From the IMG/VR virus record IMGVR_UViG_3300020469_000008, positions 96,001-160,000 of that record: a stretch of DNA of 64,000 nt, one strand, 5' to 3'. Below are positions 1 to 64,000 of this stretch, one piece after another. Position 1 is the stretch's first letter, and the number at the start of each line of letters is the position of its first letter. The translations under genes and the position numbers were made by a program. The notes under the pieces were generated by a model. It had not been told where the DNA came from. It did not search any database and saw only the letters and a list, made by a program, of their open reading frames with translations. The DNA comes from a virus (lineage: Duplodnaviria > Caudoviricetes).

Positions 1-1
1 A

Positions 2-880
2 GCACAAGGTACGACAAAGTTTCTTCACATGGGGAATCTCGGCGCAGAATTAGAGATTAAGTTGGATAAATCGCAATCGATTTTGTCAGCTTCTAACGCT
101 AATGATTTAGTACTTGCAGGACAAACAAAAGTTGCTTTCATGGTTGAAAAGAATGACGTAGCTTCATTTAAGCAGGACGTAAGTCAGGTCATACTTTCAT
201 CATCAGAAGGTCGCCAATTAGTTCTTGAGTCTAATTCTGATAAAATTAGATTTAAAGAAGCATCTGGTAACTTAAAGCTTGACTTCGATTTAAATGTTGA
301 TGCTTCAACCGCAGCGATTGATATTGACGGTTATAGAATGCTCCAACTTGATGGTGGGGTTACTAGACACTTGACGATATCTGGTTCTCAAACAGAACTA
401 AGAGGTGGTGCTGGCGCTCATAAATTGCAATTCTTTGATGCAGCAGAAAGTCATTATGTTGAATTAAAAGCACCTGCAATAACGAGTAATGTTGAATTGA
501 TTCTTCCGGCTGCAGACGCAACCGTAAGTGGACAAGCATTGATATCTAACGCTTCTGGGCAGTTAAGCTTCGCTTCAGTCGGTGCTTCTGCAATTCAGAA
601 AGGTGTCTTTGAGATTGGTAGCGCAGGTCATGCTGCTGATACGGCTTTGGCAATAAACTCTGGACAAGTTGCTGGATCTAACGCAGTTTCCGGCTTAGTT
701 CAGTCAGACACACAAGGTTCAAAGCTTGATGTATATGTTAACGGTCAATTACTGCAATCAGGTTCTTCTGGTGCTAGAGCTGCTGATAACTGTGACTATT
801 CAATTGAGTCTGGAACTCAAATCTCTTTCTCGTTTGCTTTAGAAGGGGGCGATGTAGTTCAAGTTATTAAGCGTGGTTAA
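2..880 (+). CDS. Virion structural / tail-fibre-like protein (5'-partial; frame is open from the window edge)
   Basis: Frame open upstream of Met29; Gly/Ser/Ala-rich beta-type sequence; C-terminal DVYVNGQLL..DY..FSFAL..GDVV motif of a kind seen in phage structural proteins. Confidence 0.6.
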   Translation, partial: AQGTTKFLHMGNLGAELEIKLDKSQSILSASNANDLVLAGQTKVAFMVEKNDVASFKQDVSQVILSSSEGRQLVLESNSDKIRFKEASGNLKLDFDLNVDASTAAIDIDGYRMLQLDGGVTRHLTISGSQTELRGGAGAHKLQFFDAAESHYVELKAPAITSNVELILPAADATVSGQALISNASGQLSFASVGASAIQKGVFEIGSAGHAADTALAINSGQVAGSNAVSGLVQSDTQGSKLDVYVNGQLLQSGSSGARAADNCDYSIESGTQISFSFALEGGDVVQVIKRG

Positions 881-913
881 TTCGTTAACTAAGTAAAATA
901 ACACAATAAACTT

Positions 914-946
914 GAGAGGGATATTTACTATCCCTCTCTTTTTTTT
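914..946 (+). terminator. Rho-independent terminator
   Basis: 10-bp stem GAGAGGGATA/TATCCCTCTC, 5-nt loop, T8 tail. Confidence 0.85.
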
Positions 947-953
947 ATAATTA
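947..953 (+). promoter_or_regulatory. Candidate late promoter motif ATAATTA
   Basis: Recurrent motif, 26 bp upstream of ATG 973. Confidence 0.5.
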
Positions 954-972
954 ATTTTGATTAGGAGGATAT

Positions 973-1359
973 ATGTCGATTAAAAAATTTAAAAAAGCAA
1001 CAGAGCCTAAACTTGAAGCACAAACACTATTTCAATTAACACAAATGAAATCTTTTGTTGATGCAAGTTTAAAAAATTGTATTTCTCAAAATTTTGAAAA
1101 TGATTCACAAAAAATACAATACTTATTAGGCGTATTATATGATATTCGGGATTTTGTTTTGAGCCAAACAACCGAGAATTCTTTGAGAATTAATTTGTTA
1201 AATCAGTTTAATGAGATAGAGAACCAAACTAAGTTGGGAAACGATCCTTTAAATCTAGCGAAAGAATTGTCAAAGAAAACAGAAGAAAAATTGGAACAAA
1301 ACCCGAAGGAATTAGAAACAAACGAAGAGGAAGAAGTTGAAAGTACTACAGACAGCTAA
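973..1359 (+). CDS. Hypothetical protein
   Basis: ORF with AGGAG RBS. Confidence 0.75.
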   Translation: MSIKKFKKATEPKLEAQTLFQLTQMKSFVDASLKNCISQNFENDSQKIQYLLGVLYDIRDFVLSQTTENSLRINLLNQFNEIENQTKLGNDPLNLAKELSKKTEEKLEQNPKELETNEEEEVESTTDS

Positions 1360-1756
1360 TTTAGGAAAAGGATATTCTGGAATTTCTGGTAGCATTAGAT
1401 ACGAAATTTACGACACGCTAGGCTCCGAGATAACAAGTGCAACAAACACAGGAATATACGAACTAGGATCAAGTACAGGTCTTTATGGTGTGGAATTAAA
1501 TCTTAATAATAGATTTAGTGGGTCAATAGTTTGGTCGGTAAACGGGAACACACGTGTTTACGCAACAGAAGAAATTAAAATGGATCAGAAGATGGCACGC
1601 TTCATTCACACAGGCCGGTGGCAAATTGATGAAAACAACAATCAGATGATATTCTATGAAGACGACAATGTCACAGAAATTGCTAGATACGATCTTAAGG
1701 ATAGAAATGGAAGTGCTTCAATAACTGAGATTTTTGAAAGAACTCGAGTTAGTTAA
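1337..1756 (+). CDS. Hypothetical (probable virion) protein
   Basis: TTG start after GAGGA; coupled to neighbours. Confidence 0.7.
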   Translation: MKVLQTANLGKGYSGISGSIRYEIYDTLGSEITSATNTGIYELGSSTGLYGVELNLNNRFSGSIVWSVNGNTRVYATEEIKMDQKMARFIHTGRWQIDENNNQMIFYEDDNVTEIARYDLKDRNGSASITEIFERTRVS

Positions 1757-2139
1757 TGGCAGTCACTTCTCGCCCGGGCGGTTTGCTTGTTACAAGAGGG
1801 CTTGGAGGTGCTCCAACTCACTTGTTAGTCCGCGGATTTTTACCCACAGTAGCAGTCGCAGCTGTAGAAGCAGTTAGAGGTGCAGTAAGACGAGGACGCA
1901 AGGCAAAACAACAATTAGAGGAATTTCTTGAAGAACTTAAAGTAACTGTAGCTTTAGTTGCAATTAATGGAAAAGATCTTGTCAAACCGATAATTAATAC
2001 AGTTAGGTCAACTTATAAAGATGAACCTACACCTGAAATCCAGGTGACACCTACAAAGCTGGCTGTAAGACAACCAGAAATTAAGGTGAAAGTAACACAC
2101 GTGAGGAACAAAGATGTCGACAATCGAATTGATGATTGA
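1756..2139 (+). CDS. Hypothetical protein
   Basis: TAATG overlap with previous ORF. Confidence 0.7.
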   Translation: MAVTSRPGGLLVTRGLGGAPTHLLVRGFLPTVAVAAVEAVRGAVRRGRKAKQQLEEFLEELKVTVALVAINGKDLVKPIINTVRSTYKDEPTPEIQVTPTKLAVRQPEIKVKVTHVRNKDVDNRIDD

Positions 2140-2602
2140 TGAAGAAAACGAGTTAACCTTTCAAGTACAAGTTGAAGGTACACGACCAGGAACAGCAAAA
2201 TGCAGATTGATGTTAGAATCAAAAAACATGATGTTAGCTTTTGAAGGACAAAGCACGGGGGATGAAGTTGCTGTTACTTTACCTCCATTAGATCACATTA
2301 TAAAGGAGGGAATCTACGATATGACTTTAGAAGTCGTCGTAGATGATCGATTTTTTGAACCTCTTAAATTGCAAGGTGCATTTGAAAAGAGACTTAAGGT
2401 GACTGCAGAAGCAGTGACAGTTAGATCAAAACCAAAAGTTAAAACATCAGCTTCTCTCGTAGAGGTTAATAGCAAAAATAAAACAGGAAGAGTCAGAGTA
2501 AATAATAGAAAAAGAGAAAGGGTCATTAAAGAAACTAAAGAAAAGTTAACAGACCAGGACATTAGGAATATAATTAAAAAGCTTGCAAAGGGAAGTAAAT
2601 GA
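2114..2602 (+). CDS. Hypothetical protein
   Basis: ORF with GAGGA RBS in operon. Confidence 0.75.
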   Translation: MSTIELMIDEENELTFQVQVEGTRPGTAKCRLMLESKNMMLAFEGQSTGDEVAVTLPPLDHIIKEGIYDMTLEVVVDDRFFEPLKLQGAFEKRLKVTAEAVTVRSKPKVKTSASLVEVNSKNKTGRVRVNNRKRERVIKETKEKLTDQDIRNIIKKLAKGSK

Positions 2603-2826
2603 AATTATTAATTGTCTATTTTATTATCGGTTTTTTCTTAGCTTATTTACATAATCATCAATTATCTACAGTGAAAATGATTCCATCAAAAGTTGACTTA
2701 AAAATGAGAAATAAAATCAAAAAGAAGCAGAAACAACTTGAACTCTACATTAAAATGTGTCCAGTATGGCCGCTGTTACTTATAAAAGAATTATATGATG
2801 AAATACAAGAGAGAAGACAGGGTTAA
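2599..2826 (+). CDS. Small membrane protein
   Basis: N-terminal hydrophobic helix; ATGA overlap. Confidence 0.6.
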   Translation: MKLLIVYFIIGFFLAYLHNHQLSTVKMIPSKVDLKMRNKIKKKQKQLELYIKMCPVWPLLLIKELYDEIQERRQG

Positions 2827-3538
2827 GATACTTGAATACAAATTTATTTTTGAAGAAGAATTGCAAGTTAAAAATGAATATGAAGAAGGTAATGCAGATT
2901 TAAATTATCGACTTTCCTTTTTTAGAAAAAAATTACATGATCAAAAAGTGCCCCAAGAAGAAAAAGATCGCTATGATAAAACTTTTATGGGGAATGTAAG
3001 TAGTAATGATCCTCACATCACTGATATAACAACACCAGATACACCAGGATTGACGCAGAGTGCAAACAAAGCAAGTAATGATATAAAACCTTGGGCAAAA
3101 AAACTTTATCGTCAGATCGTAATGGTGACACACCCAGATAAAACTTTGGAAATACCATCAGAGCATTTAAGACAACAACTTACAAATCAATACAGGATTA
3201 CTCAGAATGCTTATAGTGAAGAATTATATAGTGATTTGCTGATGGTGGGTTTTGACTTGAATTTGTCATTGCCAGATAATGTCGTCGACGAAGAAATAAC
3301 ACCCACTAGTAACTTTAAAAAAGAAAATATTTCTAAAATAAAATCACTCATTGCTTGGCAGTGGTATCATGTACCACCTGAACAAAAAGACGCAGAGCTT
3401 AAAAAAATACTTGCGCATATGGGCTTTGAATTTAAAGACAGCGATGTCAAAAACGTTGTAAAAAGGCGATATGTCAAAAGAAAAACAGGAACCAGACCCC
3501 ATAATTTGAGACGTAATAGACGTAATTCTTTAAAATAG
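2795..3538 (+). CDS. J-domain (DnaJ-like) protein
   Basis: KKLYRQIVMVTHPDK with HPD motif. Confidence 0.7.
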   Translation: MMKYKREDRVKILEYKFIFEEELQVKNEYEEGNADLNYRLSFFRKKLHDQKVPQEEKDRYDKTFMGNVSSNDPHITDITTPDTPGLTQSANKASNDIKPWAKKLYRQIVMVTHPDKTLEIPSEHLRQQLTNQYRITQNAYSEELYSDLLMVGFDLNLSLPDNVVDEEITPTSNFKKENISKIKSLIAWQWYHVPPEQKDAELKKILAHMGFEFKDSDVKNVVKRRYVKRKTGTRPHNLRRNRRNSLK

Positions 3539-3546
3539 TTAAAATT

Positions 3547-4458
3547 TTAAGCAGTTGCAGCATCAGCTGCTGCTGAAAATAACATTCCAGCCACATTTGA
3601 TGAACCTGGGAATATTAAATCAAAACCAGCTTTAGCAAAATCATTTGCAGCTTGTTTCGCAGCAGACTTGCCTTCTTTTACGTCCCCAGCTGTCTTTTGA
3701 ATATATTCTAACATTTCTGTATATAACTTTTCTGGAGCGTTTTCTAATTCTTTCTTTTGTCTTTTAAATTCTTTTTTAATTTCATCGAAAAAATTAGAGC
3801 TAATTACACCATCTGTTAATAGATCCAAAGCAACGCCTTCTTGTTTCATTGAGACTTTATTATCTTTGACTTCTATAAGCTCAGCAGCTAAATGCTGAAT
3901 CATTTCCTTTTCACCGTAATTCTTGATACCTAAATTAGCAGTTACTTCGGCAAACCCATCTTTACTATCAAAGTCTGAATCAGTTAAATCCATACCATAC
4001 TGTTTTACTCTTTTAGCTCTGTCACTATTTAGGTCGTCATACATCTTGCGCAAATTTCTTAATGCCCCTTCGACAGTACTTAAATTGTCAATTGTATTAA
4101 TTAATATTGCCGGTACTATTGAGTAAGCTGCAATAACAGCCGCGCCTAAACCAAAGGCACTCGCTCCGGCCGCTAAGCTTTCTCCAGACAAAAAACCGAT
4201 CTTTGATAATGCTCCACCGTATTTTGCAAGATAATCATCAAAATTACTAGTTGTAACTTTTTTAACTACGTCGTCCAGCACACTTAATGAGTTATTGAAA
4301 TCTGAGAGTATACTTTGGTCTGTAATTATGTCCTTCGCTACAAAATTAGCAAACTCACCTGATACTGACTTAAGCTCGTTAAGCATTTGGCTATTTCTTT
4401 TATTAGCAAATAGAAACTCTAGAATTATTGTATTGAGTTGTCTTTTTGAAATTTTCAT
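3547..4458 (-). CDS. MKIT-leader family protein (start trimmed to MKISKRQLNTIILE)
   Basis: Shared N-terminal leader; GGAG RBS on minus strand. Confidence 0.75.
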   Translation of the reverse strand: MKISKRQLNTIILEFLFANKRNSQMLNELKSVSGEFANFVAKDIITDQSILSDFNNSLSVLDDVVKKVTTSNFDDYLAKYGGALSKIGFLSGESLAAGASAFGLGAAVIAAYSIVPAILINTIDNLSTVEGALRNLRKMYDDLNSDRAKRVKQYGMDLTDSDFDSKDGFAEVTANLGIKNYGEKEMIQHLAAELIEVKDNKVSMKQEGVALDLLTDGVISSNFFDEIKKEFKRQKKELENAPEKLYTEMLEYIQKTAGDVKEGKSAAKQAANDFAKAGFDLIFPGSSNVAGMLFSAAADAATA

Positions 4459-4514
4459 GTAAAACTCCGCCTTATTCGTTAATATTAATATATATCTTTT
4501 TAATTGGAAAATAA

Positions 4515-4928
4515 ATGTTAATTTCACCTTTTGGATTACTCCAAGAACAACTAAATAAAGATCCTTGGAAGATCTTTGTTTGTTGTATATTCTGCAACCT
4601 TACAAAAAGAAGAGCGTCAGAACCCTATTTTTGGAAGTTTCTACAGAAATGGCCAACGCCGCTAGCTGCTTCTGATCTAAATGAAAACGAGTTGAAAGAA
4701 TTAATTCAACCTTTAGGCTTAGTTGATAGGCGAACAAAGGCTTTAAAAAAGATGTCATCTGATTATTTAAAAAAAGACTGGGAAGACGATGCCACTAAAT
4801 TATATGGTATTGGTAAATATGGCTCAGATGCGTATAGAATATTCGTAAAAGAAGAATGGCGCGAAGTCATTCCTACTGATAGTGCACTTAAAAATTATAA
4901 ATCTTGGCTGGAGGAAATAAATGCCTGA
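4515..4928 (+). CDS. MBD4-like HhH-GPD DNA glycosylase (G:T/G:U mismatch)
   Basis: SPFGLLQEQL..DPWK, LGL..R, LYGIGKYGSDAYRIF, P-x-D motifs closely follow the MBD4 glycosylase domain. Confidence 0.85.
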   Translation: MLISPFGLLQEQLNKDPWKIFVCCIFCNLTKRRASEPYFWKFLQKWPTPLAASDLNENELKELIQPLGLVDRRTKALKKMSSDYLKKDWEDDATKLYGIGKYGSDAYRIFVKEEWREVIPTDSALKNYKSWLEEINA

Positions 4929-5727
4929 AGGACCCGAAGTAAAAACAACTGTTGATTTTTTAAAATCATATGAAGGAAATATTCTCACAAAACTAACAGT
5001 TTTGTCTGGAAGATACACCAAAAAGCCTATTGTCAACATTAACAACCCATCTTGGAGACTCCCTTTAAATTTAGAATCTGTAGACTGTAAAGGTAAGTTT
5101 ATATACTTTTGTTTGCAAGAAAATGTTTACTTTTTTAACACGTTAGGTATGACTGGTATGTGGTCAAATAGTGCATCGAATCATGCTCGAATCAAATTAG
5201 ATTTTGACGGTGAAGCAGCACCATTATATTATAATGATGTTAGAAATTTCGGTACTTTTAAAATCGCTTTGCTTAAAAAAGACTTAGACAAAAAGTTAAA
5301 ATCAATTGGACCTGACTTTCTTAAAGACGGCTGGGGCCCAAATTATTTTTATAGAATTCTTAAAAAGAATTCTCATAAAACAATAACAGAATTTTTAATG
5401 AATCAAAAAAATGTAAGTGGGATAGGCAACTACTTGAAAGCTGAATGTTTATATGAAGCAAAAATATCACCACATCGTTTTTGTGCCCATATAACATCAG
5501 AAGAGTCTGACAGGTTATTCCACGCTTGCAGGCGCATCATACAATTATCTTATAAAACGGGCGGCGCAACGATTCAGAACTATCGTAAGCCAAACGGAAA
5601 AAAAGGTTTGTACAGTCAGCGCTTTGCTGTGTATAATCAAAAAACTGCACCTTGTGGTAATAAAATTATTAAAGAAAAAACTCTTGATAAAAGGACCACA
5701 CATTGGGTGCCAGCCATTCAAAAGTAA
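4921..5727 (+). CDS. Fpg/Nei family DNA glycosylase/AP lyase
   Basis: N-terminal MPEGPE, GKF, LGMTG, H2TH motif SGIGNY; zinc-finger cysteines mostly absent. Confidence 0.9.
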   Translation: MPEGPEVKTTVDFLKSYEGNILTKLTVLSGRYTKKPIVNINNPSWRLPLNLESVDCKGKFIYFCLQENVYFFNTLGMTGMWSNSASNHARIKLDFDGEAAPLYYNDVRNFGTFKIALLKKDLDKKLKSIGPDFLKDGWGPNYFYRILKKNSHKTITEFLMNQKNVSGIGNYLKAECLYEAKISPHRFCAHITSEESDRLFHACRRIIQLSYKTGGATIQNYRKPNGKKGLYSQRFAVYNQKTAPCGNKIIKEKTLDKRTTHWVPAIQK

Positions 5728-5736
5728 GGAGATATT

Positions 5737-5964
5737 ATGAATGAAAATGTAAAACTGAATGATAGCGTAATCGCACACTTTGTTAAACTTTTACAGTTAG
5801 GATTATTAACAGGTACAGATATTGTTGACCATTTTAGAATGGTTAGACTCACTGTAGAAGAGGATGAATTATTTCTCAACAAAGAATACGAAGAAAATCA
5901 AGAAGAAAACATCAACAAGATGCTCCAGCAAGTAACAGAGAATTCAGAAACACAGGAACAGTAA
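5737..5964 (+). CDS. Hypothetical protein
   Basis: AAGGAG RBS, operon position. Confidence 0.7.
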   Translation: MNENVKLNDSVIAHFVKLLQLGLLTGTDIVDHFRMVRLTVEEDELFLNKEYEENQEENINKMLQQVTENSETQEQ

Positions 5965-6344
5965 TGAAAGAATGTAAACTTGAAGAAATGTTTAAATTAA
6001 GACTGTCTTTTATGAAAACTATGAAAGAGGTTATTCCAGGGTCATATCCAGATTTTCCTGTTGACATCTCAGAAAAAGCATCTCAGCAAGTTTGTCGTGA
6101 TTTAGCACTTAAAGGTGTTGAAGAAATGTTTGAAGCATTACAACATTTAAAAAACTGGAAACCACATCGTGTTACAAACATTGAGCATACACTTGATAGA
6201 GAAGAGTTCTTAGAAGAGATTGTCGATGCACTAAACTATTTCTTTGCGATGTTAATAGTAACTGGGTTTGATGAAAAAGAATTGTTTACTGCATATTTAA
6301 AAAAGGATGAGAAAATAAGACAACGTCTTACTAATGGTTACTGA
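5964..6344 (+). CDS. All-alpha NTP pyrophosphatase (dimeric dUTPase/dCTPase, MazG-like)
   Basis: EEMFE..NWKPH...EEIVDALNYF acidic motifs and C-terminal R..NGY. Confidence 0.75.
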   Translation: MKECKLEEMFKLRLSFMKTMKEVIPGSYPDFPVDISEKASQQVCRDLALKGVEEMFEALQHLKNWKPHRVTNIEHTLDREEFLEEIVDALNYFFAMLIVTGFDEKELFTAYLKKDEKIRQRLTNGY

Positions 6345-6603
6345 GGTGGTAGTGGAATCAAACGTGACATTTAATGGTAAAAAAACAGATTTGTCCTTTG
6401 AGGAAATCAAAGTAAAGGTCGATCTGTATGGTTCTTTTTCAGGATCAATTAATGCAGGAAATACAATGTTTTTATTTAACAATGTAAAGTCTGAAGATTT
6501 TCAGTATTATGTAGATACCTTTAAAAAACATTTAAACCAACAAACCGAAGCTGAGGTGACCTTTGACATTCAAACAAATGCTATTGAAACAATTACAATA
6601 TAA
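6334..6603 (+). CDS. Hypothetical protein
   Basis: Fills the gap between two genes; overlaps both. Confidence 0.45.
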   Translation: MVTEVVVESNVTFNGKKTDLSFEEIKVKVDLYGSFSGSINAGNTMFLFNNVKSEDFQYYVDTFKKHLNQQTEAEVTFDIQTNAIETITI

Positions 6604-7507
6604 CAAAAAAATTGTTGGCCCCGGTGATCAATTATCACAAGAATTAAAAGAGAAGATAACACAAGATAATGTACTATGTGCACACGCAGAACTAAGTGCG
6701 TTAGTAAATGCAACTAACTATAAAAACCACCATCAACATTCAGAACCCCTAGCTAATAGAAGAACTGTTTTGTATGAGACGGTTGATGTTATTAGATATA
6801 TGATGGCAACACTGAATACATGGGAGATAACATCCTCAGAGTTTGAAAGGGCTTTTGAGAAAAAGGATGTTTATCTTAATAAGCATTACGAGCTGCAGCA
6901 GAAAAAATGGACCGGACAACCTGTTGCAATTGTTGATATTGATGATGTTCTAGCTAATTTTCGAGTTGGTTTCTCTGATTGGCTGTATGAAAAATTTGGT
7001 GTAAGGGCAGATGTAGATTCTAAAGAATATTACTTTATCACAGCACTTTCAAAAATTAACCTTAACTCTGAATCTGTATTTAAGATGTTTCTTGACGACG
7101 AAGGATTTGCAAACTTAACTATAGACACTGACAATTTAGAAATTCTGTGGCAATTAAAGAATAGAGGATACTGGATTCATCTTCTAACAGCACGACCAGA
7201 AGAAGAACTCCAATGTTTGTATGACACGTATTTTTGGATCTGGCAACAAAATATTCCGTGTGATGCAATAAGCTTTTCACCTGAAAAGTTTAGATGGTGT
7301 GCTAAATCAAAATACTATGATGCAGGTGCAATTAAATTCGCAATTGATGATGCACCAAAACATGCTGAAGATTACGCAAAACACGGAATTAAATGTTTGG
7401 TACCTAATAAATCATATAACGAGCATTTAAGCCATCAAGATATCTTTCATTTTAATACTTATAGTCAAGCTATTTCCATTTTAAAGAGTGAAAATTTATT
7501 AAGGTGA
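6563..7507 (+). CDS. Fusion: MazG-like NTP pyrophosphatase domain + HAD 5'(3')-deoxyribonucleotidase
   Basis: N-term HAELSAL..YETVDVIRY; C-term HAD motifs DIDDVLANF, LTARP, IDDAPKH; TTG start after GAGGTG. Confidence 0.75.
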   Translation: MTFKQMLLKQLQYNKKIVGPGDQLSQELKEKITQDNVLCAHAELSALVNATNYKNHHQHSEPLANRRTVLYETVDVIRYMMATLNTWEITSSEFERAFEKKDVYLNKHYELQQKKWTGQPVAIVDIDDVLANFRVGFSDWLYEKFGVRADVDSKEYYFITALSKINLNSESVFKMFLDDEGFANLTIDTDNLEILWQLKNRGYWIHLLTARPEEELQCLYDTYFWIWQQNIPCDAISFSPEKFRWCAKSKYYDAGAIKFAIDDAPKHAEDYAKHGIKCLVPNKSYNEHLSHQDIFHFNTYSQAISILKSENLLR

Positions 7508-7510
7508 AGA

Positions 7511-8413
7511 ATGAGATTATCGAAAAGCCAGTTAAGTCTAATTATTGAAAACTATTTATTAGAAAGCGTTAATACAGAATCTATACGTTCTGAATTTGAA
7601 AAAGCAAGAGATCAACTTAAACAAGAATTTTTAAATTCAGATAAATTTGATAAAGTTGTAAGGGCTAGTGTTGGTAAAGGTTTAGACATGACGCATCTTT
7701 ATGTAGTTCCAAAAGATGATCCAATCAATAAGAATCCTGAGTTTTCTGCTTATGAAGGTTATGCACTTCACGTAAAATTTGTAAGGGGTGAAGAAAGACC
7801 TAAAAAAGAATATTTTGATACGGACATAATAAAAGACAAAGAATTGGAAAGCAAGTTTAGTTCAAAGCCTATTGTAAATCCAATTGTTGTTATATTTGAA
7901 AAAAATATAAAATCAAAAATTAGCCTTAAGCGCTTATTACTTCATGAGCTCGGTCACGTAAAAAACAATTTTTTAAAGTTTTATGCCGGAATAGATTTGA
8001 ATGTTAATGAGGTTCGAGCGGTACTTCGAAAAGATTTTCAAGGAAAGTCTATCGGTAAAATTGTAAATATACTTAGATCTGAAAAGCGCTTAGGTAGAAT
8101 TAACCCACCAGGTTTTTTAAGGCTAGTAGAACGACTTAAAAAATATTATGATGGCGTTTTTGCAGATCCAGCAGATGAATTATCAGTTGACGAGTTTGCT
8201 GTTAGAATATCGGCTTTGCAAAGAGACATTGTTGCGCAAGCTTCAGTTTCACCCCGTGCTGAAGAAGTTATGTCATTTACAAAAATGGAACGTAAATATG
8301 GGATAGACGCAGCCGGCTTAGCACTATTTTTGGAAAAAAATGTTACATTTGAAAAGATACAAGCAGTGGCACAAAACATTAAAAAAAGTAACACAAAAAG
8401 TGCAACAGGGTAA
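7511..8413 (+). CDS. Leader-family protein with zinc metallopeptidase motif
   Basis: MRLSKSQLSLIIE leader; HELGH motif and downstream DEFAVR. Confidence 0.7.
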   Translation: MRLSKSQLSLIIENYLLESVNTESIRSEFEKARDQLKQEFLNSDKFDKVVRASVGKGLDMTHLYVVPKDDPINKNPEFSAYEGYALHVKFVRGEERPKKEYFDTDIIKDKELESKFSSKPIVNPIVVIFEKNIKSKISLKRLLLHELGHVKNNFLKFYAGIDLNVNEVRAVLRKDFQGKSIGKIVNILRSEKRLGRINPPGFLRLVERLKKYYDGVFADPADELSVDEFAVRISALQRDIVAQASVSPRAEEVMSFTKMERKYGIDAAGLALFLEKNVTFEKIQAVAQNIKKSNTKSATG

Positions 8414-8428
8414 AATATTGTGTATAAT
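8400..8428 (+). promoter_or_regulatory. Sigma70-like early promoter
   Basis: GTGCAA-17 bp-TATAAT with extended TG. Confidence 0.6.
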
Positions 8429-8473
8429 AATAATGTGGATAACACAACAAACTAAAACTAATCAGGAGAAAAA

Positions 8474-8707
8474 ATGTTACTATTAATTTTAAATTTGTCA
8501 ATCGCTTCAGCACAAGAAACAGATAAAAATGTTCGCTACAACAAAAGAACAGAAATTGATTTTGAAGGCTTAGATATTACAGGTGAAATGATAAAGCCGA
8601 CAGGTGCTCTAGTTCAGTCTAGACAAACTGCTAAGTTTAATCCGTTGATCAAGATTAGAACAGACTTTAACCTAGAAATGGCACAGTCTATAAACAACGT
8701 TAAATAA
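8474..8707 (+). CDS. CglF/GltF-like secreted gliding-motility protein homologue
   Basis: Signal peptide ending ASA-Q; NVRY.K.T.IDFE...I.G...KP.G..V..R....LI.IR.DF...QS pattern as recalled for myxobacterial CglF. Confidence 0.7.
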   Translation: MLLLILNLSIASAQETDKNVRYNKRTEIDFEGLDITGEMIKPTGALVQSRQTAKFNPLIKIRTDFNLEMAQSINNVK

Positions 8708-8730
8708 TTAGTTCTTTTCAAACAGCAAAT

Positions 8731-8757
8731 GGCAGCATAAAAAATGCTGCCTTTTTT
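8731..8757 (+). terminator. Rho-independent terminator
   Basis: GGCAGCAT/ATGCTGCC stem, 5-nt loop, T6. Confidence 0.85.
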
Positions 8758-8784
8758 GTATATTTTGTTAAATTTTGATATTAT
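8756..8784 (+). promoter_or_regulatory. Sigma70-like early promoter
   Basis: TTGTAT-17 bp-TATTAT upstream of thyX-like gene. Confidence 0.5.
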
Positions 8785-8812
8785 AAAAAGCAATTAAAAA
8801 AAAGGAGATTCT

Positions 8813-9796
8813 ATGCCACAAAATCTAGATTTAAAACCTGTCGACTTACCAATGGAGTTGAAGTTTGGTCAAGAACCACACACAATTTTCCATAACAATC
8901 TTGAACATCTTAAGGTAGAACTTATCGATGCTCCTACACGCTCACAAGCATTAAATGTTGCTTGGCAATATGTAAAAGCAACTTGGGCTGATCATCATGA
9001 TGAGACAAATCCAAGCACAACTAGTCTTAAAGAATTGTCTGCAAATCTCGAGGATGTGCTCTGTTTCCGCGCGCTACCAACACCAATGGAATGCCTAGGG
9101 TTTACTTTTAAGTTGTCTGGCTTGTCATTTCAAGAGGTTACACACATTATTCGACATCGAGCGGGTTCTTTCGCAGCTCAATGTACTGGTGATCGCGATT
9201 TACGTGACGATCCTGCAGTTATTCCTGAAGCAGTACAAAACTCTCCTGAGTTTCTGGAAAGATATAAAAGAATTGTGCGTGATTCAAAGCAACTTTACGC
9301 AGACATGACAGATTCAAAAGATGTATCAATGATGGATGCAAGAATGATTCTTCCAAAGGCAATGACATCATTTTATCTGATGCGTCTTAATCTCAAAGAT
9401 TTGTTAGGTTTTATTGCACAACGTCAAGATATGCAAATCCAACCTGCAGCAGATAATTTACTTGCCGTTTACATGGCACGTGAAGTTTTAAAAGTTTTAC
9501 CTGAGGCATCAGCAAGGATTGATTTCAACAAACCAGATATGCACTACATTAAAACGTTCCGTGTACCTGATGGTAAAGGTGGAGAAACATCGCGAGGCAC
9601 AAATCTGTACTGGCCTGAACCTAAGAATGATAAATTTGATTATCATCCTAACGATACAATTTATCAGTCACGCCGAGAGGATATTAACGGTACACATAAT
9701 CCAGGTACAGAAACAGTTTTCACACAATTGTGGAATGAAACATTAACAGAAATCGATGCAATTAAAGCGTCATACAATCAATTTATGGGGAAATAA
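8813..9796 (+). CDS. thyX: ThyX-like flavin-dependent thymidylate synthase homologue (atypical motif)
   Basis: FTF..G.S....H..RHR..SF motif, DARMILP; Cys where canonical ThyX has the active-site Ser. Confidence 0.75.
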   Translation: MPQNLDLKPVDLPMELKFGQEPHTIFHNNLEHLKVELIDAPTRSQALNVAWQYVKATWADHHDETNPSTTSLKELSANLEDVLCFRALPTPMECLGFTFKLSGLSFQEVTHIIRHRAGSFAAQCTGDRDLRDDPAVIPEAVQNSPEFLERYKRIVRDSKQLYADMTDSKDVSMMDARMILPKAMTSFYLMRLNLKDLLGFIAQRQDMQIQPAADNLLAVYMAREVLKVLPEASARIDFNKPDMHYIKTFRVPDGKGGETSRGTNLYWPEPKNDKFDYHPNDTIYQSRREDINGTHNPGTETVFTQLWNETLTEIDAIKASYNQFMGK

Positions 9797-9797
9797 T

Positions 9798-10247
9798 ATG
9801 AGTTTAGGGAAGGTATACTTAGCAAGTGGGTGGTTCTCGCCGGAATGGTTGCAAGAAGTAGAAAACATTAAGTCTGTGTTTGAAAAGCATGGTGTTAATT
9901 ACTTCTCACCAAAAGATGAAAATCTTTGTGATAACGATGCAGCTGAATCGATGCAAGACCAGATTTTTGAAGGTAATATAAAACATTTACACGAAAGTGA
10001 TTGGTTACTTTGCAATACAAGAAACAAGGATATGGGAACGATTTTTGAGGCGGGTTACTTCAATTGTCTTGAAAAGCCTATCGTGTATTTCTGTGATGGT
10101 TTGCCTGCAGGTGCGCAATTTAATCTCATGCTAGCTGCAAGTGGTATTAAGGTTTGTCGATCATTAAATGAGTTTGACGACTATCTTGGTCGTTGTGTTG
10201 GTGGTGATGAATTAATTGTTGAAAGATATCAAGGTGAAATCGAGTAA
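9798..10247 (+). CDS. Nucleoside 2-deoxyribosyltransferase / nucleotide N-hydrolase family
   Basis: VYLASGWF, FSPK, DMGTIFEAGY motifs; start trimmed to MSLGK. Confidence 0.85.
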   Translation: MSLGKVYLASGWFSPEWLQEVENIKSVFEKHGVNYFSPKDENLCDNDAAESMQDQIFEGNIKHLHESDWLLCNTRNKDMGTIFEAGYFNCLEKPIVYFCDGLPAGAQFNLMLAASGIKVCRSLNEFDDYLGRCVGGDELIVERYQGEIE

Positions 10248-10275
10248 TCGATAATTAAGCGAGATATTTTCAACG

Positions 10276-10306
10276 GGTCAGGATAATTAGTTCTGACCTT
10301 TTTTTT
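10276..10306 (+). terminator. Rho-independent terminator with the ATAATTA motif spanning its loop
   Basis: GGTCAGGA/TTCTGACC stem, loop TAATTAG, T8 tail. Confidence 0.75.
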
Positions 10307-10315
10307 GGAGAATTT

Positions 10316-11707
10316 ATGAAAATTACACGACGACAATTGAGACGACTATTAAGTGAAAGACTGTTAGTAGAAGCATCTGCTGAAGAATTAGCAAATATGA
10401 AGGGCACATATTCTATAAACCCACAGTCTGCGCAGTCACTAGGATTCGCCGGGGCTCAATCAGGCGCCGGACAAATAAAGGTCGGTCCTCGAGGCAACGT
10501 GAACGTTGGAACTAAGGATGGAAATTTTATCCGTGAAATCAAACCATCAGAAGTCACTCCGGAGCAACTAAATTACATAACACTCGGGTATGATAGAAAA
10601 CAAGCAGCAAATAATACCGTCATGGGGGAAATGAGCACTTATTTCAGAAAAAATGCAGGGTACTACAAGGTCAACAATCAATCCGGTGTACCTGCAGGAG
10701 CCACACACATTAGAATTTATGGTGATGCTAAATACCGATATATCAATTTCAATGAAAAACCAGAAAAATATGTAGGTGCCAAAGAACCAATTGCACCCTC
10801 TGTATTCCTCGGTTGGAAAAGCTTCATCGATGGTTTGACGAAAGACAGCAACCCGAGCAGTGCTGATACTTCCACTGAAGGTGAAACAGACACCAGCGCT
10901 GAAAGAGACGGTGAACAGCAACAACAACAGCAGCAACAACAGCAACCAAAACCAGAAAAGAAGAATAAACCAAAAAAATCAGCTGATAAAGATAAGAAAG
11001 TTGCTTTCATAAGAAAAGTTATTGGTGATGACGCTCCTGGCAAGTGGAACAAAGAATCAGATAAAAAGTGGAAAACTTGGGTCGAAGGGCCATACTACGC
11101 AGCAGGCGTACGCACATTTCAAAACTTTTATGCGATGGTGCAATTAGGTAAAAACAACAAAACTAATGCAACAGAAGAGGATTTTGATGCAGCTCACAAA
11201 GAAAACAACGCTGTCAGTTTAGCTAAATTAGCGGGATTCAAACCAACAATTTCAGGTGTCTACAACATGTGCAAAGAAATTGATGAAATGTCGAAAGAAG
11301 ATCTTCAAGCTACAGCAATGGCAATAACTGCTACTACTGAAGGAGAAACAAACACCGCGGCGAGCAAAGCAGTGGACAAAGATGAAGTAATAACTCAATC
11401 ATTTACCGACGATATTAAGGCTGAGATGTTTGGGGATGAAATTGCCAAAATTCAAGATCCAAGAGAAAAGTCTCGAGCAGTCAAAAACGTAGTAAACGCG
11501 TACAACAAGAAGAAAGAAGAATTAAAGAAAAAAGGCGACGAGAGGGAAATTCAAAATTTGGATAGAGGATTTAAGCTTTTTAAGAAAAGGTCTAAAGCTT
11601 CGAAAGAATTTGAAGCTGCATCTGAAAAGGTTGATGAAATAAAAGACCTGCAAGAATCGTTAAGCAGGGGCGCACTATATAGAAAGCATTACTACGGAAG
11701 ATACTAG
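10316..11707 (+). CDS. MKIT-leader family protein with poly-Gln tract
   Basis: MKITRRQLRRLLSE leader; Q10; C-terminal SRGALYRKHYYGRY. Confidence 0.85.
   Translation: MKITRRQLRRLLSERLLVEASAEELANMKGTYSINPQSAQSLGFAGAQSGAGQIKVGPRGNVNVGTKDGNFIREIKPSEVTPEQLNYITLGYDRKQAANNTVMGEMSTYFRKNAGYYKVNNQSGVPAGATHIRIYGDAKYRYINFNEKPEKYVGAKEPIAPSVFLGWKSFIDGLTKDSNPSSADTSTEGETDTSAERDGEQQQQQQQQQQPKPEKKNKPKKSADKDKKVAFIRKVIGDDAPGKWNKESDKKWKTWVEGPYYAAGVRTFQNFYAMVQLGKNNKTNATEEDFDAAHKENNAVSLAKLAGFKPTISGVYNMCKEIDEMSKEDLQATAMAITATTEGETNTAASKAVDKDEVITQSFTDDIKAEMFGDEIAKIQDPREKSRAVKNVVNAYNKKKEELKKKGDEREIQNLDRGFKLFKKRSKASKEFEAASEKVDEIKDLQESLSRGALYRKHYYGRY
10916..10945 (+). repeat. CAG/CAA poly-glutamine microsatellite (10 codons)
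   Basis: cagcaacaacaacagcagcaacaacagcaa. Confidence 0.9.
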
Positions 11708-12774
11708 ATCAATATTTTCTTCTTAAGTTTTTCAGATACAAGGTGTCTAAGAGTGAGCTCGTCAATACGAAACAACCTTCGTTCTTCTAGACCTCTTTGC
11801 TTTTTATCGTCTAGTTTAACTTCACGTCCAGTATCAGTAATTTTCTTTTCTTTAAATTCCATCTTCTTATCTGAAGTAATATCTTTAAGTTTCACACTGA
11901 GATCATCGTTGATTTCTTTACCTGAGATCGGCATAATAGCAGAAAGCTTTTTACCTTTTACCAGTTCAAACATAGCTGTTATTGTTTGACGTCCAACTTT
12001 GTAATCTTTTTGCAATCCATTTGCCTTCTGAAACTTACCAACAGCTTCTTTTGTTTTTGGGCCATAATCGCCATCGATATCATCGTCGGAATCTAAGTGT
12101 TTAAGTTGTACTAACGCTTTTTGTATTGCAGCTGTCATCATTTTATTTTCATTGTCTGATTTATTCATTGAAGTACTTAGAATTTTGTCACCTGACAATA
12201 CATCTTTAAAAAGTTCTTTTGCGCTAATCTCAAAGTCTCTGATTCCTTCTACACCGATAATTGTAATCATCCATTTAATTACATTGAATGTACCTTTTTC
12301 TGTTTCTTGCTTTACAACCTTAGGTTCTTTACCGCCAGGCTGTCGTTGTAACTTTGTACCATCAGCATCCGCGGCTGCTTTAAGTTTATCCTTACCTATT
12401 TTCTCTTCCGTATCTTTAACTTTTTGTGCACGATCGATACCTACGGAAACCTTAGCTTTTGATATGAATTGTTTTAGCTTTGACTTTATAACCTTTCTTT
12501 TGTCTTTATCAATTGCCATACCGAAGTAACTTAGAATTTTGTTATAAAAATCGATGTCTCCACTACTTAAGTTTCTATGCTTAGAACTTTTATTAAGTGC
12601 CGATTGTAATCCATCAAATAAGGACTTTGCTTTTTTGTTGAAATTTTGTTTTGATTCAGTTTGTGCTAGCGCAACTAGTCTTAGTATGATTGCATTTTTT
12701 ACGTCAAATTGTGCGTTTTTCATGCCAGGTTGCATGAAGGTTTTAATTGCTTGTCTGTCACCTCTTTTAAGCAT
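11704..12774 (-). CDS. Peptidoglycan-binding domain protein
   Basis: IQKALVQL..IDGDYGPKTKEAVGKFQKANGL..DYKVGRQT matches PG_binding_1. Confidence 0.8.
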   Translation of the reverse strand: MLKRGDRQAIKTFMQPGMKNAQFDVKNAIILRLVALAQTESKQNFNKKAKSLFDGLQSALNKSSKHRNLSSGDIDFYNKILSYFGMAIDKDKRKVIKSKLKQFISKAKVSVGIDRAQKVKDTEEKIGKDKLKAAADADGTKLQRQPGGKEPKVVKQETEKGTFNVIKWMITIIGVEGIRDFEISAKELFKDVLSGDKILSTSMNKSDNENKMMTAAIQKALVQLKHLDSDDDIDGDYGPKTKEAVGKFQKANGLQKDYKVGRQTITAMFELVKGKKLSAIMPISGKEINDDLSVKLKDITSDKKMEFKEKKITDTGREVKLDDKKQRGLEERRLFRIDELTLRHLVSEKLKKKILI

Positions 12775-12840
12775 GATTTCTCCTTAATGAAATTTGTCTA
12801 ATTATAACTATTTGGCAAGACTTAATAAATAAATGTTTTA

Positions 12841-12869
12841 TTGAAATTATGAAAGATAGTGTGTAATAT
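12841..12869 (+). promoter_or_regulatory. Sigma70-like early promoter
   Basis: TTGAAA-17 bp-TAATAT, then AAGGAGG RBS. Confidence 0.6.
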
Positions 12870-12886
12870 AACAAAAGGAGGATTTT

Positions 12887-13879
12887 ATGTCAAAAATTTT
12901 TATAACAGGTGAACGTGGTTTTATTGGTACAAATTTAGCAAAGCGCGCGGATCGTCATGGGTTTGAATTTATCTCGGGTGTTCATGAACTAAACGAAGAC
13001 GCAGCATTTGTGTCACAATTTACAACAGAAAAAGGTGAACCTTGTGTTCATCGCAATTCAGAAGAAGCGTGGCAAGCTTTTTTTGAAGTTAATGAAATTG
13101 ATTATGTCATACACAATGCAGCAGTCGTGGGTACTGATGTTGTTGCTTTAAATGCCAAAGAATCAACACTTACCAATGTGCAAGGCACATTCAATATTTG
13201 TCGTGCTGCAAAAAAATGTGGTATTCCTGTTTGTTATATGGGCACGACAGTAATTTACGATACACCAAAATATCAAGAAACTGCTATCGAAGAAGACTCA
13301 GATCGAGGTCCTCATACTTTCTACGGATGTCAGAAGCTTGCCGCTGAAGAAGTTGTTAAATCACATAGCACCAAGTGGATGATCATTCGCCCACTCTTTG
13401 CGTATGGTGGTGATGGTGATATGAACTCTTTGATTGCAAAAACGATATACGCAAAACTCAACGGCATACCTAAGGTCAAAATGTTTCTCGATCCAACAAA
13501 GTTTAAAGACTACTTGCATGTAAATGATTATTGTGATGGTGTTTTTTCTTGTATGAAAGAGGATAATTGCTGGAATAATGACTTTAATATTGCAGCTGAA
13601 ACGCCAATTGTCACAGGTGAAATTATAGAATTAATGGATAAAGTATGCGGACAGAGTTTCTCAGATACAATAGAATGGCTTCCACAGACAGAGTATATGG
13701 GTAATCATATTTTAAGCGGTAGAAAAGCCAGAGAGTTTACTAGCTGGTATCCAAAGATAGATCTAGCAGAAGGTATACGAATGTCATATGAAAGCATTTT
13801 AAAATCAGAAGGCTATAATCCTTTGAGGTACTTAGAAGAAGCAGAAGAAAAAGGTGTTGATCTAACTGAATACTTTTAA
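12887..13879 (+). CDS. NAD-dependent epimerase/dehydratase (extended SDR)
   Basis: ITGERGFIG Rossmann motif, HNAAVVG, YGCQK (YxxxK). Confidence 0.9.
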   Translation: MSKIFITGERGFIGTNLAKRADRHGFEFISGVHELNEDAAFVSQFTTEKGEPCVHRNSEEAWQAFFEVNEIDYVIHNAAVVGTDVVALNAKESTLTNVQGTFNICRAAKKCGIPVCYMGTTVIYDTPKYQETAIEEDSDRGPHTFYGCQKLAAEEVVKSHSTKWMIIRPLFAYGGDGDMNSLIAKTIYAKLNGIPKVKMFLDPTKFKDYLHVNDYCDGVFSCMKEDNCWNNDFNIAAETPIVTGEIIELMDKVCGQSFSDTIEWLPQTEYMGNHILSGRKAREFTSWYPKIDLAEGIRMSYESILKSEGYNPLRYLEEAEEKGVDLTEYF

Positions 13880-14097
13880 TGAAGTTCTATGAGGGTGACT
13901 TAATAGAAACACTTACTTATAAAGGTGAAATTATATACGGAATTGTTTTAGAATCTGTTAACAGATTTAATTACACTGAAGTTCGTATATTGTCAGGATC
14001 AAGAATAATCGCAGTTGTACACGACGGCCGAAAAGGTGGTATTAAACTGATACAAAGGATTGACAATGAAAAAAGAGCTACAAAACAAACTATTTGA
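13879..14097 (+). CDS. Small hypothetical protein (SH3/KOW-like)
   Basis: TAATG coupling; beta-rich GDLI start. Confidence 0.6.
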   Translation: MKFYEGDLIETLTYKGEIIYGIVLESVNRFNYTEVRILSGSRIIAVVHDGRKGGIKLIQRIDNEKRATKQTI

Positions 14098-14467
14098 AAA
14101 ATATCCAAAGATTTTTAAGCAGCGAGAATTAGACAAAGCTGTTACAGCAATGTGTTATGGAATCGCATGTGGTGATGGATGGTATACGTTGATTGACGAG
14201 ATGTGTGGAAATATACAAAATCGTATAGAAAATGTCAATAGAAATAAATCAGAAGAAGAACATCTCGACTGTCAGGCCACCCAAGTAAAAGAGAAATTTG
14301 GTGGGCTTCGTTTTTATGTTCAAGGGAGTGACGATTTTATTGACGGGATTATTGATTTAGCAGAGTCAATGTCATATCGAATCTGTTCAAAATGTGGTAA
14401 TCAATCTTCACCCCAGAAAAAACGTGGGTGGATTTATGCTTTATGTGACAATTGTCAAAATGGTTAA
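14066..14467 (+). CDS. Conserved phage hypothetical protein
   Basis: GDGWY..I, QVKEKFGGLRFY, CxxC motifs. Confidence 0.75.
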   Translation: MKKELQNKLFEKYPKIFKQRELDKAVTAMCYGIACGDGWYTLIDEMCGNIQNRIENVNRNKSEEEHLDCQATQVKEKFGGLRFYVQGSDDFIDGIIDLAESMSYRICSKCGNQSSPQKKRGWIYALCDNCQNG

Positions 14468-14494
14468 TAATTATAAAGTAGATTGGAGTTTATA

Positions 14495-15019
14495 ATGAAA
14501 ATAACACGTAGACAATTAAGGCAATTGGTTGTAGAAGCAGCGATGGTAAGCGATGATCCTTTGATAATGCAAGTTACTAGTATGAACAGTTACTATGATC
14601 TAGTTGAGGTTTGCGAAAGAACAAACAATGTAGGGTTAGTAAACGCTTTATTGAAAGCAGTTAGAGAAAGAAACGTTGGCGGATTAAAACACATCGGTAG
14701 ATTTGGGATCGGTTTTATTCCTGTTGATCGCCCTGGACAACCAGCATCTTACAAGGTAACATATGCAGATACACAAAGAGCAGTAAAGGAAATTGATGAA
14801 AAATCTTACAAGTATTTAAATTATAACTTAAAACTCCAAGATAGCGGCGCATTGGCTCATTTATTTAATCCGTGTGCAAAAGCATTGAAAACAGCAGCTA
14901 AAGAGGCGGGAAGATTAATACAAGATGCTATCGATAATCCAGATCGCTATGCTGCACCTGAAAGAACATTTTTGCAAAAAGCAGGGAGTTTTTTAACAGG
15001 AAAAGGATATAGCGAGTGA
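14495..15019 (+). CDS. MKIT-leader family protein
   Basis: MKITRRQLRQLVVE; ATAATTA at 14467; GGAG RBS. Confidence 0.8.
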   Translation: MKITRRQLRQLVVEAAMVSDDPLIMQVTSMNSYYDLVEVCERTNNVGLVNALLKAVRERNVGGLKHIGRFGIGFIPVDRPGQPASYKVTYADTQRAVKEIDEKSYKYLNYNLKLQDSGALAHLFNPCAKALKTAAKEAGRLIQDAIDNPDRYAAPERTFLQKAGSFLTGKGYSE

Positions 15020-15033
15020 AGTTACTAAGAAAA

Positions 15034-15062
15034 GTGTAATCTTAAACTCCCTGTGTTATAAT
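15034..15062 (+). promoter_or_regulatory. Sigma70-like early promoter of dnaE
   Basis: GTGTAA-17 bp-TATAAT with TGTG extension. Confidence 0.65.
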
Positions 15063-15091
15063 AAAAATAAAAACACAAGGAGTTTACTTAT

Positions 15092-18000
15092 ATGGACATT
15101 AAGCTAATTACACCACCCGATCGTTTTGTAGGTTTTCACGGCCATACAGGGTTTTCTGTCTTTGACGGTTTAGGTTATCCATCTGATCATATCGACTTTG
15201 TACTAAAAAATGGTATGGATGCTTGGGCTTTAACTGATCACGGTAATGGCTCCGGGCTAGCACACGCTTTTAAACATGCACAGAAGGTAAAAAAGCAAGG
15301 CCACAAGTTTCGACAGATCTACGGTTGTGAATTCTACTTTGTACCTTCTCTTAAAGATTGGCGTTCTGATTATGAACAGTCTAAGATAGACCGAGCTAAT
15401 GCCAAACTTAAAGCACTGAAAGAAGAAGAAGAAGGCGGCCATATTATCGAAAACGAAGAAGAAACTAAATCCTTTGATCTAGGTAAAGACGAATGGAAGC
15501 GCCGTTATCATCTGGTAGTTACTGCTCAAAACCGTGAAGGTTTAGGTAACTTGTTTACTCTAATTAAACGTGCCTATACTGACGGATTTTATAGATACCC
15601 TCGCATTGACTTTGATTTACTAAAACAATATGGTAAAGGGTTAACAGTTTCGACAGCTTGTCTTGGTGGTATTTATTCTAATCGTATTATGCGTGGTAAT
15701 GCTTTAAAAATACCTGAAGAACAAATACAGAAAGAGTTGATGTATTTATCTGATCGATTTGTTGATGCTGTTGGTGAAGATAATTTTTATCTAGAGGTCC
15801 AGTTTAATAGACTTAAACAACAACATTTAGTAAATCATCATCTACTTCGACACTCTGATGCAACTGGTTTGCAACTTATTGCGACTCCTGACTCTCATTA
15901 CTATTCTCCAGATAAGTGGGAGGCCCGCGAGCTTTATAAAAAGTTAGGCTGGATGGGTAATGACCCGTCTCCTCTCCCTGAGTTTGAGGATTTAAAGTGT
16001 GAGCTTTATCCTAAAAATGCACAACAAATGTGGGACGAATTTACACGGCACTATGATGAATACAAAGATACTTACCAGGGCTATGAAGAAAAGATTAAAA
16101 GGTCAATTGAAATCACACACGACATTGCGTGGCAAAAGTGTGAAGATTGTTGGATTGATACTAATGTTAAGCTTCCCGATTTCAACAAACCTGGCGAAAC
16201 TGCTTTTCAACAACTTGCAAAAAAAGTCAAAGCAGCCCTCATTAAGGAAGGACTTCATACCAATGCAGAATACGTTGCCCGGGCAAAAGCCGAACTCGAT
16301 GACATTAAATACCTCGGGTTCGAAAACTACTTCTTAGTAATGTATGAAGTGTTTCATAAGGCAGCTGATCATACTCTGTTTGGCGCCGCGCGTGGTTCTG
16401 GTGGTGGTTCTCTTGTAAATTTCTTGTTAGGTATCACACAGGTTGATCCGCTTAAGTACGATTTACTATGGGAACGTTTTCTTGGGCGTCATCGTACATC
16501 CTGGCCCGATATTGATTCTGACGCTGGTGATCGTGATGCACTAATTAATGCAGCTCGCGAGCTATACGGTGATGAAGCTGTTATCCCGGTTTCTAACTTT
16601 AACACACTTAAACTTAAATCACTGGTGAAAGATATCGCTAAGTTCTACGGTGTTGACTTTGGGGAAGTAAATAAAATGACCGGCCCACTCCAAGATGAAG
16701 TAATGTCACAAGCTCGAGACGAAAATACTGAGAAATCTGTATTTGTTCTTAAACACGAGGATTGTATGAAATATTCAAAAGGATATGGTTCTTTTATGGA
16801 AAAATATCCAAAAGTAAAGGATCATATTGAAGCATTGTTCATGCAGAATCGTAGTATAGGTCGACATGCAGGTGGTGTCATTATCGGTCCACCGCAAGCG
16901 CTAGAACAGTCAATGCCTATTATCGGTGTTCGCGGTGAACTACAAACGCCTTGGACAGAAGGTATGAACTTTCGTAATCTTGAAGACAACGGTTTTATTA
17001 AGTTTGACTTTCTTGGTCTGACATTATTAAAAGACGTTGAAAATTGTATTCGTCGTATTATTACACGTGAAACAGGCACTGAACCTACATTCCTTGAAAT
17101 ACGTGACTGGTTTGACAAGCATCTTAACTGTCGTTATGTTAAACAAGACGATGAAGAAGTGTGGAAACACGTGTATCATCAACGTCGCAAGACAGGTGTG
17201 TTTCAATTTACTGCAGAAGGCGCGCGGAGATTCTGTGAAGACGCTAAACCGACGACCATTATTGAACTGGCTGCATTGACTGCAATCTATCGTCCTGGTC
17301 CGCTTCGTGCAAATGTTCACAAGAAGTACGTAAAGGACAAGTTACGCGCTGATGAAATACACTATGCACACCCTATCATTAAGGAAATACTCGGGCCCAC
17401 TTTTGGTCACGTTACTTTCCAAGAACAGTTCATGCTTCTTGCACAAAAATTAGGTGGATTTACTCCGGCTGAATCAGATAAATTGCGTAAGACTCTAGTT
17501 AAGAAATCACTTGATACTATGGGTAAAAAAGGTGATGAACGCGAAGCAGCACGTGTTAAGTTTGTGACGGGTGCAAAAGAAATTAATGGCGTCCCTGAGC
17601 ATATTTCACAAGAGCTGTGGGAACGTATTGAGTTCTTTTCAGTATATGGTTTTAATAAATCACATGCTGTTGCATATGCTATTGGTTCTTACTACGCTGC
17701 TTGGTTGCACACATATTACGAAACTGACTGGTTAGGTACTATTCTCGAATCAGAAAACAATAATCCAAATGCACTATCAAAAGCAATTGCTGAAATTAAA
17801 GAAATGGGATACCGTATTGAGTTACCAGATGTGAATGAATCAGGTACATACTGGCAATGGTCAGAAAACAAAAAGGCATTTATTCCCCCATTGACCTCTA
17901 TCAAGGGTGTGGGTAAAACTGCAGTTGTTGAAATCATGCAAAATCGACCTTATGAGTCTGTCGCTGATATGTTGTTCGATGAAAATGGTAAATGGCGCCA

Positions 18001-18610
18001 TTCTAAGCTTAATAAAACCGGATTCTCTTCACTATGTCAGGTCGAAGCATTTAACGGACTACAAGAAATGTGGGATGGTACAATAGATAATCACAAACAG
18101 TTGTATAACATTATTATTGAAAACTACAATGTATTGAAGAAAAGTAAGTGGGGCATGACAATGCGCAAAGCAAAGAAAGAAAATGCGCCTGAAATACTTC
18201 CTATCCTTATAGAACAAACAAGAGATACTGAAGACTGGGGTCGCATTGATAAATTAACAATGTATCAAGAACTTTGTTCAGCAACACGTGATGATTTAGC
18301 ATTCCCTGATGATATGATGGAAAAGATTAAAAACGCTAATGTTAAGTCTGTGCTTAATATGAAACCGGGCGAAAAAGGAGTTGCTTGGTGTTGTATTGTT
18401 GAAATGATTAAAAAGACAACAAAGAATAAAAAGACATTCTATCGTCTTAAGATTACTGATTACGAAAACAATACAGGTTGGCTTCGAATGTGGGGTAATA
18501 AACCATCATCAATGGTGCCATACTCAATCTGGTTAGTCCAAGCGTCTAATGATCCTAACTGGGGTGCTTCAACAAGCGTAGCAAAAGTAAGACCTTTAGT
18601 AACTGATTAG
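15092..18610 (+). CDS. dnaE: DNA polymerase III alpha subunit (family C)
   Basis: PHP domain (HGHT, TDHG), RGSGGGS, PDIDSD, HAGG, KFDFLGL, YGFNKSHA; no intein seen. Confidence 0.97.
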   Translation: MDIKLITPPDRFVGFHGHTGFSVFDGLGYPSDHIDFVLKNGMDAWALTDHGNGSGLAHAFKHAQKVKKQGHKFRQIYGCEFYFVPSLKDWRSDYEQSKIDRANAKLKALKEEEEGGHIIENEEETKSFDLGKDEWKRRYHLVVTAQNREGLGNLFTLIKRAYTDGFYRYPRIDFDLLKQYGKGLTVSTACLGGIYSNRIMRGNALKIPEEQIQKELMYLSDRFVDAVGEDNFYLEVQFNRLKQQHLVNHHLLRHSDATGLQLIATPDSHYYSPDKWEARELYKKLGWMGNDPSPLPEFEDLKCELYPKNAQQMWDEFTRHYDEYKDTYQGYEEKIKRSIEITHDIAWQKCEDCWIDTNVKLPDFNKPGETAFQQLAKKVKAALIKEGLHTNAEYVARAKAELDDIKYLGFENYFLVMYEVFHKAADHTLFGAARGSGGGSLVNFLLGITQVDPLKYDLLWERFLGRHRTSWPDIDSDAGDRDALINAARELYGDEAVIPVSNFNTLKLKSLVKDIAKFYGVDFGEVNKMTGPLQDEVMSQARDENTEKSVFVLKHEDCMKYSKGYGSFMEKYPKVKDHIEALFMQNRSIGRHAGGVIIGPPQALEQSMPIIGVRGELQTPWTEGMNFRNLEDNGFIKFDFLGLTLLKDVENCIRRIITRETGTEPTFLEIRDWFDKHLNCRYVKQDDEEVWKHVYHQRRKTGVFQFTAEGARRFCEDAKPTTIIELAALTAIYRPGPLRANVHKKYVKDKLRADEIHYAHPIIKEILGPTFGHVTFQEQFMLLAQKLGGFTPAESDKLRKTLVKKSLDTMGKKGDEREAARVKFVTGAKEINGVPEHISQELWERIEFFSVYGFNKSHAVAYAIGSYYAAWLHTYYETDWLGTILESENNNPNALSKAIAEIKEMGYRIELPDVNESGTYWQWSENKKAFIPPLTSIKGVGKTAVVEIMQNRPYESVADMLFDENGKWRHSKLNKTGFSSLCQVEAFNGLQEMWDGTIDNHKQLYNIIIENYNVLKKSKWGMTMRKAKKENAPEILPILIEQTRDTEDWGRIDKLTMYQELCSATRDDLAFPDDMMEKIKNANVKSVLNMKPGEKGVAWCCIVEMIKKTTKNKKTFYRLKITDYENNTGWLRMWGNKPSSMVPYSIWLVQASNDPNWGASTSVAKVRPLVTD

Positions 18611-18637
18611 ATAATTAGTAAAGTATAGGGGTGTTGC

Positions 18638-19732
18638 ATGCAAATAAGCAGATTAAATCTAAAAAAACTCATAAAAACGTTATTGAACGAAGATTACGAA
18701 GGTTTTATTGGCGGCCCTTCACCTGGGGAAGGTAAAGTTACAACAATGTCTGGGGACGAATTAAATAGAATTTCTGCTGAACTTAAAGGCAGAGACTTAA
18801 GTCAGATACCACCAAGTTTGCAAAAGAAAATTGGAAAGATAGCAGATAGAGCACCAGCAAAATTAAAAAAAAGTGCAGCAAGATATTTTAAAGGAAAATC
18901 ATTTTTAAAGAAAGCAAGTCAAGTTTTTGGAAGATCTTTTCCTGATTCTGATGTTTTTCTTGTGCCTTTTGCTGGGGGATCCCGAGAAGCTGCTGATTTA
19001 ATTTTTGGTTATGACGACGATTTTACACAGAGTGACTTTGCATATTCAAGGGCAACGCCGGAACAACGAGAGTATTTTTCTGACAAAGATTATAATCTAA
19101 TGTCACCTCAGCGGATGGCGATGGCTAGAAACAGGCTTACATCGATGGATATAAGAAGACATTTAATTTTTGATCTATTTGCAGAAGGAATTAATATGCT
19201 TTCAAACTTAGGTGTAACAATTCAAGAAGCAGAAAAACTAAACATAGAAAACGACATTGTTTTTGTACCCATTGCGTCAGCACAACCTGGAAAATTTTTG
19301 GCAACACCCCACATGATTCTACATGCACTGATAGACACAACAGGTGAAAAAGGTGGTACAGAGTTAGATGAAATAGTCGAGCCGCTACATCGAGAAATGT
19401 TGTCAATTGCAAATGATCTTGGTCTAAGTAGAAACTTAGTAAAGGAAGCCTATCCAGACAACGAATATTTCGATGCTTTCGAGTCACTAGCAACCACAAA
19501 AGCTGGGCGGATGAAAATGATACAAACAACTTCTGATATGGTTTCTGAGATGTTAGTACAGGAATTAGCACAATATGGAAATAAAGGCTTGAGATATAAT
19601 CTAAGTAGTCTAGCACAATTTCCAGAGGCAACAAAAAGTAAACTTGCAGACTTCAAGGTTTCTATTGAGAATACAGCAGCACAAATTAGAGAGTTGCTGA
19701 AAGGAAAAATTGTCTTAATAAATGTTGTGTAG
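18638..19732 (+). CDS. Leader-family protein
   Basis: MQISRLNLKKLIKTLLNE; ATAATTA at 18611. Confidence 0.8.
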   Translation: MQISRLNLKKLIKTLLNEDYEGFIGGPSPGEGKVTTMSGDELNRISAELKGRDLSQIPPSLQKKIGKIADRAPAKLKKSAARYFKGKSFLKKASQVFGRSFPDSDVFLVPFAGGSREAADLIFGYDDDFTQSDFAYSRATPEQREYFSDKDYNLMSPQRMAMARNRLTSMDIRRHLIFDLFAEGINMLSNLGVTIQEAEKLNIENDIVFVPIASAQPGKFLATPHMILHALIDTTGEKGGTELDEIVEPLHREMLSIANDLGLSRNLVKEAYPDNEYFDAFESLATTKAGRMKMIQTTSDMVSEMLVQELAQYGNKGLRYNLSSLAQFPEATKSKLADFKVSIENTAAQIRELLKGKIVLINVV

Positions 19733-19771
19733 CTTTGTGTAAAATTAATTTTTGCAATATACTATTGTTAA

Positions 19772-19972
19772 GTGATTACTATAAACGAAAAAACATTTAA
19801 AGTTGGAGAACTTTGTATAGTCTCTCACCGAGACAGGAGTGTACTAAAACATGTATACGGGATAATCGTCAAAAGAAATCCTTTAAAGCTCCGAAGAAAC
19901 TTTTATTCTGTTTTTTATGATGGTAAGATTAAAGAACACGAAAACTTATTTATTGCAAAACTAGAGGAATAG
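19772..19972 (+). CDS. Small hypothetical protein
   Basis: ORF after sigma70-like promoter at about 19737-19765. Confidence 0.55.
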   Translation: MITINEKTFKVGELCIVSHRDRSVLKHVYGIIVKRNPLKLRRNFYSVFYDGKIKEHENLFIAKLEE

Positions 19973-19975
19973 AAA

Positions 19976-20896
19976 ATGAGTCACAGCACACCTATTGATT
20001 ACATTTTTATTGAGGGTCCTGACTGTTCAGGAAAAACAACATTATTTGAAATGATACATAAAGCATCTGATTTCCAATGGAATATTCAAGATCGATCAGC
20101 ATTATCAATGTTAATTCATGCAAAATACTACGGCCGAGATACATTTAGACATGTTGAGCAACTTAAGCGTGAACTTTATAATCTTAACAACCAGCTAATT
20201 ATTTGCCTTCCTGATTGGGATGTTATTGTCAAGAGGTTTACAGACCGCGGCGATCCAATTCAGAGTCTGTCTAGTTTACATAAACTTTACAATTTATTCT
20301 TTGAGGCATCAGAAGAGTTTCAAGATTATCCTAACGTCACAGTTATCAGAAGTGTTGTGGATGAATCTCTTGTTCTTAGCCTAGTTAACCAGTATCGAGC
20401 ATTTGGAAGAAAATCTGTGCATCATCTGCGTGATTCTATGCTGCAAATGTTAGGTACATCTGCTGCAAACAAGCATCAAGAAATTATTGGTTTTAACTTT
20501 GTGCATTATGATACTGGTGATTTTTCTGATATTAACAAAGGAATGTTATTTTATGAAAAAGAAAAAGATTACTATAAAAGAATTGAAACTGCAATGTTCA
20601 AGACAATAAGTTCTGAATTAAACGGTGATAATCCATACAATCGAAAAGAAGATTTAAATTCAAGGCGATTTATCTATACAGATAATAGTTGTATTGCAAC
20701 ATGTCATTTTTTAATTCGTGATGATTATATGGATGCTCGATTTTACTTAAGGTCATCAAACATTAAAGACACAGTTAAATATGATTTAAATTTTTTAAAA
20801 CATTTGACTGCACAGGTTTTTAGATATTTTAAGTGTGATAGACAGGGAAATTATTGCAAAATGAAATTCACAGTAGGCTCAGGCCATATAATTTAA
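19976..20896 (+). CDS. Fusion: dNMP (thymidylate-type) kinase + ThyA-fold pyrimidine-modifying domain
   Basis: N-term IEGPDCSGKTT P-loop and DRS motif; C-term SRR, catalytic C, RSS, YD, GSGH in register with ThyA. Confidence 0.8.
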   Translation: MSHSTPIDYIFIEGPDCSGKTTLFEMIHKASDFQWNIQDRSALSMLIHAKYYGRDTFRHVEQLKRELYNLNNQLIICLPDWDVIVKRFTDRGDPIQSLSSLHKLYNLFFEASEEFQDYPNVTVIRSVVDESLVLSLVNQYRAFGRKSVHHLRDSMLQMLGTSAANKHQEIIGFNFVHYDTGDFSDINKGMLFYEKEKDYYKRIETAMFKTISSELNGDNPYNRKEDLNSRRFIYTDNSCIATCHFLIRDDYMDARFYLRSSNIKDTVKYDLNFLKHLTAQVFRYFKCDRQGNYCKMKFTVGSGHII

Positions 20897-20909
20897 CAGA
20901 GGAAATAAA

Positions 20910-21461
20910 ATGAGTGAACATAGATTTATGTTAGATAGAATTAGAAAATTAGTTATTGATGTCCAAGACTTTCCAGAGAAAGGAATTGTATTTAAAGACA
21001 TTACACCACTATTCCAAAACCAGTCAGAATTTCGCAACTTAATGACTCATTATGTCAGAAAGATTAAACACGATGGCGTGATTAATAAAATAGTAGCGAT
21101 AGATTCACGAGGTTTTCTTTTTGGGACAATTCTTGCATACGAAACCGGTTTACCTATGGTACTAGCTAGGAAAGCAGGAAAGCTGCCACGCAAAACCATA
21201 CAGCAAACTTATAATCTTGAATACGGCACTGCGTCTTTAGAAATTCATGAAGAAGATATTATGCCTGATGATAACGTTTTAATTGTTGATGATGTACTTG
21301 CAACAGGCGGCACTGCAGTGGCAGTTGCGAATATTGTTAAAGCGTTAGAAGGAAACATTGCCGGCTTTTGGTTTCTCATGGAAATTAAAGAGCTAGGCGG
21401 GCAAGATATAATATTTAATGAGTTTGATATAGACACAAGTGATATTGAAGTAGTATTATAA
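20910..21461 (+). CDS. apt: Adenine phosphoribosyltransferase
   Basis: DFPEKGIVFKDITPL, DSRGF, RKAGKLP, VDDVLATGGT. Confidence 0.95.
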   Translation: MSEHRFMLDRIRKLVIDVQDFPEKGIVFKDITPLFQNQSEFRNLMTHYVRKIKHDGVINKIVAIDSRGFLFGTILAYETGLPMVLARKAGKLPRKTIQQTYNLEYGTASLEIHEEDIMPDDNVLIVDDVLATGGTAVAVANIVKALEGNIAGFWFLMEIKELGGQDIIFNEFDIDTSDIEVVL

Positions 21462-21504
21462 ATCTTAATGTTATAGGTTATAATATCTAGGTTAAGGAGA
21501 ATAT

Positions 21505-22503
21505 ATGAAAAAAGCATTAGTGACAGGTGGCTGCGGTTTTATTGGTAGTAATCTGACAAAAGAATTAGTGAAGCAAGGTTGGCAAGTAGATGTTGTTGAC
21601 GACATGTCAAATGGTCATTTAGAATTATTAGAAGGATTAAATACTAGAGTTTTACTTAACGGATCATTTTATACAGCATTTAGAAATTTAGATGCTGATA
21701 GAGATAATACAGTGTTAGTTATTCAATCCTGCTTTTCTGACCCACACGTTTTGGCAGCAATTTATGGTGGTTGTTATGACGTTATTTTCCATCAAGCAGC
21801 AGTACCTCGTGTAAGCTATTCAGTAGAACAGCCATGGCATACAACTGATGTTAATATATCGAAGACTGTAAGGCTGTTTGAGTCAGCTCGAGACAGTGTT
21901 GATAGAATTGTCTGGGCATCTTCATCTTCAGTTTATGGTGGCGCTGATCAGTTACCAACAAAAGAAAACACTATCAAGAATCCAAAGTCACCTTACGCTT
22001 GGCAGAAATCAGCAATAGAAGATTTTGCAAAACAATGTTGGGATTTGTACAAACTAGACATTGTGTGTCTTAGATACTTTAATGTTTTTGGTCCCGGGCA
22101 ATACGGTGACAGTCCATATTCAACTGCAGTCTCTGCTTGGTGTCACGCGACGAAAAATAACTTAGAGTGCAGATCTGATGGTGACGGAAGTCAGACAAGA
22201 GACATGAGTTATATTGACAATACAGTTTCAGCAAATATACTCGCTGCAAAAGCTAAAGGCCCTTTTAAAGGTGAGGCTTATAATATTGCGTGTAACAGTC
22301 GTGTCTCTAATAAGGAAATACTAGATTACTTTGTGGCAGAGTTTGGTAGTAAGGTTAGACATGCACCTTGGCGATCAGGCGACGTAATGCACACGCAAGC
22401 AGATGTGTCAAAAGCAAAGAGAGATTTTGGTTATGAACCACTGATTCATTTTTGGGAAGGCTTAGAAAAGACAGTACAATGGTGGGGTTTAAGAGATGGC
22501 TGA
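21505..22503 (+). CDS. NAD-dependent epimerase (UDP-Glc/GlcNAc 4-epimerase-like)
   Basis: VTGGCGFIG, HQAA, ASSSSVYG, YAWQK, LRYFNVFGP. Confidence 0.92.
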   Translation: MKKALVTGGCGFIGSNLTKELVKQGWQVDVVDDMSNGHLELLEGLNTRVLLNGSFYTAFRNLDADRDNTVLVIQSCFSDPHVLAAIYGGCYDVIFHQAAVPRVSYSVEQPWHTTDVNISKTVRLFESARDSVDRIVWASSSSVYGGADQLPTKENTIKNPKSPYAWQKSAIEDFAKQCWDLYKLDIVCLRYFNVFGPGQYGDSPYSTAVSAWCHATKNNLECRSDGDGSQTRDMSYIDNTVSANILAAKAKGPFKGEAYNIACNSRVSNKEILDYFVAEFGSKVRHAPWRSGDVMHTQADVSKAKRDFGYEPLIHFWEGLEKTVQWWGLRDG

Positions 22504-23074
22504 TTTAATTTTATACACTGGGCCAATGTTTAGTTCGAAAACAACAAAATTATTGATGCAGGCAGATAAAAGATTTTACCAGAAACAAAAAGTAATTGCT
22601 TTTAAGTCGAGAATGGACGATCGTTACACACAAGTGGGCGAAATTGTAACACACAATTTTAACAAGATTCCAGCACACTTGATTAATACAGGTGATGAAA
22701 TGTTGACAAAGATAGCTGAACAAGAAGTTGACTGTGTTATTATTGACGAACTGTTTTTAATCGAAGGTGGCGCCGCAGCATGTTTAACGTTGTACAAGAA
22801 AGGGTACGATGTTGTAGTCGCGTCGATCGACTTGTCTTTTACAGGTGAGCCTTTTCATGAAATAAAAGAATTAATGCCTTATTGTACAAAAATTGTAAAG
22901 TGCAAATCTGTTTGTAGCGTTTGTCAAAAAGATGCGCGATATACTTATAAAAAAGTTAGTGTTAAACATGTCGATACTTTTGATTCTGATCCGTCTGTAG
23001 AACAAATACAGGTCGGAGGTGCAGAACTTTATGAACCAAGATGTCAAGAGCATCATAATTATATGCGTGATTAA
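22496..23074 (+). CDS. tdk: Thymidine kinase (type II)
   Basis: GPMFSSKT, IIDE, CxxC lasso, VGG..YEPRC. Confidence 0.92.
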   Translation: MADLILYTGPMFSSKTTKLLMQADKRFYQKQKVIAFKSRMDDRYTQVGEIVTHNFNKIPAHLINTGDEMLTKIAEQEVDCVIIDELFLIEGGAAACLTLYKKGYDVVVASIDLSFTGEPFHEIKELMPYCTKIVKCKSVCSVCQKDARYTYKKVSVKHVDTFDSDPSVEQIQVGGAELYEPRCQEHHNYMRD

Positions 23075-23088
23075 CCTAGGAGAGATAT

Positions 23089-23928
23089 ATGTTAGAGCCC
23101 TCGAGTGTTAACGTTGTAATATATCATGCCGACTGCACTGATGGTTTCGGGTCAGCTTATTCAGCTTGGAAACTATTAGGAAATCGCGCTGAATATTACG
23201 CTTGCAAGCACGGATCTGAACCACCAGATGTAAAAGATAAGAATGTTGTTATACTAGATTTTTCCTTCAACAACGCCACAACTAAAAAAATGATTGAGGA
23301 GGCAAATGAGTTATTAGTGATCGACCATCATAAATCTGCTGTGGTAGAATTGCATGATATATCAAATACAATATTTGACATGAATAAGTCTGGCGCCACA
23401 CTTGCTTGGGAGTTTTTCCATCCAGGTAAAGAAGCACCAAAATTTATTCAATACATTACTGATAGAGACTTGTGGCGTTGGGAATTGCCATATTCAAAAG
23501 AATTTAGTGCTGCATTTGATATGGTTCCTCACGATTTTGAAGAATTTGAAAAATTTGAGGACGATTCTGTATTTGATGATGCAGTAAAGCGTGGAAGTTA
23601 TATTTTAGCATATTCTAAGACTGTTGTTAAGAAAGTGTGTGATAAAGCTGCATCAAGAAAAATTAATGGTAAGGATGTGTTAGTCGTTAATTCATCACAC
23701 TGGATGTCAGAGATTGGGGCTAGATTAGCACCTGACTGTGACTTTGCAATGATTTGGTATTATGATCATAATGATAAAATAATTAAGGTAAGCTTACGCG
23801 CATTTCACGATAAAATTGATGTTTCAGAAGTATCTAAAAAATATGGTGGTGGAGGTCACAAAAAAGCAGCGGGCTTTGTTTTGCCTGGCGATTTTAAAAT
23901 AGAAGATCTCTTTGACAAAGATATATAA
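23089..23928 (+). CDS. DHH/DHHA1 phosphoesterase (NrnB-like)
   Basis: YHADCTDG, IDHH, DRDLW, SLR, GGGGHKKAAGF. Confidence 0.9.
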   Translation: MLEPSSVNVVIYHADCTDGFGSAYSAWKLLGNRAEYYACKHGSEPPDVKDKNVVILDFSFNNATTKKMIEEANELLVIDHHKSAVVELHDISNTIFDMNKSGATLAWEFFHPGKEAPKFIQYITDRDLWRWELPYSKEFSAAFDMVPHDFEEFEKFEDDSVFDDAVKRGSYILAYSKTVVKKVCDKAASRKINGKDVLVVNSSHWMSEIGARLAPDCDFAMIWYYDHNDKIIKVSLRAFHDKIDVSEVSKKYGGGGHKKAAGFVLPGDFKIEDLFDKDI

Positions 23929-23946
23929 TTATCTTAAAAGAGTAAT

Positions 23947-24267
23947 ATGAAAGTAACTAAAAATGCAATAAAAAATATCTTAATTTTAAGACAATCTTAC
24001 GGAGGTGAAACTTCATCACTAAGATTTGGTTTGACGGGTGGTGGGTGTTCAGGATACAAGTACATATTAGAGTTTGTAGACACAACTACTCCAAATGATT
24101 TGGTATTTAACTTTGATAAATTTAATTTAATTGTTGATAAACAACATATGGTTCTTTTAAAAAATTCAACAATCGATTGGAAGGACTCATTGATGGAGTC
24201 AGGTTTTGACATCATAAACCCACAAGCGAAACAACCTTGTGGTTGTGGTGAAAGTGTAAATTTTTAG
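23947..24267 (+). CDS. iscA: IscA/HesB Fe-S assembly protein
   Basis: GGGCSGY and CGCGESV motifs. Confidence 0.9.
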   Translation: MKVTKNAIKNILILRQSYGGETSSLRFGLTGGGCSGYKYILEFVDTTTPNDLVFNFDKFNLIVDKQHMVLLKNSTIDWKDSLMESGFDIINPQAKQPCGCGESVNF

Positions 24268-24275
24268 GAGTAAAT

Positions 24276-24689
24276 GTGCGCTACAGTGAAAAAGTAAATG
24301 ATCATTTTGCAAACCCGAGAAACGTAGGGAGTCTAGATAAAGATTCGACGCAAGTAGGGACAGCTGTTGTTGGCGCACCTGCCTGTGGTGACGTAATGCA
24401 ACTACAACTAAAAATATCTGATGAGGGAATTATAGAAGATGCAAAGTTTAAAACATTCGGTTGTGGATCAGCTATAGCTTCAAGCTCTCTTGTTACTACA
24501 ATGGTAAAAGGTAAAAACTTATTAGAAGCTAGTTCGATTAAAAATATTCACATTGCAAAAGAATTAGAATTACCTCCCCAAAAGATTCACTGTTCTGTTC
24601 TTGCAGAAGATGCAATTAAAGCAGCAATCAAAGATTACCAAGAAAAAAATAGACAAACAAATACGGGAAAGAAAAAAGATGAGACCTAG
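24276..24689 (+). CDS. iscU: IscU/NifU Fe-S scaffold
   Basis: HF.NPRNVG, APACGD, FKTFGCGSAIASSS, KIHCSVLAEDA. Confidence 0.95.
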   Translation: MRYSEKVNDHFANPRNVGSLDKDSTQVGTAVVGAPACGDVMQLQLKISDEGIIEDAKFKTFGCGSAIASSSLVTTMVKGKNLLEASSIKNIHIAKELELPPQKIHCSVLAEDAIKAAIKDYQEKNRQTNTGKKKDET

Positions 24690-25092
24690 CTGGAACGAAA
24701 TATGGAAGAGGTTTGCTGAAGACATTGCAAAGAGATCACCAGATCCAAAGTTTCAAGTTGGAGCCGTCATTGTTTCTGATGACAACACACAAGTACTTGC
24801 ACTAGGTTATAACGGGGATCATAAAGGTGGTCCTAACTGTAGAGACTCTCTCGAGACTGGAAAAAGTGGTTTTATACATGCAGAAGTTAATGCTTTAATA
24901 AAGTGTGATTTTAACAATCCTAAAGCAAAAAAAATGTATTTAACACACGCACCTTGTCCTGTTTGTGCAAAATGTATTGTTAACGCTGGAATTGAACAAG
25001 TTCTATATATAAATGATTACGAACCTGATATGACAGGTGTGAAAATATTGCGCGATTGTGATGTTTCTGTAGTAAAATTAGTTGATAATTAA
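24679..25092 (+). CDS. dCMP deaminase family protein
   Basis: VGAVIV, GYNG, HAE and PCxxC zinc motifs; start trimmed to MRPSW. Confidence 0.9.
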   Translation: MRPSWNEIWKRFAEDIAKRSPDPKFQVGAVIVSDDNTQVLALGYNGDHKGGPNCRDSLETGKSGFIHAEVNALIKCDFNNPKAKKMYLTHAPCPVCAKCIVNAGIEQVLYINDYEPDMTGVKILRDCDVSVVKLVDN

Positions 25093-25131
25093 CCACGAAT
25101 TTGATAATTAATTGTGTGGTGAGGTTTAGTT

Positions 25132-25371
25132 TTGAATGAAAACTTAAAAAAAGGCATTAAAAAGAAAAAGGGCAAAATTATTAATATGTTGTCAAATGCA
25201 ATGTTGATAAGACATAAGCCTACAAAGATTGAATACACAATTCAAAAGATTGTCATTAATAATGATGAACCTTTAATTATCGCATATAGATATTATAGTA
25301 AACCAAACAGTGGGAAAAAAGTTTTTATTGAGATACCCATGAGTGATTTTAAGGAATATGAGTCGGTGTAA
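25132..25371 (+). CDS. Hypothetical protein
   Basis: TTG start after GAGG; ATAATTA at 25104. Confidence 0.6.
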   Translation: MNENLKKGIKKKKGKIINMLSNAMLIRHKPTKIEYTIQKIVINNDEPLIIAYRYYSKPNSGKKVFIEIPMSDFKEYESV

Positions 25372-25373
25372 AA

Positions 25374-26051
25374 ATGGATAAATTGTTTAACGGAAAAATT
25401 AAAGACGTAATACGTGATACGTTAAGGGTTGACGAAGCTTTGACAGCATCTGAGAAAAAATTTACTTTCAATTCAGACTTTTTAAGTAACGACAACTTTC
25501 AAAATCATATTGAGTTGTATCAAGGATATCTTAAGAACTTTAATGAAGTTAGTGCAAAACTTGATACTGCTGACAAACAAAATGTTAATTGTAATCATTC
25601 AGAATTCAGATCACTAAAACTTGATGAAACATTTAATATGAATGGCGTGTATTTGCACGAGCTATATTTCGCAAATATAGGCGATATTCATTCTGAAATT
25701 AAAATGGATTCCCTCGCTTATATGCGCTTATCCAGAGACTTTGGTAGTTTTGATGCTTGGCAAAAAGATTTTATTGCATGTGCAGCAGCCTCACAATGTG
25801 GATGGGCTGTCACCTACTTTAACACATACACACAGACTTATATGAATGCTGTTATCGATTTACATACAAACAATATTCCGTTTGGCACATATCCTGTTAT
25901 TGTCATGGATGTTTGGCAACACGCATACTATCGTGACTACTTAAAAGATGTTACTACATACACTAGAGCCATGATGAAATTATTAAGATGGCCTGTTATA
26001 GAAGAACGTGTCAAAAAAGCAGACAAAATATTACAAGTTCTCAGGAGTTAA
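25374..26051 (+). CDS. Fe/Mn superoxide dismutase-like protein
   Basis: HIELY, HELYF, FGSFDAW, GW, DVWQHAYY (Q for usual E). Confidence 0.85.
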   Translation: MDKLFNGKIKDVIRDTLRVDEALTASEKKFTFNSDFLSNDNFQNHIELYQGYLKNFNEVSAKLDTADKQNVNCNHSEFRSLKLDETFNMNGVYLHELYFANIGDIHSEIKMDSLAYMRLSRDFGSFDAWQKDFIACAAASQCGWAVTYFNTYTQTYMNAVIDLHTNNIPFGTYPVIVMDVWQHAYYRDYLKDVTTYTRAMMKLLRWPVIEERVKKADKILQVLRS

Positions 26052-26052
26052 T

Positions 26053-26652
26053 ATGAGTGACAAACTATATAAATTTTTATTTGAACAGGATGAAGACTTA
26101 GGCGACGCGCCAGAGGGAGGAGTCAAAGTAGACACTCAACCTAAAGCACGCAAGGCAGATGATTCTGTTGATGATCAGATCGATTCCTTAATTCTATTAT
26201 ATGAAAAAAGGGCAATTAGAGATGACGAAGACAACTTAATGGAGTCCTTAAATAGAACTTCTCTAAAGTATTTATTTGAACAAGAAGAGGAAGAACCAGC
26301 TGAGGAAGAACCAGCTGAAGAATCTGAAACTGAACCTACAGGGTCAGAAGAAATAACAACAACCGCAGCAGTTTCAGAGCCGGTTCCTGACATAGACATC
26401 GACAAATTCACAATTAAAATCGCACGTTTAATTATGAATCACAGACAATTGCTTGATGTTGAAACTGCAATTATAAATAGAACAAAAAACTTCTTAGACG
26501 AAAATTATGGTGATAAATTTGTAGTACGTTATTTAGATGTACTAGAAGAACAGTTTGGTATATCAGCACAAGAATTTGACATGAAGCCTGTTGAGGACGC
26601 ACCTTACGCGATCGGGGCAAATCCTGCTGGAGCCGGAATGAGTGGAGGCTAA
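26053..26652 (+). CDS. Acidic hypothetical protein
   Basis: AGGAG RBS; repeated (L/K)YLFEQ segments. Confidence 0.75.
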   Translation: MSDKLYKFLFEQDEDLGDAPEGGVKVDTQPKARKADDSVDDQIDSLILLYEKRAIRDDEDNLMESLNRTSLKYLFEQEEEEPAEEEPAEESETEPTGSEEITTTAAVSEPVPDIDIDKFTIKIARLIMNHRQLLDVETAIINRTKNFLDENYGDKFVVRYLDVLEEQFGISAQEFDMKPVEDAPYAIGANPAGAGMSGG

Positions 26653-26653
26653 A

Positions 26654-26923
26654 ATGTCTAGACAATATGATGTGTTAGTAAAGAAATCAGTACACTTTAA
26701 CTTGACAAAAGATAGTCATACTGCACTCAAAATGGCATGCACAGCACGAAGCCTATCAATGCAAGAAGTTATTGAAGCGTTTGCCAAGAGAATTGAAATA
26801 GAAGATAATAAGATGATTAAATTCTTAGATGATGTAGTTGAAGAAAAGAAACACAAAGCCAAAAAAAGTTTCAGCAAATCAGATGTTGAAAGTATATTTA
26901 GTATGATAGAAGACGAGGAATAA
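26654..26923 (+). CDS. Small DNA-binding protein (ribbon-helix-helix-like)
   Basis: SVHFNL...HTALK..C....SMQEVIE pattern. Confidence 0.55.
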   Translation: MSRQYDVLVKKSVHFNLTKDSHTALKMACTARSLSMQEVIEAFAKRIEIEDNKMIKFLDDVVEEKKHKAKKSFSKSDVESIFSMIEDEE

Positions 26924-26924
26924 C

Positions 26925-27383
26925 ATGAAAATATCAAGAAGACAACTTAGAAAAATTATTTTAGAAGCATTTCCAAGAGATGAATATGGATATGATGCTT
27001 TAAAAACACAAGCAGAATTAGACGATGGCGACGGAGAATACGCACTGTCATCATCACAAAGACACTCTTTAGACCGCCAAGAAGAATTAAAAGATATGAA
27101 ACTCAATGATGATAATGCTTACCTTGTGCATGTATACTTAGCCTCTGCACTTAGTGACGGTGATAAGATGGCAAGAGTTCCAGCGTGGGGTGTGGCTGCT
27201 AGTCAGCTGTCGACACGTTTTTCAGCAAATTCATCTGATGAAATAATGCCTGAAGTTGAAGAGGTATTAAATAGCTTTTTATCTAACCCGAAACTTGGGA
27301 TGATGGATAAAAGAAGACTCCAACGCGAAATACCTAAATTTAAGGACATGTTACGAAGAGCGATGGATAATCCTGAATTTTAA
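26925..27383 (+). CDS. MKIT-leader family protein
   Basis: MKISRRQLRKIILE. Confidence 0.8.
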   Translation: MKISRRQLRKIILEAFPRDEYGYDALKTQAELDDGDGEYALSSSQRHSLDRQEELKDMKLNDDNAYLVHVYLASALSDGDKMARVPAWGVAASQLSTRFSANSSDEIMPEVEEVLNSFLSNPKLGMMDKRRLQREIPKFKDMLRRAMDNPEF

Positions 27384-27395
27384 AAAGAGGTTTTT

Positions 27396-27665
27396 ATGGG
27401 AATAGAAGAAATTAAAGACGCAGTAAAAAGTTTACCTGCTGAAAAAGTAGAAGCACTTAAAAAAGATTTATATCTTGACACTAAGACAAAAGGTATTCTT
27501 GATAGTATGCAGGAAAAGATTGTTTCACGAAAATTGTTAGTGTTTGGTACCGCGACTGCATTATTAGTATATGCAGGTTTAGATGCAGATATATGGGGAA
27601 TGATTGCAATGATGTACATTGGTGGACAATCAGCAATTGATTTCGCAAAAATATGGAAGGGTTAA
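27396..27665 (+). CDS. Small two-TM membrane protein (holin candidate)
   Basis: SRKLLVF + two hydrophobic helices. Confidence 0.5.
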   Translation: MGIEEIKDAVKSLPAEKVEALKKDLYLDTKTKGILDSMQEKIVSRKLLVFGTATALLVYAGLDADIWGMIAMMYIGGQSAIDFAKIWKG

Positions 27666-27669
27666 TAAA

Positions 27670-28065
27670 ATGAAAAAATTAAATAGAAGAAAGCTAAGAG
27701 ATGTAGTTTTAAAAGAAACAAAAAAAATCCTTAAAGAATTTCGAAACATCAATCAACTTGACGTGGTACATGTAGCACCTGTTGTTAGAGACTTTAATAA
27801 AAAAGTCGTTGCTGCGCTCGCAAAATACAATACAAATCAACTGCCTCAAGATTTATCTGAAAATGGTAGGCAGATAGCATACCAGTTTGAAACAATGATT
27901 GCATCAACAAATTCAATCATGGGTCCAGATCGCACAACTGATGATAGAATTGCAACATGTGATAGAGCAATCAATGATATACAAGAGATGAAAATATTAC
28001 TTAAACAATCATCCCGCGTTGATTATGATGACACAGTCCTTACATCTAGACCGTATGATAACTAA
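27670..28065 (+). CDS. Leader-family protein
   Basis: MKKLNRRKLRDVVLKE; start trimmed. Confidence 0.7.
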   Translation: MKKLNRRKLRDVVLKETKKILKEFRNINQLDVVHVAPVVRDFNKKVVAALAKYNTNQLPQDLSENGRQIAYQFETMIASTNSIMGPDRTTDDRIATCDRAINDIQEMKILLKQSSRVDYDDTVLTSRPYDN

Positions 28066-28078
28066 TCTTGGATTATAA

Positions 28079-28414
28079 GTGTTCGAAAAAATAAAAGAAT
28101 ATTGGCAGTGGATTTTAGGCGTTATCGTAGCGATATTAGGTGTTGGTGTGTTAGCATCTAAAAAAAGAGACAGTAGAACAATAGTAAAGGTAAGTGACGG
28201 TGAGCTTGAAAAGATCCGCGGCGAGAAGATTATCTCGGCCCAAGAAGACATATATGAACAACATCTTGAGAAAAGGTCTACTGCGCAGGAAGAGTTTGCG
28301 CGCAAGAGCGAGAAGATTGCTAAAATTAAATCCGCGCGCCAAAAAGAATTAGAAAACAATCCCGAAGAACTTGATAAAATCTTAAAGGAGAAATACAAGT
28401 TAAAGGGGGAATAA
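28079..28414 (+). CDS. Membrane-anchored coiled-coil protein (i-spanin-like candidate)
   Basis: N-terminal TM then charged helical region. Confidence 0.5.
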   Translation: MFEKIKEYWQWILGVIVAILGVGVLASKKRDSRTIVKVSDGELEKIRGEKIISAQEDIYEQHLEKRSTAQEEFARKSEKIAKIKSARQKELENNPEELDKILKEKYKLKGE

Positions 28415-28809
28415 TGTTTTTACTTGCTTTTATAAGCACACTATGGGCAGCTGATGTTGATTATGCAAATGTTGATAAAGGTGATGTAGCGCCATTTACT
28501 GGCAAGCTGCTAACACATGATGCATTGTCACAAATAATTACAACTCATGAAAAAGAATTACTTCAAGCAGATCTGGATAAAGAATTTGAACTGCAAAAAG
28601 TGACAGACACACTTAATCTTAAATATGACTTATACTATGCGCGGGCAGAAGCTGACAAAGCGATGTATCAACAAATGATTGAACTGCGTGACGAAGAAAT
28701 AAAAATACAATCGCGTAAAGATTGGATTCAACGTCTAGCTTTCTTTGGTGGTTTTGCATTAGGGACAGCAACGACAATAGGAATTACGTATTCTGTTAAT
28801 CAAAATTAG
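28414..28809 (+). CDS. Secreted coiled-coil protein with C-terminal TM (spanin-like candidate)
   Basis: Signal peptide, helical core, C-terminal FFGGFALG TM. Confidence 0.5.
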   Translation: MFLLAFISTLWAADVDYANVDKGDVAPFTGKLLTHDALSQIITTHEKELLQADLDKEFELQKVTDTLNLKYDLYYARAEADKAMYQQMIELRDEEIKIQSRKDWIQRLAFFGGFALGTATTIGITYSVNQN

Positions 28810-28848
28810 TATCGACATAATAATTAGTACATATCACGCGAGGTTGAA

Positions 28849-31536
28849 ATGAAAGTAGCAGTAAAGAAACGCGTTTTATTTAATTTATTAAAAAATCGAT
28901 TAAATGAAAATAGAATGCAAGGTGGCGATATGGCGGGTCGTTTAATACACCCATTTAACATCCAGTCACCAAACTCCGATCCTTTTGGATTCTACGAAGA
29001 CGACGAGGAAACTCCGATAAAAGTTTCAGATCATATGTCTGTACAATTGTCTGTTCCAAAGATGCCTGTTGAAGATGAGGATTTTGTACCTAGTACAATA
29101 ACTGAATTGTGTAACGCTGCAACTTTAATATGCAAAGAGGTTCCTTTAACACAAATTGAATATTATTATCGGCAGTTACATATGCTTTTAGATAGAGCAC
29201 TCGATAGAGAGTCAGACCAAGGCCTAAATATGGTTAACGAATCTTTTGAAATTTCCAGAAATACAACTATAAAAGATTTCACCATGATATCAGAATCGTC
29301 TAGGATAAGGGTAAGACAAAGAAAAAACACGCCAACAGAAGCTCTTCCTGCTGAATTGCAACCGGAAGACTTGCCTGGATTTGCTGAAGCAACTAATAAA
29401 GATGAATATATGAGAGGCTATAACTTTGCTGCTGACTTTGAAGTCGAAGGTAAATCTGAAGATGAGTTATATGAACATGATATATATGTCGCAGCGCAAT
29501 CAGATGATTTCAAAGCTGGTTATTCTGCGGGTGACGAGGTTGCAACTGGAATACAGTATGATGTAAGTGCTGAAAGGCCACTTTTTCCGACTAGGGCAGG
29601 AGAAGAGAAAAGAGGCGTAGGAATTCCGTTGTTTGATAGTTACGAGCAGTTTTTAGCAAGAGGCACTGAACTAGACCCAGTAACAGGAGATGTAGACACA
29701 TCAGCATATGATAATGCAACACCCCAAGAAAAAGCTGCTATGGATGCTAGTGCTGCGCTCCAAGAAGTTTTTAAAGAAATCCATTCTGAAGCTACAGCAA
29801 TAATGATGGATCCAAAAATGGCAAGAGAATTTGGTGCGTTAATGACGCCTATAACACAAGAAATGGGTTTAGGTAGTACTGATATTCTAACACCTTTAAA
29901 CGTTGGGCGAATGTTTTCATACGTCAACAGAATGAAAGATCAAACAAAGAAACTCCAGAAAATACAAGATCTTCAAATGAAAATGTTCACAGTAATAAGT
30001 GAAGCTTTAGACAAAACTTTGAAACGAAAGCCTAGAATAAGAAAAGCGATTCAAGGGTATGCTTCAGAAGCGAACGTCCCGTTAGATCAGTTTATGTTAA
30101 AATTAAAAGAAGACATAACTAATTCTTATACACAATACGGTTCGACCAGTAGGGTTGCAGCGCAAGGTGGTGATGCCGCGGTTGTCAATAGTGCAATTGA
30201 TAAGTTGTTTGCAGTTTTTATTAAAACTTTAAAATTACCAGGTACAGACAATAAATTTAAAGACAGGAGTCACTTTTATAGAAACGTTGATTTAAATAGC
30301 TTAGAAGAGATACTTGACGGTTTTAAGGCAGTAATTGATAACCAACTTAAAGATAAAACAAATCCTGACTTATATGTTGTTCGTGATAGAGACGTAACGG
30401 TAGGACTTACAGAAGAAGAAATTATGGGCACAGTTGAAACATATATTAATTTAGAATTTGAACAAGCTGAAAGCACACAGACAGGTGACCCAACTAGCGA
30501 AGAAACTCAGGACACAATTGATTTAGAGAATGAAACCACTGATGAAGTATCTGAAATCGAAGCTGACGATTACTTAACTGCACTTGAAAGATATGGGAAG
30601 AGATATGCTCAAGGAAAAAATGTAGAATTCCAAGATATGGCACCATTTTTTGGATATTCAAACACCTCTGGCATGCGCCAGTACTATTTAAAAGACATTT
30701 TAACGAAACTTCAAATGTTAGCTTTTACAGACACAGATGGACAACCATCGAGTGTGGGAGACCTACAGGATGAGAATGCTGTTCTAATTGTAAACAAAAT
30801 GGTTGAAGTTGTACAGACAAACCTAATACCTGAATATGAAAAGAAAGTAAACAAAGGCCAGACTAAGCCTAGAAATATTGACAAGAAAAACAAAGTTAAG
30901 GAAGTTGGTACCACAGAGATCTTAGCAGCATTAAAGGAACAAATCTTACCTAGTCTAGAATTGCTACAGAAATTATTTGCTCAAGGATATAAGTTTACAG
31001 AAATAGCAGCTGACGAAAATCACGTTGCTTATGATGCACTTCAGCTAGTTGGAGGTTCAGTCTTTAGAGAAGTTCAGGACGCGCCTATATCAAATGCTTT
31101 AAGTAAAATGTTGAAGAAAAGAAATGAATTAATTGCTGATGAAATAATTGCAAGAGTAGGACAAGGTAAAGTTAACAGAACAGATATTACCGACAAAGGT
31201 GGTATTGCAGAATACTTCACAGGTCTCAAAGGGTTGCCAGATTTTGATGCTGATCCGACATCAAAAAAAGGAAAAATTGTGGGGAAACTTATCAACATTG
31301 GAATCACAGCAGAAGTTTTTGCTGAAGTTTTAGTAGAAACAGACATAATTTGGAACGAAGTAATTCTTGATGAACTCCAATATGAGGGAGGCGAATATCG
31401 TGATGAGATAGTTGCGGGTTACAAAAGCTTAGTAGACGATGAAAAATTAATGAAGAAAACAATTTTGTCAGGAATTAAGGCAATAGCACAAGAAAAACAC
31501 TATATGAATTTAGAAAAGCAACCGGGCAGAAAATGA
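28849..31536 (+). CDS. Large hypothetical (probable virion) protein, 895 aa
   Basis: Long ORF; ATAATTA at 28820; basic N-terminus ending RLNE. Confidence 0.8.
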   Translation: MKVAVKKRVLFNLLKNRLNENRMQGGDMAGRLIHPFNIQSPNSDPFGFYEDDEETPIKVSDHMSVQLSVPKMPVEDEDFVPSTITELCNAATLICKEVPLTQIEYYYRQLHMLLDRALDRESDQGLNMVNESFEISRNTTIKDFTMISESSRIRVRQRKNTPTEALPAELQPEDLPGFAEATNKDEYMRGYNFAADFEVEGKSEDELYEHDIYVAAQSDDFKAGYSAGDEVATGIQYDVSAERPLFPTRAGEEKRGVGIPLFDSYEQFLARGTELDPVTGDVDTSAYDNATPQEKAAMDASAALQEVFKEIHSEATAIMMDPKMAREFGALMTPITQEMGLGSTDILTPLNVGRMFSYVNRMKDQTKKLQKIQDLQMKMFTVISEALDKTLKRKPRIRKAIQGYASEANVPLDQFMLKLKEDITNSYTQYGSTSRVAAQGGDAAVVNSAIDKLFAVFIKTLKLPGTDNKFKDRSHFYRNVDLNSLEEILDGFKAVIDNQLKDKTNPDLYVVRDRDVTVGLTEEEIMGTVETYINLEFEQAESTQTGDPTSEETQDTIDLENETTDEVSEIEADDYLTALERYGKRYAQGKNVEFQDMAPFFGYSNTSGMRQYYLKDILTKLQMLAFTDTDGQPSSVGDLQDENAVLIVNKMVEVVQTNLIPEYEKKVNKGQTKPRNIDKKNKVKEVGTTEILAALKEQILPSLELLQKLFAQGYKFTEIAADENHVAYDALQLVGGSVFREVQDAPISNALSKMLKKRNELIADEIIARVGQGKVNRTDITDKGGIAEYFTGLKGLPDFDADPTSKKGKIVGKLINIGITAEVFAEVLVETDIIWNEVILDELQYEGGEYRDEIVAGYKSLVDDEKLMKKTILSGIKAIAQEKHYMNLEKQPGRK

Positions 31537-31958
31537 GTAGATTATTAGAAAACATACTTAAAAATCGGCAGCAACAAAAATTAAATGAACTTGATATGAC
31601 AAAAAGTGGAACTGCAATGATGCGTCATTTAGGGAGTAATTTCCCATATGTTGATGATAACAATCTACCCATTGAGCCTGAGGGTGCTAATTGGAAACAA
31701 GTTCAGCAAAACGATAGAATATGTTTGCAAAAAACTTATGAGCTTGATGCAATAAAATTTTTAAAGTATTTTGTTAATGAGTTAATTCACCTTGCTGAAG
31801 AAATGTACCACCATCCAGAAATTTTAATTAATCACACAGAAGTCACTATAACATTATTTACACGCGACTTAAATGACGTAACTGATCGTGATATCCAGAT
31901 GTCTAAAAAGATTGATGAAGTAATTGAAGATATTAACGTCATAAAGTTTAGAGGGTAA
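31533..31958 (+). CDS. Pterin-4-alpha-carbinolamine dehydratase-like protein with N-terminal extension
   Basis: AEEMYHHPEI, V.I.L.T...NDVTDRD motifs. Confidence 0.8.
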   Translation: MSRLLENILKNRQQQKLNELDMTKSGTAMMRHLGSNFPYVDDNNLPIEPEGANWKQVQQNDRICLQKTYELDAIKFLKYFVNELIHLAEEMYHHPEILINHTEVTITLFTRDLNDVTDRDIQMSKKIDEVIEDINVIKFRG

Positions 31959-31959
31959 T

Positions 31960-32331
31960 ATGTCTTTTTTTGTAAGTGATAGTTTAAAAGGTATTATAAG
32001 CGAAAAAGATTTAGAAGCAGAAAGTCCGATTAAAATTCTTGAAGAAAAAGAAAATATCACCATCCGTTTTAACAACGACAATAGTATTTTTGAATGCGAA
32101 CTATTAACAATAAACTTTAGTGAAACGTGTGATGAAATTAAAATAATTACTGACACAGCAGGTTTAACAAATGTTTTTAAGAGTGAAAACAAAATAATAA
32201 TGTATTCAATAATTTTAAATGGCGAAGATTACATGCAAACCAAAGGGACAGTTTACATAGATAAATTAGAAGTCAATAAAGCAGATAATTGTATTGTGTG
32301 CAAAATAGATATATTTAAAAGGGGTTATTAG
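31960..32331 (+). CDS. Hypothetical protein
   Basis: ORF in operon. Confidence 0.65.
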   Translation: MSFFVSDSLKGIISEKDLEAESPIKILEEKENITIRFNNDNSIFECELLTINFSETCDEIKIITDTAGLTNVFKSENKIIMYSIILNGEDYMQTKGTVYIDKLEVNKADNCIVCKIDIFKRGY

Positions 32332-33012
32332 ATGTTTAAAATTAATTCAGAAGATGAGTTGCTGCAGTTATTAAAAATTGTTTCACAGGAAGCCGTAGAC
32401 AAATCAAGAAAAACTTTATTTGAGGCTGTAGATACAGCTCAAGAAAGATATATTTCAAATCTTCGTGCTAGCGAAAGCAAATATGGCGTTGATTTATCTG
32501 AGCAAGAGGAAGAACCAGAACCGGATCAAGAAGTCACAGCTGAAAAAGAACCGACTGCAGAGCCTGAAGAAGAAACACAAAAATCATCAATTGACTCAGA
32601 AACGTTAGGAGTTTCTTTCGATACCGTAATTAAAGATATTAATACTTTACGTGCAGGTCGTTCAACCAAAGATAAAGAAATCAAAGACGAATTATTAGGT
32701 TACTACGATAGATTAGATGACTCGGAGCGCAAAGTGCTTCATCTTTTTTTAAGTGAAATATCAAAAATACTCCAAGGGGCATTAGATGCGTCAGATGCAC
32801 AAGATCCGAGTGAACCACCCTTTAATGCAGAAATTTCATTTGGAGAGGATGAAGAAACCATTCCAGATAGTGCTAACACAGAAACATCTTCCGAAACTAA
32901 CGATACAGAAGAGGATGCAGGTGAAGACTCTAGCCCACCAATTAAAGTTAACGAAAGCCAAGATTTAAGAGAAATTAGAAAAAGAGTACAAAGGCTGATG
33001 AAGAGGTTTTAA
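32332..33012 (+). CDS. Acidic hypothetical protein
   Basis: ORF in operon. Confidence 0.75.
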   Translation: MFKINSEDELLQLLKIVSQEAVDKSRKTLFEAVDTAQERYISNLRASESKYGVDLSEQEEEPEPDQEVTAEKEPTAEPEEETQKSSIDSETLGVSFDTVIKDINTLRAGRSTKDKEIKDELLGYYDRLDDSERKVLHLFLSEISKILQGALDASDAQDPSEPPFNAEISFGEDEETIPDSANTETSSETNDTEEDAGEDSSPPIKVNESQDLREIRKRVQRLMKRF

Positions 33013-33013
33013 A

Positions 33014-34051
33014 ATGAGAATGACTAAAAGACAGCTTAGTGAAGTAATTACAGATTACTTGTTAAGTGAGGCAGAATTTGGATCATTTAGGGGTAGTGTA
33101 GATATAGAATTCTGTGATTTAAGCGGATTACCTAAAATCTTCACAGCTATTTTTGAACCAATAAGAGATCGAGACAGTTCAAAGCTTAAGCTCGCTTTAA
33201 GTGAAGAGCTTGAAAAAGCTGAGGCTAGCCGTGATAAGCGAAGAATTGAAAAATTAAGTGCACGAATTAGCGAATTAGAAGATGAAAATTATTGGTCAGG
33301 TTCAGATGCATTTGCCGGTATATTTGGGTCTGCAACTTTCATGGGCTTAACAAAAATCCTAGGACCAGGTTTGACAATGATGACAATGATGACAAAGGTA
33401 GATTGTGATCACATCATAAATCTTGTTAATATATTCACAGTTAACATTTTAGCACCGTTGTTAGGAATTGAAGGTGCACAACTTCAAGAACTTGAAGACG
33501 AAATTAAAAGAAACAAAGGTGAGAGAGTTACATCGAGTGAAGGTGAGGCGCAAAATCAGTCGAATATGTATTCTGATGATATGCAAGTAAAAATATTCAA
33601 CTCAGTGTCGAATGTTTTTAAGGATAACAATCTTTTAAATTATGAAAAACGTGACGAAGCAAGAGTGTCTGGTAAATTACGTTTAAATGATTATGACGGC
33701 AAAATAACTGATATGCACTTAGATTTCTTTGAGCTATTTTCTCCTGTTGAATATTTAAAATTTTTAGAGGATCCTAGAGAGGATATTCCAGAATCAGCAA
33801 AAGATAATTTTCTTAATGCCATAAAAATTTTAGAAGATCAAGGCCATCGAGATTTTGGATCTTTTATAAATGCATTTGTATTAGCCACACCAGGAACAAG
33901 AACAGATAGTGCTGTGGCAAAAATTCTTAAAGCAGCAAATTTAAAAAATTATTTTAAGGAACCTAAAGATGCAATAAAGTTTGTGAAAACAACATTTAAC
34001 ACAATGTACAAAGAATTTGAATTTGACGGATTCCAATTATTCGGTTTATAA
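33014..34051 (+). CDS. Leader-family protein
   Basis: MRMTKRQLSEVITDYLLSE. Confidence 0.8.
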   Translation: MRMTKRQLSEVITDYLLSEAEFGSFRGSVDIEFCDLSGLPKIFTAIFEPIRDRDSSKLKLALSEELEKAEASRDKRRIEKLSARISELEDENYWSGSDAFAGIFGSATFMGLTKILGPGLTMMTMMTKVDCDHIINLVNIFTVNILAPLLGIEGAQLQELEDEIKRNKGERVTSSEGEAQNQSNMYSDDMQVKIFNSVSNVFKDNNLLNYEKRDEARVSGKLRLNDYDGKITDMHLDFFELFSPVEYLKFLEDPREDIPESAKDNFLNAIKILEDQGHRDFGSFINAFVLATPGTRTDSAVAKILKAANLKNYFKEPKDAIKFVKTTFNTMYKEFEFDGFQLFGL

Positions 34052-34104
34052 TTTACAATTGTAGTAACATTAATTATAATTTTTTGTTTTAAGGAGAATT
34101 AATT

Positions 34105-34455
34105 ATGAACAAAACAAATTGGATTCCAGAAATTATGTACGAAGAAAGTGATGACGGATTGTCTAGTAACATTCCTTTTATAATGGTACCGCAAGATCAA
34201 GTCATGCCAAAAGTTGTTTTTATCTTTGAAAGTAGAGAAACAGGTGAATACGAGCCAAATGAAGAAGGTGATCCTGTACCTATTATGGAAATGGATCTTC
34301 ATCAATATGCAGATATGGAAATATTAAAACAAGGTCTTGATGAGGCTTCTTATGATATTGTAAGAAAAGTACTTGGTTTGCAACCATTGCGCGAAGCAGC
34401 AGCAGCTGGCCAAAAAATCACAGACAATGTAAGAAAAAATTTAGAATCTAAATAA
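34105..34455 (+). CDS. Hypothetical protein
   Basis: AAGGAG RBS; promoter TTTACA-17-TATAAT at 34052-34080. Confidence 0.75.
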   Translation: MNKTNWIPEIMYEESDDGLSSNIPFIMVPQDQVMPKVVFIFESRETGEYEPNEEGDPVPIMEMDLHQYADMEILKQGLDEASYDIVRKVLGLQPLREAAAAGQKITDNVRKNLESK

Positions 34456-34511
34456 AAGTATAGAAAATACATTTGATAGATGATAATTAAATGTTGTGGA
34501 GGGCATTTATT

Positions 34512-35045
34512 ATGCGTATTAATTTTGATAGACTAAGTCAATTAGCAGGTTTACCTACTAATGGAAATAGAAAAAGCCTTTATGAAGGTGCTGATCACGA
34601 TCATAAAATGGAAATGGATCACGGTCACAGTATGGAAGAAGAACGCGAAGATGAAGATTACAAGTACGAAGGATCTGCATTAAGCGGTGTCATGGAAGAG
34701 GACGAGGATGATGAACCAATGTCTGAACCTAAGGCAAAGAAAGAAATGATGGATCCTAAGTTAGATGAGATGATCGAAGTGGATGAAGTTATGTTAGTAC
34801 AAGAACTTCGTCGTGCTAAGAAAATTATGCAAGAAAGCAAGCGTAGAAAATTAAATGAATCTCGCAAAAGAAATATGCTTGAAGCACAACTTAAGCAAGT
34901 AATTGATGAAGAAGTTCAAAATGTGATGGACGAAATGAATCTTACTGCTGGGTGGGTTTACGGTGATAGACGACCAAGAAACAGCAAAAAAGGCTACACA
35001 AATCAAGGAAGCATGTTGCCTGGTATTGGTTTTCGCAGAAGATAA
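34512..35045 (+). CDS. Acidic probable head/scaffold-associated protein
   Basis: RLSQLAGL motif, multiple LxE sites; ATAATTA at 34483. Confidence 0.7.
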   Translation: MRINFDRLSQLAGLPTNGNRKSLYEGADHDHKMEMDHGHSMEEEREDEDYKYEGSALSGVMEEDEDDEPMSEPKAKKEMMDPKLDEMIEVDEVMLVQELRRAKKIMQESKRRKLNESRKRNMLEAQLKQVIDEEVQNVMDEMNLTAGWVYGDRRPRNSKKGYTNQGSMLPGIGFRRR

Positions 35046-35120
35046 CAATATCATAAACTTCCACATATAATTATAAATCTGGCTAATACGATATATTATA
35101 ATCCTAATTAAGGAGGATAT

Positions 35121-35618
35121 ATGCAACAATATCGTGTTGGTCAGATTTTATTTTTAATAGCAGACGCTAGTAAAGTAGTACCTATTCAAGTTGTTGAAGA
35201 AGTAATTAGAACCACACTTGAGGGTAAAGAAAAAACATACATTGTTAAATTTCCTAATAAAGAAGCGACGACTGTTGATATTAAAAAAGTAAAAGGTGGT
35301 CTATTTAAATCAAAAAGTGAAGTCAAAAGTTACATGATTGAAAATGCAACCAGCGCAATCGAACAGATGGTTACATTAGCTGAGGAAATGTCAATTAATA
35401 TTTTTAACAGTCACCCTAATGATGTTACTTTACCTACACAATCACAAGACATAATGCAATTACAAACCGAAGATAATTTAGAAACCGAAGATAATTTAGA
35501 AACCGAAGAAAAAGTGCAACAGACTGACGATGATGGTATAATAAGAGTAGATCTTGGCAATGGAAAATATGGCAAAATCAACGTTGACAACCTTAATAAA
35601 GCAGGAGCACCCCAGTGA
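35121..35618 (+). CDS. Hypothetical protein
   Basis: AAGGAGG RBS. Confidence 0.75.
   Translation: MQQYRVGQILFLIADASKVVPIQVVEEVIRTTLEGKEKTYIVKFPNKEATTVDIKKVKGGLFKSKSEVKSYMIENATSAIEQMVTLAEEMSINIFNSHPNDVTLPTQSQDIMQLQTEDNLETEDNLETEEKVQQTDDDGIIRVDLGNGKYGKINVDNLNKAGAPQ
35464..35509 (+). repeat. 18-bp in-frame tandem repeat x2.5 (TEDNLE)
   Basis: aaaccgaagataatttag repeated. Confidence 0.85.
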
Positions 35619-36415
35619 ACGTATTACTCTTAGACGCATACAATTTAATTTATAGAGCACGTAGTGGTTATATGAAAGGAGACTATCCCGTTGTCTATAA
35701 CTTTTTTCGAGGTGTCAGACCTTTAGTCGAAAAGTTCAACCCACAAAAAGTATACTTTGTACTTGAAGGAAACCCACAATTTAGAACACAGCTTAATGAA
35801 TCATATAAGGCCAACCGCGTTAATAATGACAGACACTTTCATGAACAGAAGGCACAAATTATTTCTATTGTCAAAGAGTGTTTTCCTTTTGTTACGGCCA
35901 GACATCCTCACTTAGAGTGTGATGATACAATTGCAACACTAGTAAAGATTCACTGTGATCAAGGCGATGATTGTACAATCATATCTTCTGACTCTGATTT
36001 TTACCAGTTGTTAAATGTTTTCGATAACTGTTCGATATACAATCCAGTTAGAAAGAAAATGATCGATAAACCTGATTATGACTATGTCACTTGGAAAGCG
36101 CTTCGAGGCGATCCTACTGACAACATCGCGGGTATACCTGGTTGTGGCGATAAAACAGCAGATAAGCTTGTACGTTCTCAAGAATTGCTCTCAGAGTACT
36201 TCAAGAAGGAGCCTATAAGACAACAAATATTTGAAAGAAATGTTAATCTGATTAGGCTTGTGGACTTCTCTGATAACGTTACAGAGATGGAACGCCATGA
36301 TGGCGTCGCAGATTTTGAGCAGTTATACGACATATTTGATGATATGGATTTTCATTCTATGCTGAAGGAAAAAACTTGGAACAAGTATGTTAACACATTT
36401 AAGGAGGTGATCTAA
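35615..36415 (+). CDS. 5'-3' exonuclease / flap endonuclease (T4 RNase H-like)
   Basis: LLDAYNLIYR, ECDDTIA, SSDSDFYQL, GDPTDNIAGIPGCG.KTA. Confidence 0.92.
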   Translation: MNVLLLDAYNLIYRARSGYMKGDYPVVYNFFRGVRPLVEKFNPQKVYFVLEGNPQFRTQLNESYKANRVNNDRHFHEQKAQIISIVKECFPFVTARHPHLECDDTIATLVKIHCDQGDDCTIISSDSDFYQLLNVFDNCSIYNPVRKKMIDKPDYDYVTWKALRGDPTDNIAGIPGCGDKTADKLVRSQELLSEYFKKEPIRQQIFERNVNLIRLVDFSDNVTEMERHDGVADFEQLYDIFDDMDFHSMLKEKTWNKYVNTFKEVI

Positions 36416-36624
36416 TGTATTTGGATGACAATGTACAGCAGGCTTTACGCCAGATGAATAAAATAGCAGTAAATGAAGTTTTGAAAAAAGAAGGAGATTT
36501 GTTTGTAGCAGTTAACGTTGAGACACAGCAACGTAGAATTGTACAGATCGAACAATCATTGGTCGAGAGTTTAGCAAAAGGACAACGTCCCCCTAGTTCT
36601 GGAAGGGGGCTACTAAAGGGGTAA
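36415..36624 (+). CDS. Hypothetical protein
   Basis: AGGAGG RBS. Confidence 0.65.
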   Translation: MYLDDNVQQALRQMNKIAVNEVLKKEGDLFVAVNVETQQRRIVQIEQSLVESLAKGQRPPSSGRGLLKG

Positions 36625-36625
36625 A

Positions 36626-38224
36626 ATGGAAATCAAACGCGAGATTTATTCTGGACAAGAGCTTGATGCAAAATTGCAAAAAGGCATTAATAAATTAGCT
36701 GACGCAGTAAAAGTTACAATGGGACCTAAAGGTAAACTTGTGTTAATACATAGGCCTGGACAACATCCTATCGTAACAAAAGATGGCGTCACAGTAGCAC
36801 AGGCTGTTAATTTAATTGACGAAGTTGAAAACTTGGGCGCACAAATTATAAAGGAATCAGCTAGTAGAACTGCAGATGAAGCAGGAGACGGCACCACAAC
36901 TGCAACAGTGTTAGCACAGTTTATCTACAATGAAGGTTTAAAATATAAAACTGCTGGATTTGATGTAATGCAAATAAAAGAAGGCATTGAATATGCGAGT
37001 AGTATATTAATAGAATCTGTAAGAAACACTGCAAGAGAAGTTAAGAGCAACGATGATCTGCTTAAAGTAGCAACTATATCTGCAAATGGTGAAGAAGATG
37101 TAGCAAAACTAATCGTCAATGCGATTGACGCAGCCGGCCCAGACGGTCATGTAATTGTTGAAGAAGCTAAGGGGTTTAGTAGCTCTTTACAGGTTGTTGA
37201 TGGATTTCAAATGGAGCGTGGATTTTTGTCTCCTTACTTTGTAACCGACAAAAACAAAATGACAGCAGAGTTCACAAAACCACTAATACTCATGGCTGAT
37301 AGAAATTTTAATTCTGTTCGTGAGCTTATGAAGCCACTAGAAGCTGCACTCGAAATGGGCCGGCCGATAGTTGTTATAGCCAACGAGATTGAAGGAGACG
37401 CCTTACAAGGTTTAGTTTTGAATAGAGTTAAAGGGTCTTTGCGAGTAGCTGGTATGAAGTCACCTGGATTTGGTGGCGCAAGGCATGATTTGCTTTTAGA
37501 TCTAGAGTCTATCGTTGGTGGCAAGGTTTTAGACAGCGCTTTTGATATGACTTCATTTGAACCTGAAATGTTCGGAACTTGCAAAAAGATGATTATTCAC
37601 AAAAGCAAAACGCTCGTAATTAAAGAGGAATCACGTTCTGATGCGACGCAAGCGAGAATGGATACAATTAAAGAGAAACTTAGATATCCCGGAATAAGTG
37701 ATAATGAGCGTGAACTTTTAAAATATCGTATCCAACAGTTATCTGGGGGCATCGCAATTTTACGAGTAGGTGCAGCAACAGAATCGGAATTAATTGAACG
37801 ATATGATCGAGTTGATGATGCTTTGCATGCAACTCGTGCTGCACTGGAAGAAGGTGTATTACCTGGTGGCGGAATTGCTTTGCATCGTTTAACGAATGAT
37901 TTGGATCAATGTGACGTTTCTAGACAATCTAAAAGTTTCATTGCGGGTTTTAGGCTCTTAACAGATGCGTGCTTAGCACCATTTAAACAAATCTTAGAAA
38001 ATGCTGGGTTGTCACATCATAAAGTTTTAAATGAGTTAAAAGAAACAGAGAATAATTTTGGCTATGATGTTCGTCACAAGAAGTTTGGGGATATGTTTGA
38101 ACTAGGTGTACTTGATCCCGCAAAGGTTTCCCGATGTGCTGTTGAGAATGCTGTGTCTGCTGCAACTATGTTGTTAATGGCTGACTGTTCAATGATTGAA
38201 GTAAATACCGAAGTTAAAGAATAG
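36626..38224 (+). CDS. groEL: Group I chaperonin GroEL homologue
   Basis: VKVTMGPKG, TKDGVTVA, AGDGTTTATVLA, GGIA, EEGVLPGGG, DPAKV; no GGM tail. Confidence 0.95.
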   Translation: MEIKREIYSGQELDAKLQKGINKLADAVKVTMGPKGKLVLIHRPGQHPIVTKDGVTVAQAVNLIDEVENLGAQIIKESASRTADEAGDGTTTATVLAQFIYNEGLKYKTAGFDVMQIKEGIEYASSILIESVRNTAREVKSNDDLLKVATISANGEEDVAKLIVNAIDAAGPDGHVIVEEAKGFSSSLQVVDGFQMERGFLSPYFVTDKNKMTAEFTKPLILMADRNFNSVRELMKPLEAALEMGRPIVVIANEIEGDALQGLVLNRVKGSLRVAGMKSPGFGGARHDLLLDLESIVGGKVLDSAFDMTSFEPEMFGTCKKMIIHKSKTLVIKEESRSDATQARMDTIKEKLRYPGISDNERELLKYRIQQLSGGIAILRVGAATESELIERYDRVDDALHATRAALEEGVLPGGGIALHRLTNDLDQCDVSRQSKSFIAGFRLLTDACLAPFKQILENAGLSHHKVLNELKETENNFGYDVRHKKFGDMFELGVLDPAKVSRCAVENAVSAATMLLMADCSMIEVNTEVKE

Positions 38225-38247
38225 TTAATAACAACTCGGAGAATCAC

Positions 38248-38586
38248 ATGTCAACAGCAACAAATTACAAATTAAAAAGAAAATTAGCAACTGCCGTTGT
38301 GACAGTTAAGATTGAAAACGAGGTACATGTTCCTGATTTGATGACACGAATTAGAATTTTACCTGGAATTGCTGTTGTCGGTCAAAAAGATAGAGTCGCT
38401 CGATTCTCAGATGGAGATGGGCGTCTTCCCCTAAGTATCAAATATCTCCCGCAGTCTGATGAAATATATGAAAGCTTAAAACAGATGTGTAATCTTGTAA
38501 AGAAATTACCCGGTGTAAAGACGATTGCTGTTGTGTCGTTTAATAAAAGAAACATTACTATGAAAGGTAAAAAACTTATTTTTTAA
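38248..38586 (+). CDS. Hypothetical protein
   Basis: GGAG RBS. Confidence 0.7.
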   Translation: MSTATNYKLKRKLATAVVTVKIENEVHVPDLMTRIRILPGIAVVGQKDRVARFSDGDGRLPLSIKYLPQSDEIYESLKQMCNLVKKLPGVKTIAVVSFNKRNITMKGKKLIF

Positions 38587-38602
38587 TTTTTTTTAAAAAA
38601 GG

Positions 38603-38631
38603 GTGTAAACTTTGAAAACGGTGTTTATTAT
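38603..38631 (+). promoter_or_regulatory. Sigma70-like promoter of Hsp20 gene
   Basis: GTGTAA-17 bp-TATTAT. Confidence 0.55.
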
Positions 38632-38692
38632 ATAACTGCTGGCAATTTTAATATGCTAGTTAACAACTTCATGTTTAATAAAGGAGGCTGAT

Positions 38693-39112
38693 TTGAAGTA
38701 TAATTCTTATAATTATTTTAATGATTTTTTTGACGACAAACTTTTTAATAGCTTATCGTCTGTGACATCTAAAAGATCTACAAAAAATGTATACCCACAG
38801 TGTAATATAACACAAGCAGATGATGGAGGTTTTAATTTTCATTTATATGTTCCAGGATTTTCAAGGAACGATTTTAAAATTGATGTGAAAAACAATGTAC
38901 TTACTGCAAAAGGCCAATTGTCAGAAGCATCACGTACAAAATATGTACAACAAGAGTTTTCTCAATACACATCTTTTGAGCGCTCTTGGACTTTACCCCA
39001 AGGTGTGAATGTGGACGGTATCGACGCGTCTTACAATGCAGGTATTTTGCAGATTTCTGTACCTTTATTGCAAGAACGTAAGCCTGAAACAAAAACAATT
39101 ACAGTCCAGTAA
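38693..39112 (+). CDS. Small heat-shock protein (Hsp20/alpha-crystallin)
   Basis: VPGF....I.V.NNVL, FERSW.LP..V..D.I.ASY..GIL.I.VP; AAGGAGG + TTG. Confidence 0.92.
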   Translation: MKYNSYNYFNDFFDDKLFNSLSSVTSKRSTKNVYPQCNITQADDGGFNFHLYVPGFSRNDFKIDVKNNVLTAKGQLSEASRTKYVQQEFSQYTSFERSWTLPQGVNVDGIDASYNAGILQISVPLLQERKPETKTITVQ

Positions 39113-39128
39113 TTAAAATAATACATTT

Positions 39129-39168
39129 TTGCGCGCAGAGTGTAACCTGCGCGCAATTATAGTATAAT
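39129..39168 (+). promoter_or_regulatory. Promoter of sigma gene with a perfect 10-bp inverted repeat flanking the -35 box
   Basis: TTGCGCGCAG-agtgtaac-CTGCGCGCAA; GTGTAA-17 bp-TATAAT. Confidence 0.65.
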
Positions 39169-39211
39169 AACAATACAAACTAAACATTAAACATTAAACA
39201 TTGGAGAACAT

Positions 39212-39958
39212 ATGAAAACGAACAGTTCACTCGAATTGTACTTTCGAGATATAAAGCGACAGACCAAACTCTTGACAAGAGAACAAGAAGTTGAATTGGC
39301 CAAACGGATCGAAGCAGGTGATATGCGTGCACGACGTATTATGATTGAGTCAAACTTGCGTTTGGCAATATCTATTGCTAAAAAATATGCACAGTATGGC
39401 GGAAGTCTAGAAGATTTAATTCAAGAAAGTAACATTGGTTTAATTAAAGCAGTCGAAAAATTCGATTGGCGTAAAGGCTTTAAGTTTTCAACTTATGCAT
39501 GCTGGTGGATTAAGCAAGCTGTAACGCGCAGCTTAACTTCTAATAGCACACTACTCAAAGTACCTTCTCACACTCTTTCTAATGCTAGAAAAATCTGGGC
39601 CTTAAGACAAGAGTATCAAGAAGAGTTCGGGCACGAACCATCAATTGATGAGATATGTGAAGCTTTAGGGATGACAGAAAAACATGTGCGCAATGCACTA
39701 GACGCTGTCAAAACAAAAAGTATTGCATCTATCGATCAGAAAATAGGTGATGAAGGTAATAGAACATTAGGTGATGTCATTCCTGATAATGATTCACCAA
39801 ATATCGAACAAATACTTGACAACGAATTAATCCGTGCAAGAATTGTTAAGGCGCTTACTTCTTTGACTAAGCGCGAAGAGTTGGTTCTTCGCATGCGTTT
39901 TGGTATATCAGAAGTAAGTGAAGATGATGAAAATGTTTACGAAGTAGAACTAGCATAA
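39212..39958 (+). CDS. RNA polymerase sigma70-family factor lacking region 4.2
   Basis: Region 1.2 YFRDI..LLT.EQE, region 2 DLIQESNIGLIKAVEKFD.RKGFKFSTYA.WWI.QA, ends soon after LRMRFGI. Confidence 0.92.
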   Translation: MKTNSSLELYFRDIKRQTKLLTREQEVELAKRIEAGDMRARRIMIESNLRLAISIAKKYAQYGGSLEDLIQESNIGLIKAVEKFDWRKGFKFSTYACWWIKQAVTRSLTSNSTLLKVPSHTLSNARKIWALRQEYQEEFGHEPSIDEICEALGMTEKHVRNALDAVKTKSIASIDQKIGDEGNRTLGDVIPDNDSPNIEQILDNELIRARIVKALTSLTKREELVLRMRFGISEVSEDDENVYEVELA

Positions 39959-39981
39959 TAATATAATAAGGAGAAAAGATT

Positions 39982-40275
39982 ATGGCAATGCCTAAAGGAT
40001 TTAAAAGCGAAAACGGCTATGGTACATCAAAATTATTTGATGGACTAACTTATCATGAAATTGCAGATACTATGCGGGAGTCAGGATATAAAATGAATCA
40101 TTCAACAGCAAGAAATGTATTTGTCAATGCATTGATTAAGGTTGCAGACGAAATTGCTGATTTATATCAGCTCGAGCTAACTGATAAAGATTTGAAGCGT
40201 TTGGCAATCAACCCAGACTTTCAAGACTCTGTTCGTGGTTTTTTAAGTGAGTTAGAAATTGAGCGATCCAAATAA
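39982..40275 (+). CDS. Stand-alone HTH protein resembling sigma region 4.2
   Basis: GLTYHEIA..M......STAR....AL.K; own AAGGAG RBS. Confidence 0.65.
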   Translation: MAMPKGFKSENGYGTSKLFDGLTYHEIADTMRESGYKMNHSTARNVFVNALIKVADEIADLYQLELTDKDLKRLAINPDFQDSVRGFLSELEIERSK

Positions 40276-40528
40276 GCTGTTATTTCTTGATTTGAACTTT
40301 CGAACTGCTTTGTTAGAGAGTGTAGACTGGGATGAAGCTCAGTCTGCCTCTCTTTTACAGTATCTACAAGAATCCTTAACAAACTTATCTGTATTGCCTG
40401 AAGATATATTAGAACATATATTGATTGAATATGGTGTGGCTGCACATACACTAATAAAAAAAATGTTTGTAGACGCATATATAGAAAGTGGATTGTATAC
40501 AAAATCAAAGGATGATTATGAGCATTAA
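40259..40528 (+). CDS. Hypothetical protein
   Basis: TTG start; operon position. Confidence 0.55.
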   Translation: MSDPNKLLFLDLNFRTALLESVDWDEAQSASLLQYLQESLTNLSVLPEDILEHILIEYGVAAHTLIKKMFVDAYIESGLYTKSKDDYEH

Positions 40529-40808
40529 ATTAGAATATATTCTTAAAAGAAATAAATCGAATTTGAAAACATTTATTCAAAAAAACAGATTAACTTCGTA
40601 TCAACGATTGTTAGAATATTGTGAATCACGAAAATTTATTCCTTGTGCAGAAGAAGAGTACAATAAAGTAGTTAAGGAACCGGTTCAAAATGAAAGAAAA
40701 AAAGTTAGTGGGAAAGCTAGTCAAGCACAAGAACCAAAAAAACGTAGGTATCGTCGTAAAAAACAACAAGATACACCCAAGTTACCTGACAGTTCTGACG
40801 ATGGGTAA
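40518..40808 (+). CDS. Basic hypothetical protein
   Basis: Start trimmed to MSIKL. Confidence 0.6.
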   Translation: MSIKLEYILKRNKSNLKTFIQKNRLTSYQRLLEYCESRKFIPCAEEEYNKVVKEPVQNERKKVSGKASQAQEPKKRRYRRKKQQDTPKLPDSSDDG

Positions 40809-40877
40809 ATTAGAAGAATGGCATATTTTATCTGTTGTAACAGATAATTAGTATATGTAATTAAAAAGGAGTTTATA

Positions 40878-41198
40878 ATGGCAACACATTGGCCCAAGCC
40901 CGGAATAAATCACGTAGGTGAGTATCAAGCATCAGGACATTTAATGCCCATCAATGGATCTAGTGATATAGTTAAATTAAAATTTGTTGCTAGCTCAATT
41001 ACTTTTACACAGAATGGAGCGTTTACTGTCTATGACGGAAACAGCAATGAATCAACAACTGTCACAGTTGGCGCAGCATGCAGAATCAAAGGTAAGTTTT
41101 TAACTTTTAAAACAACGGGTGATGCTGTTGTTGAGATTACAAACATACCATCAGGTTCTTATGCACCACCTTTGTTCACACAAATCACAGGTAGCTAA
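40878..41198 (+). CDS. Hypothetical (probable virion) protein
   Basis: AAGGAG RBS; ATAATTA at 40844. Confidence 0.7.
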   Translation: MATHWPKPGINHVGEYQASGHLMPINGSSDIVKLKFVASSITFTQNGAFTVYDGNSNESTTVTVGAACRIKGKFLTFKTTGDAVVEITNIPSGSYAPPLFTQITGS

Positions 41199-41203
41199 CT
41201 AAA

Positions 41204-41434
41204 TTGAAATACAGTAAAGGCGACTTAGTATTGTTGCGAGGAAGAGCGTTGTCTATGAGTGACAACGCTTTTTTTGTAGGTGTAATATTGTCTGAATCTG
41301 AAAAAAGGTATACAAAAGAATATGACGATTTGTGGAACACTAAAGAATTAATTTGGGAAAAAGTGTACAAAGTGCTAACACAGGGTAAAATTATTAATGT
41401 CACATATTATGATATTAAAGGAAAAGCACATTGA
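41204..41434 (+). CDS. Small hypothetical protein (SH3/KOW-like)
   Basis: KYSKGDLV start, beta-rich. Confidence 0.55.
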   Translation: MKYSKGDLVLLRGRALSMSDNAFFVGVILSESEKRYTKEYDDLWNTKELIWEKVYKVLTQGKIINVTYYDIKGKAH

Positions 41435-41889
41435 AGGAAATTAAAAGACAACTAATTGACAATAAAAAAATTGTATGTGTGTCAGGTGGATTTGACCCGA
41501 TCCATATCGGACATGTAAGAATGATACTAGACGCAGCAAAGCTAGGGCATGTAATTGTTATTGCAAATTCAGACGAATGGCTAGTTCGCAAAAAAGGTTA
41601 TGTGTTCATGCCTTATGAAGAAAGGCAAGAAATTCTGTATGCGATCAAGGGTGTTGTTGATGTAGTTGAAGCGAAAGACGACAACGATACCGTGTGTGAA
41701 TCTCTACGTCATTTAAACCCCCATATCTTTGCAAATGGGGGCGATAGAGGTGATAGAAACACACCTGAGATGGATGTATGTAAAGAACTAGATATTCAAA
41801 TGGTTTGGGGGATGGGAGGCAATAACAAGCCCCAATCTTCATCCTGGTTAATTGATGCAATTAGAAACAAGGCGGAGAGCGAAAAATGA
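41431..41889 (+). CDS. Cytidylyltransferase-like nucleotidyltransferase (RfaE-II/TagD type)
   Basis: SGGFDPIHIGH, NSD..L.RKKG..FM...ER, FANGGDR. Confidence 0.88.
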   Translation: MKEIKRQLIDNKKIVCVSGGFDPIHIGHVRMILDAAKLGHVIVIANSDEWLVRKKGYVFMPYEERQEILYAIKGVVDVVEAKDDNDTVCESLRHLNPHIFANGGDRGDRNTPEMDVCKELDIQMVWGMGGNNKPQSSSWLIDAIRNKAESEK

Positions 41890-42704
41890 AAAAAATTGTT
41901 TTATTTGATATGGACGGTACTTTAACACCTGCGCGTAAGGAAATGCCAGGTGAAATTGCAGAAAAATTATTTATTCTGCACAACTCAGGCTATGATATTG
42001 GGATTATTTCCGGATCAGGTTTAAATTACATAATGGAACAGTGTTGTATTCTATTTCAAATGTACGGTGCTAGACTGGATAATCTTAAAATATATCCTTG
42101 TAATGGCACGAAATATTACAAATGGAATAGTTTAAAATCAGAACCTGAAAGTCAGTATCAAAACAGTATTAGATCTGAGTTAGGCTCTGTTAAATTAAAA
42201 AAAGTGTTAAACGCACTGTTAAAATATCAAATTGATTTTATGAACAATTACGAATTTAGCGAACGATTTAATTACACTGGTACATTTGTCGATTACAGAG
42301 AGTCAATGATTAACTGGTGCCCTATCGGTAGAAATACAGGCTTTAGTGACCGTGCTGTCTTTGAAGATTTAGACTCATATTTCAAAATAAGAAATAAGTT
42401 TGCAAGGGTGCTTGGAAAAGATTCTACCTTTTCAGGTTTAGCAATTAGAGTCGGAGGCGCCACAAGTTTTGACATATACCCACACGGATGGGACAAGACA
42501 TTTCCGATGAATGGTAATAGCGTAAAAAGTGGAATGTCAGTATACGATGAAATATATTTTGCAGGTGACAAGTGTCAAGAAGGCGGCAATGATCACGAAC
42601 TGTACTTACACGTAAAACTTCTAAACGAAGAAAACGTGTTTGAGTCAAATGGACCAGGACATACGATCAACTTTATTAACGACTTAATTAATAGGACAAG
42701 ATGA
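41886..42704 (+). CDS. Phosphomannomutase, HAD-IIB (eukaryote-type PMM) family
   Basis: FDMDGTLTPAR, R..MINWCPIGR, GG.TSFDIYP.GWDKT, GDKCQEGGND. Confidence 0.88.
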   Translation: MKKIVLFDMDGTLTPARKEMPGEIAEKLFILHNSGYDIGIISGSGLNYIMEQCCILFQMYGARLDNLKIYPCNGTKYYKWNSLKSEPESQYQNSIRSELGSVKLKKVLNALLKYQIDFMNNYEFSERFNYTGTFVDYRESMINWCPIGRNTGFSDRAVFEDLDSYFKIRNKFARVLGKDSTFSGLAIRVGGATSFDIYPHGWDKTFPMNGNSVKSGMSVYDEIYFAGDKCQEGGNDHELYLHVKLLNEENVFESNGPGHTINFINDLINRTR

Positions 42705-43297
42705 ATATATTTATATTAGACGAACAGCCCCAAAAAGCTGCAGAATACCATTGCAATAAACACGTAGTTAAAATGATTCTAGAGGCAGGTCAAATGTTGT
42801 GTGCAGCGCACTGGATGAGTTGGCTAGATAAGTTTGACAAAACTCGATCAGACTTTAAGCTGATGCGGGACGTAAAAGAATATTTAAGAGTTAATGTACC
42901 TCTAGATAAACAACCACCCTGGGGTCTGACACATGTCAATCATCCTTGTACTATCTGGACCAGACAGTCTGCAGAAAACTATGGTTGGCATGTAGAGCTA
43001 ATGAGGTGTTTACTACGTGAGTACAATCTAAGGTATGACAAGATTCACAAATCTACTGCGGTTTATTATTGGCTAATTAAAAATAGTCCGGTTAGCTTTC
43101 CTGTTCAAGGTAAAACTCCATTTCCTATCTGCATGAAAGAAGAGTATAAAGTGGGTGATGATCCTATACAAAGCTATAGAAAGTATTATATTAAAGATAA
43201 GGTCAGGTTTGCAAAGTGGGAGCCTCGGGCAGAAACTCCTGACTGGTTTTTACAGGGAGTTAGAAATGAGTCAAGAAGAAATACAAAAGTTGGTTGA
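42701..43297 (+). CDS. Pyrimidine-dimer DNA glycosylase (DenV-like) family protein
   Basis: MNIF.LD..P..AA..HC.KHVVKMILE..QML, H.NHPC..W. Confidence 0.75.
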   Translation: MNIFILDEQPQKAAEYHCNKHVVKMILEAGQMLCAAHWMSWLDKFDKTRSDFKLMRDVKEYLRVNVPLDKQPPWGLTHVNHPCTIWTRQSAENYGWHVELMRCLLREYNLRYDKIHKSTAVYYWLIKNSPVSFPVQGKTPFPICMKEEYKVGDDPIQSYRKYYIKDKVRFAKWEPRAETPDWFLQGVRNESRRNTKVG

Positions 43298-43451
43298 AGT
43301 CCGGATGATGTTATTGCAAAGCTTTACTAAACATAAAGACTGGCGTAATAATAAAAATGCTATTATGCGAGAAATCGATCACATTGAGACTGTTGGTGAA
43401 GCAATTAAAAAAATAGACGTATTATTGTCCGGACATGTGACATTTTCGTAA
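43266..43451 (+). CDS. Small hypothetical protein
   Basis: Start trimmed to MSQEE after GGGAG. Confidence 0.55.
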   Translation: MSQEEIQKLVEVRMMLLQSFTKHKDWRNNKNAIMREIDHIETVGEAIKKIDVLLSGHVTFS

Positions 43452-43494
43452 AAAATAAAATATTTCCTATATTTAAAAATATGGGGGGTGTTTT

Positions 43495-45081
43495 ATGCTG
43501 TACATTCTATTTACTTTACTGTTATTCTCTTGTAACGATTATGGCGTCAACAAAGTAGTTCAAACTGATCCAGAATTAGTTGTCTACCCTGAATCAATTG
43601 ATTTTGGACATTTACTGTCCGGACATGAATCGGGGCTGGCAACTTTTGCTGTTATAAACGCAGGTGATGAGGAATTAATCATAAGTCAACCTGAACTAGT
43701 CACAAGTAACGACAAGTTTAGCCTAGATAGTGATTTAGAGGAAAACTATACAATCAGTCCGGGAGAAACCTTAGAGTTTGTTGTTTATTACGAACCGAAA
43801 ACTTTTGAAAGTAATACCGGGCTGATTCGATTCGTGACAAACGACGAAGATGAAAATCAATATGAATTACCAGTATCAGGTTTCGGTGATGCACCAGTCA
43901 TGACAGTGACACCAGAGACATTTGATTATGGTCAAATAAGTATAGGATGTGATAATGAAGAAAGAATCACCATCCGCAACGATGGAAACATATCGTTAAC
44001 CATAGAAAATATCACACAAATGGTAACACAACCTCAAGATATTATCATGGAAATGGGTAGTTTACCAGCACCGCCATGGGAATTATTGCCCGGTCAAGAA
44101 GTTGATTTTTTGGTTTCTTACATTCCAGTTGACATTAGTTATGACGAAAGTATTATTCGTATCGAAGGTAATGATCCCGTACTTCCTGTTAAGGAGGTAA
44201 TACAGTATGGCGATGGTGATGTCGAACATTGGTATACACAAACGCACGTGCAAGAAGAAATAGCATTGCTCGACGTCATATTCGTAGTGGACAATTCCGG
44301 GTCAATGAATGTATTCCAGCAAGAGTTAGGCAATCAAATGAGTTCATTCATGTATGTTTTTAATGCATCAGGAGCAGATTATCACCTTGCAGCGATTACA
44401 ACAGATGAAGCTCGATTTATTTATTTTGATGGGCTAACTTGGATTGACAAATCACACCCACATCCAATTGCTTGGATGCAGAATGTTATTTCATCTATCA
44501 GTACTACAGGAAGTGGCATGGAAAAAGGTATTGAAATGGCAAAGTACGCACTGGAAGGAGATGGCGCACCAGGTAATGGTTTTTATCGTGAAGACGCAAC
44601 CATGGTCATAATATACGTATCTGATGAACCAGATCATTCGAGCGGTGGGTATGGTTCATATACATCTTTTTTTGATGGTTTTAAGGCATCGCCTGACTTA
44701 ATGAGACAATTTGCTGTAATTGGTGATTATCCATCCGGATGTCAGTTTCCTTGGATGTCTTCACACAGAAATGTATTCTTTGGATCAGGCTATTATCATA
44801 TGACTCAAAGGTACAACGGTGATTGGTATTCAATATGTGCCACAGACTGGGGTCAACAAATGCAAAACTTAGCAACTACTGTCACAACACGTAAAATATT
44901 TCCACTCGATGCACACGATCCAATTGAACAAACAATTTCTGTCTCAGTAAATGGCCAATTAACAAATAACTGGGTGTATGATGTAGGAATTAACGCTGTT
45001 ATTTTTGATGATCATTCTGTCCCGGAGCCAAATCAGACTATTACGATTGAATATGCAGTTTGGGGATGTGGCGATGAGTAG
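43495..45081 (+). CDS. Lipoprotein with two Ig-like (choice-of-anchor D type) domains and a VWA domain
   Basis: Lipobox LLFSC; P..IDFG/P..FDYG Ig repeats; MIDAS DxSxS in VVDNSGSM, ITTD, YVSDEPD. Confidence 0.8.
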   Translation: MLYILFTLLLFSCNDYGVNKVVQTDPELVVYPESIDFGHLLSGHESGLATFAVINAGDEELIISQPELVTSNDKFSLDSDLEENYTISPGETLEFVVYYEPKTFESNTGLIRFVTNDEDENQYELPVSGFGDAPVMTVTPETFDYGQISIGCDNEERITIRNDGNISLTIENITQMVTQPQDIIMEMGSLPAPPWELLPGQEVDFLVSYIPVDISYDESIIRIEGNDPVLPVKEVIQYGDGDVEHWYTQTHVQEEIALLDVIFVVDNSGSMNVFQQELGNQMSSFMYVFNASGADYHLAAITTDEARFIYFDGLTWIDKSHPHPIAWMQNVISSISTTGSGMEKGIEMAKYALEGDGAPGNGFYREDATMVIIYVSDEPDHSSGGYGSYTSFFDGFKASPDLMRQFAVIGDYPSGCQFPWMSSHRNVFFGSGYYHMTQRYNGDWYSICATDWGQQMQNLATTVTTRKIFPLDAHDPIEQTISVSVNGQLTNNWVYDVGINAVIFDDHSVPEPNQTITIEYAVWGCGDE

Positions 45082-45580
45082 AAATTTAAAACTTTTTCTT
45101 ACATTAATTTTTGGTTTTTGCTTAGGTTTGACGATAAAACGTGTTTATGAAGCTAATGTTTTCCACGCGTGGGTGTGGCCAGAACCGCCTATCGTAATAA
45201 ATTGTTATGGCAAAGTCTTACCTGAAATTGTTGTGGTTCGGGCAATTGATTATTGGACAATAAGGGGGTTTCCTATCTCTTTTTACGAAATGAATCCATC
45301 AAAAGAAACGTGTGCGAATGATTCTATAGAAGGTTTTATAATCATAAGGAGAGACCCAAGCTTAGAAAATATAAATGTTTTAGGCCAGACTGCAAGACAT
45401 ACGCAATTAAAGTGGATGAGAAGTGCTGTTATTAGTTTGAGACCTGGATCATATAATCTAGATTTATTATTAGAGCATGAGCTAGGACATGCACTAGGTT
45501 TAGGACATGTAGAAGTAGAAGGTCACATTATGCACCCGATGTACATGCAGATTGGTAGTAAGTTTTGGATACCAAAATAA
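45074..45580 (+). CDS. Matrixin-like (M10) zinc metalloprotease, secreted/membrane-anchored
   Basis: HELGHALGLGH and Met-turn IMHP; N-terminal hydrophobic segment. Confidence 0.85.
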   Translation: MSRNLKLFLTLIFGFCLGLTIKRVYEANVFHAWVWPEPPIVINCYGKVLPEIVVVRAIDYWTIRGFPISFYEMNPSKETCANDSIEGFIIIRRDPSLENINVLGQTARHTQLKWMRSAVISLRPGSYNLDLLLEHELGHALGLGHVEVEGHIMHPMYMQIGSKFWIPK

Positions 45581-45588
45581 TTTGATAT

Positions 45589-47676
45589 TTAAAGTTTGTT
45601 GATTGTCAAATAGGTTAAATGTAATCCTGAATTGATTGTAGTTCCCGATTCAGCTCCCCCAATATTGCGAAAGTTTATCTTAACTTTATCATTTTTCTCT
45701 AGATGCGCAACCCTATCTAGTTTATGCATGTGGGCTGAATTTTCTGCCGATCCACCCGGGAAGTAATTTCTAAATGCAATTCCGCCATTGTTTTGAGCAT
45801 AACTACAAGACGAAGATACCCAAAGCTGATACTGTGAAGTACCAGTATTGATACTTTGCTGGTATGCAGAAACGTTGATATTGTAAAAACCTTCTTCAGA
45901 TGCTGTAAATGTATATGTTCCTGTGTCAAATTCACCTGAACCGAATGTATCTTTAAGGACATTGTTAAAAGGTATAGCTTGGAATTCGTTAGTACCTGTG
46001 GGACTATAAGCAAAATCGCTTGACATGTGGACCATAAGAACTTTTGGTGTTATGTTTGCCGTTAAAGATCCAGATATAACTACATCACCAGTAAATACTG
46101 AGGTACCTCTAGTTGTTGTACCTCTTGATCCAATAGCCCCTGAAAAAATTTGTATTGCATCCAGCTGTGGTTCTATTACTGAACTTGCAGTTGGAGTAAA
46201 AACCTGAACTAGTTCATTGTTACCGTCAGCGCCTGCAAACTTTACCTGCTCATCAAATCTTAAATCAATCCTATTATCACCATCAATAGTTAGAACTTGT
46301 GTATTACCTTTAATCCATGGGCCGTTTGCTAGTCCAGTTCCGTCAAAAAATATTGAATCAGTGCCATCGCCATCACCACTGATTATAATATTGCCGTGAA
46401 GTCGCGCGTTACCACTGACAACTAAATCACCGCCAAAAACAGCCGTACCTGCTGTAGAAGATCCTCGTGAACCTATGGAGCCAGAGACAAAAAAGTTAGT
46501 GTCTGTAGCATTCTTAACGTTGGGACTAGTTCCGGCGCCGCCAGACATTATTAAAACCTGGTCTATTGAACCTTCACTCATTTTGATCATTGATCTGCCA
46601 CCGGCTTCAAAAGATATCTCATCAGCATCAAACGAAATACTAGTATCAGAATCACCAATGTGATGAATCTTATGTGCGATCGCCAGGTCGCTGTCTGTGT
46701 TACTGCTAGAAACTGTAAGCGTTGCTGCGGGTAACGAAGTCACCTTGCCAATCCCTACTCTACCGTCACCTCTCACGCGTAACACCGTTGTCGATGCAGA
46801 CTCAACATCAAAGAGGTTTGTTCCAGAGCCTGTTCCGTCACTGGTAACTTTTAATCCGTGACCTGATGTACCCTGGTCGTTATCAATAATCGCAGCATAA
46901 TCAGAGATATTTGCATATACGCCTAATGCTCCAGTTACTGTTAAAACACTTCCATCAAAATTAAGATTTGCTTCACCGTTTAATGTATCAGACGATGAAA
47001 AAGTTGCAATTCTATTATTAGCACCATTTGTGACACCAGAAACAGAACCGCCTCCACCACCGCCTGACTGATTAACAAAGCTTAAAACACCGTTACCGTC
47101 TGTCTTTATAACTTGATTTGCGGATCCATCTGTTGTGGGAAAGCTAAGACCATTAGCAGTCAGACTACCAGATATCACAACATTACCACCAAACACAGAT
47201 TGACCTTTCCCGTCTTTCGAACCAGAAACAAAAACGTTGGTATCTGAACCAAGACCACTTGGAGTTGCAGTATTTGAATTAATTAAGATATAATCATCTG
47301 CAGCGTCAGTAAATAATTGATGTGTGTTACTGTTAGATTCTATTCTAAAGTCAACATCATTAGAACCTTCATTTATAACAACAGAATCTTGTGATGCATT
47401 TTCATCACAAGAAACCATAAACACACCACCAACAACTAAATCAATACCATCAGAAGCATTAAATCTTATTGACGTGTCAGTATTGCCTGAGCTAATAGTT
47501 CTACCAGTACCCGCTGCATCAGCACCAATGCTAATATTATTGCAAGTAATGTCACCTAATATGCTTGTACTGCCTGTTACGACAAGTGAATGTGTGTCAA
47601 TACCAGCTGATCCGGATACAATGACGCCTTCACCAAACCGCATTGTTGCTGTTCCCATATTTTTTATCTTTGCCAT
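45589..47676 (-). CDS. Tail-fibre-like protein with internal repeats and C1q/TNF-like C-terminal domain
   Basis: Three VSGS.G..G...VFGG.VV.SG repeats; IPFNNV..D.F..G.FDT..Y.F.A...G.Y. Confidence 0.7.
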   Translation of the reverse strand: MAKIKNMGTATMRFGEGVIVSGSAGIDTHSLVVTGSTSILGDITCNNISIGADAAGTGRTISSGNTDTSIRFNASDGIDLVVGGVFMVSCDENASQDSVVINEGSNDVDFRIESNSNTHQLFTDAADDYILINSNTATPSGLGSDTNVFVSGSKDGKGQSVFGGNVVISGSLTANGLSFPTTDGSANQVIKTDGNGVLSFVNQSGGGGGGSVSGVTNGANNRIATFSSSDTLNGEANLNFDGSVLTVTGALGVYANISDYAAIIDNDQGTSGHGLKVTSDGTGSGTNLFDVESASTTVLRVRGDGRVGIGKVTSLPAATLTVSSSNTDSDLAIAHKIHHIGDSDTSISFDADEISFEAGGRSMIKMSEGSIDQVLIMSGGAGTSPNVKNATDTNFFVSGSIGSRGSSTAGTAVFGGDLVVSGNARLHGNIIISGDGDGTDSIFFDGTGLANGPWIKGNTQVLTIDGDNRIDLRFDEQVKFAGADGNNELVQVFTPTASSVIEPQLDAIQIFSGAIGSRGTTTRGTSVFTGDVVISGSLTANITPKVLMVHMSSDFAYSPTGTNEFQAIPFNNVLKDTFGSGEFDTGTYTFTASEEGFYNINVSAYQQSINTGTSQYQLWVSSSCSYAQNNGGIAFRNYFPGGSAENSAHMHKLDRVAHLEKNDKVKINFRNIGGAESGTTINSGLHLTYLTINKL

Positions 47677-47702
47677 TTTTACCTCAAATTAGTTTTTCAA
47701 AT

Positions 47703-47710
47703 ATAATTAT
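47703..47710. promoter_or_regulatory. Palindromic ATAATTAT between divergent genes (candidate bidirectional late promoter)
   Basis: 28 bp from ATG 47731 and 34 bp from reverse ATG 47676. Confidence 0.45.
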
Positions 47711-47730
47711 AAATTAGAGGAGGTTAATGT

Positions 47731-48255
47731 ATGGCAAAATATATAATCGATCAAACGCACAGTGACATTTCATTTAAAGTAAAGTACATGATGATATCTT
47801 CTGTTGAAGGATGTTTTAATAATTATGAGGCATCTTTAATCTCCAGCAAAGAAGATTTGAGTGATGCTGCATTTGAGTGTGAAATAGATGTATCTAGTTT
47901 GTATACGGGAAATGTAGACAGAGATACACACTTAATATCATCAGAATTTTTAAGTTCTGAAAGTTTCCCAGCAGTGATCTTTAAATCTACAAATACAAAA
48001 ATAGTTGATGGTGAGTATATTGTAGACGGATCATTACAAATTAAAGAACACTCTAGGTCAGCAACTTTACGAGGCAAGTACCTAGGTGTTGTTGTGGATT
48101 CTTGTGGTCAAGAAAAATATTGTTTTGAATTAAAAGGATCAATAAAAAGATTTAGTTGGTTTTTAGATTTTGTTATAACTAGCAGTAAAACTGTTTTAGT
48201 TGACAATAACATAGAGTTGAATTTAGATTTACAGTTTTTAAAAGCGGAAGATTAA
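47731..48255 (+). CDS. YceI family lipid/polyisoprenoid-binding protein
   Basis: ID.THS.I.F.VK..MIS.V.G.F, TGN.DRD.HL...F...FP...FKS. Confidence 0.85.
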   Translation: MAKYIIDQTHSDISFKVKYMMISSVEGCFNNYEASLISSKEDLSDAAFECEIDVSSLYTGNVDRDTHLISSEFLSSESFPAVIFKSTNTKIVDGEYIVDGSLQIKEHSRSATLRGKYLGVVVDSCGQEKYCFELKGSIKRFSWFLDFVITSSKTVLVDNNIELNLDLQFLKAED

Positions 48256-49493
48256 TGAGATTAAAAACAAGAACGAAGGTCGCTTTCTTACTTGCAGCCA
48301 TTGCATCACTTGTGTTTATGATATCACAAGTATTTATGTATCTGGATATTATTCATTTCTCATACAATATACCTCTATTCAACATTCTGTTATTTGCAAT
48401 TTACATGCCGTCATCTGCAATTTTTGGTTGGGACATGTACATCAAGTATCGTGATGAGAATCAAATGATTAAAGATAAACTAGCAGCAATTAACAATTCT
48501 AATATTGTTGTAATTTATGATAGTAAAGGAAATATTGTGCGTGCAAATGACAATTTCTGTCGTGTTGTCGGTTATACACAAGAAGAGATTATCGGTTTAC
48601 ATCATATGCTTTTTGTTCCTAATGATTTTGTGAGAAATAAAAAGTACAGAGATTTTTGGAGCAAGCTAAGAACGGGAAAGAGTGTTAAAAGAAAATTTAA
48701 GAGAATCAATAAAATCGGAGAAGTAATTTGGTTATACGGTTCTTATAATCCTATTAAAAGTGGAAGTGGTGCTGTTTATCAAATCATTAATGTGTGTAGC
48801 GATGTAACTGGTGAACACAACGCTCAACTAGAATTAAATAATAAAAACACTTATTTAGAACATGCAGCAAAAATTCTACGTCACGATATGCACAGTGGTA
48901 TTAATACATACATTCCAAGAGGTATTAAAAGCTTAGAACGTAGAATTAAACCAGAGCAAGTAAAAGAAATGAAGATCGAATCTTCACTTCGCCTAATTAA
49001 AGATGGATTAGATCACGCACAACGTGTTTATCGTGGTGTGTATGAATTTACAAATTTAGTAAAGGAAAATGCTGTATTAGAAAAAAATGAGCATGATTTA
49101 GGTGTGATACTAAAAGATTATTTAAAAAAGACAGCATACGCGGATCAAGTAATAATTGAAGATTTACCCACAATGTTAGTGAACGAAGCACTTTTCTGCA
49201 CAGGAATCGATAACTTGATTAGAAATGGTTTGAAATATAATGATTCTAAAACCAAATTCGTAAAAGTCAGAATGCAAGGGGAAAAACACTTGGTAGTAAT
49301 TGATAATGGTCGAGGTATGTCACAGAAAGATTTTGAAAAATTAAGTCAACCATATCAAAGGAAAGAAGGTCAAAAAGAAAAGGGCACTGGACTGGGATTA
49401 AACATTTCTGTCGCCATATTTAAAGAACATGGGTTTCACATGACTGTTGAGAAACTAGACGTAGGTACGATGATCAAGGTAAAGATACGATGA
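48255..49493 (+). CDS. Membrane PAS-domain sensor histidine kinase
   Basis: 2 TM, PAS/PAC, H-box LRHD, N-box DNLIRNG.KYN, G1 DNGRGM, G2 GTGLGL. Confidence 0.9.
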   Translation: MRLKTRTKVAFLLAAIASLVFMISQVFMYLDIIHFSYNIPLFNILLFAIYMPSSAIFGWDMYIKYRDENQMIKDKLAAINNSNIVVIYDSKGNIVRANDNFCRVVGYTQEEIIGLHHMLFVPNDFVRNKKYRDFWSKLRTGKSVKRKFKRINKIGEVIWLYGSYNPIKSGSGAVYQIINVCSDVTGEHNAQLELNNKNTYLEHAAKILRHDMHSGINTYIPRGIKSLERRIKPEQVKEMKIESSLRLIKDGLDHAQRVYRGVYEFTNLVKENAVLEKNEHDLGVILKDYLKKTAYADQVIIEDLPTMLVNEALFCTGIDNLIRNGLKYNDSKTKFVKVRMQGEKHLVVIDNGRGMSQKDFEKLSQPYQRKEGQKEKGTGLGLNISVAIFKEHGFHMTVEKLDVGTMIKVKIR

Positions 49494-49921
49494 TTAATTC
49501 TATTTTATTAGTTGATGATGAAAATTTGTTTCATCTCGTTTTTGAAGATGCATGTAGTTTGTTAGACATAACATTAGATCTACAAAGCATTGCATCCTCT
49601 GATGAAGCAGCTCGATTATTTGAGCAATGGACATCAGATCCTAGGGGAAAGCCTGAATGTGTTTTTGTTGATCTAAACATTATTGGTTCTTCTTTTAACG
49701 GTATCGAATTAATTCAAAAGATTAATTACGAGTACGGAAACGGAGTTGTTGTTGGAATTATAAGCTCATCAGCAGATCAAGAAGAGATTGATCGGAGCTT
49801 GCACGCCGGAGCACAGTTTTGGATTGTCAAATCAGATGACATTGAACCTAGACTAGAATCTTTTAAAGAAGATTACGAAGGATATAAAAATCGTACATCT
49901 CCTTTTAAAGTATATAAGTAA
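49490..49921 (+). CDS. Single-domain response regulator (CheY-like receiver)
   Basis: LLVDDE, FVDLNI (phospho-Asp), ISSS, IVK. Confidence 0.88.
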   Translation: MINSILLVDDENLFHLVFEDACSLLDITLDLQSIASSDEAARLFEQWTSDPRGKPECVFVDLNIIGSSFNGIELIQKINYEYGNGVVVGIISSSADQEEIDRSLHAGAQFWIVKSDDIEPRLESFKEDYEGYKNRTSPFKVYK

Positions 49922-50478
49922 TGATTATTCTTAGTGAAGAAGATAAAAAACAATTAATTGATATTGGTCAATCACGTAATGTTTATCTAGAAGGTAATAT
50001 TATAAAATTAATCGATCCTCAAGCTGACGAATTGTTTAAAAAGTATCTTGTTGACGCTAAAATTCAAGATCGAGAGAACAGAAAAAAGCGTCTCGAAGTT
50101 ACTAAGCAAGTTCAAATACAAAATAGAGAGTTAATTGCTTCACAGGAAGAAAACGAAAAACTTCTTTTAGACTTAAAAGAAGCTGTTAAAAAAGCAGATG
50201 AAGCAAAAGATGCAGCATTAAATGATTTAGACCTGATGCAAAAGAAAACCCAGTTTGAACTAATCGGAAAAATTGTTCAGGTTGCATTGTGGATCATTAT
50301 TGGCGTTGGAGTTTTCACGACAGTTTTGTTTATGTTTTCAATGTATACAGGTATAGACACTACTTTGATTGGTAATACTTGGAGTAACCTGTTTGGAATA
50401 TTACTCACAAATTCTTTTAGTATTATTGGTACAATAATGGGTGTAAAGTATGCTAGTGAAAGTAATAAAGAAAACTAG
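49921..50478 (+). CDS. Coiled-coil protein with two C-terminal TM helices
   Basis: Translationally coupled to the response regulator. Confidence 0.7.
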   Translation: MIILSEEDKKQLIDIGQSRNVYLEGNIIKLIDPQADELFKKYLVDAKIQDRENRKKRLEVTKQVQIQNRELIASQEENEKLLLDLKEAVKKADEAKDAALNDLDLMQKKTQFELIGKIVQVALWIIIGVGVFTTVLFMFSMYTGIDTTLIGNTWSNLFGILLTNSFSIIGTIMGVKYASESNKEN

Positions 50479-50777
50479 TTTTCCCACCACACATTTGCAA
50501 CGTCCCAATCAATCATTTCACTTAGCCAATTAGGAAATGAACCTGTACAATCAAAATCAAACCACTCGCCCTTGCAAGATTGTTTATAGGGCTTCAAAGA
50601 TTTAAGCAGGGATCTTTCTAAATCACCCCTACCATTTACTATGGTGAGCAACTTAAGTTTATATGGAGATCCAGTTTGAAGCTGTCGCAACCTATTTTGG
50701 GGATTTTTACTCATACCAATTTTAATTGCGCCCGTGACGTCAGATTGTATTACATAAAGGTGTTTATTCATATACAT
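50475..50777 (-). CDS. GIY-YIG / T5orf172-like protein
   Basis: LYVIQ....IKIG.S.NP..RL..LQTGSP..L, GEWF. Confidence 0.8.
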   Translation of the reverse strand: MYMNKHLYVIQSDVTGAIKIGMSKNPQNRLRQLQTGSPYKLKLLTIVNGRGDLERSLLKSLKPYKQSCKGEWFDFDCTGSFPNWLSEMIDWDVANVWWEN

Positions 50778-50838
50778 AATTTTATATAGTTATTTACTCT
50801 AATAAACAATAATTATAAAATATGTGCGAGGTACATTG

Positions 50839-51825
50839 ATGGAAATAAGTAGGCTACAACTAAGCAATTTAATTTATGAAGCACTAGAAGGTAAAGAAGG
50901 TGAATGGTCGTACAACATAGTTTCAATAGGTGATTACAGTGACAAAGAAAATTTAAAACCTAAGGACATTAAAGACGTCCAGGTTAGAGTTGCTTCTGGT
51001 CCTAGTAACGTAGGTTATGAGTTTCCTTTGTCGGAAGTTGAAACTAATGAAGGTACAAAAGCATACGAGCAGCACCCGTTAATTTTGCAAGTAATCGAAG
51101 CGATTAAGAATAATGAAAATTTAGATAATGTAATAGTAAAAACTGCGAACCCAATTGTTGATGCATCAGGTGAAGTTTTCTTAACGGGCGAAGGATTTAT
51201 GGCAATTTCTCCTAAAAAACTTAGGGAAGCTCATCCAGCAATATCTAATGATTTGGCAGTTTATGCTTTGAGTAGCTTTAGACAACATCACAAATCAGGT
51301 AAAATTAAAAGCAAACATAAGATGATGATTGTGGATTACACAATTCCAGGTAATAAAGTTAGACTGTGGTGTTTGCAAGTGAAAAACGGAAAAGTTAAAG
51401 CTTCCATCGCAACTCCTGTAGCTCATGGTAAAGGAAACAGAGCAAAAGGAAGCGATTCTGTAACTAAATTTAGTAATTCACCCGGTACCAATGCTGCTTC
51501 TGTAGGGGCTTTTGTTACTACGAAAACTTATTACTCTAAAGCTGGATCACCTGAAAAATATCCAGGCGGTCGTCCATACAAAGGAATATCGTTAAGAATA
51601 GATGGGCTTGACAAGACAAACAACAACGATCTAGCTCGTGGCATCGTAATACACGGTGCATGGTATAGAGAAAAAGGTAAGACAGGCAGGAGTTGGGGTT
51701 GTCTAGCGACTTCAGCTGAAACAAATAAAAAAATTATTGACTTTGCAGGAATTGGTACTTTTGGATATAAATTTGGCGGAAGAACAAACGCTGCAAGCAT
51801 TAATACTAACTGGTTAAGCGTATAG
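50839..51825 (+). CDS. Leader-family protein with YkuD_2 L,D-transpeptidase catalytic domain
   Basis: MEISRLQLSNLIYE leader; VAHG.G, FSN.PGTNA.S.G, L.GL...N.N...RGIV.HG, GRSWGC. Confidence 0.85.
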   Translation: MEISRLQLSNLIYEALEGKEGEWSYNIVSIGDYSDKENLKPKDIKDVQVRVASGPSNVGYEFPLSEVETNEGTKAYEQHPLILQVIEAIKNNENLDNVIVKTANPIVDASGEVFLTGEGFMAISPKKLREAHPAISNDLAVYALSSFRQHHKSGKIKSKHKMMIVDYTIPGNKVRLWCLQVKNGKVKASIATPVAHGKGNRAKGSDSVTKFSNSPGTNAASVGAFVTTKTYYSKAGSPEKYPGGRPYKGISLRIDGLDKTNNNDLARGIVIHGAWYREKGKTGRSWGCLATSAETNKKIIDFAGIGTFGYKFGGRTNAASINTNWLSV

Positions 51826-51833
51826 GTCATCAT

Positions 51834-52403
51834 ATGAGATTAACAAGAAAGAATTTAAGAAAATTAATTTTGCGTGAATTTAAGTTGACCGGTCAAGCGT
51901 TTGATGATTTAATCGGTAACACAGGCAGCGGTGAACCTCCTCCAACTAAACCACCTAAAAGAGGCGGTGGCTCCGGAGAAGGTTGGCCGACTTCGGTTGT
52001 TGAGAGGTTGATCAATGCTGAGTATGGTAGTTTAAGCAAGTGGACACAGGATCCTCGAAATAGTCGTGCTGCTGTTTATGATAATTCACAAATCAAACTT
52101 TATGCTAAAGCTGTTGATTCTCAAAATTCACTTGTTTGTACTTTAGTCAGAGGAAACAAAGTTTTAGATCGATATGTGTTTATTAGAAAATCAGGTGGCG
52201 CTAGCGGAATGTTGCCTCGCATGATGGAGATTACAAATAATATATGTGATATGACAGGTAGTGAAGCAGAAAGGAAAGCTAGCGAATATAAAGAGTATAA
52301 CAAGAGTTTGATAGACTTTATGACTCGAAGCGGACCGCCCTACAAGGGTGATGATTGTGCACCGCCCGAGGATGATGGAACTGGTTGGATTAGGAGATAT
52401 TAA
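51834..52403 (+). CDS. MKIT-leader family protein (Gly/Pro-linker subfamily)
   Basis: MRLTRKNLRKLILREF...PPPTKPPKRGGG. Confidence 0.8.
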   Translation: MRLTRKNLRKLILREFKLTGQAFDDLIGNTGSGEPPPTKPPKRGGGSGEGWPTSVVERLINAEYGSLSKWTQDPRNSRAAVYDNSQIKLYAKAVDSQNSLVCTLVRGNKVLDRYVFIRKSGGASGMLPRMMEITNNICDMTGSEAERKASEYKEYNKSLIDFMTRSGPPYKGDDCAPPEDDGTGWIRRY

Positions 52404-53035
52404 TGAAAATAACAAGAAAACAATTGCGTCAACTGATGCTTAGAGAATTTAAATTTACCGGCAATAACTTTGTTGATGACCTAGATTTGTTAGGTGGAGG
52501 ACCTCCTCCTGCAGAGTCTCAAGAACCTAGTGGCGGTGGCGGTGGCGGAAGAATTCATCAACTGGTGCGTATTGATTTTGAACCGGGTAATGAGTTTAAT
52601 CCTAGTTCATATAATAAAGTAGCTATTGATGTTAGCGCCGGTTCGACTTTTTCTAAGATGCGTGAGATTTATAATTTATTTTCTGATAACACAAAGAACA
52701 AGCTTTACCAGATGTTTCCAGGTGGTATCGATCCAGAAGACGGATATGTAGATGCCGATGGAGACTTTATCTTTGATCAAGATAAAATATGGGATTTTCG
52801 AAGCGAGTATTATAATTTGTTAAACACTATGGATGATGCGCTTCCAGAAGGGAGTGATTACGAGTATTTTACTATTTTTCATCCAAGTTACGCTAGTCAT
52901 GGTAGAAATTTTGCTGGTGCTAATGAGTTGGAAGCTATAGACTTATATCGAAGGGTGACGGGTTATACACCTGATGAGGACTTGCTTGGCGAGTATGAGA
53001 TTATTATGCACAGCGCTAGTTCGTTGTTTGGGTGA
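52403..53035 (+). CDS. MKIT-leader family protein (Gly/Pro-linker subfamily)
   Basis: MKITRKQLRQLMLREF...GGGPPP..GGGGGG. Confidence 0.8.
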   Translation: MKITRKQLRQLMLREFKFTGNNFVDDLDLLGGGPPPAESQEPSGGGGGGRIHQLVRIDFEPGNEFNPSSYNKVAIDVSAGSTFSKMREIYNLFSDNTKNKLYQMFPGGIDPEDGYVDADGDFIFDQDKIWDFRSEYYNLLNTMDDALPEGSDYEYFTIFHPSYASHGRNFAGANELEAIDLYRRVTGYTPDEDLLGEYEIIMHSASSLFG

Positions 53036-53040
53036 AATAA

Positions 53041-53589
53041 ATGAAAATTACAAAAAAACAATTAAGACAATTAATAAGCGAAGCCGTTTCTCAAAATCAT
53101 CGACGACAGGAAGCGTTGTATGCTGTAGTATATACGTCTGGTTATCTTGATGCGTCTGATACAGCGATTGGTAATATCCTTAGAAATTACAAGGAGCTTT
53201 CCGGTCGTACTGATAGTTGGGTGCCTCTCGATGAAGCATTCGGCAACTTGAATGCTGTTATGATTGGTGGCGCTTCTGCGATAAAGAGAGAAAACCCGGG
53301 ACTCGATCTTACAGAGGAATTAGTTATTCTTCGAGAGGGCCAGGCTGCTGGCCAGGCAGATTTTCGAGAGAGCCCGTATAAATACATTGAACAAGTAGCT
53401 ACTCTTGTTAACGTGCAAACGCCAGTAGGTATGAGTGCTGCTGAAGGTTTAGGAATCTTTGGGGTTGCAGGAGGAGGTGTTTTACTTAGAGACACTGCCA
53501 TTGGGGACGTACAACTCTTGCTTAATTTAATGAATAATGATAATATTTTAAGTTGGTTAGATGAGTTAGAAAGCATGCAGTCCATCTAA
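53041..53589 (+). CDS. MKIT-leader family protein
   Basis: MKITKKQLRQLISE. Confidence 0.8.
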   Translation: MKITKKQLRQLISEAVSQNHRRQEALYAVVYTSGYLDASDTAIGNILRNYKELSGRTDSWVPLDEAFGNLNAVMIGGASAIKRENPGLDLTEELVILREGQAAGQADFRESPYKYIEQVATLVNVQTPVGMSAAEGLGIFGVAGGGVLLRDTAIGDVQLLLNLMNNDNILSWLDELESMQSI

Positions 53590-53605
53590 TACATGAGGTT
53601 AAAAA

Positions 53606-54373
53606 ATGAAAATAACAAGAAGACAATTAAGAAAACTTATAAACGAAGTCATGGTAGGCTATCCTGATGAGCGTGCACCATTCGATGCAACTGCTGCATT
53701 AAAAAGCGCGAAAAAGAAAATCTCAAAAGAGCCAGCGCTATCAGACATGTTTGATGACGATGACGATTACGACCAAAAAAGACAAGCTTATGCCTTAGGA
53801 TCAATGACTACAGATCTCACAGATGATGAAGAACTTGCTGCAGATATGGCGTCTGATGTCATTAGGGATACTGTTGACCCGGATGAATACGAAACATCCT
53901 ACAATTACAACCCTTTTGATGCGGTTCCTGGTTCTGAAGAGCTAGATCCGGATCAGCGTTTTTTCCATGAGGTAGACGATTATCAACCAATTGAGCAAGC
54001 GCTTCAAGGAACTGTCAAAGACATTATACCTGAATTGCAGATATCGAGGTTTGAAAAAAATAAAAGAGCATCTCAGGACAAGACAACTTATTACACACCG
54101 GATAAAAAATTCCAAATTTTAATGTCATTTCGTCCTGCTTACGAAGACATAGAAGATGGTGTTGATTACAGTACACCACCACAATATACAGTTGAAGTTA
54201 GAAAGTATATGCCTAAAGTCCAAAGATATGAGATGTATTCACCTGGTCCTGGTAGCTTTGACAAGTTTCGTGATGGAACTAAAGCCTTCTTTTCCACTAC
54301 CTCGACGACTGCTAGATTTGTACAGGTGTTAGATCACCTAAGAAGGTATCTTGAGGAGTTAAAATCATTATGA
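53606..54373 (+). CDS. MKIT-leader family protein
   Basis: MKITRRQLRKLINE. Confidence 0.85.
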   Translation: MKITRRQLRKLINEVMVGYPDERAPFDATAALKSAKKKISKEPALSDMFDDDDDYDQKRQAYALGSMTTDLTDDEELAADMASDVIRDTVDPDEYETSYNYNPFDAVPGSEELDPDQRFFHEVDDYQPIEQALQGTVKDIIPELQISRFEKNKRASQDKTTYYTPDKKFQILMSFRPAYEDIEDGVDYSTPPQYTVEVRKYMPKVQRYEMYSPGPGSFDKFRDGTKAFFSTTSTTARFVQVLDHLRRYLEELKSL

Positions 54374-55023
54374 AAATAACAAGAAGACAGTTAAGAAAAC
54401 TCATCAATGAAATGAGAATTGACACTAAAAATCCATTGGACTTTGTACCTGACGGGCCAATGAAGGACAATGTAATGGATCTAATAAACGATCCGGATAA
54501 AGACGTACAGCGCCAGGGGTATGAGCTAGCTTCTTTAATGCAAGAACCAATAGAGCTTGATGCTGGTGGTGGACAAAAGTACGAAGATATTGGCTACGAA
54601 GGCGAAGATTATTTAAAAGACCTCCGCGCGGGACTATTAAATCGTGAGCAAGTGATCAGTATTTTAGATAATCTATTCGACAAAAATAAAGACTTTGAAG
54701 TACTTTCCTTTCGAGAGGGAGCCGCCCCTTCTGGAAAATTTTCGGGTCAGTACAGGGAAGTATTAAGTGATGACTTTAGTAATCGTGCTGAACGCATAAA
54801 CATTAGTGTAGGTAGTCCGGGTAACAAGCCCGATTATGAAACAGGCGAATTTAGATCAGGGAAATCATTAACTTGGATAAATATTGAACAAGGACTTTAT
54901 TATGACTTTGTTGCAGCAATACGTGTTTCAGATCATGACGATGACAGCAAAGGTCACAAATTAAGAGACGTAATTAGCGCATACATGCTTGCAGTCAATA
55001 TCGTGAGTAAGCATTTAAAATGA
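54370..55023 (+). CDS. MKIT-leader family protein
   Basis: MKITRRQLRKLINE. Confidence 0.85.
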   Translation: MKITRRQLRKLINEMRIDTKNPLDFVPDGPMKDNVMDLINDPDKDVQRQGYELASLMQEPIELDAGGGQKYEDIGYEGEDYLKDLRAGLLNREQVISILDNLFDKNKDFEVLSFREGAAPSGKFSGQYREVLSDDFSNRAERINISVGSPGNKPDYETGEFRSGKSLTWINIEQGLYYDFVAAIRVSDHDDDSKGHKLRDVISAYMLAVNIVSKHLK

Positions 55024-55073
55024 AAATAACAAGAATATATAGAAATCCAATGGCAGCAATTCGGAGTTTTTAA
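55020..55073 (+). pseudogene. Internally deleted leader-family gene remnant (MKITRIYRNPMAAIRSF*)
   Basis: 15-nt family header joined to 39 nt that match the 3' end of gene 57477-57956 at 31/39 positions. Confidence 0.75.
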
Positions 55074-55777
55074 TGAAAATAACAAGAAGACAATTAAGAA
55101 AATTAATAAGTGAGGCAATCAAACGTGTTCCTGTATTTGAACCTGTGTCGCGTGAAGAAGTTCGCAGTAAGCTAGCTCAAAAACGCGCACAGAGCCGAAG
55201 TGCTGCAGACATCGATCCAGCTATGTTAAGTAAGATTGGCGAGATGGAAGCCTTGGGAGACGCTGAATCTAACCAGGCGCGGTCCTTTGCGCAAGCACTA
55301 GGGTCGATGGCACCGGCAGAAGACGTCACCGATCAACAAGAAGATGAGTATGCTGATAAGATGCTCACGCAGCATATGGGATATTATCTTGGGCCAGGCG
55401 TGAAAAAAACAGAAACGCGACTTCTAAACAAAATGGCAAAAAGATTAAAAAGCTATAGGAAGGCTGGAAGCCCTATTGAGGTTTGGATCTCTGAAGGAGT
55501 TAACTACCCTAGAACTGCAATAATTCCACGTGAACCTGAAAGAGAAACAGTAGATAGTTTATTAAAAGCTTTAAAAAATCAAGTCTATTATATTCATAGT
55601 TATGGTTATGGCGATGCCCGAGATTACCTTGAACCCTTTTTTGATAATCAAATAGATGAATATGAAGAATTCTTGGACCAATTAAAGATTGGTGGTAGTC
55701 AACCGCCTGATTACTATGTTTTTGCAGCGTTGGTTTATTTTGTTGGTAAAGATAAAATCGTTATTAAAAGTATGTGA
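55073..55777 (+). CDS. MKIT-leader family protein
   Basis: MKITRRQLRKLISE. Confidence 0.85.
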   Translation: MKITRRQLRKLISEAIKRVPVFEPVSREEVRSKLAQKRAQSRSAADIDPAMLSKIGEMEALGDAESNQARSFAQALGSMAPAEDVTDQQEDEYADKMLTQHMGYYLGPGVKKTETRLLNKMAKRLKSYRKAGSPIEVWISEGVNYPRTAIIPREPERETVDSLLKALKNQVYYIHSYGYGDARDYLEPFFDNQIDEYEEFLDQLKIGGSQPPDYYVFAALVYFVGKDKIVIKSM

Positions 55778-55785
55778 AACTAAGA

Positions 55786-55814
55786 ATGAAAATAATAACT
55801 CTTCTCGATATAAT
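55786..55814 (+). promoter_or_regulatory. Sigma70-like promoter of tmRNA
   Basis: ATGAAA-17 bp-TATAAT, 10 nt upstream of the mature 5' end. Confidence 0.55.
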
Positions 55815-55824
55815 ATATAGGTAA

Positions 55825-56161
55825 GGGCCCGTAATGGTTTCGACGGGGTAGAATCAAGGGGAGAGTGCAAGTAGGGAAGATACGCCCTTAACAGTTCAAA
55901 CATAATAGTTGCAAACAATAACAACTTTTACGACGTAGCTTTAGCTGCATAATCGTGGTGGTCGTCTCAAACCATCTAACCAAGAGAGGCTTTAGCAGTT
56001 GGAACTGCCGAGAAATAAAATGACAACAGTCCTCACTCGGTCACGGAGAGGCGAACAATACAGTGACTATCCTGTTAATCGGAGAAATGATTAGATAAGC
56101 TTGTGAATGACTCAAACTAAGACTATTGCGGACAGGGGTTCGACTCCCCTCGGGTCCACCA
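55825..56161 (+). ncRNA. ssrA: tmRNA; tag peptide ANNNNFYDVALAA (55911-55952)
   Basis: Acceptor stem GGGCCCG/CGGGTCC with G3:U wobble, encoded ACCA end, T-arm GGGGTTCGACTCCCC, TTCGAC near 5' end, resume codon GCA, tag ending ALAA. Confidence 0.95.
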
Positions 56162-56175
56162 CTTTAGGATGTATT

Positions 56176-56436
56176 ATGGCAGACAAAAATGATAAATGGG
56201 AAGATAACGTAGGTGGGTTTAGAATAATTAACGGTAAGAAAGTTTCTTTCTATGTTGATCGAGAGTGTATACTTTGTTCAGTGTGTGAAGAGGTTGCACC
56301 TAACAATTTTAAAATGAATGACAATGATGATCATGATATATGTTACAAACAACCAGAAAACGAAGAGGAACTCGAAGAATGTTATGAGGCCTTAGATTCG
56401 TGTCCGGTAGAGGCTATTGGCGATGATGACATTTAA
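56176..56436 (+). CDS. Ferredoxin (single Fe-S cluster type)
   Basis: CILCSVC...AP and CPVEAIG; start trimmed to MADKN. Confidence 0.9.
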   Translation: MADKNDKWEDNVGGFRIINGKKVSFYVDRECILCSVCEEVAPNNFKMNDNDDHDICYKQPENEEELEECYEALDSCPVEAIGDDDI

Positions 56437-56452
56437 TTTTTTCTTCACAGAT

Positions 56453-56496
56453 AACTCCTGCTAAATTTGATATATATTTATAGCAGGAGTTTTTTT
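56453..56496 (+). terminator. Terminator hairpin that also sequesters the downstream AGGAG RBS
   Basis: 11-bp stem AACTCCTGCTA/TAGCAGGAGTT, T7 run, GTG at 56497. Confidence 0.75.
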
Positions 56497-56928
56497 GTGT
56501 CTGGAATTGAATTCAAACAAGGTGATCAAGTTATTGTTGATAATTTTCTTGAACAAGGTGATAGGTTTAAACTTATAGCAAGTAATGTTTGTCAGGTTCT
56601 GGCAGTGGGTAAGTATGATTTAATAGTTAAGTCACATGAATCTTCTTACTATCCTCGAATATTTACAGTATCTAAGTTGGTGTGCAGAAGAATCTCAAAA
56701 AGCAAGTCAAAAGTCCAGGTTGACGTGACACTTCCAAAAATCAACGATTTAGTTGCAGGAATCACATCTGACTTGGGGAATAAAAATCAAGAAATGCATG
56801 TTGGTGTGTTAGAAGAAATTAGACACAACAACACTTCTTCAAAAACTGCAGTAGTTAGGGAAGGAAATAAACGCACAAACATATCCTTATCTAGTTTAAT
56901 TGTTTTGGAGCAAAAGAATGAAAAGTAA
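56497..56928 (+). CDS. Hypothetical protein (tandem SH3/KOW-like)
   Basis: GTG start 7 nt after AGGAG. Confidence 0.6.
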   Translation: MSGIEFKQGDQVIVDNFLEQGDRFKLIASNVCQVLAVGKYDLIVKSHESSYYPRIFTVSKLVCRRISKSKSKVQVDVTLPKINDLVAGITSDLGNKNQEMHVGVLEEIRHNNTSSKTAVVREGNKRTNISLSSLIVLEQKNEK

Positions 56929-57475
56929 AAAACTTTTATCAGAAGGTTTAAAGTACCACGTAGAAAATAATGTACCGCTTAATGAAAGCATTTACAGGCC
57001 TGGTTCTAAATCTTTTTTCGCTATGATCAACGAGGCAAGAACTGCATATGAAAATGGAGATCTCGCGTTAAACGAAGATGATTTCGATTTAATTAAAACA
57101 GATATAGGTCAATTGGCTGAGTACAAAGGAATGGTTGTTGCTTTAGACTTTCCAATATTAGAGATGTATACTCTTGACGAAGCAGAGTATCAAGGTAGAA
57201 AAGTTAAGCTTAACAAACCAAAAAGAAACAGTGGTAAAGGGGGTGGAAAATACGTTGTATACGTTAAGAACCCAAAAACCAAAAAGGTTAAGAAGCTGAC
57301 TTTTGGTTCTCGTGAAATGAGCGTTAAGCTTAAGGACCCTAAGCGCAGAAAATCTTTTGTTGCACGGCATAAATGCAAAGAGACAAAAGACAAGATGTCA
57401 AAAAGATATTGGGCATGTCGCATTGGCAGATATCCCCACCTTTTTGGTGGAAAGACTAGGTATACGTGGTGGTAA
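56918..57475 (+). CDS. Conserved phage hypothetical protein, basic C-terminal domain
   Basis: EAEYQGRKVKLNKP, KYVVYVKNPKT, RRKSF.ARHKC, YWAC. Confidence 0.8.
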   Translation: MKSKKLLSEGLKYHVENNVPLNESIYRPGSKSFFAMINEARTAYENGDLALNEDDFDLIKTDIGQLAEYKGMVVALDFPILEMYTLDEAEYQGRKVKLNKPKRNSGKGGGKYVVYVKNPKTKKVKKLTFGSREMSVKLKDPKRRKSFVARHKCKETKDKMSKRYWACRIGRYPHLFGGKTRYTWW

Positions 57476-57476
57476 C

Positions 57477-57956
57477 ATGAAAATAACAAGAAGACGATTA
57501 AGGAAGATGCTATTAAAAGAGTTTAGAGAAGATGGACGCTATGATGACTTTAACTTCGGCGCCGGCGTAGGCGGTGGCCAATTACCTCCAGTTAAGCCGC
57601 CTAGAAGAGGCGGCGGTGGAGGTGGTGGCGAGGAACCTAGAGACTACCGTGGTAGAAGTAATGATCCTTGCGGTTTTGGTAATCCGAAGGGTGACTACTA
57701 TTATGACTTAGTATTTAATTCTTTTGGTGTTTGGCTTGAATCTAATATGAGTGAAGGAAGTGCTAACGAGTATGATAACTATTTAGATTACTTAAAAAGT
57801 ATTGATTCTGAATTTACTATGGATTTACTTTCTGATAGATATATGGAGTTTTTTGAATTGCTTATGACAGCAATTGCTGAGTATGCATGTAAAAATAACA
57901 TTAGAGATATTGAATCCATATATAGAAACCCGATGTCCGCAATTTTAAATTTTTAA
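57477..57956 (+). CDS. MKIT-leader family protein (Gly/Pro-linker subfamily)
   Basis: MKITRRRLRKMLLKEF...PPVKPPRRGGGGGGG; start trimmed. Confidence 0.8.
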   Translation: MKITRRRLRKMLLKEFREDGRYDDFNFGAGVGGGQLPPVKPPRRGGGGGGGEEPRDYRGRSNDPCGFGNPKGDYYYDLVFNSFGVWLESNMSEGSANEYDNYLDYLKSIDSEFTMDLLSDRYMEFFELLMTAIAEYACKNNIRDIESIYRNPMSAILNF

Positions 57957-58003
57957 AAATATTTGTAAATTTACAAAAACCATCTTTACTATTTAGGTGT
58001 CCC

Positions 58004-58453
58004 ATGAATAATAGAACAAACATAACTGCATCCGGAATTATAGTATTTAGAAATAAAAATAATCACCCAGAGATATTAGGATTAGTAGCGCTACCTAAAC
58101 ATAGAAAAAGAAGTAAAGGTAAGTATGACGTACCTAAAGGTAGAATTGATGATGGTGAAACACCAATCCAAGCTGCATACCGGGAATGTTATGAAGAGTG
58201 TGGTTTAGAACCTAAAATTATAAACATAAATGATCCTGTAATACATGGACCATTATGTTTATGGCTTGGGGAAGTGAATCCTGATGATGATGTTGAATTA
58301 ACTGCAAATCCTTATACCGGTGAATATGAGCATGAAGGCTACGAGTGGTTGACAGTAAAAAACATGAAAAGTAATTGTCTGAATTATCTTAGGCCTTTTA
58401 TAACAGAAACAGAAAAAGATATATGGGAACATTTTAAAATCTGGAGAAAATGA
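58004..58453 (+). CDS. NUDIX hydrolase (Ap4A-hydrolase-like)
   Basis: PKGRIDDGETPIQAAYRECYEECGL Nudix box; EHEGYEW. Confidence 0.9.
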   Translation: MNNRTNITASGIIVFRNKNNHPEILGLVALPKHRKRSKGKYDVPKGRIDDGETPIQAAYRECYEECGLEPKIININDPVIHGPLCLWLGEVNPDDDVELTANPYTGEYEHEGYEWLTVKNMKSNCLNYLRPFITETEKDIWEHFKIWRK

Positions 58454-59295
58454 TGCATGTGACAGGTGACACGCCTTTGATACCTATTGGAAACGGTTTA
58501 ATTTGGGCAAAATTAGAAACGCATAACAGAACCGGTTCAGTTAAAGATAGAATGATAAACTACATTATGAATATTGCATTGCAATATAACAATGTTAAAC
58601 CGGGTGTAACTACCATAGTAGAAGCCACTAGTGGTAATACAGGAATATCATTAGCGTCATATGCATCATCAATCGACTGTCCCTGTAAGATTATTATGCC
58701 ACGAAATATGTCTGCACAAAGAAAAGATATGATGCGAGCATTTGGTGCAGAAATAATTGAAACTCCCGACAACGATTTCTTAGGTGCTATTGACATAAGG
58801 AATAGTATGATCGAAGAAACAGATGTATTTTCACCTATGCAATTCTCGAACCCGTTAAATATTGACTGTCACTACAATATCACAGCACCTGAAATATATG
58901 AACAATGTGTTGATTTGATGTTAGACTGGCGAACTTTTGTTCACGGATCTGGTACGGGTGGAACAATGATGGGAGTTAAAAAATATATCGATTTCGCCGG
59001 CTTAAATATAAAATGTGTTCTGACTCAACCAAAAGAAGACAATCTTACACACGGCATACAGGGGATTAACGATGGAGCTGACTTTTTACTGGACCGGTCA
59101 CTGATGGATGCAACGATATCTGTAAAAACAGAAGATGCTATAAAACGGATGAAACAGTTTTGGCAAGAGACGGGAATACTGGTAGGTATTAGTAGTGGTG
59201 CTAATATTTTAGCTGCTGAAAATTACTTAAAAACATTCAATCCGTCTGGTATAATTATAACAGTGCTGTGCGATCGCGGCGAGAGATATTTATGA
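58450..59295 (+). CDS. cysK: Cysteine synthase (PLP-dependent, CysK/CysM family)
   Basis: KLE..N.TGSVKDR, EATSGNTG, GTGGT, IQGI, GISSGA, LCDRGERYL. Confidence 0.9.
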   Translation: MMHVTGDTPLIPIGNGLIWAKLETHNRTGSVKDRMINYIMNIALQYNNVKPGVTTIVEATSGNTGISLASYASSIDCPCKIIMPRNMSAQRKDMMRAFGAEIIETPDNDFLGAIDIRNSMIEETDVFSPMQFSNPLNIDCHYNITAPEIYEQCVDLMLDWRTFVHGSGTGGTMMGVKKYIDFAGLNIKCVLTQPKEDNLTHGIQGINDGADFLLDRSLMDATISVKTEDAIKRMKQFWQETGILVGISSGANILAAENYLKTFNPSGIIITVLCDRGERYL

Positions 59296-59942
59296 AACTA
59301 ACAAGAAGACAATTAAGAAAACTAATAAACGAAACAATCTTTGCAGGTGGGCCAACTGTTGACAGCCCTGACAAAAGCGTAGGGGTGACAGTTGACATGG
59401 GAAGACAAAACCCGCCGATATATCGACCCCAGAGTGACAGAGACGAAGAAATTAGAAGAACAGCAGATCCACGAATTGTCGATCTGTTAGATTCCGATTC
59501 TGAAGCGGACAAGCAAATGGCGAGGACATTAGCTAGCTCTATTGACGGGAAACCAGAGGCGTATGAGACTTTAACTCCGGAGGAGCGCGAAGCACAGGGT
59601 TTGTTTGATGAGTTTTACCCTGAAGATCCGTTTGACGAGCCACACGACATGTCAGGTGATATGGAAAGATCGTACGCTCCTGAGATACAACAGATAAGAA
59701 ATGCTATGAAGAAAAGAATCGAGGATGCTATGGACAAAGGTGCTAGTAGTTTTGACGATTTATATTCAGCTGCTTATACTACACCAGGTTATGATAACCT
59801 GAGAAGACATTTGATGAATTTACCTTTAAACCAAAGGCGGAACGCCAAAGGTGTTTATGGCGACAAACCCGAAGATGAATTAATGAACATGCCCGGTCAA
59901 TTAGTTGACATGTATCAGAAACATGATAGCGATCATTATTAA
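59292..59942 (+). CDS. MKIT-leader family protein
   Basis: MKLTRRQLRKLINE; start trimmed. Confidence 0.85.
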   Translation: MKLTRRQLRKLINETIFAGGPTVDSPDKSVGVTVDMGRQNPPIYRPQSDRDEEIRRTADPRIVDLLDSDSEADKQMARTLASSIDGKPEAYETLTPEEREAQGLFDEFYPEDPFDEPHDMSGDMERSYAPEIQQIRNAMKKRIEDAMDKGASSFDDLYSAAYTTPGYDNLRRHLMNLPLNQRRNAKGVYGDKPEDELMNMPGQLVDMYQKHDSDHY

Positions 59943-59952
59943 AGAGGCTGAA

Positions 59953-60414
59953 GTGAAACTAACAAGAAGACAACTGATCGATCTAATAAACGAAGCAATA
60001 GATCCTGTTAGAGTAAAGACAGTAAAACCTGAGGATTATAATCCTCCCCAAGCTTTCAGCTCTGTCAGTTTAGGAAAGCCAAGGGAGCTTGAGACACCAG
60101 CCAAACGCGTTGGAAACTTTTTTGCCACGCGACTGCCTTACAAACCCCCGCGAGGTTATTCATCATTAAATAAAAGAAAATATTTTTACATGGTTCTTCC
60201 TGACGGTGAGGCTATTAATATTGATCATAGAGATATTAGGATTAACAATCAAAAATTAGTAAATGCATATTTAACGTTATTAAATCAGAAAGTTACACCT
60301 TTACCGATAGAAGATATACATCAACCCACAATTGAAGACGAACAAAATATTCAAAAAATGCGTTCCCAAATTGAGTTGGTTGTTAATGAATTTAAGGCGA
60401 CACATGATATTTAG
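59953..60414 (+). CDS. MKIT-leader family protein
   Basis: GTG start after GAGG; KLTRRQLIDLINE. Confidence 0.8.
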   Translation: MKLTRRQLIDLINEAIDPVRVKTVKPEDYNPPQAFSSVSLGKPRELETPAKRVGNFFATRLPYKPPRGYSSLNKRKYFYMVLPDGEAINIDHRDIRINNQKLVNAYLTLLNQKVTPLPIEDIHQPTIEDEQNIQKMRSQIELVVNEFKATHDI

Positions 60415-60422
60415 ATGTTTGT

Positions 60423-60450
60423 ATGAGTAGAGTAACAGTAATGATACGTG
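60423..60450 (+). repeat. 28-bp direct repeat, copy 1 (duplicate of the start of gene 61662)
   Basis: atgagtagagtaacagtaatgata(c/g)gtg, 27/28 identical to 61662-61689. Confidence 0.9.
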
Positions 60451-60471
60451 TAATAGAGGAAAAAGATACTT

Positions 60472-61128
60472 ATGAAATTAACAAGAAATAAATTAAGAAG
60501 ACTTTTAAAAGAAACAGTGAATGATGCATTTGTAGTTTCAGAAATACAATCTTTTGTAGACAACAACCAATATCTAAAAGGCACCGTAGTAAACGAGCAA
60601 GACTTAATCCATGACACTCGTTATGTTTTATTTGCACCAGAAAGTTCTTTAGGACATATCAAGGACAGACACATGAATGTTGACGCCCCTGGATCAACAA
60701 TGTATCCAGAAGTAGATTTAAGACAAACGATATCAGCAGTCCTCCAAACTCCTGAAACATCATCGCCTGAAGATTTTATGGTAAAGTGGGAAGGAATAGT
60801 TTCACCGGTAGGACCAATTGGCGACATGGGTGTTGCAGCAGCACCAATAGAAACTGTAATGATGATGCAAGATTATCAAATGCCTGGTGGTAGAAATGAA
60901 ATGGTTAAAGTGGCTCAAGGTCAAAGAATGTCGACAGACGAAATTACACTAGTCACTGCAAAATTAGGTCAGTTAACTGACGGAAGGTTGGTTATAAGTT
61001 TAGTAACAATGTATCCTGGCGGTTCAACTGTTGACAGTATACCGATACCTTTTGATAGAAACCAGTTTGCAGCATCAGGATTATATTTTCCTTTACCTGC
61101 GACTAGTCCAATATTAGCAGCTATTTAA
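60472..61128 (+). CDS. MKIT-leader family protein
   Basis: MKLTRNKLRRLLKE. Confidence 0.8.
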   Translation: MKLTRNKLRRLLKETVNDAFVVSEIQSFVDNNQYLKGTVVNEQDLIHDTRYVLFAPESSLGHIKDRHMNVDAPGSTMYPEVDLRQTISAVLQTPETSSPEDFMVKWEGIVSPVGPIGDMGVAAAPIETVMMMQDYQMPGGRNEMVKVAQGQRMSTDEITLVTAKLGQLTDGRLVISLVTMYPGGSTVDSIPIPFDRNQFAASGLYFPLPATSPILAAI

Positions 61129-61139
61129 GGAAATTACAT

Positions 61140-61643
61140 ATGAAAATAACTAGAAGACAGTTGAGAAAGTTAATCCAAGAATCATTGTTACGTGAAGGCG
61201 ACGTTAAAAAAATGAAGTCAACATACGTTCACAATGATGATGCAGAAGCTATAGCTAAAAGTCTGCTTGATACAGACAAGAAAAAACCAACATTTAAGTT
61301 GCACTTAGATAAACACACAGCATACAACGCGTATATCAAACCAACCGGTCAAATATCTGGTAAGTATCATTTTGAACTAATCGATCCAAAGTCTGGTATA
61401 AAATTGGACGGTGGGGGTCACATTGAGTTTCCTGGTTTGAGTGACAAAGAAGGCACTCACCTTGGTGGTGAAATTGAATTAGCAAAACATTTAAAACAAA
61501 GTAATGTCGACGTCTTTTTAAAAGGAGACGCTAGTACACATTTAGGTTTGGATCACGGTAATGTTCACATTTCTGCACCTGACACAGCAATTACATTTGG
61601 TGTTAAGGGAAAAATTGGTAAATCTAAAAAGAAGCATGTATAA
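61140..61643 (+). CDS. MKIT-leader family protein
   Basis: MKITRRQLRKLIQE. Confidence 0.8.
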   Translation: MKITRRQLRKLIQESLLREGDVKKMKSTYVHNDDAEAIAKSLLDTDKKKPTFKLHLDKHTAYNAYIKPTGQISGKYHFELIDPKSGIKLDGGGHIEFPGLSDKEGTHLGGEIELAKHLKQSNVDVFLKGDASTHLGLDHGNVHISAPDTAITFGVKGKIGKSKKKHV

Positions 61644-61661
61644 AAGGAAGGGACAATAAAG

Positions 61662-61689
61662 ATGAGTAGAGTAACAGTAATGATAGGTG
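61662..61689 (+). repeat. 28-bp direct repeat, copy 2
   Basis: Matches 60423-60450. Confidence 0.9.
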
Positions 61690-62642
61690 CTATGAAGCCA
61701 ATGACAGCAGGTCACTATCGTCTTATAACAGAGGCTGTTGCGGATTCACAGTGCCCGGAAGGAGAAACTCCTGCAAACGAGACATATGTTTTAATATCGA
61801 TGCAAGATAGAATCAAGAAGAATCAATTTCCAGTACGTGGCGAAACGGCGTTGTCTGCACTTCGTGATATCTATATGGATCCTGCTTCTGGTTTGTTTGA
61901 GTTTGGTGCTGACAAGTATATTAAAATGATATTTTGTCATTCAAAAAGCTTTGCAGAGAAGAATCCAGATAGATTAATAGAAATGCGAGAAATTGTAGAA
62001 GGAATTAAAGAAGCATTGTCAGCGCGAGGCTTAGCAAATATAACAGCTGAAGTTGAACAGGTAAGGAGCGGACCGCCTGACGTGTTGATGGGTCTAGCTG
62101 AGTCCCGTCCAAATGATAAATTTATTTTGTATACCGGTGATGATGACCTTAAAAAATATCAATATTTTAAACGTTACACGCAAAACGTAGGATTTGCTGG
62201 GTTTGAAAGATTTGAGGGCGGTATGTCTGGGACTGAGGTGCGCTCATTATTCCAAACTGATTCAGACGTTGCTGATTTTGATGCAGAAAGATTTGCTTCT
62301 GCATTCCCACAAGGTGTCGATCCTTCGCTCGTCCGACAGAAATATAGAGCAGATGCTGGTCAAGATCCGTTAAAAGAAGTTAAACGCGCAGACAAAGGCA
62401 CGCCAGAATATTCAACTTATCTTGAAAAAATGATGGACGAGTTAAAATACATTAAATCAGGCTATGATTCTAGAAAAAAAGCAAGTGCAAGATATAGAAA
62501 AGAAGCTAGCAAAATACAAGACGCATATTCTGAATTAAGAAAACTTAAAAGAAAAAACGATAAGCTATTACATTCAGATGAAAAAGAATCGTTTGATAGG
62601 AAAGCATTAAAAGAGTGGTTTAAGAAAACATACAAAAAATAG
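61662..62642 (+). CDS. Cytidylyltransferase-like (HxGH) nucleotidyltransferase domain protein
   Basis: GAMKPMTAGHY motif, G.DD, GMSGTEVR. Confidence 0.7.
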   Translation: MSRVTVMIGAMKPMTAGHYRLITEAVADSQCPEGETPANETYVLISMQDRIKKNQFPVRGETALSALRDIYMDPASGLFEFGADKYIKMIFCHSKSFAEKNPDRLIEMREIVEGIKEALSARGLANITAEVEQVRSGPPDVLMGLAESRPNDKFILYTGDDDLKKYQYFKRYTQNVGFAGFERFEGGMSGTEVRSLFQTDSDVADFDAERFASAFPQGVDPSLVRQKYRADAGQDPLKEVKRADKGTPEYSTYLEKMMDELKYIKSGYDSRKKASARYRKEASKIQDAYSELRKLKRKNDKLLHSDEKESFDRKALKEWFKKTYKK

Positions 62643-62651
62643 GAGACTGCC

Positions 62652-63143
62652 TTGTCACTAGAACTAGACACCAAAGCATATTGGAAAGATTGTGACGGCA
62701 ATGATTACGATGATGAGTTTATTAAGAAAGAAATTGAAGGATATGTGGCCCAAGGTGGTAGAGTATACGTGGGTACTGACAGTATGCTTCTTGCTCATAA
62801 GTGCAATTTTGCTTCTGTGATTGCATTTCACTCCCGTGATCTAAATATCGCAAGGTACTATTACAAGCGTTTTAAAACCGGATCTGTCGAGTATAAGGAG
62901 TTACAAGTAAAGATTTTAGAAGAGGTGGCACTTGCAATACAAACAGCACAATTTGTTCTCAAACTTTGCCCGGATGCTGATGTAGAATTACATATAGATA
63001 TAGGTACAAAGAAACGCAACGCCACTGCACGTTTTTTTAAAACAATCCAAGGTTGGGTAATAGGCACCGGATTTGATTTAAAAGTCAAACCAAATAGTTG
63101 GGCTTCGTCGCTAGCTGATGGTCACACAAAGGGGAAAAAATGA
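62652..63143 (+). CDS. RNase H-like YkuK family protein
   Basis: VYVGTDS, EV..A, ELHIDIG, VKP.SWA...AD.HTK. Confidence 0.8.
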   Translation: MSLELDTKAYWKDCDGNDYDDEFIKKEIEGYVAQGGRVYVGTDSMLLAHKCNFASVIAFHSRDLNIARYYYKRFKTGSVEYKELQVKILEEVALAIQTAQFVLKLCPDADVELHIDIGTKKRNATARFFKTIQGWVIGTGFDLKVKPNSWASSLADGHTKGKK

Positions 63144-63562
63144 GTATTATACTTAAAAAGAAAAAAGGATTATTAACACCAAAGTCACATCCACCAAGCC
63201 CAAGCCAGATACTCGGTAGTTTAGGGATAGGTTCTGTACTAGGTGCATCAATAAACAAAGAATTAGCAATAGACACAATTATAGAAGAACACATTGAAAA
63301 GTTGATAATGGAAAAAATGCTTTTTCATTCAACGCGGCTTTTGCGCGGTCTAGATTATTTTCCTACCTACTGTTTAGTCGACGGAGAAAAGAGTGTCAAA
63401 ACTTTATTTATAAAGAAGCGTGCTTGGATGAATTTCGTCACAATCGATCGCAAAGAAATGATCGTATCAGGAGCATCACCTGAGGAATTTATTAAATTTC
63501 TAAAGAAGAAGCGTTGCAGAAAAGTTAAAATAGATAGGACGCAACTTGAAAAAAACATATAG
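63140..63562 (+). CDS. Hypothetical protein
   Basis: ATGA coupling. Confidence 0.6.
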   Translation: MSIILKKKKGLLTPKSHPPSPSQILGSLGIGSVLGASINKELAIDTIIEEHIEKLIMEKMLFHSTRLLRGLDYFPTYCLVDGEKSVKTLFIKKRAWMNFVTIDRKEMIVSGASPEEFIKFLKKKRCRKVKIDRTQLEKNI

Positions 63563-63574
63563 ATTGTGTATAAT
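63546..63574 (+). promoter_or_regulatory. Sigma70-like early promoter
   Basis: TTGAAA-17 bp-TATAAT with TGTG extension. Confidence 0.65.
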
Positions 63575-63595
63575 ATAAACTCCAAGGAGTAGTTT

Positions 63596-64000
63596 ATGTT
63601 AGATTATAATACGTTTTTCCCATACGCAAAACCACGTAAAGAACAACGCAATGCAATTGAGTTTGCAATAGATGCAATTGAAAAAAGCGAAAAGCGCTTT
63701 GTTATTATCGAAGCCGGAACCGGTGTAGGTAAGTCAGCTATAGGTTTAACCTTAAGTCGTTATTTAGAACAGTCTGTACCGAACAAGGAGGGATTCGCAC
63801 AAGGCGGTTACTTTTTGACCACACAAAAGATACTCCAGGCTCAGTATGAGAATGACTTTGGCATGCCACGTGGTGAGATGAAGTCTGTATACTCAGCGTC
63901 TAATTACAGATGCAAGTTCCACAAAGCTAACGATTGTCGAACTTCACAGCAAATGTTAAGAACAGCTGATAGAAAATCTGCATTCTTTAGAGCCTGCGCC
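63596..64000 (+). CDS. DinG/XPD-family helicase, 3'-partial (absent from ORF track because it has no stop)
   Basis: AAGGAG RBS; FPY..PR..Q motif, EAGTGVGKS Walker A, T.QK.LQ.QY, NY.C. Confidence 0.85.
   Translation, partial: MLDYNTFFPYAKPRKEQRNAIEFAIDAIEKSEKRFVIIEAGTGVGKSAIGLTLSRYLEQSVPNKEGFAQGGYFLTTQKILQAQYENDFGMPRGEMKSVYSASNYRCKFHKANDCRTSQQMLRTADRKSAFFRACA

Follow-up and report, generated by a model that had tools for sequence, protein, structure and literature searches.

Capsid-targeting sequences of T4 and of phiKZ-type phages

The internal proteins of phage T4 are diverse, and the only part that they have in common is the capsid-targeting sequence (PMC3012670). Capsid-targeting sequences are propeptides of 10-20 residues, and cleavage in T4 follows Glu, e.g., ITE-6 and LTE-619 in Alt (PMC5694885). 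As a positive control, we found that T4 ipII and ipIII carry an identical 10-residue leader ending in I-A-E (MKTYQEFIAE). In phiKZ, 201phi2-1 and SPN3US, many partly paralogous head proteins carry N-terminal propeptides that are cut past the Glu of a three-residue motif, and some of these paralogues have identical N-termini and diverged bodies (PMC5694885).

The window analyzed here is a stretch of 64,000 nucleotides in the 202-kb contig of a T4-like marine jumbo phage that is uncultured, comes from metagenomes only and has a DnaE-type polymerase. According to the original prediction, 20 ORFs of this window share one N-terminal leader. Like the capsid-targeting sequences of T4 (IPI, IPII, IPIII and Alt; gp21), this leader is a short N-terminal tag with unrelated carriers and an (I/L)-x-E end; the genome encodes a protease of the gp21 family (S77) together with a portal, a capsid protein and a terminase of T4 type, and the tag genes are scattered and differ strongly from one relative to the next, as in T4 (PMC3012670; PMC5694885). 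The leader differs from the T4 tag in being 14 residues long and strongly basic, whereas the T4 tag has 10 residues and is acidic to neutral, and it displays no sequence similarity to MKTYQEFIAE. Its copies are also ~10 times more numerous (about 29 per 202 kb vs. 2 identical tags in T4), and the phages that carry it, unlike T4, belong to the uncultured marine jumbo phages and have a DnaE-type polymerase. A propeptide system of the phiKZ type was considered and rejected: in that system the motif is (A/S/G)-x-E, the propeptides are mostly >100 aa, the protease is of the S80 family and there is no universal short tag, whereas here P3, two residues ahead of the Glu, is I/L and the protease is S77.

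A basic leader directly behind the start codon

The leader has the consensus M-K-I-T-R-R-Q-L-R-K-L-I-x-E, or, in a more variable form, M-K-I-T-(R/K)-R-Q-L-(R/K)-x-(L/I)-I-x-E, and spans 14 residues. It is present at the genuine start of all 20 predicted ORFs, 19 of which begin with ATG and one with GTG (59953). In a six-frame scan of the window, a loose version of the motif gave 19 matches, every one of them directly 3′ of a start codon, from residue 2 onward, compared with a mean of 1.8 matches in shuffled sequences. The leader genes of the window are the following.

3547..4458, - strand: leader gene, 303 aa (MKISKRQLNTIILE...), 30.0 bits; a Pfam search at the curated cut-off gave no family
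7511..8413, + strand: leader gene, 300 aa, variant end I-I-E13, putative zincin-like metallopeptidase (scoring matrix; invariant HELGH)
10316..11707, + strand: leader gene, 463 aa, body without assigned function, 36.8 bits
14495..15019, + strand: leader gene, 174 aa, adjoining the DnaE gene on its upstream side, 39.9 bits
18638..19732, + strand: leader gene, 364 aa, divergent leader (MQISRLNLKKLIKTLLNE) with L-N-E at residue 18, 20.1 bits
26925..27383, + strand: leader gene, 152 aa, 40.6 bits
27670..28065, + strand: weak leader variant shifted by one residue, 131 aa (MKKLNRRKLRDVVLKE), L-K-E at 16, 4.8 bits unshifted; membership in the set uncertain
33014..34051, + strand: leader gene, 345 aa, divergent leader (MRMTKRQLSEVITD...LSE19), 22.0 bits
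50839..51825, + strand: leader gene, 328 aa, YkuD-type L,D-transpeptidase domain predicted at residues 135-303 (PF13645, 6.9e-32), first of a 12-gene cluster
51834..52403, + strand: leader gene, 189 aa, subclass ...LILREFK with L-R-E at 15 (scoring matrix)
52403..53035, + strand: leader gene, 210 aa, subclass ...LILREFK, acidic body (scoring matrix)
53041..53589, + strand: leader gene, 182 aa (scoring matrix)
53606..54373, + strand: leader gene, 255 aa, canonical MKITRRQLRKLINE, 41.6 bits
54370..55023, + strand: leader gene, 217 aa, canonical leader, 42.6 bits
55073..55777, + strand: leader gene, 234 aa, canonical leader, top score of 43.4 bits
57477..57956, + strand: leader gene, 159 aa, the sole one of the cluster for which the syntenic relative contig has an orthologue (63% identity)
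59292..59942, + strand: leader gene, 216 aa (scoring matrix)
59953..60414, + strand: leader gene, 153 aa, GTG start, 35.3 bits
60472..61128, + strand: leader gene, 218 aa (scoring matrix)
61140..61643, + strand: leader gene, 167 aa, canonical leader, 40.8 bits

For the gene at 3547..4458, an upstream GTG at 4527 was considered as the start and rejected in favor of the leader ATG at 4458.

Scanning the whole genome with a scoring matrix revealed copies outside the window, and searches of IMG/VR revealed copies in other contigs. The 202-kb genome has 3340 candidate starts; 27 ORFs score at least 17 bits and the runner-up reaches 4.8 bits, so that a clean gap separates the leader ORFs from the rest. 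Two shifted variants, at genome positions 87473 and 123670 (window position 27670), bring the total to about 29, or ~11% of the ORFs of the contig. Nine copies lie beyond the window, and throughout the genome the leader is always found right behind the start codon. In IMG/VR, it occurs in at least 90 contigs, the richest of which has 28 copies (strict matches); a reversed control pattern gave 0 matches.

The leader forms a basic amphipathic helix, predicted to be helical at residues 5-15: positions 3, 8, 11 and 12 are hydrophobic, and positions 2, 5, 6, 9 and 10 are basic. Using residues 1-8 alone as the query, we retrieved 239 leader ORFs from IMG/VR, in which residues 9-14 are still conserved (I12 in 90%, E14 in 85%); conservation spans residues 1-14 and collapses past residue 15. 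The site (L/I/V/M)-x-E, with Glu at residues 13-19, is found in 29 of 29 leader copies of this phage, compared with 32 of its 193 other ORFs (17%), and in 233 of the 239 IMG/VR copies. The (L/I)-x-E motif is a short one, and its presence near the N-terminus of 17% of the non-leader ORFs counts against reading the leader as a capsid-targeting propeptide.

The T-R-R-Q-L-R-K stretch is similar to the twin-arginine consensus S/T-R-R-x-F-L-K of Tat signals, and one of the carriers is an L,D-transpeptidase, i.e., a protein acting on peptidoglycan, as might be expected if the leader exported proteins to the periplasm or envelope. Such an export role is nevertheless very improbable: there is no hydrophobic h-region, 24 of the 29 proteins being devoid of any run of at least 12 apolar or small residues, charged residues follow right behind the leader in spite of the RR, and no A-x-A site is conserved, the conservation stopping at Glu14. 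Equally, an element acting at the RNA level, such as a translational operator or a ribosome-loading site across the start codon, would account for the fact that the start codon is always included. We consider this scarcely credible, since third codon positions are low in information and second positions high, and since nothing is conserved 5′ of the leader start except a weak Shine-Dalgarno site. Leu8 is encoded by at least five codons and the Arg residues by AGA, CGA, CGT and CGC; this free synonymous variation indicates that selection acts on the peptide.

Unrelated proteins in variable gene islands

The sequences behind the leader had been described as mostly unrelated, and our comparisons bear this out: once the first 20 residues are removed, the bodies have no mutual blastp match at E<1e-3. 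When the bodies of 251 leader proteins were clustered, they gave 200 clusters, of which 165 are singletons. The bodies span 104 to 463 aa. As for the two enzymes proposed among them, the L,D-transpeptidase at 50839-51825 is well supported by its sequence, which matches YkuD_2 (PF13645) at 6.9e-32 (110.6 bits vs. a cut-off of 27). The metallopeptidase at 7511-8413 holds up in part: the HELGH motif is invariant in its 12 homologues, all of which carry the leader, but no Pfam or PDB sequence match was found for the protein, and the zincin-like fold match is weak (best relevant hit 3e11_A, probability 0.80, E 0.38, from an AF2 model with a pLDDT of 61). Apart from the YkuD domain and the putative zincin, nearly all of the cargo is without recognized function, so that the label "effectors" is borrowed from the T4 internal proteins by analogy. 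Genes in or near the cluster whose cytoplasmic role is recognizable, namely those for NUDIX, PLP enzyme, RNaseH-like, DnaE and GroEL proteins, do not carry the leader.

Eleven copies had been counted at 51.8-61.6 kb; the count is correct and rises to twelve with the gene at 50839. A tmRNA and leaderless NUDIX and PLP-enzyme genes break up this cluster, and neighboring leader genes are closely packed in tandem. Directly 3′ of the capsid gene, outside the window, there are seven leader genes. Many others are singletons among DNA-metabolism genes, outside the head module, which counts against a capsid-targeting role, but the ip genes of T4 are likewise scattered singly. In a syntenic relative contig, the anchor genes have 53-80% identity, but the two phages do not match in how many leader genes they have between the anchors or in what these encode, with a single orthologue in common.

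Some copies, e.g., those at 53606, 54370 and 55073, have near-identical leader DNA. Together with the tight tandem packing and the variation of the islands between conserved anchors among relatives, this would suit a fast-evolving paralogous family or cassette system in which the 42 nt at the 5′ end serve as a patch of homology for recombination and the peptide has no targeting role. Against this stands the synonymous variation at Leu8 and in the Arg codons, as well as the retention of the motif in contigs whose codon choice is very different. In addition, bodies of such unequal length, one of them with a cellular-type YkuD domain, point to the fusion of unrelated genes. We therefore regard a homology patch without targeting role as distinctly improbable; recombination at the leader could still operate as a secondary mechanism, and the leader DNA may double as a recombination handle in the exchange of cassettes.

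A T4-type head module and a proposed route into the capsid

Outside the window lies a head module of T4 type, comprising TerL, a gp20 portal (4e-74), a gp21-type Peptidase_S77 prohead protease and a gp23 capsid protein (3e-77), with matches to the Pfam families PF03420 (4.7e-28), PF07230, PF07068 and PF03237. The Peptidase_S77 match reaches 98.5 bits against a curated cut-off of 27 (4.7e-28), and the protease also matches phrog_207 at 1.7e-53. It aligns with the T4 gp21 structure 5JBL (5.5e-17), and the His, Ser and Asp positions that we take to be catalytic in gp21 are retained, as the His of G-E-C-D-H-P, the Ser of S-S-R-G-V-G-S and the Asp of F-D-M-V. The N-terminus of the capsid protein contains L-L-E52 and L-R-E61 where mature T4 gp23 starts. 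Between the protease and capsid genes are two small ORFs with the leader-like motifs I-V-K-E and I-I-V-E-E, and a gene for a strongly acidic candidate scaffold protein (net charge -52). Across relatives, S77 is present in 13 of 17 large leader-bearing contigs, including all 11 with a completeness of at least 53%.

The idea that the leader is a tag for packing proteins into the head is supported in part, by analogy with T4: all computable features of a T4-type capsid-targeting sequence were found, i.e., an N-terminal position, a length of 14 residues, the I/L-x-E end, unrelated carriers, S77 in the genome and in relatives, and variable islands. We thus favor, with a probability of roughly 0.6, the reading that the leader is a T4-like capsid-targeting propeptide, which is clipped off and loads a highly variable set of proteins into the head. 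In the mechanism that we infer, the basic amphipathic helix would dock a newly made protein onto the prohead core, the likely partner being the acidic candidate scaffold protein. The capsid shell would then close around the core, and the gp21-type Peptidase_S77 would cleave past the Glu of I/L-x-E, freeing the tag and leaving the mature protein in the head with the DNA, from which it would later be ejected. Since the address would lie in the tag alone, any gene fused behind it would become cargo, which would explain both the about 29 unrelated carriers (~11% of ORFs) and a set that differs between related phages. Against this reading, ~29 protein species in one capsid would go beyond anything that, to our knowledge, has been shown for T4-type heads, and the basic leader does not resemble the acidic to neutral T4 tag in sequence.

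Alternatively, the leader might be a docking or oligomerization helix for a partner other than the prohead, such as a hub protein of phage or host, nucleic acid (in the manner of an arginine-rich motif) or the surface of the inner membrane, and be retained on the mature proteins. Its basic amphipathic character, with predicted helicity at residues 5-15, and the many copies amid replication and metabolic genes agree with this, and a modeled protease-leader complex, itself uninformative, lent no support to cleavage. We consider a retained helix unlikely, given that it leaves four observations unexplained: conservation ending precisely at the Glu, with I/L two residues earlier; the strict co-occurrence with S77; the seven copies right behind the capsid gene; and the leader-like motifs in ORFs at the prohead-core position.

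If the leader is a capsid-targeting propeptide, there might be an entire clade of uncultured marine T4-like jumbo phages with one universal basic tag and 20-30 or more rapidly swapped, mostly orphan proteins per genome that are co-injected, a tentative extension to which we give a little less than even odds. Such an arsenal of injected proteins would be unmatched in size and diversity among those known for any phage. The injected proteome of a large group of uncultured ocean jumbo phages would become readable from sequence, with hundreds of orphan families in the present sample alone, and the catalogue of at least 200 families, from a small sample, would offer candidate effectors of anti-defense and host takeover. 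Because T4 internal proteins are anti-restriction factors, the leader proteins would be prime candidates for new functions of both types. The leader would further provide a second, orthogonal tag to package foreign proteins in T4-type heads, and the tag logic of T4 would appear ancient and re-codable, since clades differ in the tag and have the same I/L-x-E end.

A variant leader occurs in LR756508, an uncultured 484-kb phage. Its capsid protein is, at 49% identity, the closest one among GenBank phage records, and we found no published description of the variant in this unannotated record. In this phage, at least six small ORFs adjoining head and tail genes open with M(K/R)L(S/T)E(R/K)KLR(R/K)IVKEE, a leader with the same architecture and I/V-K-E end as here that differs at positions 3-7.

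A shared leader on otherwise unrelated proteins

The original prediction held that 20 genes of the window begin with one basic leader. We found that all 20 starts open ORFs of 131–463 aa beginning M-(K/R)-(I/L)-(T/S)-(R/K)-(R/K)-Q-L-(R/K)-x-(L/I)-(I/L)-x-E, and that a loose version of this pattern matches 19 times in the six frames of the window, immediately behind a start codon in 19/19 cases, compared with a mean of 1.8 matches in mononucleotide shuffles. Scanning the phage record (202,054 bp, linear, an estimated ~70% complete), of which the window forms bases 96001–160000, with a position-specific matrix over 3340 candidate starts recovered 27 ORFs at 17–43 bits, the next best scoring 4.8, which confirms the shared leader as an observation. 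Variants shifted by one residue lie at genome positions 87473 and 123670, the latter (window 27670) being the weakest of the 20, and in total ~29 of the ~255 ORFs in the record carry the leader. As had been proposed for most of them, these proteins are otherwise unrelated: once the first 20 residues are removed, they have no mutual blastp similarity at E<1e-3. The motif itself was not found in a literature search.

Codon choice in the leader varies: Leu8 has at least five different codons, and Arg appears as AGA, CGA, CGT and CGC. Given that third codon positions carry little information, compared with up to 2 bits at second positions, and that the 40 nt 5′ of the leader genes hold only a weak Shine-Dalgarno signal, we rejected an RNA-level element. 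The cargo bodies, meaning the protein parts after the leader, span pI 4.1 to 9.7. In 24/29 cases they have no long apolar stretch, and we rejected a Tat or Sec signal as well. With residues 1–8 alone as query, we collected 239 distinct leader ORFs from IMG/VR among the matches listed; in these, residues 9–14 are still conserved (R/K, R/Q/K, I/L, I at 90%, K/R and E at 85%) and conservation is at background after residue 15, suggesting that the functional unit consists of 14 residues ending in I-x-E. In the phage's own genome, (L/I/V/M)-x-E with Glu at residues 13–19 occurs in 29/29 leaders versus 17% of other ORFs.

Pooling the 29 own proteins with the IMG/VR leader proteins of at least 60 aa, among the matches listed, gave 251 proteins, whose bodies sort into 200 clusters by blastp, including 165 singletons. 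A relative, IMGVR_UViG_3300006802_000087, is syntenic with window 45.6–68 kb, and the shared anchors (histidine kinase, response regulator, ORF 49921, ORF 56900, NUDIX, PLP enzyme, ORF 61662, an RNaseH-like gene and ORF 63596) are 53–80% identical.

Leader genes between shared anchors in this phage and in the relative
ORF 49921 to ORF 56900: this phage, seven leader genes and a tmRNA; relative, three unrelated leader genes plus a further ORF
NUDIX to PLP enzyme: this phage, none; relative, one leader gene
PLP enzyme to ORF 61662: this phage, four leader genes; relative, none

The sole leader gene with an orthologue in the relative's interval is 57477, at 63% identity. Such turnover between anchors matches that described for the T-even internal-protein loci, which vary between relatives (PMC3012670). 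A complete tmRNA gene lies amid the leader-gene cluster (window 55825–56161, + strand; Rfam RF00023, 108.7 bits; ARAGORN tag ANNNNFYDVALAA), and no tmRNA counterpart was detected between the same anchors in the relative.

The head module and the proposed capsid address

The leader had been proposed to be an address tag for packing proteins into the head, like the T4 capsid-targeting sequence that the prohead protease cleaves. The phage encodes a T4-type head module at genome 37.4–47.8 kb (L009), outside the window:

large terminase, T4-type
gp20 portal, PF07230, 4e-74
gp21-type prohead protease (genome 41826–42455), Peptidase_S77, PF03420, 4.7e-28; phrog_207, 1.7e-53
gp23-type major capsid protein, PF07068, 3e-77

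When the protease is aligned to the T4 gp21 structure 5JBL (5.5e-17), its presumed catalytic positions hold His, Ser and Asp. The T4 cleavage consensus is (L/I)-x-E, and the N-terminal 61 residues of the capsid protein contain L-T-E12, I-Q-E28, L-L-E52 and L-R-E61; alignment to mature T4 gp23 puts the T4 maturation point at ~residues 53–62. Seven leader genes (genome 47956–56641) lie directly 3′ of the capsid gene and 5′ of the sheath-like genes. Between the protease and capsid genes, where T4 has gp67/gp68, sit two small ORFs:

genome 42446–42982 (L009:6446–6982), small ORF with a leader-like motif
genome 43027–43239 (L009:7027–7239), small ORF with a leader-like motif

The motifs, L-K-N-I-V-K-E and I-Q-R-I-I-V-E-E, are found near the N-termini, and these ORFs may represent prohead-core ancestors of the tag. 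The scaffold-gene position is taken by a 490-aa ORF of net charge −52, a candidate scaffold. As the net charge of the leader is ~+4, it could plausibly dock electrostatically on an acidic prohead core. A predicted complex of the prohead protease with leader residues 1–40 scored 0.02 and was uninformative either way.

As a positive control, we back-translated what we take to be the T4 tag sequence and searched the T4 genome with it, obtaining exactly two matches, one where ipII begins and one where ipIII begins. T4 gp21 cleaves after the Glu of short motifs such as ITE-6 and LTE-619 of Alt, and T4 capsid-targeting sequences are propeptides of 10–20 residues (PMC5694885). The leader system shares every computable defining feature with this tag and its internal proteins, but its tag is of different sequence, basic and 14 aa long, and its scale is ~ten times larger. 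The phiKZ/SPN3US system, by comparison, has a protease of another family, a different cleavage motif and propeptides of a different length (PMC5694885). A capsid address is the best available reading of the leader, to which we give a probability of roughly 0.6, and sequence evidence of several independent kinds backs it. This evidence supports the capsid-targeting part of the original prediction, in which the leader proteins would be packaged, cleaved and injected, these three steps keeping the status of predictions.

The leader in other phages and metagenomes

In IMG/VR, an 8-residue leader pattern occurs in at least 111 stretches on at least ~90 contigs, many with several copies, the chance expectation being roughly ten. 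Among the matches listed, S77 is encoded by 13 of the 17 leader contigs of at least 98 kb, including 11/11 with CheckV completeness of at least 53%, and the four contigs without it are 27–45% fragments. Strict 14-residue matches, again among those listed, reach 28, 20 and 17 per contig, with 0 for a reversed control pattern.

Among the phage records of GenBank, those with the most similar capsid proteins are Microcystis phage Mel-JY01, Flavobacterium phage immuto, RM378 and a pair of uncultured huge phages. Of these, LR756508 alone (484 kb, capsid identity 49%) carries a leader of related sequence, M(K/R)L(S/T)E(R/K)KLR(R/K)IVKEE, on at least six small ORFs beside head and tail genes, and it was the sole match of a 25-aa leader in tblastn against GenBank phages. 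The strict pattern was not found in immuto, Mel-JY01, Syn9, P-SSM2, HTVC008M, RM378 or LR756511, suggesting that the tag is specific to one clade; an initial expectation of cyanophages as its carriers proved wrong.

Besides its MRLSERKLRRIVKEE leader family, LR756508 has another N-terminal family, M(R/K)(L/F)K-x-(L/I)L-x-E, which may represent a further class of tag with an L-x-E end:

LR756508.1 174332–214391 (L130), ORFs at 3365, 4122, 5803, 6568, 7273, 8471, 17593, 38321 and 38848, mostly ~250 aa (168–281 aa)

In immuto, the adjacent genes 193 and 194 (L125:2730–4030), 5′ of the terminase, have similar N-termini (..NF.L+.FL.ENKLT), which may be a tag built on the same principle and particular to that clade; one of the two is annotated as a cob(I)alamin adenosyltransferase.

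In GTDB genomes, the leader occurs in 13 stretches, all of them on contigs from marine MAGs whose taxonomic assignments disagree; two of these contigs carry 7 to at least 16 leader genes:

NHDW01000006.1, 305,838 bp, "Methylococcaceae bacterium TMED69" (L133, L139, L142), at least 16 leader copies
PBIO01000025.1, "Halobacteriovorax sp." (L134, L138), marine MAG contig with leader genes

These contigs are probably jumbo-phage DNA mis-binned into bacterial MAGs, and we therefore draw no host inference from them. Similarly, IMGVR_UViG_GVMAG-S-1030632-100_000001 (L058, 8158 bp), labelled a giant-virus MAG and carrying two leader genes, is probably a mis-assigned phage fragment.

Cargo functions and other genes

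Two enzymes had been predicted among the cargo. The L,D-transpeptidase is borne out by a YkuD domain in the 50839–51825 protein. For the putative metallopeptidase (window 7511–8413), an invariant HELGH, kept together with the leader throughout a 12-member family, supports the claim in part, and the match to a zincin-like fold is weak. An AF2 model of this protein, with a mean pLDDT of 61, shows the leader as a helix over residues 5–15 at low confidence, ahead of a confident region that starts at ~residue 20. Apart from YkuD, Pfam, PHROGs, PDB sequence search and the ESM Atlas gave no usable annotation of leader proteins, and the remaining cargo proteins are orphans. The leader is missing from neighbouring genes with recognisable cytoplasmic functions.

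The motif (G/A)ATAATTA(A/G), which may be a late promoter, precedes at least six leader genes, the two sheath-like genes and the candidate scaffold gene at a distance of 13–66 nt (for example, window 10250, 10282, 14466, 18610 and 50808). As a sign of late co-regulation it is too weak, since it precedes many other genes of this AT-rich genome, with a strand bias of 45 copies on the plus strand to 22 on the minus strand.

Leader gene 10316–11707 is followed directly by one of the few minus-strand genes, encoding a peptidoglycan-binding domain protein (window 11704–12774, −; PG_binding_1, 4e-12). This phage with a T4-type head also encodes, in the window:

8813–9796, ThyX
15092–18610, DnaE-type Pol III alpha (PHP, NTPase, finger and HhH domains)
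36626–38224, full-length GroEL-type chaperonin
48255–49921, PAS histidine kinase with response regulator

What the first reader, a model, noticed from the sequence alone, without database searches (positions are those of the whole stretch)
8400..8757. Phage-borne CglF/GltF-like gliding-motility protein as its own transcription unit
The 77-aa secreted protein matches, as recalled, the myxobacterial CglF pattern along its full mature length. It has its own sigma70-like promoter, AGGAG RBS and terminator, like a moron. Known: CglF is an envelope component of the Agl-Glt gliding machinery in Myxococcota, with relatives in Bdellovibrionota. Inference: the host is a gliding predatory bacterium, and the phage may alter motility, mask a receptor for superinfection exclusion, or spread through outer-membrane exchange. 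I am not aware of such a phage gene being described.
Basis: partly seen in the sequence, partly recalled or inferred. Interest (0 to 1): 0.8.

Follow-up and report, generated by a model that had tools for sequence, protein, structure and literature searches.

The report
Phage-borne gliding-machine linker protein GltF
An uncultured marine giant phage, like more than a hundred other phage contigs, carries a stand-alone, well-conserved copy of GltF/CglF, a small periplasmic linker of the myxobacterial gliding machine; I found no paper describing such a phage gene, and it points to marine Myxococcota as likely hosts.

Summary
ORF 8474-8707 (77 aa) has an AGGAG ribosome site, a strong terminator (8731-8757) and a promoter-like site (8400-8428). 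That site belongs to a phage-specific class, GTGYAAY-N16-TATAAT, not a classic sigma-70 promoter. The protein matches NCBIfam CglF (NF033764, E 2e-16, 59.9 bits). This is under the 90-bit cut-off, but genuine cglF genes inside glt clusters of marine Myxococcota MAGs score lower still (52.6-58). The record is a real phage of 202 kb with portal, major head and baseplate genes.

The gene is not a one-off. At least 114 IMG/VR contigs carry a relative. None of 88 viral loci had Glt neighbours, whereas all 92 bacterial loci did. Phage copies are under purifying selection (median dN/dS 0.15), keep every residue that is invariant in bacteria, and have very short leader peptides.

My reading: an exported, working GltF homologue that plugs into the host's Glt-type envelope machine. 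It either keeps the machine running during infection (favoured) or uncouples it. The host is unproven. The closest cellular copies (62-64% identity) lie in 45-50% GC marine Myxococcota.

First readers of this scan noted the same thing on at least four other genomes; none had been followed up. I found no paper describing it.

The parts
8400..8406 (+). -35-like box GTGCAAC of the phage promoter class GTGYAAY-N16-TATAAT; it lies in the last codons of the upstream gene
   Evidence: 12 sites on the + strand, 0 on the - strand, 0.8 expected; the box is kept as GTGTAAC in relatives L006-L008.
8423..8428 (+). -10 box TATAAT, 45 nt before the start codon
   Evidence: It is invariant between the window and the 79%-identical relatives, while the 16-nt spacer differs.
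8464..8468 (+). Shine-Dalgarno AGGAG, 5 nt before the ATG
   Evidence: conserved in L006-L008. Of about 230 crude gene calls in the genome, 62% have such a core, against 8% at random positions.
8474..8707 (+). Coding sequence of the 77-aa GltF/CglF homologue, stop codon included
   Evidence: dN/dS against relative L008 is 0.077.
8474..8512 (+). Minimal leader peptide, residues 1-13: hydrophobic core, then A-S-A before Q14. It has no basic residue.
   Evidence: Read from the sequence. One search compares leaders: phage 12-15 aa, bacteria 25-31 aa, with Lys/Arg in 99% of the bacterial ones. predicts a helix at residues 2-10. Export and cleavage are inferred.
8537..8611 (+). Conserved extended block, residues 22-46 (Y, TEIDFE, G, KP, L). 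By offset from the M. xanthus model it corresponds to the GltF strand that pairs with the TonB-like C-terminal domain of GltG.
   Evidence: Invariant columns. The mapping to PMC11761067 is my inference from the colinear profile alignment.
8636..8704 (+). FNPLI-R motif and C-terminal helix, residues 55-77. They correspond to the GltF C-terminal helix that is predicted to sit in a GltC crevice.
   Evidence: AlphaFold2 predicts a helix at 65-74 (low confidence). The partner assignment comes from PMC11761067 and is inferred.
8731..8757 (+). Intrinsic terminator: 8-bp G+C-rich stem, 5-nt loop, T6
   Evidence: Relatives have a hairpin of different sequence at the same position.

Best explanation
The gene encodes an exported, functional homologue of GltF/CglF. 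GltF is the small, largely disordered periplasmic linker of the Agl-Glt (and Nfs-type) trans-envelope machine of Myxococcota. The gene was taken from such a host and is kept as a stand-alone gene in a large group of marine and aquatic jumbo phages.

It is transcribed from a phage-specific promoter of the same class that precedes the DNA polymerase gene, so I infer early or middle expression. It ends at its own terminator.

I infer that after export its conserved extended block binds the TonB-like C-terminal domain of the host's GltG, and that its C-terminal helix binds GltC, as modelled for M. xanthus GltF.

My favoured purpose is supply. Once host gene expression is shut off, the phage copy replaces a short-lived linker subunit. 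This keeps the host's surface machine, and so its movement, adhesion or feeding, running during a long jumbo-phage infection. The parallel is the supply of the labile D1 subunit by cyanophage psbA.

What is shown: homology, phage location, solo status, purifying selection and the transcription signals. What is inferred: export, binding partners, timing, purpose and host.
For: Homology:
- NF033764 gives E 1.9e-16 over the whole mature part.
- The phage protein is 54-64% identical to bacterial proteins that sit between gltE and gltG.
- The neighbours of those bacterial proteins match GltG (E 5e-69), CglE/GltH (97.7 bits, above its cut-off of 70), GltE and GltC.
- The in-cluster orthologues score only 52.6-58 bits on the same model.

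Phage identity: portal, major head and baseplate wedge genes; GroEL and an endolysin-like gene.

Solo and widespread:
- 114 IMG/VR contigs carry a relative.
- 0 of 88 viral loci had a Glt neighbour, against 92 of 92 bacterial loci.
- No other Glt gene was found in the 202-kb genome.
- The nearest ESM Atlas clusters are all viral.
- 5 of 6 near-complete carriers share the window phage's capsid type. Two other phage contexts also carry the gene.

Functional constraint:
- Median dN/dS is 0.15 over 61 phage pairs.
- Every column invariant in bacteria is kept in the window protein, and no class-specific non-conservative changes were seen.

Shape: a disordered chain with a C-terminal helix, as described for GltF (PMC11761067).

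Role of GltF: it is required for gliding, is envelope-located and sits at focal adhesions (PMC3169522). It is modelled as a bridge joining GltC to GltG and GltD.

Transcription unit.
Against: - Nothing here shows that the protein is made, exported or bound to anything. The complex prediction gave no verdict, and RNA-run contigs covered the flanking genes but not this one.
- The conservation pattern does not separate supply from jamming.
- The leader is unusually short and lacks a basic residue, so export efficiency is uncertain.
- Some positions that are invariant in bacteria (E38, M69, P57, L58) vary among phage copies, which could mean that one contact has been relaxed.
- The host is unknown. 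The nearest cultured capsid relatives infect Flavobacterium, Microcystis and Rhodothermus at 35-45% identity, and these phyla have no Glt machine.
- Phage GC (36%) is below that of all Glt-bearing loci seen (45-70%).
- A CglF-like 50-aa segment also occurs inside large unrelated proteins outside glt clusters. The motif may therefore have partners other than Glt.
Confidence: 0.45

Rival explanations
1. Dominant-negative uncoupler. Made in excess, the phage linker saturates GltG and GltC separately and disconnects the inner-membrane motor from the outer-membrane platform. This freezes gliding or changes surface exposure of the adhesin and platform. The gain would be to block superinfection, to stop progeny adsorbing to infected cells, or to keep the infected cell in place.
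For: - GltF is modelled as a two-ended bridge (PMC11761067), and excess of such an adaptor is expected to uncouple its partners (inference).
- The gene stands alone behind its own promoter.
- The leader is altered, and constraint is relaxed at some positions that are invariant in bacteria.
- From my own knowledge: known phage genes aimed at host motility organelles are inhibitors, such as Tip and Aqs1 against type IV pili.
Against: - Both binding blocks are as well kept as in cellular copies, with no inhibitor-like change.
- Known motility-blocking phage proteins are not homologues of machine subunits.
- No receptor information is available.
Confidence: 0.3
2. The host has no Glt machine. The conserved roughly 50-aa motif would be a general docking peptide for a TonB-C-like or other periplasmic domain, and the phage would use it on a different target, for example a TonB/TolA-type system in a Gram-negative marine host.
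For: - CglF-like segments occur inside VIT-vWA 'sortase target'-like proteins and in a 971-aa protein, both outside glt clusters.
- The nearest cultured capsid relatives infect phyla without Glt.
- Phage GC is below that of all Glt-bearing loci seen.
Against: - The phage protein is a full-length, colinear match to stand-alone GltF. Every one of its nearest cellular relatives lies in a glt cluster, and they are 62-64% identical.
- Shine-Dalgarno use of 62% argues against a Bacteroidota host; that Bacteroidota rarely use such sites is established knowledge.
- T4 itself is about 15 GC points below E. coli, so the GC gap is weak evidence (my knowledge).
- The tmRNA tag resembles those of three Glt-bearing genomes; this is also weak.
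Confidence: 0.12
3. A decaying passenger gene or a chance ORF with no function in the phage.
For: No expression evidence was found. The gene is small.
Against: - dN/dS is 0.08-0.15.
- Synteny is conserved across diverged phages.
- There are 114 viral contigs, and start, ribosome site, promoter boxes and terminator are conserved.
Confidence: 0.02

Closest known systems
GltF = CglF of Myxococcus xanthus (MXAN_4868; NCBIfam NF033764), periplasmic component of the Agl-Glt gliding / bacterial focal-adhesion machine; paralogue NfsF of the sporulation machine
   Same: Small exported protein. The match is colinear over the whole mature length and all family-invariant residues are present. The predicted shape, a disordered chain with a C-terminal helix, is the same (PMC11761067).
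   Different: It is encoded by a phage as a solo gene, with no gltD/E/G/H neighbours. The leader is cut down to 13 residues with no basic residue. The score is under the equivalog cut-off. Whether it acts in gliding, in an Nfs-like process or against the machine is unknown.
In-cluster GltF orthologues of uncultured marine Myxococcota MAGs (loci L011/L012, L175, L002-L005)
   Same: 54-64% identity. These are the nearest cellular relatives, and they score similarly or lower on NF033764.
   Different: They are chromosomal and always sit between gltE and gltG. Their signal peptides are 25-31 residues long with Lys/Arg. GC is 45-64%, against 36% for the phage.
Cyanophage psbA (D1) and similar auxiliary genes that supply one labile subunit of a host complex
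   Same: A single subunit of a multi-protein host machine, carried alone by many phages and under purifying selection. This is an analogy drawn from my own knowledge.
   Different: The machine is a different kind (an envelope motor, not a photosystem). Lability of GltF is only inferred from its predicted disorder.
Phage inhibitors of host motility organelles (Pseudomonas phage Tip of D3112, Aqs1 of DMS3, acting on the type IV pilus ATPase PilB)
   Same: Phage genes, each with its own expression signals, aimed at a surface motility apparatus. They are used for superinfection exclusion (my knowledge).
   Different: Those are unrelated small inhibitors, not homologues of a machine subunit, and they act in the cytoplasm.

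Membership tests
CglF/GltF (NCBIfam NF033764, equivalog) | Profile score at or above the curated cut-off of 90 bits | tested here: not met
   The score is 59.9 bits, E 1.9e-16. As a control, bona fide gltF genes inside glt clusters of marine Myxococcota score 52.6, 55.7 and 58 bits. The cut-off therefore fits only close kin of Myxococcus. The protein is a homologue, not an NCBI 'equivalog'.
CglF/GltF | Colinear full-length similarity with the family's invariant residues | tested here: met
   Residues 11-75 align to profile positions 23-87 of 88 without net indels. Y22, D29, F30, G37, P42, F55-N-P-L58, E68 and S72 are invariant across 22 phage and bacterial sequences. Per-column comparison of 66 viral and 78 bacterial sequences agrees.
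CglF/GltF | Small protein (about 75-95 aa) with a type I signal peptide, exported to the envelope | tested here: inconclusive
   Size is 77 aa. A hydrophobic leader ends in A-S-A before Q, aligned with the bacterial A-x-A before Q. The leader is only 13 aa and has no Lys or Arg. Export was not tested. The type I signal of CglF is stated in PMC3325183.
CglF/GltF | Gene lies in a glt/nfs cluster between gltE and gltG | tested here: not met
   0 of 88 viral loci, and the window's own genome, have GltC/D/E/G/H homologues. All 92 bacterial loci do.
CglF/GltF | Largely disordered chain with a C-terminal helix, as in the M. xanthus model | tested here: met
   The AlphaFold2 model has mean pLDDT 62.7, is coil except for the leader helix at 2-10 and a helix at 65-74. 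The description of GltF is in PMC11761067. Low confidence.
CglF/GltF | Binds the GltG C-terminal domain and GltC; required for gliding; localises to focal adhesions | tested here: inconclusive
   The complex prediction with the GltG C-terminal domain of L011 gave no verdict. Function and localisation cannot be tested with these tools.
Phage moron / auxiliary gene | Host-derived gene in a phage with its own promoter and terminator, not needed for virion or replication functions | tested here: met
   Promoter class, terminator and nearest relatives being cellular glt genes. Dispensability was not tested.

The most novel reading that the evidence does not exclude
A cosmopolitan group of uncultured 185-290 kb marine and freshwater jumbo phages infects planktonic or particle-attached Myxococcota, for which I know of no described phages. 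These phages take control of the host's focal-adhesion gliding motor through a single captured linker subunit. That would make gltF both the first phage-encoded part of a bacterial gliding machine and a marker gene for assigning these phages to hosts.
Probability: 0.35. Interest if true: 0.75.

Novelty: new variant of a known kind. Interest (0 to 1): 0.6.

Why it matters
- **Host clue.** GltF is a component whose place in the gliding machine rests so far on genetics and a structural model. That over a hundred phages keep exactly this one subunit singles it out as a control point or weak point of the machine, and it supplies a natural set of variants to test that. It also gives a testable host clue for a widespread, uncultured group of marine jumbo phages. 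The same phage DNA is in seawater and virome data of at least ten studies, and these phages have no known host.
- **New class of auxiliary gene.** If the host is confirmed, this would extend phage auxiliary genes from metabolism to a trans-envelope motility motor.
- **Phages of marine Myxococcota.** It would also open up the study of phages of marine Myxococcota.

Tried and rejected
- **Family and database searches with no result.** Pfam and PHROGs found no family for the 77-aa protein. GenBank phages (INPHARED) gave no tblastn match, so no deposited cultured phage has it.
- **Binding.** The complex prediction of the mature phage protein with the C-terminal 137 residues of GltG from locus L011 scored 0.25, under the mark. 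That is no verdict either way.
- **Expression.** Contigs of four RNA-labelled marine runs cover the flanking genes but not 8474-8707. Contigs cannot show absence.
- **Host from a MYXO-CTERM-like tail.** Its tail reads GCS, a hydrophobic stretch, then RRK, but TIGR03901 gave no match in the genome or on the tail alone. I dropped it as a host clue.
- **Host from capsid relatives.** The nearest are Flavobacterium, Microcystis and Rhodothermus phages at only 35-45% identity. This is too distant to assign a host, and the phage's heavy Shine-Dalgarno use argues against Bacteroidota.
- **Number of transfers.** The 70-column tree needs 7 label changes. However, the AU test does not reject a single viral clade (p 0.74), and the constrained tree was in fact better. 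I make no claim about repeated transfer or its direction.
- **Taxon names.** Genome handles show no names, and submitters' labels on MAGs are often plainly wrong, for example 'Klebsiella' on 60-67% GC contigs with glt clusters.
- **Literature.** Pathak and Wall 2012 (PMC3318471) is not held in the library.

Full report
**What is there.** The window is bases 96001-160000 of a 202,054-base IMG/VR virus record, which CheckV estimates as 70% complete. GC is 36.6% and almost all genes lie on the + strand. The record is a real tailed phage. It encodes a portal protein (phrog_213, E 3e-74), a major head protein (phrog_138, E 3e-75), a baseplate wedge subunit and an SbcC-like nuclease. Inside the window it also encodes a DnaE-like polymerase, GroEL, an endolysin-like protein, ThyX and a nucleoside deoxyribosyltransferase.

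**The gene and its signals.** ORF 8474-8707 encodes 77 aa. AGGAG at 8464-8468 lies 5 nt before the ATG.

The terminator is an 8-bp G+C-rich hairpin at 8731-8751 followed by T6. It folds at -16.2 kcal/mol, z = -3.6. In relatives whose protein is 79% identical, a hairpin plus T-run of different sequence sits at the same place. That is how a real terminator behaves.

The generic sigma-70 scan gave only a weak site. The perfect TATAAT at 8423-8428 is instead preceded, after 16 nt, by GTGCAAC at 8400-8406. The pattern GTGYAAY-N16-TATAAT occurs 12 times on the + strand of the genome and never on the - strand, with 0.8 expected from shuffles. Most copies lie 17-45 nt before a gene, including the DNA polymerase gene. 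Both boxes are kept in the relative while the spacer is not.

The gene therefore has a promoter of a recurrent, phage-specific class. I infer early or middle expression from its use before replication genes. Read-through from the upstream 300-aa gene is not excluded, because no terminator separates the two.

**Is it CglF/GltF?** NCBIfam NF033764 (gliding_CglF) matches residues 11-75 to profile positions 23-87 of 88, with E 1.9e-16 and 59.9 bits. This is under the 90-bit equivalog cut-off. The control matters here. Bacterial homologues that sit between gltE and gltG score only 52.6, 55.7 and 58 bits. Their neighbours match GltG (E 5e-69), CglE/GltH (97.7 bits, above its cut-off), GltE and GltC. 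The phage protein is thus as CglF-like as real in-cluster orthologues of marine Myxococcota.

A search of 5.8 billion proteins gave 87 relatives. A search of 1.8 billion cluster representatives gave 495 at E <= 0.001. The alignment is colinear, with Y22, D29, F30, G37, P42, FNPL55-58, E68 and S72 invariant.

**Two kinds of context.**
- *Phage contigs.* Close relatives (75-92% identity, 77 aa) lie on marine phage contigs with the same gene order: NT5C-like, 300-aa gene, this gene, thyX, deoxyribosyltransferase. A 74-aa group lies in a more diverged phage with a similar order. A further 77-aa group lies in a different phage-like context.
- *Bacterial chromosomes.* Copies of 82-91 aa (54-64% identity) lie in the order beta-barrel OMP, GltC, GltD, GltE, GltF, GltG, GltH.

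Scans found 147 matches in species-representative genomes and 114 in IMG/VR. I ran tblastn with GltC/D/E/G/H against all fetched loci. All 92 bacterial loci have Glt neighbours and none of the 88 viral loci has one. The window's own genome has no other Glt gene and only one CglF-like gene. The nearest ESM Atlas clusters, of 98, 73 and 56 members, are all viral.

**Which phages carry it.**
- Of six near-complete carrier records, five (185-290 kb) have a major head protein 47-76% identical to this phage's.
- A 316-kb record carries the gene beside a different terminase and portal.
- A 56% GC group carries it beside T4-type topoisomerase II and tail-fibre genes.

The gene is thus common in one large jumbo-phage group and is present in at least two other phage contexts.

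**Is it functional?** Over the last 62 codons, 61 phage pairs give a median dN/dS of 0.15 (interquartile range 0.11-0.19). The window against L008 gives 0.077. Bacterial pairs give 0.25. Column by column, both conserved blocks are kept in phages, and the only class-specific changes are conservative (D/E, V/I). A few columns that are strictly invariant in bacteria (E38, P57, L58, M69) do vary among phages.

The clearest systematic difference is the leader. Phage copies have 12-15 residues, and those of the window's group lack Lys and Arg. Bacterial copies have 25-31 residues, 99% of them with Lys or Arg. Both end in A-x-A before Q-D/E.

AlphaFold2 with the alignment gives a low-confidence model (pLDDT 62.7). 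It is coil apart from the leader helix and a helix at 65-74.

**What GltF does (from papers).** gltF (MXAN_4868, 89 aa, signal peptide) is required for gliding. A functional GltF-mCherry fusion is in the envelope and at focal adhesion clusters, and GltD clusters depend on GltF. In 2011 the gene was found only in Myxococcales and Bdellovibrionales (PMC3169522). CglF is GltF (PMC4488436), and it has a type I signal sequence (PMC3325183).

A 2025 AlphaFold model describes GltF as largely disordered. It acts as a bridge. Its C-terminal helix sits in a crevice of GltC on the outer-membrane side. A beta-strand pairs with the TonB-like C-terminal domain of GltG, and the chain touches GltD on the way (PMC11761067).

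By offset from the shared C-terminus and the colinear profile alignment, that strand corresponds to phage residues 24-41, the most conserved block. The helix corresponds to residues 63-77. This mapping is my inference.

**Mechanism.** The phage protein keeps both presumed contact elements, so I read it as a working linker that enters the host's Glt-type machine.

I favour supply at about 45%. Phages typically carry the one subunit of a host complex that limits function once host expression stops, and a disordered periplasmic peptide is a plausible short-lived part. Jamming by excess linker, possibly for superinfection exclusion, gets about 30%. It predicts the same conservation and cannot be separated from supply here. 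A non-Glt target gets about 12%. It is kept alive by CglF-like segments inside large unrelated proteins outside glt clusters: VIT-vWA 'sortase-target'-like proteins and a 971-aa protein.

**Host.** No direct link was found.

*In favour of Myxococcota:*
- All nearest cellular copies lie in glt clusters.
- The closest ones (62-64% identity) come from 45-50% GC marine genomes. The IMP dehydrogenase encoded beside one of them has its named relatives mostly in 'Myxococcota bacterium'.
- In the tree, the low-GC bacterial copies sit among the viral ones. Shared amino-acid bias could cause this.
- The phage tmRNA tag begins ANNN and ends ALAA. The tags of three Glt-bearing genomes read ANNN..FA(L/V)AA. 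This is weak, because I had no outgroup.

*Against, or neutral:*
- The capsid's nearest cultured relatives infect Flavobacterium, Microcystis and Rhodothermus at 35-45% identity.
- Phage GC is 9 or more points below any Glt-bearing locus seen.
- The phage uses Shine-Dalgarno sites at 62% of genes, which argues against Bacteroidota.
- The AU test does not reject one origin of all viral copies, so repeated phage-host exchange cannot be claimed.

**Novelty.** Full-text searches for CglF or GltF with phage, and for gliding motility with auxiliary phage genes, found no description. No GenBank phage record has the gene. First readers of this scan noted the same kind of gene on at least four other genomes, without follow-up.

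I class it as a new variant of a known kind: a known protein family in a new setting, namely a solo copy with a cut-down leader that is widespread in phages.

**Environment.** The same DNA is held by seawater and viral metagenomes of at least ten studies beyond the possible source samples. One relative comes from a Tara surface 0.1-0.22 µm fraction.

Noticed in passing
window 8400-8428, 15034-15062, 35514-35542, 39140-39168, and eight more sites in the genome: Phage-specific promoter-like motif (A-rich)-GTGYAAY-N16-TATAAT-AA. It occurs 12 times on the + strand and 0 times on the - strand, with 0.8 expected, and mostly lies 17-45 nt before genes, including the DnaE-like polymerase gene. The -35-like box is unlike TTGACA. 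It may need a phage factor, as T4 middle promoters do.
   Followed up: partly
window 55825-56161 (+): Phage-encoded one-piece tmRNA (Rfam RF00023, 108.7 bits) with tag ANNNNFYDVALAA. Three Glt-bearing bacterial genomes have tags ANNNKHFALAA, ANNNEGFALAA and ANNNAHFAVAA. This is a possible but weak host clue, because no outgroup was compared.
   Followed up: partly
window 36626-38224 (+): Phage GroEL (NF000592, 562 bits). It has a very large radiation of unnamed metagenomic relatives at 58-92% identity, apparently phage-borne.
   Followed up: partly
proteins P0199, P0218, P0134, P0187, P0236; loci L194 and L195: A CglF-like segment of about 50 aa (NF033764, E 1e-6 to 1e-10) is embedded near the C-terminus of large proteins outside glt clusters. 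Examples are VIT-vWA proteins that match 'marine proteobacterial sortase target' and a 971-aa protein next to DUF1501/PSCyt2-type genes. The motif may be a reusable docking peptide.
   Followed up: partly
genome 172195-173391 (L186:12195-13391), beyond the window: A 398-aa exported protein ends in GCS, a hydrophobic stretch, then RRKQ, which looks like a sorting tag. The MYXO-CTERM model TIGR03901 does not match it. The only hit is a faint one to Synerg-CTERM (E 0.12).
   Followed up: yes
L031 (bacterial, 46.6% GC) against viral loci L098, L117, L118, L120, L124 and others: One bacterial in-cluster GltF sits inside a viral clade with 97% SH-aLRT support. This could be transfer in either direction or compositional attraction. 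The alignment has only 70 columns.
   Followed up: no
L133 (IMG/VR record classed 'provirus', 50.7% GC) and L132, L163, L170 (53-56% GC): A higher-GC group of CglF-carrying viral contigs. One is flagged as a provirus, and L132 lies beside T4-type topoisomerase II and tail-fibre genes. Host flanks of the provirus could name a host.
   Followed up: no
window 7511-8413 (+): The upstream 300-aa gene begins with the basic amphipathic leader (MRLSKSQLSLII..E) that earlier notes of this scan describe on about 20 genes of this phage. No family matched it. No terminator separates it from the GltF-like gene.
   Followed up: no
window 11704-12774 (-): One of the few minus-strand genes. It is endolysin-like and carries a peptidoglycan-binding-type repeat.
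   Followed up: no

What the first reader, a model, noticed from the sequence alone, without database searches (positions are those of the whole stretch)
60423..61689. 28-bp direct repeat brackets two leader-family genes inserted at the start of a nucleotidyltransferase gene
The first 28 nt of gene 61662 recur (27/28) at 60423, where the frame soon terminates. The 1,239-bp unit between repeat starts holds exactly two MKIT-leader genes. Recombination between the repeats would excise both and leave an intact gene. This resembles target duplication or attachment-site restoration, suggesting the leader genes move as cassettes. No integrase is visible in the window.
Basis: partly seen in the sequence, partly recalled or inferred. 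Interest (0 to 1): 0.7.

Follow-up and report, generated by a model that had tools for sequence, protein, structure and literature searches.

The report
Recombination scar stacking phage gene cassettes
The repeat is real, but it is a recombination scar, not an attachment site: a stranded start of the nucleotidyltransferase gene fused to a stranded end of the upstream gene, showing how an ocean T4-like phage stacked two alternative sets of variable genes at one hot spot without an integrase.

Summary
Window 60423-60450 repeats the start of gene 61662 at 27/28 positions (24 exact), with 0 matches in 100 shuffles. The 1,239-bp unit holds exactly two leader genes.

The locus therefore reads CysK-L1-L2-[NT start | CysK end]-L3-L4-NT. 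This is a head-to-tail join of two versions of one locus.

- In over 20 relatives, CysK overlaps NT directly (ATGA), which is the ancestral empty site.
- About nine other cassette contents fill this site, always starting at that ATGA.
- Contig L010 has CysK directly followed by L3. L3 is 93% identical in nucleotides there, against 74% for CysK.
- L010 and L011 carry a second, independent NT-start/CysK-end scar, joined in a 7-nt microhomology.
- The 202-kb record has no tyrosine or serine recombinase, but it does have a RecA/UvsX-like gene.

Best reading: microhomology-mediated unequal recombination, as shown experimentally in T4. Cassette mobility is supported; target duplication and att-site restoration are not. 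The process is of a known kind and of moderate interest. The scan has found similar scars on other DNA.

The parts
58450..59295 (+). PALP (cysteine-synthase-like, 'CysK') gene. It is the conserved left flank of the hot spot, and its TGA overlaps the ATG of the next gene (ATGA).
   Evidence: Pfam PF00291, E 4.5e-55. Its end abuts NT directly in more than 20 relatives.
59292..59942 (+). Cassette gene L1 (216 aa, leader MKLTRRQLRKLINE).
   Evidence: Its homologue in L009 is 88% identical in nucleotides but sits at another place, upstream of the Gly-rich leader gene. Homology starts exactly at the ATG and runs into the next leader.
59953..60414 (+). Cassette gene L2 (153 aa, GTG start, leader VKLTRRQLIDLINE).
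   Evidence: Homologues were found only on short contigs in other contexts.
60423..60448 (+).
   Evidence: 24/24 exact, 27/28 overall; 0/100 shuffles.
60449..60475 (+). CysK' remnant: a diverged copy of the last 27 nt of a CysK gene (reads C N R G K R Y L stop). It still overlaps the L3 start by ATGA and supplies its GAGG ribosome-binding site.
   Evidence: 25/27 to the CysK ends of L005/L085/L088, 21/27 to L010, and 19/27 to the window's own CysK end. It is the only match in the window, 0/100 shuffles. Nucleotide homology to L010 starts exactly at 60449.
60423..60491 (+). 22-codon mini-ORF created by the scar (MSRVTVMIRVIEEKDTYEINKK). It is probably not functional.
   Evidence: Translation. 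No ribosome-binding site upstream. No RNA structure, z = 0.5.
60472..61128 (+). Cassette gene L3 (218 aa, leader MKLTRNKLRRLLKE, conserved H-x-KDRHM motif).
   Evidence: In L010, a copy 95% identical in protein (93% in nucleotides) sits directly after CysK. Alignment A2.
61140..61643 (+). Cassette gene L4 (167 aa, leader MKITRRQLRKLIQE).
   Evidence: Apart from the query's own sequence, the word-based search found one relative, at 48%.
61662..62642 (+). Intact nucleotidyltransferase (NT) gene, the conserved right flank of the hot spot. Positions 61662-61689 are the downstream repeat copy.
   Evidence: AlphaFold model with pLDDT 84.5. Foldseek hits NMNAT, PPAT and TmcAL. Invariant G17-H18 and S189-G190-T191..R194.
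55020..55073 (+). Second, different scar in the same cassette array: 15 nt of leader start fused to the last 39 nt of a paralogue of gene 57477-57956.
   Evidence: 31/39 nt; IYRNPMAAIRSF versus IYRNPMSAILNF.

Best explanation
The repeat is one half of a recombination scar. In an uncultured marine T4-like jumbo phage, the junction between a PALP/CysK-like gene and a nucleotidyltransferase (NT) gene is a hot spot. Here, genes that start with the leader MKITRRQLRKLIxE are swapped in and out. In the ancestral state the two flank genes overlap by ATGA. In this phage, two versions of the locus were joined head to tail. Position ~26 of NT, from a version carrying L1-L2, was joined to position -27 of CysK, from a diverged version carrying L3 (now followed by L4). 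The result is CysK-L1-L2-[NT'|CysK']-L3-L4-NT. The join used at most 2-3 nt of microhomology. I infer an unequal, microhomology-mediated crossover between co-infecting relatives or concatemer copies, carried out by the phage's general recombination and replication machinery with no dedicated recombinase. The leaders (35-45 nt, up to 95% identical) and the conserved flank-gene ends serve as portable homology for ordinary cassette exchange. The 24-28-bp repeat could in turn mediate loss of L3-L4. Shown: the scar's anatomy, the empty and alternative alleles, the donor-type CysK-L3 adjacency, a second independent scar, and the absence of integrases. Inferred: the molecular route and which enzymes acted.
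For: (1) Anatomy. The NT' remnant (24/24, 27/28) is directly followed by a 27-nt CysK end that keeps the ATGA overlap with L3. Both matches gave 0/100 in shuffles.
(2) The CysK' remnant fits other lineages' CysK ends (25/27) far better than the resident one (19/27), so unit 2 came from a diverged phage.
(3) The donor arrangement exists. In L010, CysK is directly followed by L3, and nucleotide homology to the window starts exactly at 60449. L3 is 93-94% identical while the flanking CysK is 74%.
(4) CysK|NT with direct ATGA overlap occurs in more than 20 contigs, spanning 43-82% NT identity, so it is ancestral.
(5) The site is hyperpolymorphic. About nine other contents occur, each starting at the CysK ATGA. 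This holds even among contigs with an identical NT protein, for example L003 versus L005.
(6) An independent second scar exists. In L010/L011, 18 nt of NT start are joined to the CysK end within the shared AACAGTA. It is followed by a gene 88% identical in nucleotides to the single cassette of L009 at this same site.
(7) No tyrosine or serine recombinase was found in the 202-kb record. A RecA/UvsX-like gene is present, and the T4-type head genes Gp23 and Peptidase_S77 are present.
(8) In phage T4, tandem segmental amplifications arise readily by recombination between 2-10-bp microhomologies, leaving one copy at the junction (PMC9391042, read).
(9) The structure is stable across ten independent assemblies and four sequencing runs.
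Against: Neither presumed parent allele was found whole. No contig shows L2 directly followed by intact NT, and none shows CysK-L3-L4-NT. In L010, L3 is followed by the scar and not by L4, so L4 may have a separate history. The window's junction has only 2-3 nt of possible microhomology plus one or two unexplained substitutions, so the exact breakpoint is uncertain by about 3 nt. The sequence alone cannot tell a linear unequal crossover from integration of a circularised fragment, or from a duplication followed by replacement. The record is about 70% complete by CheckV, so a recombinase gene could lie in the missing part.
Confidence: 0.75

Rival explanations
1. Campbell-type integration of a mini-circle. 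A fragment [CysK end-L3-L4-NT start] was excised or circularised from another phage genome. Its closing junction is the NT'|CysK' join. It then integrated by a single homologous crossover within the conserved first ~24 nt of NT. The product is identical to what is seen, and the repeats would be functional 'recombinase-free att sites'.
For: The product's topology is exactly what a single crossover of such a circle would give. The NT 5' end is the best-conserved 30-nt stretch of the gene among relatives (0.90 mean pairwise identity, against a median of 0.77 for the other nineteen 30-nt windows of the gene's first 600 nt), so it offers homology across lineages. Recombinase-free mini-circles carrying ORFans have been shown by inverse PCR in the T4-type phages RB49 and phi1 (PMC2839356).
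Against: There is no direct evidence of circles. No contig in four runs shows a joint going back 1,239 bp, although contigs cannot show rare forms. The model needs two events (circularisation by an illegitimate join, then integration through only ~24 bp), where the linear model needs one illegitimate join plus ordinary homology downstream. No repeated promoter/stem-loop element flanks the cassettes, unlike PeSL.
Confidence: 0.15
2. Tandem duplication within one genome, followed by replacement. The segment from CysK -27 to NT +26 first duplicated in tandem, as in T4 amplifications. Later, homologous exchange with relatives replaced the cassette content of one copy.
For: Tandem segmental amplification through microhomology is frequent in T4 (PMC9391042). 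Leaders and flank ends provide homology for later replacement.
Against: The CysK' remnant differs from the resident CysK end at 8 of 27 positions, but from other lineages' ends at only 2 of 27. It is therefore more simply foreign from the start. This model needs an extra step, and T4-type tandem duplications of identical units are unstable.
Confidence: 0.07
3. One reading: a mobile element that duplicates its target, or restores an attachment site, through a dedicated integrase or transposase encoded elsewhere.
For: A direct repeat brackets a discrete two-gene unit, and excision would restore the gene. The genome record is incomplete.
Against: The upstream copy is fused to a remnant of the other flanking gene, which neither a target duplication nor an att core explains. 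PF00589 and PF00239 are absent from the 202 kb. The unit has no terminal inverted repeats. L3 and L4 have no Pfam or PHROG match. The second scar has a different junction point, so the joins are not site-specific.
Confidence: 0.02

Closest known systems
Microhomology-mediated tandem segmental amplification and unequal recombination in phage T4 (dmd-tifA locus, Srikant et al. 2022, PMC9391042; earlier rII and gene 16-18 'Hp17' duplications cited there)
   Same: A T4-type phage; a head-to-tail junction that joins a downstream flank to an upstream flank; 2-10-bp microhomology with one copy left at the junction (7 nt in L010/L011, at most 3 nt in the window); no dedicated recombinase; the repeats can later mediate loss.
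   Different: Here the two tandem units carry different genes and a diverged flank remnant, so the event stacked two alleles, probably from two co-infecting phages, instead of amplifying one gene. It is seen as a fixed natural variant in ocean metagenomes, not under laboratory selection.
PeSL mobile regulatory cassettes of T4-type phages (Arbiol et al. 2010, PMC2839356; PMC4122927)
   Same: ORFan cassettes in hyperplastic regions are inserted, deleted and replaced between close relatives by recombination at short repeated sequences, without an integrase. Mini-circles are a possible vehicle.
   Different: No early promoter plus stem-loop terminator flanks these cassettes. The repeated homology is coding sequence (the 35-45-nt leader and the ends of conserved flank genes), and the genes are translationally coupled in one array.
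T-even internal-protein (IP) loci with the capsid targeting sequence (CTS) (reviewed in PMC3012670; locus polymorphism recalled from Repoila et al. 1994, not read here)
   Same: Diverse, fast-changing genes share only a short N-terminal leader ending in a prohead-protease-type (L/I)-x-E site. The phage encodes a gp21-type Peptidase_S77. Of 110 non-redundant leader proteins, 103 have E at positions 13-16.
   Different: The leader sequence is unrelated to T4's MKTYQEFIAE. There are at least 16 such genes in this genome, against a handful in T4. Packaging and cleavage are untested.
Homology-facilitated illegitimate recombination and Campbell-type insertion-duplication (bacterial transformation literature: de Vries & Wackernagel 2002; recalled, not read here)
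   Same: One side is anchored by homology (NT and downstream) and the other is joined illegitimately at a few nucleotides of microhomology. This leaves a displaced gene start next to imported DNA.
   Different: It occurs between phage genomes during infection, not by uptake of DNA into a bacterial chromosome.

Membership tests
Transposon or IS target-site duplication | A transposase gene inside the bracketed unit | tested here: not met
   The unit's only two genes, L3 and L4, have no Pfam or PHROG match.
Transposon or IS target-site duplication | Terminal inverted repeats just inside the direct repeats | tested here: not met
   No inverted repeat at 60451 or 61661. Inside the left repeat lies a CysK 3' remnant.
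Integrase-mediated attL/attR duplication (including integron attC cassettes) | A tyrosine or serine recombinase in the genome | tested here: not met
   PF00589 and PF00239 are absent from the 202-kb record, while the control genomes score. The record is about 70% complete.
Integrase-mediated attL/attR duplication (including integron attC cassettes) | A fixed crossover point or structured recombination site shared by independent insertions | tested here: not met
   The two independent scars have different junction points, NT nt ~26 versus nt 18. There is no hairpin at the scar, z = 0.5.
PeSL cassettes of T4-type phages | An early promoter plus stem-loop terminator motif flanking each cassette | tested here: not met
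   Promoter-like sites: 16, against 20.2 expected. No plus-strand terminator at cassette borders.
Microhomology-mediated tandem (head-to-tail) recombination junction, T4 type | The junction joins sequence downstream of the unit to sequence upstream of the unit, in the same orientation | tested here: met
   The NT 5' start is fused to the CysK 3' end at 60423-60475, and again in L010 1625-1672 and L011 661-708.
Microhomology-mediated tandem (head-to-tail) recombination junction, T4 type | Short microhomology present once at the junction | tested here: met
   L010/L011: AACAGTA is shared by NT codons 4-6 and the CysK end. Window: only TG or GTG, which lies within the 2-10-bp range reported for T4.
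Microhomology-mediated tandem (head-to-tail) recombination junction, T4 type | The phage has T4-type general recombination machinery | tested here: inconclusive
   A RecA/UvsX-family gene is present, E 1.6e-67, as are T4-type Gp23 and Peptidase_S77. Other recombination genes were not examined, and the replicase is DnaE-type.
T4-type capsid-targeting-sequence cargo (for the cassette genes) | A shared N-terminal leader ending in an (L/I)-x-E prohead-protease site, with the protease encoded by the phage | tested here: met
   Leader consensus over 110 proteins, with E at positions 13-16 in 103. Peptidase_S77 at C1:41943-42356.
T4-type capsid-targeting-sequence cargo (for the cassette genes) | The proteins are packaged in the head and the leader is cleaved off | not testable with these tools
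   Needs virion proteomics or N-terminal sequencing.
HIGH-motif (cytidylyltransferase-like) nucleotidyltransferases (for gene 61662) | A Rossmann-like fold with an N-terminal (H/T)xGH motif and a C-terminal ISxTxxR-like motif | tested here: met
   Model with pLDDT 84.5. Foldseek probability 0.96-1.0 to NMNAT, PPAT and NadD, with TM by target 0.4-0.6. Invariant T15-x-G17-H18 and S189-G-T-E-x-R194. There is no direct Pfam hit; distant homologues carry PF08218.

The most novel reading that the evidence does not exclude
The conserved ends of the two flank genes (CysK 3' end and NT 5' start, which share TAACAGTA) act as a recombinase-free 'attachment' pair. Units of [CysK end-cassettes-NT start] are regularly excised as mini-circles, packaged or exchanged during co-infection, and re-integrated. 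On this reading, leader-tagged, probably capsid-delivered effector genes travel between marine jumbo phages as true mobile cassettes, an integron-like system run by general recombination.
Probability: 0.12. Interest if true: 0.65.

Novelty: new member of a known kind. Interest (0 to 1): 0.38.

Why it matters
The scar is a clean natural record of how a hypervariable gene array in an abundant ocean phage lineage grows. Two alternative alleles of one hot spot were stacked by a sloppy head-to-tail join, with the breakpoint readable to within about 3 nt. The same kind of event happened independently in a related phage. It links laboratory observations in T4 (amplification through microhomology) to natural populations. 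It also shows that leader-tagged genes, which are candidate capsid-delivered proteins, move between phages whose backbone genes are only about 75% identical. For annotation, it warns that short 'gene-start' duplicates next to orphan genes are scars, not att sites. It does not reveal a new kind of mobile element.

Tried and rejected
- Phage GenBank collection: blastn of 59900-62700 and tblastn of NT gave no match.
- IMG/VR scan for the NT start 18-mer: apart from the L001 contig, it returned only unrelated genes that happen to begin MSRVTV or MSRATV.
- IMG/VR scans with L4 and L2: no relatives.
- Search for the parental 'allele A' (L2 directly before intact NT): L2 homologues from the exhaustive search lie on 0.5-1.2-kb contigs in other contexts.
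- Search for 'allele B' (CysK-L3-L4-NT): L4 has one distant homologue, on a 773-bp contig.
- Reads: only Logan contigs were on offer. Laid on 59000-62800 for four runs, they span the scar but show no joint 60450>61690 (deletion) and none going back 1,239 bp (circle or tandem). Contigs drop rare variants, so this says nothing either way. Two listed joints (59328>61140 and 61064>62403) have sides of 29 and 20 nt, and the first is leader to leader, so I disregarded both.
- Structure of L3: AlphaFold with 5 sequences gave pLDDT 36, so no fold search was run.
- Profile searches of L3 and NT against PDB sequences: nothing.
- Atlas leads for L3 (CdiA-CT RNase A-like at 0.85, EndoU at 0.80) are below the reliable range.
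- RNA structure at the scar: none.
- Promoter or terminator pattern at cassette borders: not above chance.
- P0002 (316-aa NT variant): no contig on record.
- Dating the event from the 24/24 identity: rejected, because the NT 5' end is nearly invariant in nucleotides among relatives.

Full report
**1. What the window is.** The window is bases 96001-160000 of a single 202,054-bp viral contig with 36.6% G+C. The record encodes these proteins:
- a T4-type major capsid protein (Gp23, E 3.7e-65) and a gp21-type prohead protease (Peptidase_S77, E 5e-29);
- a RecA/UvsX-family protein;
- a DnaE-type polymerase, a GroEL-like chaperonin and a peptidoglycan-binding protein.

It is therefore an uncultured marine T4-like jumbo phage. 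CheckV rates the record about 70% complete. At least 16 genes begin with the leader M-K-(I/L)-T-R-R-Q-L-R-K-L-I-x-E, and four of them fill the interval studied here.

Positions 60423-60450 and 61662-61689 match at 27/28, with the first 24 exact. With up to three mismatches these are the only two matches in the window, and 100 dinucleotide-preserving shuffles gave none. Genome-wide, this is the only short repeat of its size that is neither a leader start nor one of the promoter-like motifs of the last 8 kb of the record.

The unit of 1,239 bp holds exactly two leader genes, L3 (60472-61128) and L4 (61140-61643). The upstream copy opens a 22-codon frame that ends inside L3. Ten contigs from independent assemblies carry the whole arrangement at 99.8-100% identity. 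Unitigs from four runs of four different studies span the upstream copy. It is not an assembly artefact.

The 27 nt that follow the upstream copy (60449-60475) read C-N-R-G-K-R-Y-L-stop, and their TGA overlaps the ATG of L3. The PALP/CysK-like gene 1.1 kb upstream (58450-59295; PF00291, E 4.5e-55) ends C-D-R-G-E-R-Y-L-stop, with the same ATGA overlap onto the next gene.

The remnant matches CysK ends as follows:

| CysK end compared | Matches out of 27 |
|---|---|
| Related phages L005/L085/L088 | 25 |
| L010 | 21 |
| The window's own CysK | 19 |

The relatives' version of this 27-mer matches the window only here, with 2 mismatches and 0/100 shuffles. The scar is therefore [first ~26 nt of NT][last 27 nt of a foreign CysK]. 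The locus reads CysK-L1-L2-[NT'|CysK']-L3-L4-NT. This is a head-to-tail join of two versions of one locus.

**4. Evidence from relatives.** The searches for relatives of NT gave about 70 related loci.

- *Ancestral state.* In more than 20 loci, spanning 43-82% NT protein identity, the CysK stop overlaps the NT start directly (ATGA). Examples are L001, L003, L004, L006-L008, L037, L038, L042-L046, L048, L049, L051, L057, L058, L060, L062, L067, L069 and L076. This is the ancestral, empty site.
- *Filled alleles.* In other loci the junction is filled, always starting at that same ATGA:

| Content at the CysK/NT junction | Loci |
|---|---|
| 275-aa gene | L005, L033, L079, L085 |
| 169-aa gene | L035, L036, L039 |
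| Three genes | L032 |
| 250-aa gene | L056 |
| 80-aa gene | L088 |
| 348-aa gene | L099 (and a broken version in L103) |
| Gene beginning MRITRRQLRKLIAEHMIK | L009 |

- *Polymorphism within a lineage.* Contigs with an identical NT protein can be empty (L003) or filled (L005).
- *Donor arrangement for L3.* A copy of L3, 95% identical in protein and 93% in nucleotides, lies on contig L010 directly after CysK, with the ATGA overlap. Nucleotide homology between L010 and the window begins exactly at 60449, the first base of the CysK' remnant.
- *Cassettes are more alike than the backbone.* L010's CysK is only 74% identical in nucleotides to the window's. Likewise L1 is 88% identical to a gene of L009 whose CysK is 75% identical. 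That L009 gene lies at a different place, and its homology starts exactly at the leader ATG and runs into the next leader. The cassettes have therefore moved between phage lineages.

**5. A second, independent scar.** Downstream of L3 in L010 (1625-1672) and L011 (661-708), 18 nt of NT start are fused to 30 nt of CysK end. The join falls within AACAGTA, a 7-nt microhomology that NT codons 4-6 share with the CysK end.

This scar is followed by a leader gene that is 88% identical in nucleotides to the single cassette occupying the CysK|NT site in L009. The homology begins inside the CysK' remnant. L010/L011 are therefore also stacks of two alleles (L3, then the L009-type gene). The junction point differs from the window's, and the scar lies on the other side of L3.

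A pattern scan of all fetched loci and the whole genome found such NT'|CysK' fusions only at these places. A different kind of scar lies in the same array of the window at 55020-55073: 15 nt of leader start joined to the last 39 nt of a paralogue, matching 31/39.

**6. Mechanism.**

*Shown.* The join links a downstream flank to an upstream flank in direct orientation. Microhomology at the join is 7 nt in L010/L011 and at most 2-3 nt in the window. No tyrosine or serine recombinase is present in the 202 kb. The cassette genes have no family match. No inverted repeats, hairpin or promoter/terminator motif marks the borders.

*Known.* T4 readily forms tandem segmental amplifications by recombination between 2-10-bp microhomologies, leaving one copy at the repeat junction (PMC9391042). 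T4-type phages also shuffle ORFan cassettes without integrases, possibly through mini-circles (PMC2839356).

*Inferred.* An unequal, microhomology-mediated crossover occurred between two co-infecting relatives that carried different cassettes at this site. Alternatively, it occurred between concatemer copies. Ordinary homology in NT or further downstream resolved the other side.

*Alternatives the sequence cannot exclude.* One is single-crossover integration of a circularised fragment through the ~24-nt NT homology. The other is duplication within one genome followed by replacement of one unit; the foreign-looking CysK' remnant argues against this second one. The 24/24 identity does not date the event, because the NT 5' end is the best-conserved part of the gene among relatives.

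**7. The genes.**
- *NT.* It folds confidently (pLDDT 84.5). It matches NMNAT, PPAT, NadD and TmcAL nucleotidyltransferases, and the G-H and S-G-T..R motifs are invariant. 'Nucleotidyltransferase' is therefore sound, but the substrate is unknown.
- *L1-L4.* None has a family match. L3 relatives keep an H-x-KDRHM motif. Its model failed, and the Atlas leads to RNase-like toxin domains are weak.
- *The leader.* It is conserved through residue 12, with E at positions 13-16 in 103 of 110 non-redundant proteins. Together with the gp21-type protease, this fits a T4-like capsid-targeting sequence (PMC3012670). I reached this idea before reading the earlier notes that also make it. It is untested.

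**8. Verdict.** The process is of a known kind. Earlier follow-ups of this scan describe comparable scars on other DNA. What this case adds is a well-resolved natural example of stacking two heterologous alleles in an abundant marine phage lineage, seen in two independent events. Interest is moderate.

Noticed in passing
window 55020-55073: An 18-codon mini-ORF made of the first 15 nt of the leader fused to the last 39 nt of a paralogue of gene 57477-57956 (31/39 nt). It is a deletion or recombination scar inside the cassette array.
   Followed up: yes
L036 4382-5095 and L039 6332-7045: In these relatives a 237-aa leader-type gene (MKIRQSELKVIIENYLLEQ...) sits between NT and the RNaseH-like gene, again starting at an ATGA overlap with the preceding stop. 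The NT|RNaseH junction is therefore a second insertion point.
   Followed up: partly
window 60472-61128 (L3); alignment A2: L3 relatives keep an invariant H-x-K-D-R-H-M motif. Language-model look-alikes include CdiA-CT RNase A-like and EndoU clusters at low scores (0.80-0.85), so L3 is a possible nuclease-type effector. The AlphaFold model was unusable (pLDDT 36).
   Followed up: partly
L013 1844-2518: The most distant L3 homologue (45%) lies next to terminase, T4-type portal and Peptidase_S77 genes in another T4-like contig. It has a different N-terminus (MKSMKLIMENFNKFLAEQ), so the leader appears to be lineage-specific while the cargo domain is shared.
   Followed up: no
L103 307-1261 versus L099 1354-2400: Two contigs have an identical NT protein. 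In L099 the 348-aa cassette gene is intact; in L103 it is split into 209-aa and 125-aa frames by an internal deletion or frameshift, so the cassette is decaying in place.
   Followed up: partly
window 61204-61678 (L4), runs X3 and X20: Contigs of two runs carry a second L4 variant with 32-38 differences over 346-475 nt (about 90-92% identity), in X3 alongside the reference form. Diverged L4 alleles therefore co-occur in the same samples.
   Followed up: no
genome C1:194019-201889 (outside the window): A family of 23-57-nt near-identical motifs (AAAGTGCAAC...GTATACTA...ACAACCAA) recurs at least eight times in the last 8 kb of the record. It looks like a repeated promoter or regulatory element.
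   Followed up: no
window 58004-62642: NUDIX hydrolase, PALP enzyme and an NMNAT-like nucleotidyltransferase are conserved neighbours in all relatives. This may be a nucleotide or NAD-related module, and recalls phage NatV-type NMNAT/Nudix enzymes (from memory, untested).
   Followed up: no
genome C1:179971-180574 and 195775-196378 (outside the window): A 604-nt pair of paralogous segments at 71% identity, 15.8 kb apart.
   Followed up: no
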